DNA of 63,968 nucleotides, counting the filler, from Reclinomonas americana ATCC 50394 (lineage: Eukaryota), in NCBI GenBank assembly GCA_048213135.1. It is 9 parts of 6 records of this genome, joined end to end, with 100 filler letters (N's around TTAATTAATTAA, not from the genome) between each part and the next. Parts side by side here need not be neighbours in the genome. Positions count along the whole stretch, not along the records: positions 1 to 8,376 come from PS015196.1; positions 8,477 to 33,548 come from PS015196.1; positions 33,649 to 40,991 come from PS015196.1; positions 41,092 to 46,325 come from PS015196.1; positions 46,426 to 54,615 come from PS015197.1; positions 54,716 to 58,569 come from PS015198.1; positions 58,670 to 61,318 come from PS015199.1; positions 61,419 to 62,785 come from PS015202.1; 1 more part is not named here. One strand, written 5' to 3'. Of the stretch, positions 1 through 63,968 are shown piece by piece. The notes beneath the pieces are model-generated. The model had not been told where the DNA came from. It was given only the letters and a program-made list of their open reading frames with translations, and searched no databases. Each line of letters opens with the position of its first letter. Position 1 is the first letter of the stretch. Position numbers and translations under genes: made by a program.

Positions 1-129
1 TGTCGTGCCCTCTCTGCAGTTCACTCACCCTCTCATTCTGCTCTCTATATTACACTGTTTGCACCATGGCGTTTCTCTCACCCTCACAATCAAACCTCCT
101 GTCACTCTTACTCTCTCTTGTGTCATCAG

Positions 130-2664
130 GTGGTCGCGGTGGCATGGGCGGAGGCGGTGGCGGAGGCCGCAGCGACTTTTCCGCGACAATCAACGAGCCA
201 CCACCGAGCTTTCCGGTGAGAGAGAGGGGGACAGCACCTGAAACGCTTAGTGTCAGAGTGTCAGTTCGTTTGGGTGGCGTCGTTCTTGTCTATTGTCTCT
301 CAAAATCTGTGAGCTGCACGAACGAAGAGCCTCGCCTCACTGCACGCTTGAAAAGAGAGCGCAACGGACGTGCTTGGACGAGAGAGAGAGAGAGACGCTT
401 GTCGTTTGCTTGTGCGTGTACTTCTTCTTCAAATGCTCAGTGTCAGTCAATTCTCTCCTACTCCTCCTCTTCTTCTTCGTCGTCTTCTTCTTCTTGTCCT
501 TCTTGTTCTTCTTCTTCTTCTTGTTCTTGTTCTTTTTCTTCTTCTTCTTGTTCTCCTCCTCCTTCTCCTCCTCCTTCTTCTTCTTCTTCTTGTTCTTGTT
601 CTTCTTGTTCTTGTTCTTGTTCTTGTTCTTCTTCTTCTTCTTCTTCGTCTCCTCCTCCTTCTCCTCCCGTTCTTCTTCTTCTTCTCCTCCTTCTTCTCCC
701 TCTTCTCCCTCTTCTCCTCCTCCTCCTCCTTCTCCTTCTCCTCCTCCTCCTCCTCCTCCTCCTCCTCCTCCTCCTCCTCCTCCTCCTCCTCCTCCTCCTC
801 CTTTTTTTCTTCTTCGTCTTCTTCGTCCCTTTCACCCGCTTCTCCTTTCCCACCCTCACTCCCTTCCCCTTTCCCAGGAACGCACCCTCATCCGCGCCCC
901 CAACGACGAATCCACGGACGTCGGCCGCCGCCTCGTCGAATTTGCCAACGAGCTGCAGCAAATGTACGTGCGCTGCACCTACAACCCCTCCGAGTTCTCG
1001 CTCCCCGGCCGCAGCTCGCAAAAGCCCCGCGTGCGGCTCATTCGCGGCGTCGGTCTGCTGCCGCCACCCGAGTTGGCGGAGGATTTCGACAAGAACCCGC
1101 GGTTGTTGCCGCCAGAGTTGTTGCCGAGTTGCGTGAGGAAAGGGAAAGGGGGGCGCGGGGGAAGGGAGTAGCGAAGGGATGTGTTTCCTGCGTCGATCAC
1201 ATGTTGATGGACTCGGCGTTCTTCACCGAGTTTTTGGCGCCTGCAAGCGCATCTCTGCTCCTGTGGCAACTCGCCCTCAACACGCTATGCATTCCTTGAC
1301 CCGCTGCATGTGTTTTTCTGGGTTTCCTTGTGTGACAAGCACGCCCTAGTTTCATGAGCCTCTTGTTCCTCACTCTGCTGCTGCGCGCAGCCGCCGAGGC
1401 CTTCGAGTCGGGTCGACGCATCCAGAAGCGAGAAAACTTGAACGAGACGTTTGAGCAGTTGCAGCGGCAAGAAAAGGACATGGAGACTGTTACGTCTGCC
1501 AGGTGCAATTGCCTGATGGCACTGTCTCATGCTGCGATACAACAGAGGAGAATGGAACTCGGGCAGAGCGCGGACGATGAGGAGCAAGTGGCGCCAGAGG
1601 AGGAGATGGACGCGGAGGGCGACGAAATGGAAGGTTTGTCTGCGCACTCTCTCTGTACCGCGTCCTTCTGGTGGCGTCGCGCATTCTCCACACCATCATC
1701 ACTGCCGTTGCCACCATCACTGTCTCTTGCTTCCTCTCACTGCTCTCTTCGCTTCTTATGTGCCACGCGTGCTTTCTCCCTTGTCTCTTGAAGCTCGACG
1801 AGTTTCTGTCTTCTCACTATTCTATCCCTCTCGTCTTTTCACAGCTGTCTTTGTTTCTCTCTCTCATGCTCTCTTTTTCCTTTGCTGTGTGGCCTGTTTT
1901 CTTGTCACGATCGGCGAGCCTCGAACTCCTCCTCTATCCTCGCCTCTCCTTGTGTCTCCTAGTCTCTCCTTCGCTCTCTGTCTCTCTCTCTCGTCGTCTT
2001 TCATTCTCTCTCCTTGTCTTTCCTTGTCTTTCCTGTCTCTCCTAGCCCCTCCTTGTCTCTCCTTGTCTCTCCTTGTCTCCCTTGTCTCTCCTTGTTTCTC
2101 CTTGTCTCTCCTTCGCTCTCCTTTTCTCTCTGTCTCTCTCGTCGTCTTTCCTTCTCTGTCCTTGTCTCTCCTTCGCTCTCCTTTTCTCTCTGTCTCTCTC
2201 TCGTCGTCTTTCCTTCTCTGTCCTTCTCTGTCCTTGTCTCTCCTTGTCTCTCCTTCGCTCTCCTTCTCTCTCTCACTCTCGTCGTATTTCTCTCTCTCTC
2301 TCTCCTTGACTTTCCTTGTCTCTCCTTCTCTCTCCTTCTCATTCCTTTTTCCCTTCTCTCTCCTTCTCACCTGGTCGCTCCTTCTCTCCCCTTGTCCCTC
2401 ATCCCCACTCCCTACCCCTTCCCCCCTTTCCCACTTTCCCCCTTTCCCCCTTCCACCCTTCCCCCCCTCACTCCCTCCCTTTCCCCCTTCTACAGAGGAC
2501 ATTCGTCGCGACCTCAACGAACAAGTCGACGACGACGACGAATACGACGAGGAGGACGACGACGAAGGCGGTGCGTCCCCCTCCCCCCTCCCCCCATTCT
2601 CCACCCCCTTCACCCTCTCTCACTGTCTCTTCCCCCATCAACAGACGAAGGAGGCGTATACTAA
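130..2664 (+). CDS. RNA polymerase III subunit RPC31/RPC7 (POLR3G)-like protein, multi-exon, 5' end outside window
   Basis: Inferred exons 130-215, 878-1127, 1391-1488, 1546-1633, ~2495-2570, ~2645-2664 join in frame: GGRGGMGGG...EPPPSFP|ERTLIRAP...PRLLPPELLP|TAEAFE...LNETFEQLQRQE...very acidic tail ending DEGGVY*. The Gly/Arg-rich start, PPPxFP, LPPELL and acidic tail ending in an aromatic residue fit RPC31/POLR3G from my knowledge of the family; not searched. Confidence 0.6.
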
Positions 2665-2748
2665 CAGTCGAGGCTGAGAACCAAAAAATACACAATCGAA
2701 TGATGTTTGCAAACCACTTTGTACACTCTTTCCATCACTCCCGTTTTC

Positions 2749-3193
2749 TTAGTACACAGCCGAGGTCGTCATGAGCGGTGGCCGACTCATGGCCGACGGC
2801 GCCGTAGCAGTGCGCTTGGACGGCGATGAGATGCCGCGCGACGGTCCACTCGACGCCGACGCCGACACGGTCACACTGCTGCCCGTCACCCCACTGCGAA
2901 CCGACGACGACGCCGTCGACACGCGCGAAGGCGTACCCTGCTTGGGCAGGTCGCGCGGGTTGTGCATGCGATCGACGCGACATGAGTCCGTGGGAAGCGG
3001 GTTGGTGAAGCCGCCTGCTTGTCAAACAATGGAGGAAAGTGAGATGTCGTGAAGGGGACAGAGGGAGGCTTCCGAATTCTGGAGATGGAGATGACTAGTG
3101 TTGCAGCAAGACTGGGAGATGGAGAAAGAGAGAGAAAGTGAGAGGGAAGGAATGGAGAGAGTCGAGGCAAGAGACAAGAGTCAAAGTCAATGC

Positions 3194-3231
<38 letters not shown>

Positions 3232-6209
3232 CAACAAATTCAGAGTCGCACGAGACAATAGAGTTGAGGAGAGAGCTGAAGAAAAACTGCGATGACCTCA
3301 GCGAGCACAATACGGATACAGAAGAACGGGTGGGTGACAGATCAAACGAACTTAAGAATAAGAACAGTGATGCTTGTGCTCATGCGCACAATGAGTTGAG
3401 GAGAGAGTTAAGAAGTAGTCGAACTTGATGAAACAGTCTTGTTCCCCTTCTCTTCCAGACAAGACGCAGCAATCCAGCGCATGCAAAGGAGAAAGGTCAT
3501 AGAAAGAGAGAAGTTGTTCCAACTCCATGTGAAGATCAGTAACACGTTGTGTTTGCAGAACACAAAGAGCAGAAGCAAGACAGAAGGTAAATCCCCTCCT
3601 TCACCTTCTCCCCCCTTCTCCCTTTCCTATTCCCCCCTCCGCCCTTCCCCCTTCCTCCCCTCCTTTCCCCCAACTGCACCTCTGGCTGCCATGGCGCTCA
3701 GCGTCTGCGTCTGCGGCTGCATCCTGCGCGGCGACACCGTCGGCGACACACTCTTCTTCAGCGGCGACAGCTGCTCGGCCAACGACAACTGCATCTGCGG
3801 TGGCGGATTCTGCACGCGATCCACCGACGCCACCACCGTGTGCACCGACGTCGGCAGCACGTGATTCGGCTTGGCCGTCACCACCCGACTGCGCCCGTCG
3901 CTGTCCAGGGGCGCCTGCGGCGGCAGCGACGCCATGAACTGCTGCGTGCGACGCAGCGTCTCGCGCTTGTGGGCCTCGGAGCGCTCGTGCAGCTCCACCA
4001 CGCGGTCGGCCAGCAGCTCGCGGTGGGTGACGGTGGTGCGGAACATGTTTTGCGCGAGGCCTTCGCGGTTGCACGCGGGTCGGTCGTCGACCAGAGAGTG
4101 GTAACTAAAAGGAGGGGGAAGGGAGGGGAAAGGGTGAGGTAAAGGAAAGGGAATGGGGGGATAGGGAGGGAGGAAGAGAAGACGAAGAAGAGACGAGACG
4201 AGGAAAAAAAGGATGACAACGAAGGGGAGAGCGACAGATGCAGACACGTCACGCTCTCTCTCTTTCTGTCAAAACTAACGAGAGAGAAAGACGAGAGAGA
4301 TACAATGCAACGAATAAAACAGCGACAGGAGCGACACAAAGACAGGCTGGACACGGAGACAAGAGTGACACGACGACAGGAGATATACAGCGATACGGGC
4401 GACGCGGCGACACGAGAGATACAGCAACACAGAGAGACATGGTGACCGAAGAGACACAATGACAGAAGCGACGCGGTGATAGGAGAGACAGGAGACAAGA
4501 GTGGCAAAGCGACAGAAGCTACACGGAGACAGGAGCGCCAGTGACATAGTGAGACAAGTTGACATGAGCGATACAGCAATGGTGGCAGGAGCGACGCGGT
4601 GACATGAGCAAAATATAGACCGAAGAGACACAATGACAGGAACAACTCGGTGACAAGAACGACAATGGGGCATGAGCGACACGGAGACAGGAGCGACAGT
4701 GACACAGATAGACACGTTGACAGTGCGACACAGCAATACAATCCAGCATCATGAGCAACACAGCGACACGAGCGACAGTAACACGAGCAACACAACGACA
4801 GGAGCGATACTGCGAAACACGTGACGCAGTGACAGCAAAAACACAGCAAGCGAGAACTCTCTCTCTCTCTCTCTCTCTCTTCGTTTCCAGCGAGACGCAA
4901 CGTGCTCAGCAAGTCCCTCTCACGAGCCGGCGACGGCGCAAACGTGACCAGATCGCCGCCTTGCGGGTGATGATAGGCTACACGACGGCGACCAAATGCA
5001 GCGGATCCCACTTGTTGGTGTTGCTTTCTGTGCGACAGAGAGAGAGGGAGAGTGAGCGCAGGGGGCGAAGAGAAAGGCAAGATGAGGTAGACCAGGAGGA
5101 GCACGTGAGAGGGAAGCACAGAGAGACGGGCAAGGAGAACGAAGTTCGACAAGGGGACGAGGAGGAATGGGTAGAAAAAGATCACCAATGGAGAGAGTGG
5201 AGGGAGAGAAGAAGCGAAAAGAGCGCCTGTCACAGAGGGATAAGAAGATGCAAGAGCACAGACGGGAGCAAGCAAGAGAGACTGAGAGAGAGCGATCACA
5301 AGGATGATGCAGAACCCCTAATGGAGAGGGAAGCGAGAAAAGCGAAGTCCCAGAGAGGAACACGAAGAATAAGAAGAACTCGGGAAGCACAGATGGGAGC
5401 AAGCACAAGAGAAAGAGAGGAGAAAAGATCACGAGGAAGAAGATCTTCAATCGAGAGTGACAGAGAGAGAGAGAGAGAGAGAAAGAAGCAGGAATAGCGT
5501 GGGCCCAGAGAGCAGCAAGAAGAACAAGAAGAACACGACAAGCACCGACGAAAACAAGAACGAGAGGAAGAGAAAGATCGCAAGGAAGAAGATCCTCAAT
5601 CGAGAGTAACAGGGAGAAAGAGAGAGAGAGAGAGAGAGAGAAGCAAGAACAGTGATGACACAGAGAGGAAGAGCAACCAGAGAGACGCACCACAAGAGCA
5701 AGCACGAGAGACAGGAGAGAAAGATCACGCGGAAGATGAAGATCACCAACACACACATAGAGAGAGAGAGAAGGAGAAGAGTATGGATCCAGAGAAGAGC
5801 AAGAAGAACACGACACGCAGCGACAAGAGCAAGCACACGAGACAGGAGAGAAAGATCACAAAAATGAAGATCTCAAAATGGACAAAGAAGAGAGAGAGAG
5901 AGAGAGAGAGAGGAGAGCGAAGACACAGAGAGGAGGAGCAACCAGAGAGAGCAAGCACGAAAGACAAAGCGTGTTCGGTAACCAATCTCCTTCCAAACAC
6001 CCTTCTCCCCCACCCTTCTCCCACCCTTCTCCTCCCCTTCATCCATCGCGCAACTGCTCATGATACCAGTCAATCACGCGCGTCGGCGCCTTGACCTCGG
6101 CATGCCTGTACGCCGAGATCCGCACCGCACCAACGCCCACAGTGGCCGCGCGTGCTCGCGGCGACACGGAGCGCACTCGCGGACGCGCGAACGTGCCGGT
6201 GAATGGCAT
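2749..6209 (-). CDS. Hypothetical multi-exon protein (Ser/Pro/Arg-rich)
   Basis: GC-rich exon islands between polypyrimidine introns: ~6209-6090 (MPFTGTFARPRVRS...), ~5010-4885, ~4095-3680 (DDRPACNREGLAQNMFRTT...), and last exon to TAA at 2749 (...PPLMTTSAVY*). No family recognised; exon joins are approximate. Confidence 0.5.
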
Positions 6210-6410
6210 ATTTTCACAGGCACGCACGCACGCACGCGCAACAAAGAGAAGAAGAAAAAACGCAAGAATGAGAAGCAATCAACGGACTCGTGCCGTCTAA
6301 AAACTCTGTGAGTGAAATGCAAAACGCACGCGCGTGAGCGAGCACTCTATGTGTGTATTCTTCCGCGCTCTTTTCTGTACGGCCTCGTTGCGTGCGAGAT
6401 AGAGGCTGGT

Positions 6411-6795
6411 GCGGCAGTGTGGCACAGGTGAATCGCTTTTGATGTGCGCTGATAACACCGTGGTGTCATCCGAACGCATCAGTCATCTCGCATCGATCTT
6501 CATGCTCCTCTGTCAGTGCCATCTCGTTTCTCTCCTTTTCCTTCACTCAGCTCTTCTTGTTGACAGTGCTTCAAATCCCTATCTGAATCACCTTTGATGT
6601 GCGCTGATAACATCGTGGTGTCATCCGATCGCGAACGCATCAGTCATCTGTTGTCGCTCCTCTGTCTCTCTTCCTGCTTCTCTGTCAGCGCCACCTTGCT
6701 CCTGTTCCTGTTCCTTTCCAGTATGCAGTCTTCCTGCGGCTGTGTGGCACAGGTGAATCACTTTGATGTGCGTTGAAAACATCGCGATTGTCGCA
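6411..6795. repeat. Three imperfect copies of a 60-80 bp non-microsatellite unit (~6411, ~6582, ~6737)
   Basis: Shared core tgaatc..tttgatgtgcg(c/t)tga(t/a)aaca(c/t)cg; copies 1 and 3 also share gcggc.gtgtggcacagg. Confidence 0.85.
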
Positions 6796-6841
6796 CGCGC
6801 ACATCACCGTTCGTTTCTCCGACAAAGGCACGCTTGCGTCA

Positions 6842-6892
<51 letters not shown>

Positions 6893-7138
6893 GCACACAC
6901 ACACACACAAGCGCGCGCACACGCACGCACACTCACATGCGCATACATGTTGCTCTCGTGCTCTCTCTCTCTCTCTCTCGTTGTTTATTCCTTCTTTTCT
7001 TTCTTCCTTCTTTCTCCCGTTTCCCCTCCCGCTCCCTCTCCCCCTTTTCCCTCCCTCTCCCCTTTCCCCTCCCTCCCCCTTTTCCCTCCCCCTTCCCCTT
7101 CCCACCCCTTCCCCTCTCACCACCCTTCCCCTTTTAGG

Positions 7139-8922
7139 ATGGTCCGCCGGAGCAAATCCAAGCGCCTGGAAGACGCCGAAACCAAACACTGCGACTCCCT
7201 CCGCCTCCTCTTCGCCCTCAACTTCTCCACCGCCGCCACCGCCTTTCTCGAGTGCTTTCGCGAATTCGAAGAACTACGCGGCCTCGACAACCCCTGGACC
7301 CTCACCGCCTGGCACTTGTACTTTGCATGCGCCGCGCACGTCGCCAACCTCCGCACGCAGGCGCTATCGGTGCTGCAGGAGCAGACACTGCCGGCGTTTC
7401 GCCGCGTCTACGGTGACGCGCATCCGAGCACCTTGGCGGTGACGGCGACGCTCGGCGGCCTGCTGACGGCGTTGAATCGGGGTGACGAGGCCGCGCGAGT
7501 GCTGCAGGAGGCGCCGTCGTCGTCGGTGGTGGTGAAGGAGTCGTGGGCCGCGGATGCGGAGCAGGCGCTGCTGGCGATGCACAATGTCGCCGCTGGCCTG
7601 GCGGCCTACAAGGCAGCGGCAGTGGTGCCGGCCTCTGCTGAGGTCGGCACACTGCGCGTGCAGCTGCAGCGCGGGCGATTGACGGTCGGCGACGACAATC
7701 AGGCCACGTTGGAGACGGCGCGGAGCTTGGGAGTCGAATTGGTGCGAGTCGGCGGTGCGGAGAATGTCCAGGAGGCGATTACGCTGCTGCGCGACACACA
7801 CGAGCGCTGCAGGCGGGTGCTGCAGGCCAACGACATGGTGGCAATCAATACGGTGGCGAGCTTGGGAATGGCGCTGCAGGCCGCTGATAGGATCGACGAG
7901 GCCATGCCGCTGCTGGTGAACGCGCTGCGCCAGATGCCGCGTGAGGCGCCATTCACTGCAGAGGCGTCGTACTGTGTCGCGCGCATGCTATGCAAGAAGG
8001 GCCGGCGAACCGAAGCCCACACGTACTTGCAGGGACTCCATCAGCGACAGTGGAAGCCGCGCTTCACGCCGGGTTCCGCTGCTCATCTCGAGTACCTGTC
8101 GCTGAGTCACGTGTTGGGCGACGAGCTCAAGAATCACGGCCACCACGGCGACGCCGTGCAGGTATTGGAGCCCGTGCTGGCCGAACGGCGGCAACTGCTC
8201 GGCCACGACCACGCCGACACGCTCGCCACGGCGTTCAGCCTGAGTGTGGCGTTGGGTTTTGCGCGTCGGTTCGACGAGGCCACTGTCGCGCTGCTACGCG
8301 ACACGCTGGAACGCCTGCAGCGGGTGTGTGCGGCCGGCAAGGAGGACGCCAACGTGGTGACAGTCAAGCACGATCTNNNNNNNNNNNNNNNNNNNNNNNN
8401 NNNNNNNNNNNNNNNNNNNNTTAATTAATTAANNNNNNNNNNNNNNNNNNNNNNNNNNNNNNNNNNNNNNNNNNNNACTGACTAGTGCACACCACCTCGC
8501 GGTCCGGTTACTGAGAGCGGGCGGCGCGGCGAGCGAGGCGGTATCGCTGTTGGAGGACACGCTGGCGCGTCGGCGGCAAACACTGGGCGCCGAGCACGAG
8601 GACACGCAGCGGACGGCGGCGGAGTTGGAGAGGGCGCGGGAGGCGGTGGCTGCCGCTGCTGCACGGCGTATGGAACGGAAGCGTTCTGCCTCGCCAGTGG
8701 GTAAGTGATCGTGCTTCCCTTGTCTTGTGATTGTTTGCTGAAGTCTATTCAGGTGATGCGTCGTCGCCACCGCCAGCACAGCGGCAGCGAGTTGCGCCCA
8801 CTCAATTTGTGTATGGCGGTACGTTGAGCGCGGGTGGTGTCATTGATAATCATCGGCAGCCGTCGTCGCCACCCGTTGGTGGCCTGGAGATTCAGCCGTC
8901 GTCGCAGCAGGCGGAGCAGTGA
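7139..8922 (+). CDS. Tetratricopeptide-repeat protein (kinesin-light-chain/TPR_10-TPR_12 type), interrupted by a contig linker
   Basis: Repeated motifs RRVYGDAHPSTL, TVGDDNQATL, RRQLLGHDHADTL, and after the linker RRQTLGAEHEDT. GT-AG intron at ~8701-8752; stop at 8922. The ATG at 7139 follows an acceptor-like tract, so an upstream exon is possible. Confidence 0.8.
8377..8476. other. Artificial contig linker N44-TTAATTAATTAA-N44; others at 33549-33648, 40992-41091, 46326-46425, 54616-54715, 58570-58669, 61319-61418, 62786-62885
   Basis: Identical palindromic all-frame-stop 12-mer embedded in Ns, present eight times. Confidence 0.97.
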
Positions 8923-9099
8923 GGCAGTGGAGAGAAGAAAGGGTGGTGGTAATGGTGGAGAAGGGTGAAGTATGTGTGTTTTAAGTTTAGTACAGGCAGT
9001 GTTTCATGTTGTACAACAGTATGTCGCGGGGTTGGTGGTGACTGCTGTGACATTCTCGTTCCCTCCCTCTCTTTCTCTCAAACGCCGTCGACCGCGTTT

Positions 9100-10753
9100 T
9101 CACTTAGCCCTCTCGAGCTCATCAGTGGGATCAACATCCACACACAATACAAACTGCCGCAGTCGTCTGCTCAGCTCCTGCTCTTCTTTCTCCTCCTTCT
9201 CCTCCTCCTCTGCCTTCTTCTTCTTCTTTCCCGACGGCGTCACAGCCGCCGGCCTGTCCATCACCTTGAACACGTGTGCAGGCACCACCCAATAAAACCT
9301 CACCGGCTCATTCTCCTTGCAGCCCAGTGCTCGCAGCATCGCCGCCAGACCGCTCCTGCCACTCTCGGTCACTGCCTTGATGGTGTGGTCTTCGTTGACG
9401 GTCATCTTGCCGACGGTGAAGGCGGCAGATCCGTCGTTGACCGACAGCACAAAATCCACGGCAGCAAAGTTCTTGGCCAACGGCCGCCAGTAGTGGGGTC
9501 CGCCACCGCCCGCAGCCGCCGCCACCACCTGCGCCACATCGTCAAACTCGTGCATCGTGCACCGCGGAATCTCCACCTTCGTCTCCACAACATCACCGCT
9601 GGTGAGCAGCTCACGGCACGCAAACTGGCCTCCGGCAGCCAGCACGCCATGCGCCATCTCCTCAAACACATGACCAAAGAGCACCGAGCCGACAGCACCC
9701 AGCATGCGCAGCCTCGACAGCAGGAACTTCCAATTGGTGTTCTGCCGGGCGGAGACGTGCCAGAGCCGGAACAGCTCCTTCATCACGTAGTGTGACGCAA
9801 AGTCGACGCAGGTGAGCCTAAAGTCATCGCGGTTGACAACGAGGTGCACGAGGCGGTGTGAGATGGTGTCCTCGCGGTCGTTGAGAGTGCCCGCCGCTCG
9901 GATAAGGTCCTCGGGCATGAAGCAGGAAAAGGCGCGCTGCAACGCCAGTTGCGCGCCAGCGCCGACGTTGGCGAGCACCATTCGCGCCGATCCGCCCCAC
10001 TTGAGGTACCGCTGTAGCACTTCCTCGCGGTCCTGACTGGGGAATGCCACTTGTCGCAGCAGCTCGATTTCCTCATACTCATACGTTGGAAAATACAACG
10101 GCACCGCGCCGCGCTTCTCAAAGGTCTTCCAGAGCAGTCGGTTGGGCGACGTGATGAGCAGTGACATGGTCACCTCGTCGGGCCCGTAAAGGCCGGGCGT
10201 CGTGCCGTCCACCAGATACAGGTCGATGTGGTGATCATCTAGAAAGTCCGCCGCGCTCACGGACCGCCACACTCGATCGCCAACGATGAAGTAAGGCTGG
10301 TAATTGTAAACGTCACCATGACAGAGCAAGATCGTCTTCTCCGCCAGCAGGGCGCGGTAGAGCACATACATGCCGAATGCCGACTTGGAGCTGGCATAAG
10401 AGAGAAGAGAACAGAGCAGTGAGGGAGTGAGGAGTACTGCGGACGAACCACGGCACGACGCAAGTCACATCAACTCAACATGCCAGGCGTGCCTGTGATG
10501 AAAAACTTGGACAGGTTTCCACGTGACCGAGCAGGATCCAAGCCACCGAGACCGGCAGATGAGGAGTACAGGCGGTCGTAAAAGTCACGCACGAACAGAA
10601 TGGGTGATGCAGTGCCGGGCCACGTAAAGCCCTTCTCCAATTCGATGTAGGTGGCGTGTGTAATGTCGTTCGTCTTGGTGCGTGTGGAGGTTACCGGGTC
10701 GACGTGCCACAGAGCGGCACGGCGCATGGCAGCGATGCGCTTCTCCATCGCCG
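9100..10753 (-). CDS. Crinkler (CRN)/RHS-type P-loop NTPase + PD-(D/E)XK restriction-endonuclease-fold protein; N-terminus lost in gap
   Basis: Removing intron 10479-10391 gives FFITGTPGISKSAFGMY (Walker A). Further motifs: LYLVDG (Walker B), LITSP, PTYEYEEI, WGGSAR, SHRLVH, FASHYV, GHVFEEMAH, YWRPLAKNFAAVDFV, KMTVNEDHTIK, FYWVVP. This order matches the NTPase+REase architecture of Crinkler/RHS proteins. Confidence 0.8.
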
Positions 10754-11423
10754 CTGCAGGTGGTTGAGGAGCGGAGAGAGTGAAAGTGTGTGTGTGTGTG
10801 TGTGTGTGTGTGNNNNNNNNNNNNNNNNNNNNNNNNNNNNNNNNNNNNNNNNNNNNNNNNNNNNNNNNNNNNNNNNNNNNNNNNNNNNNNNNNNNNNNNN
10901 NNNNNNNNNNNNNNNNNNNNNNNNNNNNNNNNNNNNNNNNNNNNNNNNNNNNNNNNNNNNNNNNNNNNNNNNNNNNNNNNNNNNNNNNNNNNNNNNNNNN
11001 NNNNNNNNNNNNNNNNNNNNNNNNNNNNNNNNNNNNNNNNNNNNNNNNNNNNNNNNNNNNNNNNNNNNNNNNNNNNNNNNNNNNNNNNNNNNNNNNNNNN
11101 NNNNNNNNNNNNNNNNNNNNNNNNNNNNNNNNNNNNNNNNNNNNNNNNNNNNNNNNNNNNNNNNNNNNNNNNNNNNNNNNNNNNNNNNNNNNNNNNNNNN
11201 NNNNNNNNNNNNNNNNNNNNNNNNNNNNNNNNNNNNNNNNNNNNNNNNNNNNNNNNNNNNNNNNNNNNNNNNNNNNNNNNNNNNNNNNNNNNNNNNNNNN
11301 NNNNNNNNNNNNNNNNNNNNNNNNNNNNNNNNNNNNNNNNNNNNNNNNNNNNNNNNNNNNNNNNNNNNNNNNNNNNNNNNNNNNNNNNNNNNNNNNNNNN
11401 NNNNNNNNNNNNNNNNNNNNNNN

Positions 11424-11463
<40 letters not shown>

Positions 11464-11868
11464 CGACACACCCTCACCTCTTGTTGACAAGAAGCGGCGA
11501 GAGCACAGTGAGAGAGCGAACACATGTGCTCACTCCAGCAGCAGTGATAGCAGCAAGCCGACCTGTGTTGGTGTTGTGAAGAAGACCTCTAATGAGCAGT
11601 GGAGAAAAAACAGAGAAAAAAGGGAGGGAGGGAGATGGAGACGCACCAGTGCTGGCAAGAGCGGCAAACATCGTTATTGCTGCAGGCCTTGGGAAACACA
11701 AAAGTAGCACAACTACATAAGCGAAAGCAACACGGCAAAAGCTGTCATCTGCGGTCCGTCCGAACACAACCCGACCCCGACACTGTGTGCCAGCGAGACT
11801 TCAGTACATCGGAGGCTTCCCCATGAACACTCTGTGACCGCTGGCGAGAAAGATGATGTGTTCAAAAT

Positions 11869-12486
11869 TCAATACTTCGCATCCACAACAGTGAACCTCT
11901 TGTCCGCGTCCTTTCTCACGTGCACCACACTGGAGTCTAGCACACGCTTCACCGAGCTGCGCTGGCGCTGCTTCGGATTCGCAGCTCCCAGCAACCTGGC
12001 GACGGCATCCCACACCGCTCTCGAGTTCTTTCCCTGCACTCCCCATGCATTGCAGTGAGTTGAGGCGGACACTGCGCAGTCCCTCTTCATCGCACCACTC
12101 ACCTCCTTTGGCCTCAGGTGGACAGGAACACAATCCAATGGCGCAGTGTCGTCGGTGGCGAGAAAGTCAATGTCGAATCGCCAAGTCCAAAATCGCCGAG
12201 CCGTGTTCTTGGCCCTCCAGATGCCCCGGTTTCGTTCCTCTCTCCGCTGCCGCTCCTCTTCTTGCAGCCGACGTAGCTCCTGTTCTCGGTAGAGATCATG
12301 ACAACGCATAACGCGAACAATCCGTTGATTCCGGTACTCGAGATAATCCAGCTGCAGCAGTCGTTTCCTCATGTCTCGCAGCTGGCGCCTGAAATCCCTG
12401 TCCATAATGTGCCGTGGAAAGTAGGGCGATCGTGACATCCCCATGGCTGCGCAGATCGAAATGGACCGGGGTGGTCTTGTCTCCAC
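11869..12486 (-). CDS. Hypothetical protein (205-aa ORF with a short coiled coil)
   Basis: Non-repetitive open frame (...REQELRRLQEEERQRREER...). No family recognised; may be an exon of a larger gene. Confidence 0.35.
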   Translation of the reverse strand: METRPPRSISICAAMGMSRSPYFPRHIMDRDFRRQLRDMRKRLLQLDYLEYRNQRIVRVMRCHDLYREQELRRLQEEERQRREERNRGIWRAKNTARRFWTWRFDIDFLATDDTAPLDCVPVHLRPKEVSGAMKRDCAVSASTHCNAWGVQGKNSRAVWDAVARLLGAANPKQRQRSSVKRVLDSSVVHVRKDADKRFTVVDAKY

Positions 12487-13260
12487 AAACGATGACAGAA
12501 AGACAACTAGCCGTCCCGGCGGACAACACCGACGTGNNNNNNNNNNNNNNNNNNNNNNNNNNNNNNNNNNNNNNNNNNNNNNNNNNNNNNNNNNNNNNNN
12601 NNNNNNNNNNNNNNNNNNNNNNNNNNNNNNNNNNNNNNNNNNNNNNNNNNNNNNNNNNNNNNNNNNNNNNNNNNNNNNNNNNNNNNNNNNNNNNNNNNNN
12701 NNNNNNNNNNNNNNNNNNNNNNNNNNNNNNNNNNNNNNNNNNNNNNNNNNNNNNNNNNNNNNNNNNNNNNNNNNNNNNNNNNNNNNNNNNNNNNNNNNNN
12801 NNNNNNNNNNNNNNNNNNNNNNNNNNNNNNNNNNNNNNNNNNNNNNNNNNNNNNNNNNNNNNNNNNNNNNNNNNNNNNNNNNNNNNNNNNNNNNNNNNNN
12901 NNNNNNNNNNNNNNNNNNNNNNNNNNNNNNNNNNNNNNNNNNNNNNNNNNNNNNNNNNNNNNNNNNNNNNNNNNNNNNNNNNNNNNNNNNNNNNNNNNNN
13001 NNNNNNNNNNNNNNNNNNNNNNNNNNNNNNNNNNNNNNNNNAGAAGGGGCGAAGGGAGGACAGGGAATAGTGGCAGTGTGTCAGTTGACTGTCAGGTTTG
13101 GCTTCATGCTGGCAGACAGATGCTTGCAAAATGCAGGCTCAAATGACTCTCTCTGTCTCTTTCTCACTCTCTTTCTCTCTCTCTCTATCACACACACACG
13201 CGGACGGAGTTTCCCTCGACTCAGGAAAGCAAGCAGACACGAAGCTGACAACGGCAACAT

Positions 13261-16200
13261 TCAAGTGCAACAGGCACACCGACATAAATCAAGAAAGCTT
13301 GCGCATGCTACAATTTCACGCAACTCGTCAGAGTCGGTGCCTGAGCCGCCCGCAAAGTCCTCATCGTCGGACTCGGTGGCCGCCTCATCCTCCTCCTCTT
13401 CGTCGTCGTCCTCGCCAGCGAGTGCGTCCAGCTCCTTTTGGCGCTCGAGTTCCTGCAATGGAGGGGAAGGAGAAGGGCAAGAGAGGTGAGTGCAAAGGAG
13501 AACGGTGAAAGGGAGAAATCGGAACGGACACACATAAAGAACTACTGGGAGGCAGAGAATGGTGGATGGGAAAGGAAAAAAGAAAGGAGACAGAGGAAAA
13601 GGAAAAAGAAAAGAAAGAGGAAAGATACAGGAGGAAGGCAGAAAATGATGAACAGGCAAGAAAATCAGTGGAACTGGAAGGAGAAAGAAAACATGGGAGT
13701 GGACAGAGAAGCAAACAAGCAGAAAGAGAATGGCAAAGCAACGTGAATCAACGGAGAAAGGAGAAGGAGGCTATTCCAAGAGAAGAGAGACCATGTACGA
13801 AAGGGGCAAGGAAATGCAGATAAACAAGAAATCGAGACGCAAAGAGAAAGGAGACAAGGAAACAGGGGTAGGAAGGCAAGAAAAGAATGGACAAGAAACG
13901 ACATGGAAGCGAATGGAGACAAGGAAACAGAGGAGTGAGCGAAAGCAAGGGAAACTGAAGGGCAAGAGAGAAAAGGAACGGAAACGGGATGGCAAGTGGA
14001 CGAGAAAAGGAGATATAAGGAGACTGGAGACGAAAAAGGGAATGGTGACAAGGAAACGAAGAGTGAGCGAAAGCAAGGGAAACTGAACGGCAAAATACAA
14101 GGAAACGTAAAGAGAAAGGGAGGGAACGGCGAACGGACAAGAAACTGGAAAGAGAAGGAGACAAGGATCTTTAACTTCTCGCTGACTCTTCTCGCTGCTC
14201 TCTTTCCTTCTCGCTGCCCTCTTCCTTTCACTGCTCTCTTCTCTCACTGCTGCTCTCTTCTCGAAAGAATGAGACAGGCGAAAAAAGGGCGAACGCGCGA
14301 GCAACCAGCTGCAGAAAGCCAATGCGATACAACGAAAAAACAAGGAGAGACGACTTGTATACAATTAAAGGAAAGAAATAGAGAATAGAAAAGAAGCATG
14401 CAAAACAGAAGGGACGAGTCTCTTCTCTTTCCCTCTTTGCCTCTCTTTCCCTCCGCCCTTTCCCCATTCCCACCCTTTCCCCTTTTCCGACTCACCGACT
14501 TGGCCCTCTGCATCTGAATATTCTTCTCCTTCAGATAGTTGGCCAGCGGCTCGTACTCATCCTTCGCCACATTGTTGAAGAGGTACGACTCGCCCGTGGT
14601 GGTGGTGACGCTAAACTCGAAATGCTTGCCCGAGCCGGCACCCTCCGTGCGCTTGAACTTGACGGCGCTAATGGCCTCGTGGCGAATAATCAACACCGGC
14701 TTGTGCAGGAAGACCACGTTGCGCTCCAGCGGGAAGAAGGAGCCCTCGTCGGCCTTGTACGAGCAGCGGATGCACGAGTGGCCGTCGGCGCTGTGCACAA
14801 TGTGAGGTCCAAGGTGGGAGTGAGGGCAAGGGCACTTGAGTGAAAGCGTACCTCTTGAAGTGACCCGGGCCAAGAATCTTCTTCTTGGTGAACGCACGCA
14901 GCGTCTGGCCGAGGATTTCGTAGAAACGGCCGCTGATCGTGTGCGACAGACCCATTTCCTTGAGCTTTTCTCTGCAAGAGGGGTGAGTACAGGAGATGAG
15001 AGAGTCTGTCTTCAGTCGCGCACACAAACGCAACTCGGGCAGGTGGATGACCAGTGGATCACTCTCGTCAACCACTTCCTCCTTGTCGAGGTTGAACACC
15101 AGGTTCGGGTACATGGTTTGGCCGAGACGCACGGCGGGGTCCAGCGAGACCTGTGTGGCAAATGGGGAGAGGGGGAGGGAGAGGGGGAAGGGAAGGGAAT
15201 GAGGGGAAAGGGAATGGGGGAAGGGAATGGGAAGGGAATGGGAAGGGAAGGGAATGGGGGAAGGGAAAGAGGACGCGAGAGATGAAAATGGTAGTGAAAA
15301 GCAGAAGGAGAATAGAAAGAAAGCGGTGGAAATGCGGGCAGACAGTGCACACGATACGAGGGACAACAAACGTGGGGGTAAGCAGAAAGGGCTCAGAGGG
15401 AGCATGAGAATGACCAGCGACTAACAGATCGCATTCAATGCACAACTGCGAGAAAGCGCTGCAAAGTATACAAATAACGCAGACTTGCAGATCACTGACT
15501 TACAGAGAACAAACACATGAGTTGACTCACGAACGCTCAACGACAAAAGCGAGAGAAATACAGAGAAGATGCAGCGTGAATCAGGCTAACATCTGAGGAG
15601 GGACAATCGAGAGTCAACACACAACTGCAATGGTGAGAGAAGCACAGGAGTATGAGAGGGGTCAGACAGACAACACAGGAGAGAGAGAGAGAGAGAGAGT
15701 CATCCACGAGGCGAAAGAATGATCTCCGACAACCCCTCCACAAAGTCGATAAACCACTTCTCCTCATCAACGAACCACCAAGAACGTGTGCACATCGTCG
15801 GCCTTGGGCAGCATGAGCATCTTGGAGATGTAGCTGTACGGAATGCGGGTGTTGTACGTCGGACCGTGCAGCTTCATGACACCCTCGAACAGCTCAATGT
15901 CGTAGCGGCCTCTGCAAGACAACAATGAGTCGCGCGATGATGAATATTGCATGGTGAGTGCACCAACCTTGGCACCAGCATGGACAACTTCTGGAAGACG
16001 GCGGCCGCATCACCAGCACTGGTGACGTCGGTCATGGCGAGAATGCGCTTGACCAGTTGCTCGTGGCCTGCATGCCCGAATACAATGAGACTGATGGTAA
16101 GAGAGACAGTGGGAAGAATAGAGAGGGAAGAGAGAGGGAAATAGCGCGAGTGGAAGACAGAAACAATGAGAGAGAGAGAGAGCGAGAGAAAACAACGCGA

Positions 16201-17295
16201 AAAACAAACAGAACTGCTACAACTTCGACCACAATTGCACCTCTACTCTCGTATCTGCCATATCACCATCCCAACACACTGTAAGCCCTCCCAACAAGCT
16301 TATTATCCAGAACCCAAAACACATCACCTCCAAACAAACACAAACAAAAAGACACACCCTTCCCTCACATTCCACATCTTCGCATTTCCCCCTTTCCACA
16401 CTCTTCCCCTCAACCTCTCCTTTCCTTCCATATCCCCACCTGCCGCGGCCGCCGACCGCACCACCTCCCCATCCTCGTTCTCCTCCTCCTCCTCCGCCGC
16501 CCCATCAGCCGCCGCCGTCCCATCCGAGCCCAACGCCGGCACGTGCAGACGCACCTCGACCAGACCCTCGGCCATCTGCTCATCAATTACACACAGTCAA
16601 TCTCTGCGCCCTTCTTCTCGCACCCTTCCCCCTGCTTTCCGCAACATCCTGATCCCCCGAAAAATCCATCAGCACCTCGTTCTTGCCCTGCGCCACGCAC
16701 TGCGTAATGTCGGCCAGGTGCACCTCCAGCGTCGGCTTGTCGTCGACCATAAAGACGAGATTCTTGCCCTCGAACTCCACATTGCCCCAGTTCTTCCCCG
16801 ACGTGCCCAGCGTGCGCTTCTCCATGTTCTCCTTCACCTTCTTCGCGCGCAGATACGACTTGATCGTCTCAAAGTCGTCCTCGCGCAGGTTGAGAAAGTT
16901 GAGCTGCATGTCGGCGCCCATGCGCAGACGCAGGCGACAGTTGCGCGAGAGACGCGTCCACTCGGCGTCGGTCACCTCGCTGACGGGCAGCGACTTTTTC
17001 TCGCGGTCCTCCTCGGCGGTGTTGCCTTGCGAGCTGGTCCATTCGATTTTGTTGTTGCCGAGGCGGAGGGTGCCGACGCTCTGACAAGGGAAAGGGATTG
17101 TAAGGGAAAGGGATGAGGACAAGGGAAAGGGATGAGGAAAAGGGAAAGGGATGAGGAAAAGGGAAAGGGATGAGGAAAGGAGAAGGGATGAGGAAAGGGG
17201 AAGAGAAAGAGATGAGGAGAGAAAGAGATGAGGAGAGAAAGAGAGAGCACATTCGGTGTAATCAGCGGCGGCAGTGTGACGACGGTGGGTTCATT
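13261..17295 (-). CDS. SSRP1: FACT complex subunit SSRP1/POB3
   Basis: Exons encode SGKNWGNVEFEG, GKNEVLMDF, LVEVRLHVP, RGRYDIELF...KLHGPTY, VSLDPAVRLGQTMYP, IRCSYKADEGSFFPLERNVVFLHKP, YLFNNVAKDEY and an acidic tail ESDDEDF. Start and final exon boundaries are approximate. Confidence 0.95.
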
Positions 17296-18437
17296 GCAGG
17301 GCAGAGAGAGATGAAGAGATGAAGAGGGAAAGAAGGAGAGGATGGGAGCACAAAAGGTCGAAATGCGAGACAACGTCGAGATGCACAAGGCAGAAGAGGA
17401 AAAGGATGACGACGAAGGAGGAGAGTGAAGGGCAGGGGAAAAGGGCACAGCAGAATGCGATCATGTGGTGCAGGAAGCAGGTCGAGGAAAGGTCGAAATT
17501 AAGTAGAAGAGGAAGGAGAGGAAGAGAAGAAGGTCGACACAAGGTCGAAATGCACAGAGTAAGATGCAAGAGAGAGAAGAGCGTGCAAGGAAGAATTCTC
17601 TGACTCACGCAATGCCAGTAAACTTGCACATGAAGAGAGTGTGAGAGAATGAGTGTGTACATGTGTGTGAGAGAAACAGTGTGTGACAGTGTGTGAGTGA
17701 GCGTCTCTGTCAAAAAGTGCGACATGTCTTTGTTGTCAAGTTCACACTGGAATGACAACACACACACACACTGACTGACACAAACACACACACAGAGAGA
17801 AAGAGCAGTGTGTGCACACTGCGTACACACAGAGAGAGAGAGAGAAGAAAAAAGGAAAACACTCATCAATAAAAAAACGCAACTCGCTCTCTCCGCGCAC
17901 TCTCCAAGCACACCACATTATCAAACGTAGTCTTCTCCGCCGCCATCTCTCTCTCACACACAAACACTCACACTCAAAGCAAACCCCTGCTCGCGCGCGG
18001 GAATCCAACTGTCCACTGCGCAAACTTGTCCACTTATCTCTTATTGTGTTACCTTTTGTGTGCGCGGAAATGAGAGTCTCCTGGTCGTCGTGCACTGTGC
18101 ACGATGTGGTCGAGGAGGTGTGCATGCGTTAACACACACATTTGCACACTTTTATGCACACTTTTGCACACACTTGCACACACTCTCACTCTCTAAGGCA
18201 CACACGCGCTCAACCACACACTTATGCACACACAGACACACACGCATACACACACTTTCACACACTTTCATACACTTTTCGCACACTTTCACACACTTTT
18301 GCACACTTTTCACACACTCTTTCACACTCTCACTCATTCACACAGGAAAGGCACACATGCACTCACACATGCACACACTTTCGCACACTTTTTGCACACT
18401 TTCACACACTTTCCCACACAGAGAAGGCACACATGCA

Positions 18438-18471
<34 letters not shown>

Positions 18472-18805
18472 TACACTCACTTTTCACTCACAGAAAAGGC
18501 ACACATGCACTCCCTATAGCACACACTCTCCCTCAAGTGATCATTTACTCTGTGTTTTCTCGCTGTTTCCTCGGCTTTTTGTGCCTCACTTCTGCACACT
18601 CGCACATGCACTTGTGCTCTTTGGAGCAGAATGCACACAATGCACTCTTCTCCACACTTTTTCTGCGCAGTTTGCACTCTGCTGCTCTCTCTCTCTCACA
18701 GATGCACACATCGCTTTTCTGCAGTTTCACTCTGTTACACACTGCTCCTCATGCAAGGGTTAGGCGCGCCTAAAGTGTGCGGATTGTGCGTTTTATCCGT
18801 CGTCT

Positions 18806-18894
<89 letters not shown>

Positions 18895-19428
18895 NNNNNN
18901 NNNNNNNNNNNNNNNNNNNNNNNNNNNNNNNNNNNNNNNNNNNNNNNNNNNNNNNNNNNNNNNNNNNNNNNNNNNNNNNNNNNNNNNNNNNNNNNNNNNN
19001 NNNNNNNNNNNNNNNNNNNNNNNNNNNNNNNNNNNNNNNNNNNNNNNNNNNNNNNNNNNNNNNNNNNNNNNNNNNNNNNNNNNNNNNNNNNNNNNNNNNN
19101 NNNNNNNNNNNNNNNNNNNNNNNNNNNNNNNNNNNNNNNNNNNNNNNNNNNNNNNNNNNNNNNNNNNNNNNNNNNNNNNNNNNNNNNNNNNNNNNNNNNN
19201 NNNNNNNNNNNNNNNNNNNNNNNNNNNNNNNNNNNNNNNNNNNNNNNNNNNNNNNNNNNNNNNNNNNNNNNNNNNNNNNNNNNNNNNNNNNNNNNNNNNN
19301 NNNNNNNNNNNNNNNNNNNNNNNNNNNNNNNNNNNNNNNNNNNNNNNNNGAGAGGAGAGAAGAAGGGAAGGAGATTGAGAGAATAGCTTGGGGAATGACG
19401 AACCTCTGTTCTTCGCACGTTTGCGCAG

Positions 19429-22400
19429 TCGAACAGTATAGGATGAGGAACATAGATTCCGCATTGCTTACGTCCTGCCGCATTGCGTACAGTCGAGCCA
19501 ATCCTAATTCTGTCGATGTGGATGGGAAGACACCGCTGATGCTGGCCTGTGAATCGTCCATGTATGACAAGATTCCCCTGCTTGCGCAAGCTGGTGCCGA
19601 TGTTAATGCCACTGATCGAGGTTTGTTTCTTGTGTGGCTACTTCCACCACGCAGAATACTGTCTCTCCTCGTCAGCGTGCTCAAATCCAGCTCATCAGCT
19701 CTGTGCTCGTTATCTCATCCCTCCGTCTTCCCCCCTCCGTCTTCCCCCTTCCGTCTTCCCTCTTCCGTCTTCCCCCTTCCGTCTTCCCCCTCCGTCTCCC
19801 CCCTCCGGTCTCCCCCTTCCCTCTTCTCGCTTCCCTCTTCCCCCCCTCCCCTGCTTCCCTGTCCCCCTTCCTTCCTTCCCCTCTCACCACATCCCTTTCA
19901 CCCCTTCCCCCTGTCCCCCTCACAGACGGCTCAACATGCATTCACGTCTGCGCTCGCCTCAACGACGTCGACTCACTCCGCACGCTCCTCACCTGCGTTC
20001 GCGACGCCGCCAACCGCCACAGCCCGCAGCGCTTCATGCACCTCGTCAACGCCAAAGACTTCAAGAACGGCAGCACCGCAATGCACTACGCCGCCGACTC
20101 GGGATACGATCGCATCGTTGCTCTCTTGCTGGAGGTATTTTTGGTGGCTGCCCATCCCCTTTGCCTCTCCCCTCTCTCACTTTTGTCCAGAATGGCGCCG
20201 ACCTGTTCGCCCTCAATCGCGCCTCGTGCACACCGCTGGACCTCGCACCCGCCAGTCTGCGACGCAAACTCGGCCTCAGCACAAGTCCCACCGCACTACC
20301 GGTGACGGTGGCGCTGAGTGCACCCGTGTCGCGCTCCCGTTCTCCGATTCCAATGCGGTCCATGACGCCACCGGCACAGGGGGGCGGCTTGCGCGCCGCT
20401 CGTTCCGTCTCGCCCTCGTCACTGGTGTCGCCGTCGTCGTCGCCCGATGAGGGTGGCATGCGACTCGCTTTCCAGCAGCAACTGCAGATGCAGCCGCGAC
20501 ACATGGTCCGTCGTGCCGCCTCCGCCACTGCCGCCTCGGCGGCGGCGGCAGCAACGACAGCGACAACAGGAGGAGGAAACGGGAGCACCTCGGCCAGCGG
20601 CGCCCCCAGTGCACATTTCATGGTGTCGCCAAACTCGGAGCTACAGGAGAAGCTGCGGCTGGCGCAAGTGAATGCCGAGTGGGATGCGGCGGTCACCGAT
20701 CCAGTGTCACGCAGCGTCAGTCGCACTCCCGAGGAGCCACTGGTGGTGCTGAGTCCCGTCTCCACACCCTCGCTGTCGCCCCGCTCCGGGCACGGCGGCA
20801 GTCAGGACCAGGAGGACTTTGAGCGAGTGCGAGCGGCTATTGATTCGTCGTTTAACAGCATCGGCTCGGCGAGTCACTTGGTCGGTCGGTCGTTGCACAT
20901 GACGGTGAGTTGTGGTGGGGGGAAAGGGCGATGTGGAGGGGATCAGAGGGCTGACAGCGCAGCGCAGGACCTCGGCTTCCNNNNNNNNNNNNNNNNNNNN
21001 NNNNNNNNNNNNNNNNNNNNNNNNNNNNNNNNNNNNNNNNNNNNNNNNNNNNNNNNNNNNNNNNNNNNNNNNNNNNNNNNNNNNNNNNNNNNNNNNNNNN
21101 NNNNNNNNNNNNNNNNNNNNNNNNNNNNNNNNNNNNNNNNNNNNNNNNNNNNNNNNNNNNNNNNNNNNNNNNNNNNNNNNNNNNNNNNNNNNNNNNNNNN
21201 NNNNNNNNNNNNNNNNNNNNNNNNNNNNNNNNNNNNNNNNNNNNNNNNNNNNNNNNNNNNNNNNNNNNNNNNNNNNNNNNNNNNNNNNNNNNNNNNNNNN
21301 NNNNNNNNNNNNNNNNNNNNNNNNNNNNNNNNNNNNNNNNNNNNNNNNNNNNNNNNNNNNNNNNNNNNNNNNNNNNNNNNNNNNNNNNNNNNNNNNNNNN
21401 NNNGAGGTGGGCGCGGATCCCGGACGATCGCCGCTGGCCGTCAGCGAGCCCGCGCAGTCGGTGTTGCATTTCTCGCCGGCGCGGTCGGAGTTGGGTGCCA
21501 GCTCGGCGCGCTCGTCGCCATCGCAGTCGACGGCGCCGTCGGTGGCGGTGACAGGTGAGAGGAGGAAGGGGAAGGGTTGAAAGGGAACGGGGAGGGAAGG
21601 GAGGAGAGATGCAACGTCTGGGAGGTGGCAGAGTTGAGGGAGAGGAATGTGTGAGATGTCAATCGAGTGTGTGGATGCATGCAAGTCCAAGAAAGGAAGA
21701 AGAGAGAGTTGCTCTGTGGCATGGCGACTGATTTCAGTGTCATTACGATGTCAGTCGAGTGTGTGTGTGTGTGAGTGAGTGAGAGAGAGTGAGTGAGTGA
21801 GAGTGAGTGTGTGTGTATGCGAGGCCAAGAAAGGAAGAAGAAAGAGAGTTGCTTTGTGGGATTGCAGTTGTTTCCTGTGTCATTACGATGCCAGCCGAGT
21901 ATGCGTGTGCATGCATGCGATTCCAAGGAAGGAAGCAGAAAGAGCGTTGCCTTGTGGGATTGCGACTGCTTCTTTGCGAGACACACGGAAGAGTGTCCAC
22001 GGGATGACAGAATGAACTCTCTCTCTCTCGACTTCGCGTGTTTGGCACTCACTCTTTCCCCACTCACGCAGGCTTGAGTGACTCTGCGGTGTTCATGTGG
22101 CTCCACCCAGGGTCTCTCTCGCGCGAGAAGAAGCTCGTGCGCAGTGCATTTGAGGTGGTCGCGCCGCTGTCGTCCACATCTCGCGTAGTTCTGCGGAATC
22201 TGCGAATCGCGCAGACGAGGAGGAGCAGCCGGCGGCCGCTGTTTTACATGGTGAGTCCGTCTCACGAAGACTCGTGTTCATGTTGTCGTCGTTCCGTGTG
22301 TATCCTTCAGGCTCGATTATTGCATTCTGTTTTTTATTGCTTTTGTCCGCACCATTCCACTCTCTTGTCACAATCCGTCTTCTTCTCCCTCTGCCCCTCC

Positions 22401-23000
22401 CCTTATGCTCCTCTCCTTGTGCCCTTCTCCCCTCGCCCTTCTCCTTGTGTCTCATTCGCCACCGCAGCTATCCCGCACGGAACTCCTGACGTCACCCTCG
22501 CTGGACGTGGACATTCTGGAGGGCTCCCGTGTCACCTTTCACCTCGACGTGATGGTGTGCGGAACCGCGCCGATCCACGACGTGTTGTGCGAGCTGGTGG
22601 TGGAGAAGCGAGCGGGTGAGTGTCGTTTTTGTTCATCGAAGAGTGGCGCGTTGCTGACACACACGGGCAGACATGTGCACATCGGCGCGATGGGTGGATC
22701 TGGTGCCGCCATGTGAGAAGACGCTGACGCTTCCCGAGGTTTGAGTCTGGGAGGGAAGAGAAGAGAATGCTCTCTCTCTCTCTCTCTGTCTCATCAATCG
22801 TCATCTCGCAGATTACTGTCCCGTCTGGTGTCTTTAGTCGTGGTCAGCACGTGGCCGTGGTGCGAGTGGTGGATGGCGCTCGCGAGGTGCATTTTGAGAC
22901 GGAATTAATGCTTGGTATGTGTCCGTCCCATGCTCCTTTGGCCACTCGCCTCCACTCACGCATCCCCTCGACAGGAATCAAGAAAAAACTGTCGGGATAA
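19429..23000 (+). CDS. Ankyrin-repeat protein with Ser/Pro-rich middle and beta-rich C-terminal domain
   Basis: Ankyrin motifs DGKTPLMLACE...GADVNATD, DGSTCIHVCA, NGSTAMHYAADSG...NGADLFALN, TPLDLA. Later exons run to GIKKKLSG* at 23000. The 5' end and part of the middle lie in gaps. Confidence 0.8.
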
Positions 23001-23115
23001 AAGAGTAAAGAAATTAATGATGCGAGAACAACCAACCATGGTCGTCTTAGTCTTATGCATACACTGGTGCACGCGTGCCGCCCCGGGTGACGGCAGCAGC
23101 GCGACGCACGGAACA

Positions 23116-25340
23116 TTATACAAATGGACTAAAATTGCCGCCCTTGCGCTCCATCTCGTTGATCTGGTCGCGCAACTTGGAAGTCAGCTGGATGGTCTCC
23201 AGCAGCACGGCTCGCAGTTGGTCCTTGGTCTCTTGGCGCAACACGTGGGGCGCCTGCACGGCGCGTGTGTTGCGTGTGGCCCCGCCGGGGGGCAGCCTAG
23301 AAAAGGGAACGGTGGAGTGAGAAATTCGAGAATAAGCGGGGACAAGAGGGAACAGAGATACAGGGAAAAATAAAAGCAAATGCACTGAGAAAAGAGAAAG
23401 ACATGGGGAGAAGTGAAGAGTGAGAAACGGAAGAAGTTGCANNNNNNNNNNNNNNNNNNNNNNNNNNNNNNNNNNNNNNNNNNNNNNNNNNNNNNNNNNN
23501 NNNNNNNNNNNNNNNNNNNNNNNNNNNNNNNNNNNNNNNNNNNNNNNNNNNNNNNNNNNNNNNNNNNNNNNNNNNNNNNNNNNNNNNNNNNNNNNNNNNN
23601 NNNNNNNNNNNNNNNNNNNNNNNNNNNNNNNNNNNNNNNNNNNNNNNNNNNNNNNNNNNNNNNNNNNNNNNNNNNNNNNNNNNNNNNNNNNNNNNNNNNN
23701 NNNNNNNNNNNNNNNNNNNNNNNNNNNNNNNNNNNNNNNNNNCCCCCACTCACCATTCGCCTCCTCCACCTTCCTGGACGTACTGGCCAGCATCTCCGCC
23801 TCCGTGGCATTAATCTCCGCATCCACTCGTTTCCTCTCATCCTCCGCCTTGGAGAACATGCCACGAATGCGCTGCGCTGCCTTGGCGGTGCCGGAGGAGT
23901 CGGGACTGCTCGGCGCGTGCCGGTAGTGTGCCTGCTGCTGGTGGTGATCCATCGAGTCCATGGTGGAGCCGGTGGCGCCGAGCGAGCCAATCTGATTCGA
24001 CGGCGCCGATCGCGGTCGACCGCCGCTGGAGGCCGACAGAGGCCGCTGCGAGCCGCCGAGACTCTGCCGTGACCCGGGTCGGTTCATGCGATGCGGCGGG
24101 AGAATCGGCGGTGGGGTGGCCACCACACCGAGACTGCCACTGCTCTTTCGCTTGCCGCCCTGCCCGAACTGATTGACCGGCTGCGAGTAGGGCGAGGTGG
24201 CGAGCTTGTCGCGCATCGACGGCAGCGTGCCGCTGCCGAGTGGGCCCGATGAGCTGAGGACGGGGTCGGGGAGGCGCGAGAGCACGCGCAGTTGGTCCAT
24301 TAGTTCGTTGGCGTAGCGGTCGGCACGCATGCGGAGGGACGAGGAGGAGCCGTTGGTGGCGCCGGTGGCGGCCAGCGCGGAGGCGTGGAGGCCTTCCTGG
24401 GCGTAGTTGTGCATGGTGGTGTGCATGAAGAATTCGTCGTGGGCGGGGCCGGAGGGGGCGTGCCGGGAGTCTGATTGAGGAGAGGGGTGAAAGGGGAAGG
24501 GGAAGGTGTGGGTGAGGAGAAGGGGAAGTTTGGGGGAAGAAAGAAAGGCAATGAACAATGAGTGGTAAGAGGAGTGAGGATTGGGATGAGAGTGAGGAGA
24601 GATGCAAAGGTTGCATGCACATCACAGAGGCGAAATGTGGCACGCAGAACAGGGAAAGCAGAGAGCGGAGAACAAGATGAGTGCGGAGGAGGGGAGTCAC
24701 AGAACGCAGAATGCAGCACGAGGTGGAATGCACATCACAGAGGATTTGAATGAAGAATGGCAAAGAAAGAGCAGAGAGAGGAGAACACGATGGGTGCAGT
24801 GGAGGAGAGTCGTAGAACGGAGAATGCAGAGAAGGAGCTTTGGAGAACAGTACCGAAGTGGAATGCACATCACAGAAGATTGAAATGGAGAAATGGCAGA
24901 GAGAGCAGAGAGCGGAGAATAGGATGCGCGCGAAAGAGGCCAATGCAGGACAGCTTTGGAGAATAGTGCACGAGCTTCGGAAGAGAAGGTCGACTGACAC
25001 GAACAGCAAGCGCACCAAACGACTGATCCGCTGGCCGAGATCCCTTGGACGACTCGGGTCTGGAGCGACCTGAACCAGGCTCATTCTTGGCCGCACGATG
25101 TTGCTGCACGGTGAGGGAAACAGTCAGAACTCAACACACAGAGAGACCGTGTGACAAGAGAGAGAGAGAGAGGGCAAACCTCAGCAAGTGTCTCGATCTC
25201 GTCGTCGCCACCATCGTCGCTGGCATCGTCTCCAATGTCGCTGTTCGGAGGAAGAGAGAGAGAGATCGGATGTGAGAAAGAGAACACTGGAGTTCGTCGA
25301 GTGTTGACAATGAAGAGAGGAGAGGCTGCTTGATCAACAT
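23116..25340 (-). CDS. Hypothetical multi-exon protein with C-terminal coiled coil
   Basis: Probable start MLIKQPLL at 25340; large exon ~24470-23755; last exon ...QLTSKLRDQINEMERKGGNFSPFV*. GT-AG boundaries present. Confidence 0.55.
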
Positions 25341-25366
25341 TGCAACGAAGACAAGGCAGGTATGTC

Positions 25367-25444
<78 letters not shown>

Positions 25445-25855
25445 NNNNNNNNNNNNNNNNNNNNNNNNNNNNNNNNNNNNNNNNNNNNNNNNNNNNNNNN
25501 NNNNNNNNNNNNNNNNNNNNNNNNNNNNNNNNNNNNNNNNNNNNNNNNNNNNNNNNNNNNNNNNNNNNNNNNNNNNNNNNNNNNNNNNNNNNNNNNNNNN
25601 NNNNNNNNNNNNNNNNNNNNNNNNNNNNNNNNNNNNNNNNNNNNNNNNNNNNNNNNNNNNNNNNNNNNNNNNNNNNNNNNNNNNNNNNNNNNNNNNNNNN
25701 NNNNNNNNNNNNNNNNNNNNNNNNNNNNNNNNNNNNNNNNNNNNNNNNNNNNNNNNNNNNNNNNNNNNNNNNNNNNNNNNNNNNNNNNNNNNNNNNNNNN
25801 NNNNNNNNNNNNNNNNNNNNNNNNNNNNNNNNNNNNNNNNNNNNNNNNNNNNNNN

Positions 25856-27054
25856 TCCGCCGCCACTGCCGCCAACAGCGCAGTTGACGCCACCGACGCT
25901 GCCATTGCCGCGCAAGTCACCGCCAAAGCCGCCATTGTCGCAGGCGCACAGTGGTGAGTGGAGTAAGAAGAATGCGCCCACAATGACTACTCTTCTCACG
26001 TTTTCTCTCTGTAGGTGCCTGGGACGCCGCCGCCGCCGCCTCCTCCACGCCTAGCCCCCGTCGCCTCGCGCCACCCGCGTCACCTGGTGACGTCGCCGCC
26101 GCGAACAATTCACGTCCGCCTCTGGTGCCGCGCCTTGCGCTCGGCGGCATGTCGCCACCCGCTGCGTCGGCCACCGGCGTCATCTCCCGTTCGGCGCCCA
26201 CCTCTGCTCGCCGCACGTCCTCCTCGTCGCATCACGACGTGCGACAGCAGAGTACGGTGTCTCCGCACACCGACATTTCCTCGTCGCTAGTGACCACTGA
26301 CGTGGAGGACGACGACGACGACGATGACGATGACGGCACAGGCATCGATGTGGACGACGATGCTGACGATCGTTCGCAAGCCCACGGATCGGAGCTGATG
26401 AGTGGAGCCAGCTCGCGAGCCGGCACAGTGCCGCCAGAATCCATGACTGCCACCAGCAGTGTGGCGGGTGACACAGAGGAGCAGGATGAGGAACGCCATC
26501 ATCCAAATCATCATCATCATCATCATCATCACCACGCGCAGCAGCAGCAGCAGCAATCGGCACAATCGGCACGCGATAGCGACGCAGACGAGTCGGAGCG
26601 CCGGCAGCGTGCTCGCATGTCGAAGCAGGCGGGACCTTCGGATTCTGTCGGCACAAATGGAGCCACGCCGCCACCGCCGCCGCCACCGCCGAGCCGCACC
26701 CGGCATGTGCACATGAACGGGGTGGGCTCGTCGCCGCCTGCGCGACCACCACCTCGACCGGCAGTCGCGAATGGGCTGTCACCACCGACCAGGTTACCGC
26801 AACCGCCACCAGCGTCGTCGTCGCCCGAGGCACCATCGCACACGTCCAAGTCGATTGTCTCGGACCTGCTCAATATTTTCAGTCACATGGACGACGATGC
26901 GGTGTCGCCACTGTCGGCGCACTCGACGCGTGGCCACGAGCTGGCGGCTGAGGCGCTGCGTACCGACATTGACCAGTTGAAAACCAAGTTGCTCGACATG
27001 CAGCAGCGAGGCGAGGCCAAGATGAGATCGTTGCAGCGTGGTGGCGATGCTTGA
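25856..27054 (+). CDS. Hypothetical low-complexity protein (3' part): poly-D/H/Q/P tracts and terminal coiled coil
   Basis: Ala-rich exon after the gap, intron ~25954-26014, then a long exon ending ...LRTDIDQLKTKLLDMQQRGEAKMRSLQRGGDA*. Confidence 0.55.
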
Positions 27055-27180
27055 TGGAAGTGTAATTGTACGAGATACTTGACGAATCAGGGATGATGAT
27101 GACATAAGACAAAAGTGCACGTGAGCAGGTGTATCATGGCAGCATCACCCTCGATGACAACAACAATTCACTCACCAACC

Positions 27181-27232
27181 AACAAGCAACAGCTGTCTTG
27201 ATGACCAAGTTCAACCGTATCCAAAACATCAA
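27181..27232 (+). repeat. Dispersed 52-bp intergenic element, second copy at 45710-45761
   Basis: aacaagcaacagctgtcttgatgaccaagttcaaccgtatccaaaacatcaa vs aacaagcaacatctgtcttgatgaccaagttcaacggtatctaaaacctcaa; 4 mismatches by eye. Confidence 0.85.
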
Positions 27233-27374
27233 TCGATCTCACAAAACAACTTGCATGTTCAGGGAAATCTCGTGCCCCCTCTCATGCGTTCTGCTGCTAC
27301 AAGCACCGGTACAGGCATGCCATCGTCCATCCTCGGCAGTATCTTGATCGCCACGTCACCTTTTATTGATTGCT

Positions 27375-30300
27375 TTACACGTCCTCGTCATCGTCCTCGT
27401 CCTCCTCCTCTTCCTCTTCCTCTTCTTCCTCCTCCTCCTCCTCCTCGTCCTCATCCTCCTTCTCCTCCTCTTTCTTCATCACCTCCATCTTCACTGGTTT
27501 CTCGTCACCCAGCACTGCATCTTTCAAGTCAGTGATGAGGGTGGCACGACATGCAACAACAGCAGGTGCATTAAGATTGTTGCCGTTGGAGCACTCACCA
27601 ATACGCCCAATCTCCGCCTTCGAAAGACAACCGTCTCGAAGCAGAGTGGCCAGCATGCCTGGGTAGTTGTGGAGCAGATACATGGCCTGTGTGACGAACG
27701 GCAGAAGAACATTTGGATGGTTGTTCTTCGGCAACTTCGCCGATTCCTGCCACCCGAGAAGACGCATAGTGAACAAGCTATCATCGATTCACAGAACCAC
27801 ACAACCAGAAGACATGCCTCACAGTAGCCGCAATCGTCAATCACAATCAGTGGTCTCTCGATAGCATCCACCAGCGCAGCTCCTCGAAGACCACTCTTCT
27901 GATGATCCCGCATATATTGAACTCAAGTCAGTCACCAGAACGTCACGATCGGAGGCGACACCGAAACAGCACAACGACACTCACCTCAATGTAGTTGCTA
28001 ACGCTCGCCAGCACGCCCTCAACTGACTTGGTCGTCCTGCTGCGTGCCATGCCGGCACTACAGGCAAGACTCTTGCCAAATGCGGACATGACAGCGGACG
28101 ACGGACAGCCCGGTCCCTCCGACGGCAGTCCGCAGTCGTCACAGGCAAGCAGGAAGAGAAGGCGCTGATGATGGAGGACTGTGGATCCCATCACAGAGAG
28201 CGCCATGAGGCCGAATGCCTTCACCAGTATCTTCTTCCTGTTGCATGCCTGTTCGCATGTTTGTTGGGTGAGTGGAAGAGAGTGAGGAGTTCACGATAGC
28301 ATCAACGGTGACATGCAAGGAGATAACAACAACACGCAACATGCAGTTTCGTCAGCATCAGTTGCTCGTTGATGCTCAGCCTCGCAGGATCAACCTTACG
28401 GCGCTGCAAAACACAAGCCATGCAGTGTTGAGACATACCTTATGCATTTCACTTAAGAGAGCGTCGGGCGTACCTTCTTTCCCTTCCCATCATCGTCCTC
28501 ATTCTCACTTGCGTCAGCATGCTCCCCATCCTCCCCCTTCACCTCTTTCTTCAGAATCTCCATCTCCCCGAGAGCTGCTCGCATGCCTTCGTCAGCACGC
28601 GCACAAAGTACAGCAACAAATCATCACGCAGCCAAACCTCGGTCGCTGCACCACTCACCGGCACGCTCAATCTCCCCCTTCGAAAGGCAACCGTCTCGAA
28701 GCAGAGTGGCCAGCAGGCCAGGACAATTGCTGAGAGCTTGCATGGCCTGTGTAACGAACGGCAGAAGGCCATTTCGAGAACCTCGCTTCGACAACTTTGC
28801 TGATTTCTGTCACCCGAGAAACGCGAACGTGAGACAACATCTGCGGCGCACAACCAGCGTCCACATGCCTCAGATTGACCACAATTGTCAATTGCAACCA
28901 GCGGTCTCTCGACAGCTTTCACCAATGCAGCTCCTCGAAGATCGCTCTTCTGATGATTGTCCACACGGGTCAGCCAGCAGGTAAGCCACCATCGATGTGA
29001 AACTGGAGCAACAAACGAACACTCACCTCGATGTAGTTGCTCAGGCCCTCGAGCACGCCCTCAACTGACTTTGACGTAGTGCTGCGTGCCGTGTCGGCAC
29101 TTTTGGAAAGACTCTTGCCGAATGCAGCCATGACAGCAGATGAGAGGCAGCCCGGTCCCTCTGACGGTAATCCGCATTCGTCACAGGCAAGCTGGAAGAG
29201 AAGGCGCTGATAATGGAGGACTGTGGATCTCAGCACCACGGGTGCCATGAGGCCGAATGCCTTCACCAGTATCCTCTTCCTGTTGCATCCCTGTTCGTAA
29301 GTGTAATGAGTGACTGGGAGCGAGGGATTCACGATAGCATGGTCGGTGAGGTGCAGAGATAACAACAATACGCAACAAACAGTTTCGTCAATATCAGTTG
29401 GTCGTTGACGCTCAGCTTCGCAGGACCACTGTTGCGGCGCTGCAAACGCACACAATGAATTGTTTAGATACGCACCTGTTGCATGCCACACATCGCAGCG
29501 ACGAATGTACCTTGTCCTTCCCATTTCCCTTCGCGTCGTCATCTTCACTCTCGCTGTCGTCATCATCCCGCTGCTCTTCTTCCCTCTTCTCCTCTTTCTT
29601 CCCCATCTCCATCTCTCTCAGAGCTGGGCCAGATTGTCAATACGTGCAAAAACAGTGCAGCAATGACGAATGTCACGCAGCCAAACCTCGTTCACTGCAC
29701 CACTCGGTAACACGTGCAATCTCCGCCTCAGACAAACAGCCGTCTCGAAGCAGAGTGGCCAGCAGACCTGGGCAGTTGCGCACGGCATCGACGGCCTGTG
29801 TGAACAACGGCAAAAGAGCATTCTGCTTGCTGCGCTTCTTCCACGGCAAGAGTGACAACTCCTGACATCCGAATTCCGGAAACAGAATGTGAGAATCGCT
29901 ATCTTCACGCAGAACACAGGGCAACCGTACCTCCGAATAGCCACGTTCGTCCACCACAACCAGTGGCCTCTCAATGTCATCCGCCAGAGCAGCGCCACGG
30001 AGTTCACTCTTCTGCACAATGACGCATTTCTTAGCGCCGATCGTTGATGTGACGGGTGAGACGGGCAACACTCACCTCGACAAAGTTGCTCAACATCTGG
30101 AGCACTCCTCCAACAGACTTGGGCGTCTTGTTGCGTATGTAATTAGCGTACTGGCCAAGGCTCTCGCTGAATGAGCTCACCACTGCCGGCGAAAGACACC
30201 TTGCTTTCGATGCAGAGACACCACCGCATTCCTTTAAAGCGAGTTCAACAAGAACGCGCTGATGATGGCGGACAGTGGGACCCATAACCATCGGCGCCAT

Positions 30301-33300
30301 GATTCCAAATGCCTTCACCAATATCTTGGTCCTGTTGCAGCACTGCTTCCGCATGAAACACATGGGTGGCAGGATGAGAGCTCAATCAGCCAGACGACTA
30401 CCGAGGAAGGACATGACTGCAAGCACACTCAACATGTAGCCTTGCCAGCATCAGTTGTTCGTCCCTGCTCATTGTTGCAGGACCGCTCCCTCGTCGTTGC
30501 TGTGAATGCGCATCATGAGACGCTGTCACAGTGTGCACNNNNNNNNNNNNNNNNNNNNNNNNNNNNNNNNNNNNNNNNNNNNNNNNNNNNNNNNNNNNNN
30601 NNNNNNNNNNNNNNNNNNNNNNNNNNNNCAGTGTGCACCCACTTCACCATTGAAGGCCATACCTTGCTCCTGTCACCTTCACCTTCGCCCATCTCGTCGT
30701 CGTCATCTTCCTCCCTGTCGACCCTCGAATCATCCTCCTGTTCCTCCTCCTCCGACTCTTTCATCTCTTCTTTCTTCAGCACCTTTGCCTCCAACAGAGC
30801 TGCATCTCGCTTGTCAGCCACGGCACAATGCATACAGAAGAACGCACTCGATACATCAAACCTCTTTCGCTGCACCACTCGACTGCCCGTGCGATCTCCG
30901 CCTCGGAGAGACAGCCGTCTCGAATTAGCGACATCTGCAACCCAGGACACTCCCGTAGGGCGTGCGCGGCTTGGGCGATGAGCGGCAGGAGACGGTCGTC
31001 ACCCTTCCGTTTTGTCTCCATCATCTCCCATGACTCCTGCTCCATAATAGACATTGTGAAAGACGCACGTGAGTCGCCACAAAACCAAAGAATGCAAAGA
31101 TAGGCAAATGGAAAGTTTGCACACCTCCGAATAGCCCCGTTCATCCACCACAATCAATGGTCTCTCAATGACATCCACCAGAGAAGCACCGTGCAGTTCA
31201 CTCTTCTGCAGAGTTGTACACGCAGTGATGTTGGCTCACTTTCTAGTCGCGCGAGAGATGGACAGAACAGACAGATTCTCACCTCGATGAATTTGCTCAT
31301 GCTCTGGAGCACTCCTTCAACTGACTTGGGCGTGTTGGTGCGTGCCCTTTCGACGACCTTGCCAAGACTCTTGCCGAATGCTTCCATTACTGCGGACGAC
31401 GGAATGCCAGTTCCTGACGAAGGGATGCCACACTCCGTGCATGCGAAATCAAACAGAACTCGCTGATGATGAAAGACTGTGCTTCCTTTCACCATCGGCG
31501 CCATGATGCCGAATGCCGTCACCAGTATCTTCTTCTTGTTGCACCGCTGTTCGCGCACACACATTGGTGTTATGAGACAGGAACAAGGCAAAGACAATCC
31601 ATCTGCCTTGCCGAGGTGATGCTGACATGCAAACGCAACAAGCAGTCTGTCCAGCAGCATTCGCTCGGCCTTGCTCAGATCTCCATCACATGGAAAGCGA
31701 CCACACCTGACGCGCTGAAAGAGCACAATCCATCAACCAACACAACTGTATCACCAACCAAACAAAAATTGGCATGTGTCGAACCTTTCTCGGCATCGAT
31801 TCTTCTTCATCCCCGCTGGCTGCATCCACCTGTGAACACACAAGGCATTGATGTTTGACCAAGTCCGTGAAGACACGTGCATATGCACACAGCCTCTGTT
31901 GATCATGCACTATTCTGGCATACCTTTATGTCATCCTTCTCCACTTTGATTACATCATCCTCTTCTCTGTCGTCCTCCTCCTTCTTCACCGCCATCTTCA
32001 CATCGCCAGATTCTGCACGGTGCTGGTCAACACCAGTGCAAGCAACACCAACAGACAAAAGAGATTGCAGACCTTTCGATCGACACCACATGACGGCGCG
32101 TAATATTTCGGTCTCAGTGAGGTGGCTGTCACGAAGCAGAGCAGTCACGAGACCATTGCACTCGCGCAACGCATTCATGGCCTGTGTGACAAACGGCTGA
32201 AGATGATCTTTCCTGTTCTTGCTTTTTGTTGGCAATCGCTCCCACAATTCCTATCACACACAAGCCGAGTGAACGAAAGTCAGTCGACATAATCACAACA
32301 GACACTGAAGATCATGCAACACGAACTCACCTCCGTATGCCCGCGCTCATTCACCACAATGAGTGGCCTCTCAATAGCATCCACCAGAGCCGCGCCACTG
32401 AGCTGGCTCATCTGCAGATTGCAACCATTTGCATGTCGGTTCACATGCCACGGTCATTCACAGACACATGCTAGCTCACCTCGATGTAGTTGCCCACTCG
32501 CCGGAGCACACCCTCCACTGACCTGGGCGTTCTATCGCGTGAATGGTTGGCAGTCTCACCGAGCCTCTTGCCAAACGCACACTTGACTGTGGAAGAAGTG
32601 CGACTGGGCTCCGACAATGGAATCCCGCAGTCGTCACAGGCCAGCTCAACGAGAACACTCTGATGGTGGACGATTGTGGATCCGTGAACAGTAGGTGCCA
32701 TCAGGCCAAATGCCTTCACCAGAATCCTCTTCCGATTGCATCGCTGCGAGAGACACAGTAAGAATGGTGAGTGCAGCGATGGGAAAGGAGGAGCAAGATG
32801 GGTTGCAATGATGACAGAGTGACAAGCACACGCAACAAGCAACTTGTTCAGCAGCAGCTTCTCGTCTGAGCTCAACTCCTCTTGCTTCTTCGCAGCTTGC
32901 GTCTTGCCTCGCTGAGAATCCACAACACGCAGCATTGACACATGGAACCAAAATGCAGAGATTGATGAATTACCACAACAACGTCAGCAGCGGAGAATCC
33001 AAACCTTCTTCTTTTTCTTTGGCGGTGCAAGCTCTTCATCGCTGGATGCATCCACCTGCTGAGAATGAAGAATAACATCAGGTGTCTCGACTGGCATGCA
33101 CGGGCGAGAGGCAAAGTGAGACGCATGCCTCATCGGAGCTCACCTCCAGAGAACGCTTGCGGGATGATGTCTCAACTGAATCACGTGCAGGCAAGTCCTC
33201 ACTGCGATCCACCGGAGACGAGTCGACTCGCTGTCTCCTCGCGCGTTGCTGTGCAATCATGCCATGAGCGAGAGAGGGAGAGAATTCAGTGAGGCACATG

Positions 33301-33548
33301 CTCATCCTGGGATGACACACATCGACTGTACCTCGACGATGCCATCCATCGCTGTGTGTTCCATGTGCTCCTGGTCAGCAGCTGTGGGTATGCACCGCCC
33401 AGGTGAGACATCACGTGACACGAGAGCACCAAAGACAGCAAGAAAAGAGAGAGAGAGAGAGAGACGCACCCTGCTCAGTGCGATTCTCCGCGTCACTTCT
33501 CGCAGAGGCAATGGCGGCTGTGCTCTCGTCGGTGTGCTTCTTCTTCTT
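27375..33548 (-). CDS. Large protein built of five tandem copies of an unrecognised multi-exon module separated by acidic linkers
   Basis: Five homologous 1.0-1.2 kb units (~33057-31925, 31829-30660, 30499-29511, 29439-28474, 28403-27375). Each encodes CNRKxILVKAFGxMA...HHQR...AC..CG...AFGKSL...KSVEGVL...YIE / LRGAALV..IERPL.V..E.GY.E / LLPFVTQA...CPGL...LLRD..L...EI...WC and shares intron positions. The junctions I traced (units 3-4, 4-5) splice in frame. 5' end is cut by a linker; last exon uncertain. Confidence 0.75.
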
Positions 33549-33723
33549 NNNNNNNNNNNNNNNNNNNNNNNNNNNNNNNNNNNNNNNNNNNNTTAATTAA
33601 TTAANNNNNNNNNNNNNNNNNNNNNNNNNNNNNNNNNNNNNNNNNNNNCGGGGAAGGGAAAGGGGGGGCGGGAAGGGAAGAGAAAGGGGGAAGGGAGGGG
33701 AAAGTTGGGATGAGAAATAAGGA

Positions 33724-34475
33724 GTACAGCGACAAGAGTGGAGCACAGGCGACAAGAGTGGAGCACAAGCGACAAGAGTGGAGCACAAGCGACAAGAGTG
33801 GAGCACAAGCGACAAGAGTGGAGCACCAGCGACAAGAGTGGAGCACAAGCGACAAGAGTGGAGCACAGCGACAGGGAGGAGCACAGCGACAGGGAGGAGC
33901 ACAGCGACAGGGAGGAGCACAGCGACAGGGAGGAGCACAGCGACAGGGAGGAGCACAGCGACAGGGAGGAGCACAGCGACAGGGAGGAGCACCAGCGACA
34001 AGAGTGGAGCAAAGCGACAGCGAGGAGCACAGCGACAGGGAGGAGCACAGCGACAGCGAGGGAGCACAGCGACAGAGAGGAGCACAGCGACAGAGAGGAG
34101 CACAGCGACAGAGAGGAGCACAGCGACACAGAGGTGCACAGCGACACAGAGGTGCACAGCGACACAGAGGTGCACAGCGACAGCAGGAGCACAGCGACAG
34201 CAGGAGCACAGCGACAGCAGGAGCACAGCGACAGAAGGAGTACAGCGAAAGGAGTGAAGCACGGCGACATAGGGGAGCACAGCGACAGAAGGAGCACAGC
34301 GACAGAAGGAGCACAGCGACAGAAGGAGCACAGCGACAGAAGGAGCACAGCGACAGAAGGAGCACAGCGACAGAAGGAGCACAGCGACAGAAGGAGCACA
34401 GCGACAGAAGGAGCACAGCGACAGAAGGAGCACAGCGACAGAAGGAGCACAGCGACAGAAGGAGCACAGCGACAG
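33724..34475. repeat. Minisatellite, 17-20 bp units (agcacagcgacagaagg / agcacagcgacagggagg / agcacaagcgacaagagtgg), inside an intron of the SDR gene
   Basis: Directly visible tandem array of roughly 40 units arranged in blocks of sequence variants. Confidence 0.95.
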
Positions 34476-34527
34476 GAAGAGAGAAGAGAACTGAAACGAG
34501 AGGTCCGCTATCGTAGACAAACGCAAC

Positions 34528-35517
34528 TTGACAACACGCCTCCAGTCGGCATATTTGAGATCGGCGATGGCATCAATGTGCTGCACACCAGCATTGATCA
34601 CTGCACATGACAACAGCAAATGAATGAAACAGAAACGCATTTACGTGGTCGCTGCTGCTCACAAAGCATCTCGTCACTGCTTCATACCAACTGATGCACT
34701 GCTACCTTGTAACCGGCGTCCTCTACTTCTGATCATTCTCCTTCTTCTTTCTGCTCATCATCAGTCTCTTCAACAACTCTCTACGTACTATGGCTTCCAA
34801 TCTCACTTGCCGCTAATCCCGCACCTCAAACTCTCTTCCATGCTCAGCACGCCAACAGCTCATGCCACGACGCTTACTATGTCTGCTCAGCTACTTTTTC
34901 CGAGCGCAGGTTGCGTTCTCTCACCAATCGTATCCAGTCGCCCATACGTCTTCACCGTCGCATCCACCATCTCATTCACCGCCTTCTCATCCGTCACATC
35001 CACCGCCACCGCCATGCCCTTCCCGCCAATGGCCGCCACCGTCGCTCGCGCCGTTTCCGCATTCAGATCGGCGCACACTACACGCGCGCCGTCGCGAGCA
35101 TACCGCAACGCAATGCCGCGTCCGAGCCCAGAACCGGCGCCGGTAACCACGCACACCGTGTCCTTCAGTGCTGCATTTTATCAACGGGGAAGAGTGAATC
35201 CATATATGAGATGCGAACATGACTGCTGCAGTCGGAGGAAATGCAAGGCATGATGCAAGGAAGGAAGAGTGGGGGGTGGGGGAAGGGTGAGGGTGAAGGG
35301 GGAAGGAAGCGGGAAAGGAGGGAGGAGAGAGGGAGAACAGAGTGTGATTATGAGAGAAAGGCAAATGAGGGGAAGAAAGTGAGTGCAGAAACAGTCAGAG
35401 AGAAGACGGATGCAGAGTGTGTGTGAGAGAGAGTGAGAGAGTGAGAGAGTGTGAGAGAGAGAGTGAAAGTGAGAGAGAGAGCGAGAGTGATGCAAGTNNN
35501 NNNNNNNNNNNNNNNNN

Positions 35518-35579
<62 letters not shown>

Positions 35580-35720
35580 ATAGAAAAGAAGAAGAAGAAG
35601 AAGAAGAAGAAGAAGAGAGAGAGAAGAAGAAGAGAGAGAGCGAGTGCGTGTGTTCGCAGCAGTGACGACACGGATCGCATGCTGTCGAAACTGTGCAGCT
35701 GCGCTGCGCGCCACGACCAT
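34528..35720 (-). CDS. Short-chain dehydrogenase/reductase, 3-hydroxybutyrate dehydrogenase-like; 3' part missing
   Basis: ALKDTVCVVTGAGSGLGRGIA (TGxxxGxG), VVCADLN, VDVTDE, YGRLD, then exon VINAGVQHIDAIADLKYADWRRV (NAGxQH is typical of BDH). A possible first exon MVVARSAAAQFRQHAIR at 35720 resembles a mitochondrial presequence (inference). Confidence 0.85.
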
Positions 35721-36687
35721 TACATCTGGTCGGCGCATTGCGGTGCCGTTGCCAGAATCAACAGGCGGCAGTGACAACTCCCGTGAGCAACACCATCATC
35801 AGCGACAACCAGTCAACTGCATCTCTTCTCCTCCCCGAATTTCCTTGCTTGTTGCCTGGCTTTGTTGGTTTTCCCTATGTGTTCTGACACCAACACCTCT
35901 TGCTATCTTTATGCATTCCTGTTTGGAATTCGGCGTCAAATCCATGCCTGTCATGAGCCGCTGCGTGCTCTTACAGAAACGCCAGCATTAGCCATCTCGA
36001 TTTTTTCTCGCTTTTTTCCGTGATGCCTGAGTTTCTGGTGCTCACTCAAGATGGTGATCATCATGCTGCTCGTTTGGTGTGGTTTGGATCAGCGGTCTTG
36101 CGGTTGTTGCGCAGTTTCTCACGCGGAAACGCATCGTCGCCTGCATGTTGTTCGATTTTCTCTCGCTTTTCATTCGATCCAAGGTGCTTCGGTTCTGGGG
36201 CTTCAAACGGGGAATCATCATGCATCTGTGTTGCTAATTGGACTGCACAGTGTTGCTTTTGCACTTGCAAAAACGCATCGTCGCCTGCATGATTTTTTTG
36301 ATTTCCTCTCGCTTCTCTTTGGATTTGTGATACTTCGGTTCTGCTGTACTCAAGCGGGGAATCATTATGCAGCTATCACTCGCGCATGCAGTAAAGCTGC
36401 TGTTCTTGTGACAAGTACAGTACGGACTCCACCGTCCACTCCAACCAACCACCACGCTCAATCCTACGCTACGCACATGAGGCGAGTTCACTCTCTCTCC
36501 CTGCACACATACACTCTCTCACTCTCTTCACCGCCTGCACACAACCCACCCACAAACTGCAACAATGCACACACACACACGGGCAGAGGCCAAGTTGTCA
36601 TGTCCATGCGTCACTCACCCCTTTGCACACACGCACAGTCGCGCCTCTCCCTCCTACCTCGACGACGACGACGCACCTGTCATCACC

Positions 36688-37327
36688 ATGGGTGAAGGCT
36701 CACTGAGCGGCACCAAGCGCGGCCGCTCTCCCGCCAACGGTGGCGATGGTGGCGAACGGGCATCTCGCTCGCGCTCCCGCGACTTGTCATCGTCGCGCTC
36801 GCGGTCGCCGCCCGTCTCCAGTCGACATCGACGCGTGTCCTCGCCACCGTCGTCGGCGGCGGCGGCTGCCGGAGCGGCAGCGCCAGCGTCGCCGACGTTG
36901 GGTGGGACGTCGACGTCGCAGGAACGTCGGCATCGTGAGCATCATCATCATTCATCGTCGTCGTCGTCGCATCATCATCGGGACGCGCAGCAGTATGCCG
37001 CGGGACGAAGTCCTCCGCATAAGCGGCGGCATTATGGGAGGCCGGATGAGAGGCCGCCGTTGAGACCGCATGACGAGTATTATGAGGTGTGGAGAAGGGG
37101 AAGGGCGAGGGCGAGGGAGAGGGAAAGGGAAAGGAGGGGAGGGGAGAGCTTAGAGCACAACTGCAACACAAGGAAGAGCCACATAGAGAGAAGAAAATGC
37201 ACATGTAGCAGACGGAGGACAGGTCTGTTGTTGACTGCGGAATGGATAGAAGAGAAACGATGCAGTCTTCGTGTTTGTCAGGTGAGAAGCCGATGGAGTA
37301 CAGCACAGGCCTGCCAAGCCGCGCGGC

Positions 37328-37363
<36 letters not shown>

Positions 37364-38474
37364 GAAGGAAGAGATATATAGAGAAGAAGAGAGAGATGGG
37401 GGAACGATGCAGTCTTCTTTGCGTCCGCTGAGGGGCTGATAGAGTACAGCAGAGGGTTGCATGTTGTGCGCTTGTGTGCGTGGGAGTCAGAGAATGCAGA
37501 ACATACGTCTCCTTCTGCGGTGAATTGGAAGCTGATGATGCGATCGGTTTGAGAGTGGGCAGAGAGAAACGATGCATACTCTTTCTCGTCGAGCCGAAGA
37601 TCAAGTGCTGGCGAACAGTTCAATTTTTCTCGCCAAGCAGAGAGAGAGAGAGAGAGAGAGATAGATAGAGAGGTTGCAGGTTGAGTGTGTGTGAGTCAGA
37701 GGATGCAGAACACACGTCTCCTTCGGCGGTGAGTTGGAAGCTGATGAAGCGATCAGTTCGAGAGTGAACAGAGAAAATGTCTCGTCAGTGAGAGAACGGA
37801 GCTGAAGCTCGACAAGCACAGAGAGAGAGCGAGAGAGAGAAAGAGAGTGAGAGAGAAACGCTTTCATCACCGCAGAGAAACAATACTTGCATTCTGTCGG
37901 TAACAGTGCGTTGAGGAAGATTACCCTAATTTCCGCTTCTCCATTCATTCAGTCTCTCTCTCCCTCTCTCTCNNNNNNNNNNNNNNNNNNNNNNNNNNNN
38001 NNNNNNNNNNNNNNNNNNNNNNNNNNNNNNNNNNNNNNNNNNNNNNNNNNNNNNNNNNNNNNNNNNNNNNNNNNNNNNNNNNNNNNNNNNNNNNNNNNNN
38101 NNNNNNNNNNNNNNNNNNNNNNNNNNNNNNNNNNNNNNNNNNNNNNNNNNNNNNNNNNNNNNNNNNNNNNNNNNNNNNNNNNNNNNNNNNNNNNNNNNNN
38201 NNNNNNNNNNNNNNNNNNNNNNNNNNNNNNNNNNNNNNNNNNNNNNNNNNNNNNNNNNNNNNNNNNNNNNNNNNNNNNNNNNNNNNNNNNNNNNNNNNNN
38301 NNNNNNNNNNNNNNNNNNNNNNNNNNNNNNNNNNNNNNNNNNNNNNNNNNNNNNNNNNNNNNNNNNNNNNNNNNNNNNNNNNNNNNNNNNNNNNNNNNNN
38401 NNNNNNNNNNNNNNNNNNNNNNNNNNNNNNNNNNNNNNNNNNNNNNNNNNNNNNNNNNNNNNNNNNNCCTCCTC

Positions 38475-38541
<67 letters not shown>

Positions 38542-52178: not shown

Positions 52179-54366
52179 AACAGCAGAGAGAGGGAGAAAG
52201 ACAGAGAGAGAAAGAGAGAGACGAGAGAGAGAAGAGGAGAGTAAGGAAGCACGAGACGAGAGAAAGCGAGGAGAGAAATATGAGAAGGGAGACACGGTAA
52301 ATAAAGAGAGGGAGATAGCAATGGATGATAATAGAAAAGAGGAGTCAATATGAGTGAAAGGAGACAAACCGCAATATAGAGGGGAGAGTAGGGGGGAGAG
52401 AAATGTCAGCCACTGCGTGGAGGAGAAAATAGGGGAGTAGACGAACGTACCCATCGGTGAGCAAGCGACGCGGACCGTCGCGTGCCTCCAGCGGCTCGCT
52501 CTGCAAATCACGCAGCGCCGACCGACACGGAGTGACGCCGGAGAATCGGTTGCCGAGGATCGTTGCTTGCACAATGTCCACGCGGGCGAACTGCGGAGGA
52601 GGGGGGACGGTGAGTGAGAGAGAGAGAGAGAGAATATTGACGGAGAAGGACGTGGCGTGCGACGGGAAACGATGCTAATAAACTACAACGGAGGCAATGA
52701 TGAAAGGAAAGGAGAAGAAGAGTAAGGCGAGAAGCATTCCGTCACGCTCCCTTCCCTCCACTCGAATGACAAGAGGAGAAAAGAGAGGAAAGGAAGGTGA
52801 ATTGTCTCTTCGCACTCCATTCCAGCTCACAATCCCTTCTCCTCCGGGAGGAATGAAGAGAGAGGTGTAGAGAGCGCTTGAATGGAGGACAAGTGAATAT
52901 GAAGACACAGTTGAGCTCACTGGAGCCAACAAGAGAAGAATGGATAGCAGATATCTGCCCTTCACCCTCCTCTCCCCTCACCTCCGCAGGACCAAGCAGC
53001 GGGAGAAATGAAGAGAGAGGTGTAGAGAGCGCATGAAAGGAGTAAGAAGTGAAAAAAGAAGATACGGCAGATCTCACAAGAGGCGAGAAGAGAAGAACAG
53101 ATTTCTGGAATAAACTATCATTCTCCCTTCACACCTCATTCCAGATATCAATCCCTTCCCCTCCACTCTCCCTGCCCCTTCACTCATTCACTCCTAATTT
53201 CCCTTTCCCTTCTCTCCCATTCCCTTTTCCCTTTCCATTCCCTCCACATCTCTAAACTCTCTTTCTCTCACTCTCCGTCCCCGTTCCCCTTCATTTTCTT
53301 TCTCTTCCCCTCAATTCCCCTTTCCCTCCTCCTTCCCCTTCATCCCCTTTCCCTTCCCCTTTCGCTCACCGGCACCAAGAACAACGGAAAGTTGACCTCC
53401 CCCGCATCATCCACAATCAAGCGATACCGCTGTACGTCAAACTCCAGCGACCGACTGCACAACGCCGGCAGCGACACGAAGTACACCTTGGCCGCATCAA
53501 AGAACGCCACCGACGATGACTGCGCGATAATCAGTGAGCCTCTTCCCACCGCAAAGCATACTCTTTCCTCATCAACGCGCAACTTGCTGATCGGCATTCT
53601 TCCGAATCTGATACATGAAATCACCGTACAGCTCGCGGAACTCCTCGACGTCGTCCTTGGGAATGTCGGGTCCCAACAGGCGCACCATCGGCACCGCGTC
53701 ACCCATCTCCTCCGTCACGTTGTTCTCGTAAAAAGTGCAGGCCAGTGCGTCCACGGCGGCGTCGTTCGGCGCACACACAATGATCTTGTCGTCGGGGTAG
53801 CGGCGACGGTAAAAGTCCAGCAGCGCCTCCACCACGCGCGTCTTGCCGGTGCCCGCCTCGCCCGACACAATGGAAATGTTGCGGTTCACGGCCAGCTGCA
53901 GGCCGCGCGATTGGTCCTCGTCGAGGCCGTGTGCGCGCTGCACGTCTATCAAACTGCGAGGTGGGGGGAGAAGGGGGGGCGAAGGGAAAGGGCGGAGGAG
54001 GCGAAGGGAAGGGGGAGGGGAAGGGAAAGGGGGAGGGGAAGGGAAAGGGGGAGGGAAGAGGGAGGACGGAGACAAATGAAGAAGAAATGAGGGAAGGATG
54101 GGAAGGAAACGGAAGCGAAAAATGAGAGAAAAGGGGAAGAAATGTAAGCAGCAAATCGAAAACATCAATTGCTGCCAGGGTAAAACACTCAACATTTGTT
54201 CGTGAATCGCACGCTCGCCGGGGGCGTGTTGAAGATCGATCACTTTGCCGTCGATGATGTTCATCATGACGTCCGAGGTGTCGGAGCGCATCAGGAAGCG
54301 GAGAGAGGCGTCCATCTCGAGCACGGTGCGCATGCTGTAGACGTCGTCCTTGACACCTTGGCGGGC
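50149..54366 (-). CDS. Superfamily-1 helicase of the Upf1/Dna2/Nam7 type with degenerate motifs; 5' end missing
   Basis: LDEDQ (Q motif), IVSGEAGTGKT (I), IIVCAPNDAAVDAL (Ia), LIVDDAGE (II), LSRQYRFSPPL, HVDDFQSSEAPVVIV (V), RVSVASTRASELFVVVGN (VI). Confidence 0.85.
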
Positions 54367-54411
54367 CTGTCGAGAGGTGTGAGAAGGGGGGTGAGACATG
54401 GTGGGAAAGGG

Positions 54412-54615
54412 GGAGGGTAAAGGGGAAGGGTAAAGGGGAAGGGTAAAGGGGAAGGGTAAAGGGGAAGGGTAAAGGGGAGTGCAAGGGGGAGTGCAAGGGG
54501 GAGTGCAAGGGGGAGTGCAAGGGGGAGTGCAAGGGGGAATGCAAGGGGGAATGCAAGGGGGAATGCAAGGGGGAAGATAAGGGGGAGTGATAAGGGGGAG
54601 TGATAAGGGGGAGTG
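54412..54615. repeat. G-rich 12-13 bp tandem repeats (gggtaaaggggaa; gcaaggggggagt; gataaggggggagt) in a helicase intron
   Basis: Directly visible tandem units up to the contig end. Confidence 0.85.
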
Positions 54616-54861
54616 NNNNNNNNNNNNNNNNNNNNNNNNNNNNNNNNNNNNNNNNNNNNTTAATTAATTAANNNNNNNNNNNNNNNNNNNNNNNNNNNNN
54701 NNNNNNNNNNNNNNNTCTTCCCCTGTTCCTTCCCCTGTTCCTTCCCCTGTTCCTTCCCCTGCTCCTTCCCCTGCTCCTTCCCCCTGTTCCTTCCCCCTGC
54801 TCCTTCCCCCCTTCTCTCTTTCTTCTCCTTTCCCTTCCCCCCTTTTCCTTCCTCGCTGCAG

Positions 54862-57800
54862 GGTGTTGCCAGTTGTCCTCATGGCGCTCCGCAATCTGTG
54901 TGACATGGACGATGTCGATGACGCCGATCACGTGAGGGAACATCTGCCGGCATACGTGGGCGAGCTGGTGCGCAACCTGGCCGAGCTGGGCGGCCGCAAT
55001 CTGCCGAGCAACCTGGTGCAGCCGTTTGGCGTTCTCCTCGCCATGCTGGTTCGCACCGCCCCGGCGTGCATGGCCACAGTTGAGTGCAGCTCTCTCTCTC
55101 TCTCTCTCACACTCTCTCTTTCTCTGGTTTAACTCACCGACGGTGGAGTAGGAGTACGACAATCTCTTGCCGTTACTGCGATCCATGCTTTCGCAGTCGG
55201 AAAGCGACGACGGGAAGCTGTCGGATTTGGCGGCGCAGGCTATCGAGTGCTATGCACATCTGAGTGCGTCACTCATGACCAGTCCATTGCCGTGTCTGTG
55301 CCTCATTGTCATTATTCCAATTTGCTGCGCAGTGACGGCGCGTGGTGTCGACGAATGCCGCGAGGACGCACAGCCATTCCTCGACCGTCTGCTGCAAGCA
55401 CGTGCGTTGTTTGGTTGTTGTCATCGCGATCCGCGCGCATATTCGACTCATTTTTTCTTCCCGAGCTGCAGGTCTGGTCATTTACGAAGAGTCGCCAAAA
55501 AATGCTCAGACGCGAGCGTGGGTACACTTGCTACAAGAGTCGCCGCAGGTGGTTTCGGCGCATGTCGGTGCACTGATGTCCTCCGTCAGCGAAATATTGC
55601 ACACCATGCCCGACCTAAAAATATCCACAGTCGATGCTGATGGTTTGTTGCGCGCGACTGGTGATCCTCCTTTTGTACCTGACTCGAACCGGGCTGTGAT
55701 CCAGAGGGAGAGGCTGAAGCTGGCGAAGGGGAGGGCCAAATTATCATGATTATGGAAGGCCGCAAGATGGTTGGTGTTTCTGTTGTGTTGTGTTTTGTTG
55801 TTGTTCTCACACACGTGCATGTAGTCATTTTCAATTGACGTGAATCAAGTCCACATCCTGAAACACGGTGCGTCGCAGCCTCCTCCTCCTCCTCCTTCGT
55901 CTTCTTCTTGTTCTCTCCCTTCCTCAATTTCTGTTGCCTCCCGACGCAGCCATCGGGTTTGTTCACGACGTGGCCAACTTCTCGCCGGCGGTTATCGCAC
56001 CGCTGGCGATGCTGTTGATGCCCGCGCTGCAGCCGCTGCTGGAGTACAGGTTCCTCCCAGAGGTTCGCACAGAGGCGTGCGACGCTGCCACTAAAGTGTG
56101 CCTGGCCGGCAAGTTGGCAGGTTGGTTGTTGTCATTGCTGCACATTTCCTGCTGTTCGCCTAATAGCTGGCGTGCCGTGCAGGCGTCGACATGACACACG
56201 ATCTGGCGGTGATGATTGCATTTCGACTGAACGCAGACATGTCGGGTACGAAGCTTCATGTTCATGATCATGATTGTGTGTGCGTGTACTCATTATTGGG
56301 CCTTCCGATTGCCACCCTCTTCACGCAGCGAGTGAGATTCAGACGAATCTGAGCAACCTCGGCTCGCTTGTGGAGTCGTGGCCGGAGGATGCACCTGGCT
56401 TCTACGACAAGGTCCGCCCACTGTATGACGTGGCGTACGCCGCCATTTGCGAGCGAGCCGTAGAAAAGCGTGCACCACTCATTGGTAGGTGGAACAAGTG
56501 CGGGGTGCAATATGCCAATCTCACCTGCGTTTGTAACCGCAGAAAGTGTGAGTGGTGGAGCGGACGGCGACGGCGAGGTCGACGACGTGAGTGGTGCGAC
56601 GGCACTGGAAGAAGACGAGCTGACACTGCAGTTGGTAAGCATGATTTCCTTTCGCGAGTGCATGCTTGTTCAGTTTGCTCACCCGTGGCGGCACGCAGTT
56701 TGCCGACTTTATGGAAGTCATTCTGCGCAAGTGCTCCGAGTTCCGCATTGCTTTCACCGCGAACATGTTCCCTGTGATATATCGACTCGCTGTTGCGTGG
56801 TCATCTTGCTGCGCCGTGTGTCTCTCTTTGCTGAAGAGAGTGGTTGGCACATGCAGAGTAATCCAGCGGACTCTGGAATGATTAATGTGGCCGCCATGAT
56901 TGTTGACGATGTGCTGGAGTTGGGTCGCGAGTCAGTCCCACGTGAGGTGGTTCTGGCTGCCATGCAGTTCTTTGTCGAGCACGTGACGTCAGAGTCCTCG
57001 CGCGTGCGCCAGTCGTGCTCGTGGGGTCTGGGTCTGATTCCCGCAACCAATGCCGCGGGTTGGAAGGAGGCCGCTCCAGGTGCAGTGCAATGCTCCTCGT
57101 GCGCATGTGAGTTGTCTTCTTCTGACCAACTGGCACAGCGGTTCTCGGAATGTTGGCCAGAATGGCACTGAAGCCGCAGGCCGCAGCCAGAGATGCACCA
57201 CGCCCCGTCGACGACGACGACGACGAGGACGGAGATGCCGCCATGGAGGACGAGGACGAGGAGGGTGAAGAGGAACTGGTCGGTGAAGCTGCGCGCGCAG
57301 CGGAGGGTGCGCGGATCAATGTGATATCGGCCATTTTCAAGGTTGGTTGGATAGAGGCGTTTGTCGTTCCACGTTTTCCCGCTCACTGCGAACTCGGCGC
57401 CGCAGATTGCATCGGCACTGGAGCCTGGACCGGTGCAAGACGATGCATTCCGTGTATTTGTCAACGGCTTGCCGGTGGATAAGGGCGACGACACTGAGAA
57501 ACCGATACTGTACGCCTCTTTGGCGAGTTTGCTGGAGCGGTGAGCGCAGCATGCATTCATCTTCTGCATAATTGTCGCCAACCACCCCTTTCTCCCGCCC
57601 CCGCACCAGTGATCACTGCAGCGTGGTGCAACTGGCTATGTTCCCGCGCATCATGACCCTCGTGGCCACCATCCTCCAAGACGACGACGTGGACGCGCCG
57701 ACCCGAGACCGCGTGCGTGCCGGTGTCAGTCTCCTCTTTGTGCGACACTTCCACGAGGACGGATACGCCGACGCCTTTGCCGAACTGGACGAGTCGGTGC

Positions 57801-57886
57801 GTGCAGTGCTGCCACCGCCGGCGGTGCTCTCCGGGTTCAACGAGAGAGCGGGTGGGCGTAAGGGGGGAAGGGGCGGGCGACGCTGA
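54862..57886 (+). CDS. Importin-5/karyopherin beta-3-like HEAT-repeat protein (C-terminal half)
   Basis: EYDNLLPLLRSML, AIECYAHL, RAWVHLL, PLLEYRFLPEVRTEA, AAMIVDDVLELG, VRQSCSWGLG, ARINVISAIFK, LPVDKGDDTE..ILYASLASLLE parallel importin-4/5 segments. About 12 short GT-AG introns. Confidence 0.75.
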
Positions 57887-58730
57887 CGAGGGAAAGGGGA
57901 AGGATGAGGTGGGGCGAAGGGAAATATGGTTTCGAATCTGGAGAAGGTAATACGTATACGTGCCAGTGAAGCATTTTTGAGTTGCGACTGAAGGGCCAGT
58001 GCGTGGCTTCCGCGGCGAGCGTAGGGGTCGTCAGTGGAATGGTCAAGGCCAGTGTGCTGGGTCATGAGTGCAAGCTTGCAGGGGTGCAGAGAGCAATTAC
58101 AAGGGTCAGTAGTCGTAGGTGGAGAGTGTTCGGGAGAAGGAGCAAGGTCAGTGAAAGGGCCGTAGTCAGCAGTTGCAGCTGATCGACGGGTGACGCGAGA
58201 GAAAGCAACACAGAGTTTATGAGTGCAAGAGTCAAGCATCGAAGATCGGGCAAAGAATCAGGTGAGCAGAGACCGTGTCAGCAGCTGCACATGCAGATGC
58301 AGCCGCTGCGATCAAGCGTCGCGATTTCGGTTGCGGTATGCGAGGGAGACAGACAGAGAGCAGCACATCCATGATCAAGTGTCGAAGGTGGAGAGTGCTT
58401 TGGGGAAAGATGAAGGCATGCAGAGAAGCTGTCGACGTACAGCAGTCGACGTCGAGAAGCAAATGGCAAGGGTCAGTTGCCGCGCACTTCATTTCGCGCG
58501 CCTCTCTCTCTCCCACACCACCACCAACTCCCTCCCCATATCACACACCACGGCAGTTGACGTCGCAAANNNNNNNNNNNNNNNNNNNNNNNNNNNNNNN
58601 NNNNNNNNNNNNNTTAATTAATTAANNNNNNNNNNNNNNNNNNNNNNNNNNNNNNNNNNNNNNNNNNNNTCGTCCCGTACCGTACGACGACGTAGGTTGT
58701 TTTCGTTTCTTACTACTCTACTACTACTAC

Positions 58731-58817
<87 letters not shown>

Positions 58818-59142
58818 ATTCACTCCCTCCCTCCCTCCCTCCCTCCCTCCCTCCCTCCCTCCCTCCCTTCACCCACTCACTCACTCGCTCACCGACTGGC
58901 TGACTCACTGCTGACTCACTGACTGACCTTCCCCCTTCGCAGACTCACGCACGCACATATTCTCAAACTTCAATCGAGAAGAAAAAGAGGAAGCAGAAAG
59001 GAATGACAGGGAGAGGAGCTACCTTCTCACATGCAGACCTTCCTTTCTCTCCCTCCGGGCTTCCCCTTTCTCCTTTCCCTTTTTCTCCCTCTTTCTCTCC
59101 TCCTCCCTTCCCCTTTTCCCCTGCTCCCTCTCCCTTCACGCA

Positions 59143-61318
59143 CCTGCTGTGGCGACTGTCGCTGATCAGTGTGCGGAGCAGCACCAGGTGGGGCTCGTCC
59201 ACGCGCAAATGCCTGCATTCGTCAACATCATTAGCAGCAGGATGAAATACCCTTTGACACTTCTGCTTCTCTCACCTCTTGCCTGGTCTTCCAGATCATG
59301 TCCTCCAAATCCTCCATGTGCTCCACCAGCTGATCGTATTCGGTGCGTGGGTGCGTCCGCAAGCGTCGTCGTCGCCGAGACTGCGTGCAGGTGAGTTGCA
59401 AGAATTGCGATGTGATGAATCAAGAGAAACGCACTTCATCCAGCGCGGCACGCTGCTCTTCGTACTCCTCGTCGGTGCGCGGCGCACGCATCTCCAAGAT
59501 CGGAAACTGGTGCCGTGGCCAGTATCGCCCATCGTACTGCAAGTCAGAGAGAGAGAGAGAGAGAGGAAGCGAGAGCGAAGATGGATGAGAAAGAGAAAGA
59601 GAGAGAAAAAAGCGAGAACATTTGGCTATTTCTTATATGTGTTCTTTCTTATTCTTCTTTTCATGACAACTGTTCACTATTTTCCCCAACATCTCATCAG
59701 TGAACTTGCGTGTCTCTTCCAGATCCACAGATTGTCTCGCTCGGACCTCATCTTCTTCTTCATCATCTTCATCTTCATCAACATCTTCTTCTTCTACTTC
59801 TTTTTCTTCTTCTTCTTGTTCTTCTTCTTCTTGTTGTTCTTGTTCTTCTTCTTCTTCTCATCCTCCTCCTCCTTCTTCTTCCTCTTCTCTTCAACTTCCC
59901 ATGGTTATTCTCCTTCTTCCTGCATTTCTTCTTCCCCTCCTCCTCCCCCTCCTTCCCCTCCATCTCCATCACAAAACCTGGTGAAGCAAATTGGCCACAT
60001 TATCCAACCTCGCCGACACGTCCTCCTCACCGGCGGCCGCGCGAATCTCTCGCAACTCGTGCCGCAGCAACTCGGCCAGCATTTTCGGAGTCTGCGCGGC
60101 ACCACATCATGTGAGCCATTTCCCTCCGCAGGCCTCACAGGGACTCCATTTCTCACCTTTTCCAACTGCTCCAACGCGCTCCTTTGCGTCTTCAGCTGCG
60201 ACTCGTGCGCATTCAGCACACTCTCCAAGTGTCGCAACTTGGCCTCCAATCCCAGGTCGCTGGCCATACTGCCGCGACCGTCATCCAAACGCGCAGCAAT
60301 AGCCTCGTGCCTGCAAAACAAAACAGAGTCGGCATCCATTCACCACCCATTTCACCAACAATGCACAGCGACGCACAAGCGCTCCTCCAAATCCAACTCC
60401 GAGCCACTCGGTGCTGAATACCGCAAGGACGACTGCAATCCGCAATCACATGAGCTACTTTTGCAAACAAACCCGCCTTCCCTCAATGCATACGCACCGC
60501 CTCCGAGTGTGAATCCACATGTGAGGCGCCGGCACTGCCCGATGTCACCGAGCTCACCCGCTCACGCAGTGACGCGCCACTGCGCATGCGACTGCCTCCA
60601 CTGCGACGACTGCGACTCAACGGGGCAGGAGCAACGGCCGCGGCGGCATCGCTGCTGCTGTCCTCGTAGGCGCTGGAGGGTGGTGAGCGAACTCGGCGAT
60701 CCTTGCGACGCGAGAGCGGCGGCGACGACTGTCCCTCGCTGACGCTGTCGCCACTGCTGTACGCGCTCTCCTCCACCACCTCGCCAGTGGACCTCGACGT
60801 GCTGTGACGAATGCTGCCGGCGTCACTCAGCGAGGCGCGGCGCGACGGCGGCTGACTGTCCGAGTAGTGCGACAGCGATGGGCTCGACTCGCGACTGTAC
60901 GAGCGTCGATCGTCGGATTCGTCACCCGACCGCCGCGTGTACGAACTGCCGCTGGCGGCACCACTCTCCGCGCCACGACTCTGTACGCGCGAGTCACTGC
61001 CTTCGGTGTACGAGGCCGATGGCGCCGTTCGTGAGCCCGACGACGAGTATCCCGAGCGGGAGCCGCCGCGTGAATCGCGTTGCCCCTGTTGCGTCTCCCG
61101 ATCGTAGGCGCTGTATGACCCAGAGCCGGTCTCCTCGCCCGAGACATATCGCCGCCGCCGCTCCTCCTCCTCCTCCTCCTCCTCCTCTTCGGTCGTGATG
61201 CCGACGGATTCGCGCTCGCCGCGCGTGGACCGACTCACTTGCGAGCCGCTGGCTGCCGAGCGCGCCGACCGATCGCTGCGCACGGTGGCACCACTAAGCC
61301 CCCGTGTCAGTTCGCCCT
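59143..61318 (-). CDS. Hypothetical protein with Ser/Arg-rich region followed by coiled coils; ends uncertain
   Basis: Long exon 61318-~60490 (ORF 60483..61283), then exons such as HEAIAARLDD...LEAKLRHLESVLNAHESQLKTQRSALEQLEK with GT-AG boundaries. Confidence 0.5.
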
Positions 61319-61418
61319 NNNNNNNNNNNNNNNNNNNNNNNNNNNNNNNNNNNNNNNNNNNNTTAATTAATTAANNNNNNNNNNNNNNNNNNNNNNNNNN
61401 NNNNNNNNNNNNNNNNNN

Positions 61419-61781
61419 CTAATGTCCTTCTTCAGAGTGCCACTGTGCACGCAGGGAAAAAGAACGTGAATATAACAGCAAGCATGCAGGAATGCATTCC
61501 TGATTACTCAACGACACAGTGACCGTCACGTTCTGGTGCTGGCGCGGCGGGTCGGGGTTGATGTCGAGGGTGGAGATCTCGAAATCGTATGTGCTTGGGT
61601 CGGGCGAGGTGCACACGGTGAAGTCGTTGGAGCCAACGACCAGGTTGGCCATCATAAACATCGCCATCATGGCGCCTGCGGGGTGACGAAAATCAGTGTG
61701 AGTGCAGGATCAGTGCGCGTGCGACACACACACACACACTGGCCATGACTCACCGAGGATAATGAACAGCGAGCGAGTCAT
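61419..61781 (-). CDS. ML (MD-2-related lipid recognition; NPC2/PG-PI transfer protein) domain protein with signal peptide; 3' end cut by linker
   Basis: MTRSLFIIL|GAMMAMFMMANLVVGS (hydrophobic leader), FTVC...FEISTLDINPDPPRQHQNVTVTVS|GTLKKDI. Confidence 0.8.
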
Positions 61782-62289
61782 TTGTGTGAGCTGTGAGTGG
61801 GAGAGGGCTGGGGGTCAGCGCCATGTGCGGCAATCACACGCTCCATTTTTCCGCCCACACACACACGCAGAGAGAAGAGACAGAGACACGTGCCCATGCA
61901 TTGAGGAGGCGTGTAACAGTGTGACACACGGGAGAGGATCTGGAGCAGTGCAAAAGAGAACAGAGGGGAGCAAGCGGGAGAGGGGAGAGCCCTGAGGAGA
62001 GGCGGAGAAATGTCGCGCAACGCCGAACACACAAACGCACACACACGCATGCACACGAGCAGCGCGAAACTCGCCCTTACTTCGACCTGTATGTGCGCCG
62101 CACACGCACACACACACAAGAGACACAGCACGCAAGAATGAACACGCACCGGAAAACTAGACAAATCAGACGAGAGTTGCCAATAACACCCCGCACACGC
62201 ACAGACAAACACACATGCAGACGGAGACACACACACACGCGAAAACATGCAAAAACGCGAGGCAGAGAGTCAACTCACCGTGCGGCCGG

Positions 62290-62768
62290 AAAAAACTGCG
62301 ATACTCCACCGTCCGAGTGGGTGAACGGAGCTTTGTGGCAACTCGCGAGAAAAGGCAAATGGAGGCGGGCGCAGGCGGTGATGCGCCGGAGAAGAAGCAG
62401 AAAACAGTGCGCAGCTGGTACCGCCGAGGCGCATCCAAGTAAGTCCCATTCACTGTGAGCAACACGCGCGCAAAGAGCGAGAGAGAGGTGTTGTTCATGG
62501 TGTTTTAATTGTAACGGCAGATCGATGGATATCGATGGCAACGCGGTGGAGAGCGACGCGGTACGCTGTGTGTTCTTGCCTGTGTTTTTAATCATCCTCC
62601 TTCTCCTCCTTGTCTCTCACTCTTCTTCTTGCCATCGCGCAGTCGAAAGTGATTACGCTTCTCCGCCTGCAACTGCGATCGCAGCAGACGCAGATTGAGA
62701 AGCTCGACGAGCAGCTGAGCACAGAGCGACGCAACTATCTCAACTCGCGCATGCCTGTGGCCACACTT
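62290..62768 (+). CDS. Fragment of hypothetical coiled-coil protein
   Basis: Exon ending near a gtaagt donor (~62439), and exon SKVITLLRLQLRSQQTQIEKLDEQLSTERRNYLNSR ending at gtgcgt. Start not defined. Confidence 0.35.
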
Positions 62769-62975
62769 GGTGCGTTGTCACTTACNNNNNNNNNNNNNNN
62801 NNNNNNNNNNNNNNNNNNNNNNNNNNNNNTTAATTAATTAANNNNNNNNNNNNNNNNNNNNNNNNNNNNNNNNNNNNNNNNNNNNAGAAAGACGATGAAG
62901 AAGAAGCAGAAGAGGGGTTTCTCTCTCTCTCGCTCTTTTGTTGATTATGTGTGGCTGACGATGGTTCTGCTGCAG

Positions 62976-63093
62976 GTACCTGGCTGCCAAGGATGCTGAG
63001 ATGACCAAGCCGCGACTGGAGACACTGCGGATTGTGTACAAGGCGCTGACTGGCAAGGATGCCATCTTTGAATTCCCCACCTTCTTCGCCTAA
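62976..63093 (+). CDS. RPS7: 40S ribosomal protein S7 (eS7), last exon only
   Basis: After branch-like gctgac and ctgcag: YLAAKDAEMTKPRLETLRIVYKALTGKDAIFEFPTFFA*, matching the eS7 C-terminus (VYKKLTGKDVxFEFP). Not in the ORF track. Confidence 0.9.
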
Positions 63094-63818
63094 ATTGCTG
63101 TCGCTGGCGTGAGCCGCTGCTGACGAGGCTTGTGGAGATTTTTGCGGGGGGAAAAGTGTCGAGTAGGGCGCACGCACTTGTCTGTGCCGTGATTTGCTTT
63201 TCTTGCACGCTCCGTGTGGGTCTGCGTGAGTCTTGTTGGTTCGGTTTGCTGTCTGTGTTTCTCCGCACCAAAAGTGTACCCATGTATGCGTCAAAAATCC
63301 ACCGTGCTTCCTGCGTTTTATTCCCCTGCGAGCAGCTCGAAAGAGGGGAGCGAGAGAGAGAATGAGAAACGGACGGCTCAGGCTTCGTAGGCGGTTAGTT
63401 TCTTGCCCATCGTAATATGTATCCGTGATGAGTCACACCCGCAACGGTCTTGTGCACGACGACTTTTTTGTGAGAAGGCAGAGCAAAGGTATGTTTACGA
63501 CTTGTCGTGACATCGCTTGTCTCCTCTCTCCTCTGTAGTGCCGCCTGCACTACACCCAGCTCCTCTGCCTTTCTCTCCCTCATTGTGTGCGTACGCGTGG
63601 GTGTGCCTCTGTTTTTCTTTGCGTGTTTGACCGAACCCCTTGGCGCGTGCAATTGAGCTACAACGATCAAGCGCACTCACGTTTCGTGTCTGTTTTTCAC
63701 CTGTGTGTGGTGTGTGTGTCTCCACAGCGCGTGTGGTCCACTAGTGTACACCTGCATCTCGCCACTGCCGCCGACCGCTTGAGTGTGCGTGCCTGTACAT
63801 TGTTGTTGACGACGGAAG

Positions 63819-63930
63819 ATGTCGGCCATGGCTGCGCACGTTGCTGCCGACGCCTCCAAGGAGAACACGGGAGCACCCAAGCAGGGGTGGAGCAAGGAGA
63901 GCTTGGAGGAGCTGCGCCGCAAGTATGAAC
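63819..63930 (+). CDS. Possible first/internal exon of a gene running off the window
   Basis: MSAMAAHVAADASKENTGAPKQGWSKESLEELRRKYEL followed by a gttgcgt donor-like site. Confidence 0.3.
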
Positions 63931-63968
63931 TGTTGCGTGAGCACTACCACCCATTGTCGGATTCATCA

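What the first reader, a model, noticed from the sequence alone, without database searches (positions are those of the whole stretch)
1128..61512. Abundant second class of 5' splice sites with an extra T: GTTGAGT / GTTGCGT alongside GTGAGT / GTGCGT
Seen: keeping frame or conserved residues repeatedly points to a donor GTTG(A/C)G(T). First intron base: 1128(+, RPC31-like), 10479(-, completes Walker A GTPGI|SKS), 13324, 15034, 16645(-, SSRP1), 28340, 29376, 30433, 31639, 32836(-, all five modules), 34527(-, SDR), 48598(+, restores the conserved Tyr of LRAT YNLLHRNCEH), 53583, 54193(-, helicase), 55079, 56792(+, importin), 61512(-, ML domain VTVS|GTL). GTTACGT at 1489 (= GTACGT + T) follows the same logic. 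At 1128 a normal-looking GTGAGG 5 nt downstream gives the wrong phase for the next exon. Sites 13324 and 34527 lack a confirmed downstream exon. Established: the U1/U6 consensus is GTRAGT, and bulged-register U1 pairing is known as a minority mode in animals. Inference: this organism uses a +1 bulged register, or a variant U1/U6 snRNA, for a large share of its introns.
Basis: partly seen in the sequence, partly recalled or inferred. Interest (0 to 1): 0.8.

Follow-up and report, generated by a model that had tools for sequence, protein, structure and literature searches.

The report
Splice donors with an extra T
In this unidentified, intron-rich eukaryote a recurring set of introns appears to start with GTTG(A/C)G(T), the common GTG(A/C)GT signal moved one base inward by an extra T; if transcripts confirm it, a splice-site reading mode that is very rare in humans would be routine here.

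Summary
All 18 listed sites carry the stated motif on the stated strand. GTTG(A/C)GT is a real signal, not chance. It occurs 30 times against about 13 expected. T after +2 is the only enriched single-base insertion into GTG(A/C)GT, apart from GTG(A/C)GTT, which contains the canonical hexamer. It lies on the coding strand 18:3, whereas the same hexamer without T at +7 lies 16:22. In five tandem paralogues 6 of its 7 bases are invariant at an exon end while flanks diverge.

Frame, motif or paralogue evidence fixes the intron start at the first G for six independent intron positions (ten sites): 1128, 10479, 16645, the five module copies, 48598, 53583. Six more (15034, 54193, 55079, 56792, 61512, 1489) have equally in-frame rival donors. 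Sites 13324 and 34527 cannot be tested.

The best reading is a 5' splice-site class whose G(A/C)GU block is read one base further into the intron, by shifted or bulged-U pairing. No U1 or U6 gene, transcript data or close relative was available, so the mechanism and the genome-wide share remain inferred. This is a new variant of a known kind, of moderate interest.

The parts
1128..1390 (+). Intron, 263 nt, donor GTTGCGT (phase 1), acceptor CAG at 1388-1390
   Evidence: of 13 in-frame GT-AG solutions, only donor 1128 pairs with the pyrimidine-preceded CAG at 1390. GTGAGG at 1133 pairs only with a GAG acceptor (exon start 1399), downstream of that CAG; the other downstream frame has a stop.
10391..10479 (-). 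Intron, 89 nt, donor GTTGAGT (phase 2), in an RHS/Crinkler-like P-loop gene
   Evidence: 3 in-frame solutions. Only this one gives ...FFITGTPG-I-SKS..., which has Walker A spacing. Starting the intron 3 nt later adds a residue; look-alike clusters include RHSP and Crinkler families (a lead only).
16576..16645 (-). Intron, 70 nt (or 67), donor GTTGCGG (phase 0), SSRP1
   Evidence: 16645 is the only GT donor that keeps the frame (3 acceptors). The HMM built from 150-hit homologues scores 161.1.
28249..28340 (-). Intron C of paralogue unit 1, donor GTTGCGT, 92 nt
   Evidence: phase 0/0. The heptamer is 6/7 invariant across 5 units.
29291..29376 (-). Intron C of unit 2, donor GTTGCGT, 86 nt
30343..30433 (-). 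Intron C of unit 3, donor GTTGAGT, 91 nt
31547..31639 (-). Intron C of unit 4, donor GTTGCGT, 93 nt
32744..32836 (-). Intron C of unit 5, donor GTTGCGT, 93 nt
48598..48658 (+). Intron, 61 nt, donor GTTGCGT (phase 1), LRAT-like gene
   Evidence: T + AC gives Tyr before NLLHRNCEH; that exon matches Pfam LRAT positions 101-118 of 120 (E = 4e-4). The rival donor GTGTTTG at 48592 would replace Gly-Val-Tyr with Asp (read off).
53520..53583 (-). Intron, 64 nt, donor GTTGCGC (phase 0), AAA_11 helicase gene
   Evidence: this is the only solution with a CAG acceptor and a branch-like CTCAC. The next in-frame stop lies 9 nt after the donor.
14972..15034 (-). Candidate intron, 63 nt, donor GTTGCGT, SSRP1; not unique
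   Evidence: the length is a multiple of 3 with no stop. GTGTGC at 15025 is equally in frame (58.3 against 59.8 bits).
53954..54193 (-). Candidate intron, 240 nt, donor GTTGAGT, helicase gene; not unique
   Evidence: 8 in-frame solutions. The intron is a multiple of 3 with no stop.
55079..55151 (+). Candidate intron, 73 nt, donor GTTGAGT, HEAT-repeat gene; two possible donors
   Evidence: donors 55049 (GTTCGC) or 55079; the gene name 'importin' is not supported beyond a weak HEAT match.
61443..61512 (-). Candidate intron, 70 nt, donor GTTGAGT; rival donor GTCGTT at 61515
   Evidence: 2 in-frame solutions that differ by one residue.
56792..56798 (+). GTTGCGT, claimed donor; ambiguous
   Evidence: 13 in-frame solutions using 7 different donors.
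1489..1495 (+). GTTACGT, claimed donor; ambiguous
   Evidence: 13 in-frame solutions; it is the only GTTACGT in the window.
13318..13324 (-). GTTGCGT at the end of the acidic SSRP1 exon; downstream exon not found
   Evidence: the exon at 13428-13327 matches the HMM only weakly. An N run begins at 13041.
34521..34527 (-). GTTGCGT after an exon ending ...VINAGV...RRVVK; downstream exon not found
   Evidence: translation; no Pfam match for the piece. N runs at 33549-33648.

Best explanation
GTTG(A/C)G(T) is a genuine second class of U2-type 5' splice site in this organism. Cleavage is before the first G. The block G(A/C)GU occupies +3 to +6 in the common GUG(A/C)GU donors. Here it sits at +4 to +7 because one extra U follows the GU.

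The most likely mechanism is that the 5' end of U1 snRNA, and later the U6 ACAGAGA region, pair with that block one base further into the intron than usual. One of the two U residues (+2 or +3) would be bulged out, or the whole helix shifted by one base. The GU itself is still used for catalysis.

SHOWN: the motif is non-random, strand-specific, conserved between paralogues, and sits at frame-verified exon ends.
INFERRED: the pairing register and the snRNAs involved.
For: 1. Enrichment is specific to T after +2. GTTGCGT occurs 20 times against 8.5 expected and GTTGAGT 10 against 4.7. The A, C and G insertions are not enriched.
2. Sense to antisense is 18:3 inside oriented genes. The same hexamer without T at +7 is 16:22 (Fisher P = 0.002).
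3. In five paralogous units the heptamer has mean pairwise identity 0.94, with 6 of 7 columns invariant. The last 30 exon nt score 0.68 (11 of 30), intron +8 to +37 scores 0.56 (5 of 23), and the rest of the intron 0.42 (1 of 34). The one variable column is +5 (C or A), mirroring the A/C at +4 of the main class.
4. Exact junctions are fixed at 10479 (Walker A spacing), 16645 (sole in-frame GT), 48598 (Tyr before the Pfam LRAT match), 53583, and 1128.
5. Other verified donors keep G at +5: GTTGGT at 15967 and GTTCGT at 15775, each best by about 9 bits, plus GTACGC, GTGAGT, GTATGC and GTTTGG. This class alone has A or C at +5 and G at +6.
6. These introns look like the others: 61-93 nt, with CTCAC or CTGAC-like motifs before a CAG.
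7. Exon base -1 is never G in the 6 robust positions (0 of 13 independent claimed sites), but is G in 5 of 5 GTGAG donors seen (Fisher P = 0.002). That fits +1G taking the place of -1G in a shifted helix.
8. Shifted and +2/+3 bulged registers are experimentally established in human cells (passages of PMC4856993).
Against: - There is no transcript evidence. Every junction is inferred from frame, motifs or paralogue conservation.
- Six claimed sites have equally in-frame rival donors and two cannot be tested.
- No U1 or U6 gene is in the window, so complementarity cannot be checked.
- With the widely conserved U1 5' end (as printed), a nearest-neighbour duplex calculation gave only -4.6 and -1.4 kcal/mol for the two heptamers, without pairing +1/+2. 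That is no better than the A, C or G insertion controls at -3.7 to -4.0.
- Five of the 17 sites are paralogues, i.e. one event.
- The -1 base composition of all 30 sites does not differ from background (2 of 30 G, P = 0.31).
- +3T donors that fit the normal register are also common, so tolerance of U at +3 may be general.
- The alternative 'exon ends in GTT, intron starts G(A/C)GT' is always frame-neutral. It is excluded directly only at 10479.
Confidence: 0.55

Rival explanations
1. Dedicated variant snRNA. The organism carries a second U1 (and perhaps U6) gene whose 5' end has one extra base, so that it pairs with GUUG(A/C)GU without any bulge. The two donor classes would be read by two snRNA variants.
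For: The class is sharply defined, with only T inserted and only after +2. It is strongly conserved across 7 nt in the paralogues. It also lacks the -1G of the main class. These are features of a separate recognition specificity. Variant U1 genes with altered 5' ends exist in animals (my own knowledge, not checked here).
Against: No snRNA gene of any kind is in the window, so there is no positive evidence. U6 and the catalytic core would also have to accept the extra base, which a U1 variant alone does not solve.
Confidence: 0.12
2. Ordinary register, relaxed consensus. The organism tolerates almost any base at +3 to +5, as in GTTGGT, GTTCGT, GTTTGG, GTACTA and GC donors. GTTG(A/C)GT would simply be a frequent weak donor read in the normal register, with +6G and +7U contributing through U6, proteins or chance.
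For: Verified donors are very diverse and include GTACTA, GTGGGG and GCATGT. GTTGGT is also sense-biased at 11:3. The duplex energies with a standard U1 end do not favour a bulged helix.
Against: This does not explain several results. Only T after +2 is enriched among the insertion variants. T at +7 switches strand bias from 16:22 to 18:3. +6 and +7 are invariant in five paralogues while +5 varies, whereas in the GTGAG donors of the same paralogues +6 and +7 vary.
Confidence: 0.15
3. Mis-assigned junctions. The introns really start elsewhere: at a neighbouring GT, at the GT at +6/+7, or 3 nt downstream as GC-AG or GA-AG introns after an exonic GTT. The heptamer would then be an exonic or intronic element of another kind.
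For: Six claimed sites have in-frame rival donors. The 'GTT + G(A/C)GT' reading is frame-neutral everywhere and scores 160.5 against 161.1 bits at 16645. True GC donors exist in this gene family, GAG|GCATGT in units 1 and 2.
Against: - At 10479 the 3-nt shift breaks Walker A spacing, and the other two solutions delete the P-loop or read through the intron.
- At 16645, 53583 and 1128 no other GT fits the best acceptor.
- The shifted reading would need GA donors (GAGT) as well as GC donors at the same paralogous position, plus an unexplained invariant exonic GTT.
- The GT at +6/+7 is out of frame at the robust sites.
Confidence: 0.12
4. Assembly artefact. An erroneous extra T was inserted into true GTG(A/C)GT donors in a draft assembly.
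For: The window is a gapped draft with 29 N runs and 5681 N. An extra intronic T would not disturb any reading frame.
Against: The same 'error' would have to recur at about 17 donors, in all five diverged paralogues, always at a single T and never with another base.
Confidence: 0.02

Closest known systems
Human 5' splice sites recognised by U1 with a bulged nucleotide at +2/+3 (Roca et al. 2012; Tan et al. 2016, PMC4856993)
   Same: The intron starts GU, an extra U follows, and the consensus block then sits one base further in. The canonical register lacks +5G. The register is experimentally proven in human cells (passages of PMC4856993).
   Different: In humans this is a tiny minority. There are 68 predicted and 54 curated +2/+3 sites plus 51 and 36 +3 sites among 201,541 5' splice sites, and all validated noncanonical registers together make 1.5%. 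Here it is 6 robust plus 4 plausible of the 27 intron positions I examined, in genes picked for having such sites. The block is G(A/C)GU rather than AAGU. Roca 2012 itself was not held; I saw it only as cited in PMC4856993.
Shifted (+1) register of U1 pairing (Roca and Krainer 2009)
   Same: All base pairs move by one position and +1G takes the place of -1G. That would explain why -1 is never G in this class.
   Different: The published test oligonucleotide has C at +3 followed by AAGUAU. Whether the present sites use a shift or a bulge cannot be told from sequence. The paper was not held; I know it from the passages and from recall of its abstract.
The organism's own GTG(A/C)GT donors
   Same: The same G(A/C)GT block, the same A/C alternation, and the same short introns with CTCAC or CTGAC-like motifs and CAG acceptors.
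   Different: One base shorter. Exon -1 is G in 5 of 5 verified cases, against 0 of 6 in the extra-T class. +6 and +7 are not conserved in the paralogues. Many raw GTG(A/C)GT hits are microsatellites or the antisense of ACTCAC branch-like motifs.
GC-AG and other non-GT introns
   Same: If the exon ended in GTT, the introns would start GCGT or GAGT. GC donors do occur in units 1 and 2 of the paralogue family.
   Different: That reading needs GA donors too. It breaks the Walker A spacing at 10479 and leaves the invariant GTT unexplained.
U12-type introns
   Same: They are a second, sharply defined donor class within one genome.
   Different: The defining (A/G)TATCCTT donor is absent from all listed sites. 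The branch and acceptor regions look like those of the other introns.

Membership tests
Noncanonical-register (bulged +2/+3 or shifted +1) U2-type 5' splice sites | The intron is cleaved at a GU that is followed by one extra base before the consensus block | tested here: met
   Frame, motif and paralogue evidence at 1128, 10479, 16645, 48598, 53583 and the five module introns. This is inference from DNA only, with no RNA evidence.
Noncanonical-register (bulged +2/+3 or shifted +1) U2-type 5' splice sites | A poor match in the canonical register, notably no G at +5, while other donors of the organism have it | tested here: met
   +5 is A or C in all 17 GTTG sites. +5 is G in GTGAG, GTGCG, GTACG, GTATG, GTTGG, GTTCG and GTTTG donors. 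The exception is the Arf intron, GTACTA.
Noncanonical-register (bulged +2/+3 or shifted +1) U2-type 5' splice sites | Better complementarity to the organism's U1 5' end in the shifted or bulged register than in the canonical one | not testable with these tools
   No U1 gene is in the window and no genome was available. With a generic U1 end the duplex calculation was uninformative.
Noncanonical-register (bulged +2/+3 or shifted +1) U2-type 5' splice sites | Functional dependence on the shifted positions (+6G, +7U), classically shown with suppressor U1s | tested here: inconclusive
   Indirect only. +6 and +7 are invariant in 5 paralogues, and T at +7 changes strand bias from 16:22 to 18:3. No experiment was possible.
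GC-AG / GA-AG introns preceded by exonic GTT | The junction lies 3 nt downstream, giving one extra residue | tested here: not met
   At 10479 it would give G-TPGMF-SKS and break the GxxxxGK[ST]-type spacing. Elsewhere it is frame-neutral and not excluded (160.5 against 161.1 bits at 16645).
U12-type introns | A (G/A)TATCCTT donor and a TCCTTAAC-like branch site | tested here: not met
   None of the listed donors has it. The 3' regions carry CTCAC or CTGAC-like motifs, like the other introns.

The most novel reading that the evidence does not exclude
This lineage has turned a one-base shifted or bulged reading of the 5' splice site, which is a curiosity in humans (hundredths of a percent of sites), into a constitutive major class. 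That class would use a 7-nt signal GUUG(A/C)GU and no exonic -1G, and would make up perhaps a tenth to a third of introns. It would imply co-adapted U1 and U6 snRNAs or 5' splice-site-positioning proteins, or a second U1 with an extra base.
Probability: 0.35. Interest if true: 0.75.

Novelty: new variant of a known kind. Interest (0 to 1): 0.55.

Why it matters
Where exactly U1 and U6 pair with the 5' splice site is treated as nearly fixed across eukaryotes. Shifted or bulged registers are known only as rare exceptions, proven one site at a time in human cells. An organism in which such a register serves a large, sharply defined class of constitutive introns would be useful in three ways.

- It would be a natural system for asking how the cleavage site is kept at the GU while the helix moves.
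- It would help identify which components set that tolerance (the U1 5' end, U1C, the U6 ACAGAGA box, Prp8, the 27K protein).
- It would show how splice-site codes diversify.

Practically, gene finders trained on a 6-nt donor model would mis-place these exon ends and produce frameshifted proteins in this genome.

Tried and rejected
- CODON MODEL. A self-trained codon model drifted to GC3-rich frames on both strands and was not used.
- GENE FINDER. A donor-agnostic dynamic-programming gene finder requiring only GT/GC...AG reproduced its training introns but mis-placed many others. For example it chose 14491 instead of the GTGAGT at 14495, and it missed most module introns. Its intron model favours T-rich starts, so I rejected it as an unbiased census. 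Its top donor hexamer, GTTGCG (6 of 121), is not used as evidence.
- HEXAMER ENRICHMENT. Enrichment of hexamers upstream of branch+YAG signals had low power (GTTGCG 20 of 55, P = 0.012; GTGAGT 25 of 84, P = 0.07).
- LOCAL INTRON SCORE. This score favours the class (4 of 28 against 2.9%, OR 5.7, P = 0.008), but its sensitivity is poor, so I treat it as weak support only.
- DUPLEX ENERGIES. Energies with a generic U1 5' end were uninformative.
- BASE AT -1. Compared with background it is not significant.
- HOMOLOGUE SEARCHES. The SSRP1 exon with 'longer' found nothing. The P-loop exon found nothing. The Arf exon found many hits, the best at 69% identity with no self hit, so the organism's proteome is not in that collection and I could not name the organism.
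- SOLVED STRUCTURES. The PDB search with the P-loop exon found nothing.
- PFAM. Exon pieces of the RPC31-like, ML, SDR and importin-like genes gave no family at E <= 1, except weak HEAT.
- PARALOGUES. Searching for paralogues elsewhere in the window found only the module array.
- RFAM. Scans at gathering and E <= 1 thresholds found no snRNA, only sub-threshold low-complexity hits.
- LITERATURE. Searches found no paper describing an organism with this donor class. The heptamers themselves hit only primers. Roca 2009, 2012 and 2013 were not held.
- NOT SEARCHED. Supplements of PMC4856993, which list the human sites, were closed and may hold the human +2/+3 sequences.
Full report
WHAT THE WINDOW IS
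It is a gapped draft of a eukaryotic chromosome region, with 29 N runs and 5681 N. Some N runs are joined by TTAATTAATTAA linkers. It is rich in short introns.

Pfam on all 283 ORFs of 100 aa or more identified these genes:
- SSRP1/Pob3 on the minus strand (about 13.3-17.3 kb).
- An Arf GTPase on the minus strand (44.5-45.2 kb).
- An AAA_11 helicase on the minus strand (about 53.4-54.4 kb).
- TPR, ankyrin and SERRATE/Ars2 genes.

No close relative is in the protein collections:
- The best SSRP1 representative is 39% identical over the domain; a 185-aa fragment is 56% identical over 68 residues.
- The best Arf hit is 69% identical, with no self hit.

I therefore could not name the organism or look up its splicing literature.

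THE MOTIF AND CHANCE
All 18 listed positions carry the stated sequence on the stated strand. Fifteen are GTTG[AC]GT. Site 16645 is GTTGCGG, 53583 is GTTGCGC and 1489 is GTTACGT.

Counts against expectation:
- On both strands GTTGCGT occurs 20 times and GTTGAGT 10 times.
- A third-order Markov model expects 8.5 and 4.7.
- Pooled Poisson P is 5e-5. It is 1.2e-3 if four of the five paralogous copies are dropped.
- Of the 24 words made by inserting one base into GTG[AC]GT, the two with T after +2 have the highest ratios (2.36 and 2.14). The only comparable ones are GTG[AC]GTT, which simply contain the canonical hexamer. The A, C and G insertions at the same place are at or below expectation.

Orientation:
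- Inside 14 gene spans whose orientation I could fix (29.8 kb), GTTG[AC]GT lies 18 times on the sense strand and 3 times on the antisense strand. P = 0.006 against the 58% sense bias of all GT. Without the paralogue array it is 13:2, P = 0.015.
- The same hexamer followed by A, C or G lies 16:22. Fisher P = 0.002.

Downstream signal:
- A branch-like CT[CG]A[CT] followed by YAG ends 40-140 nt downstream of 14 of the 30 sites.
- The figure for all GT dinucleotides is 1271 of 6714 (odds ratio 3.75, P = 5e-4).
- After removing paralogues it is 10 of 26, P = 0.016.
- The raw GTG[AC]GT class reached only 37 of 152 in that test. Many of its 152 hits are microsatellites, or the antisense of ACTCAC branch-like motifs in introns of the other strand.

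THE PARALOGUE ARRAY
Five tandem units of 1.05-1.2 kb on the minus strand (27.8-33.5 kb) share five intron positions. At the third position each exon ends in a variable codon (CAT, TTT, CAT, CTT, CTT) followed by GTTG[C/A]GT. The next exon starts after CAG, with a variable codon and then conserved Cys-Asn. Both sides are phase 0.

Conservation across the five units:

| Region | Mean pairwise identity | Invariant columns |
|---|---|---|
| Donor heptamer, intron 3 | 0.94 | 6 of 7 |
| Last 30 exon bases | 0.68 | 11 of 30 |
| Intron +8 to +37 | 0.56 | 5 of 23 |
| Rest of the intron | 0.42 | 1 of 34 |

The single variable column is +5 (C or A). In the GTGAG donors of the fourth intron of the same units, +1 to +5 are invariant and +6 and +7 vary. 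So the constrained positions sit one base further in. That is what a one-base shift of the G(A/C)GT block predicts.

The other donors of the units are GTTTGG/GTTTGA/GTCTGC/GTACAG, GTACGC/GTACAT/GTTCGA and GCATGT/GTACGG/GTGTGC/GTGAGT. This organism's donors are therefore diverse and include GC donors.

SITE-BY-SITE TEST OF THE JUNCTIONS
For SSRP1 I built a profile from the full-length homologues among the 150 listed hits. I scored every in-frame, stop-free GT/GC-AG junction against it. For the other genes I enumerated all in-frame, stop-free GT-AG solutions between secure exon cores.

Well supported:
- 10479. There are three solutions. One deletes the P-loop. One reads through the intron. The GTTGAGT donor gives ...ITGTPG-I-SKS..., which has the spacing of a Walker A loop. 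The downstream exon has a YLVDG Walker-B-like strand. Its nearest look-alike clusters include RHSP/Crinkler P-loop proteins, which is a lead only.
- 16645. It is the only GT that keeps the frame.
- 53583. It is the only solution with a CAG acceptor and a CTCAC motif, and an in-frame stop follows 9 nt after it.
- 48598. The donor contributes the T of a Tyr codon directly before NLLHRNCEH, and that exon matches Pfam LRAT positions 101-118 of 120 (E = 4e-4). An in-frame rival, GTGTTTG 6 nt upstream, would replace Gly-Val-Tyr with Asp.
- 1128. It is the only donor that pairs with the pyrimidine-preceded CAG at 1390. The GTGAGG 5 nt downstream pairs only with a GAG acceptor (exon start 1399), downstream of that CAG. 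The other reading frame of the downstream exon contains a stop.

Plausible but not unique:
- 15034. The intron is 63 nt, a multiple of three with no stop. GTGTGC at 15025 scores 58.3 bits against 59.8.
- 54193. The intron is 240 nt, again stop-free, with eight solutions.
- 55079. Two donors are possible.
- 61512. GTCGTT lies 3 nt upstream and differs by one residue.
- 56792 and 1489. Each has 13 solutions.

Untestable: 13324 and 34527, which have no identifiable downstream exon before N runs.

Gene names:
The exon pieces gave no Pfam family at E <= 1 apart from weak HEAT.
- SSRP1, LRAT, Arf and the AAA_11 helicase are supported by Pfam.

WHERE EXACTLY DOES THE INTRON START?
A reading that no frame test can exclude is that the exon ends in GTT and the intron starts G(A/C)GT. 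It is rejected at 10479, where it would add a residue inside the P-loop. At 16645 it scores 160.5 against 161.1 bits, so it is not excluded there. It would also require GA donors alongside GC donors at the same paralogous position, and an invariant exonic GTT with no role. I therefore consider it unlikely. The GT at +6/+7 is out of frame at the robust sites.

WHAT THE OTHER DONORS SAY
Verified donors outside the class:
- GTTGGT at 15967, best by 9.3 bits. It joins ...VPR to GRYD..., the best-conserved stretch of SSRP1.
- GTTCGT at 15775, best by 9.4 bits.
- GTACGC at 14851.
- GTGAGT at 14495 and 61753.
- GTGAGC at 53369.
- GTATGC at 48498.
- GTACTA in the Arf gene.

With the exception of the Arf intron they have G at +5. 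What sets GTTG(A/C)G apart is A or C at +5 with G at +6.

In the eight loci I read completely there are 27 intron positions:

| Donor type | Positions |
|---|---|
| GTTG[AC]G | 10 (6 robust, 4 plausible or untestable) |
| GTG[AC]G | 4 |
| GTTNG with +5G | 6 |
| GTA-type | 4 |

These loci were flagged because they contain the motif, so the fraction is biased upward. In unflagged genes the rough gene finder and the context list suggest that GTG[AC]GT donors predominate. From the k-mer excess, about 17 extra GTTG[AC]GT sites stand against a few dozen plausible GTG[AC]GT donors. I estimate the class at roughly a tenth to a third of introns, but I could not measure it.

EXON SIDE
Base -1 is never G at the six robust positions, nor at any of the 13 independent claimed positions. 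It is G in all five GTGAG donors I verified or that the parse placed (14495, module intron 4, 61753, 53369, 57540). Fisher P = 0.002. Against background composition the depletion is not significant (2 of 30, P = 0.31).

If the contrast is real, it fits a helix shifted by one, in which +1G takes the place of -1G. It fits less well with a simple bulge, where -1G should still help. The numbers are small.

MECHANISM
Established knowledge is that the 5' end of U1, and later the U6 ACAGAGA region, pair with +1 to +6 of the intron. In human cells, registers shifted by one base or with a bulged base at +2/+3 are proven but rare:
- 68 predicted and 54 curated +2/+3 sites, and 51 and 36 +3 sites, among 201,541 sites.
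- All validated noncanonical registers together are 1.5%.

These figures are from passages of PMC4856993. The original 2009 and 2012 papers were not held.

The pattern here, GU, one extra U, then the organism's own G(A/C)GU block, is the direct analogue. I therefore commit to shifted or bulged-U pairing of U1, and probably U6, as the most likely mechanism. In the normal register +5 and +6 would face U6 with mismatches. This step is inferred.

No snRNA gene is in the window, at Rfam gathering thresholds or at E <= 1. A duplex calculation with a generic U1 end did not discriminate. A second U1 with one extra base, or plain tolerance in the normal register, remain open.

NOVELTY
Five literature searches found no description of an organism in which this donor type is a major class. 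That is a limited search of open-access text, done without knowing the organism.

I rate the finding as a new variant of a known kind. The kind of pairing is known. Its apparent frequency, its 7-nt definition and its -1 signature would be new.

WHAT WAS NOT POSSIBLE
The following were unavailable:
- Transcript data.
- The rest of the genome.
- An unbiased intron census, because my donor-agnostic gene finder was too inaccurate.
- The closed metagenome and viral collections.
- Paper supplements.

Noticed in passing
window 27378-33540, minus strand: Five tandem paralogous units of 1.05-1.2 kb, plus a partial sixth at about 27.4-27.9 kb, share five conserved intron positions. No Pfam family was found. 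The conserved exon encodes ...CN(R/K)K(K/R)ILVKAFG(L/I)MAP... with several Cys. It is unclear whether these are separate genes or modules of one gene.
   Followed up: partly
window about 27790-27812 and 28841-28863, minus strand (ends of units 1 and 2): At the fifth intron position, units 1 and 2 have GAG|GCATGT where units 3-5 have GT donors (GTACGG, GTGTGC, GTGAGT). This is apparent GT-to-GC donor turnover between recent paralogues.
   Followed up: partly
window 15967 (-), 56121 (+), 56631 (+): GTTGGT recurs as a donor. It is homology-verified at 15967 and placed only by the rough parse at the other two. The word is sense-biased 11:3 in oriented genes. Together with GTTCGT and GTTTG(G/T) donors, this shows that U at +3 is generally tolerated here.
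   Followed up: partly
window 14972-15034 (-) and 53954-54193 (-): Two candidate introns are exact multiples of three (63 and 240 nt) with no in-frame stop, so retention would keep the reading frame. The 240-nt one is a CT-rich minisatellite.
   Followed up: no
window 9100-10760, minus strand: An orphan P-loop gene has its Walker A split by an intron and reads GTPGISKS, with Ser where Gly is usual. The nearest look-alike clusters are RHSP (retrotransposon hot spot) and Crinkler-type proteins. There was no Pfam, PDB or sequence-search hit.
   Followed up: partly
e.g. window 8377-8476, 33549-33648, 61319-61418: Many gaps are 44 N + TTAATTAATTAA + 44 N, an all-frame stop linker inserted by an assembly or scaffolding pipeline. 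Other gaps are plain N runs of 300-600.
   Followed up: no
e.g. window 14983 (+), 15954 (+), 48541 (-), 48644 (-): Many GTGAGT hits are the antisense of ACTCAC branch-like motifs in introns of the opposite strand. Others lie in (GTGA)n, (GTGC)n or (GT)n arrays. Raw counts of the 'canonical' hexamer therefore greatly overstate real donors.
   Followed up: partly
window 49100-49303 (+) and 54400-54615 (-): Long pyrimidine-rich minisatellites (units such as CTGTTCCTTCCCC and CCCCCTTGCAYT) lie within or beside introns, next to N runs.
   Followed up: no
Each has a long open frame upstream, and three have a pyrimidine-rich acceptor candidate downstream. Site 51534 lies in the helicase gene on the sense strand.
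   Followed up: no
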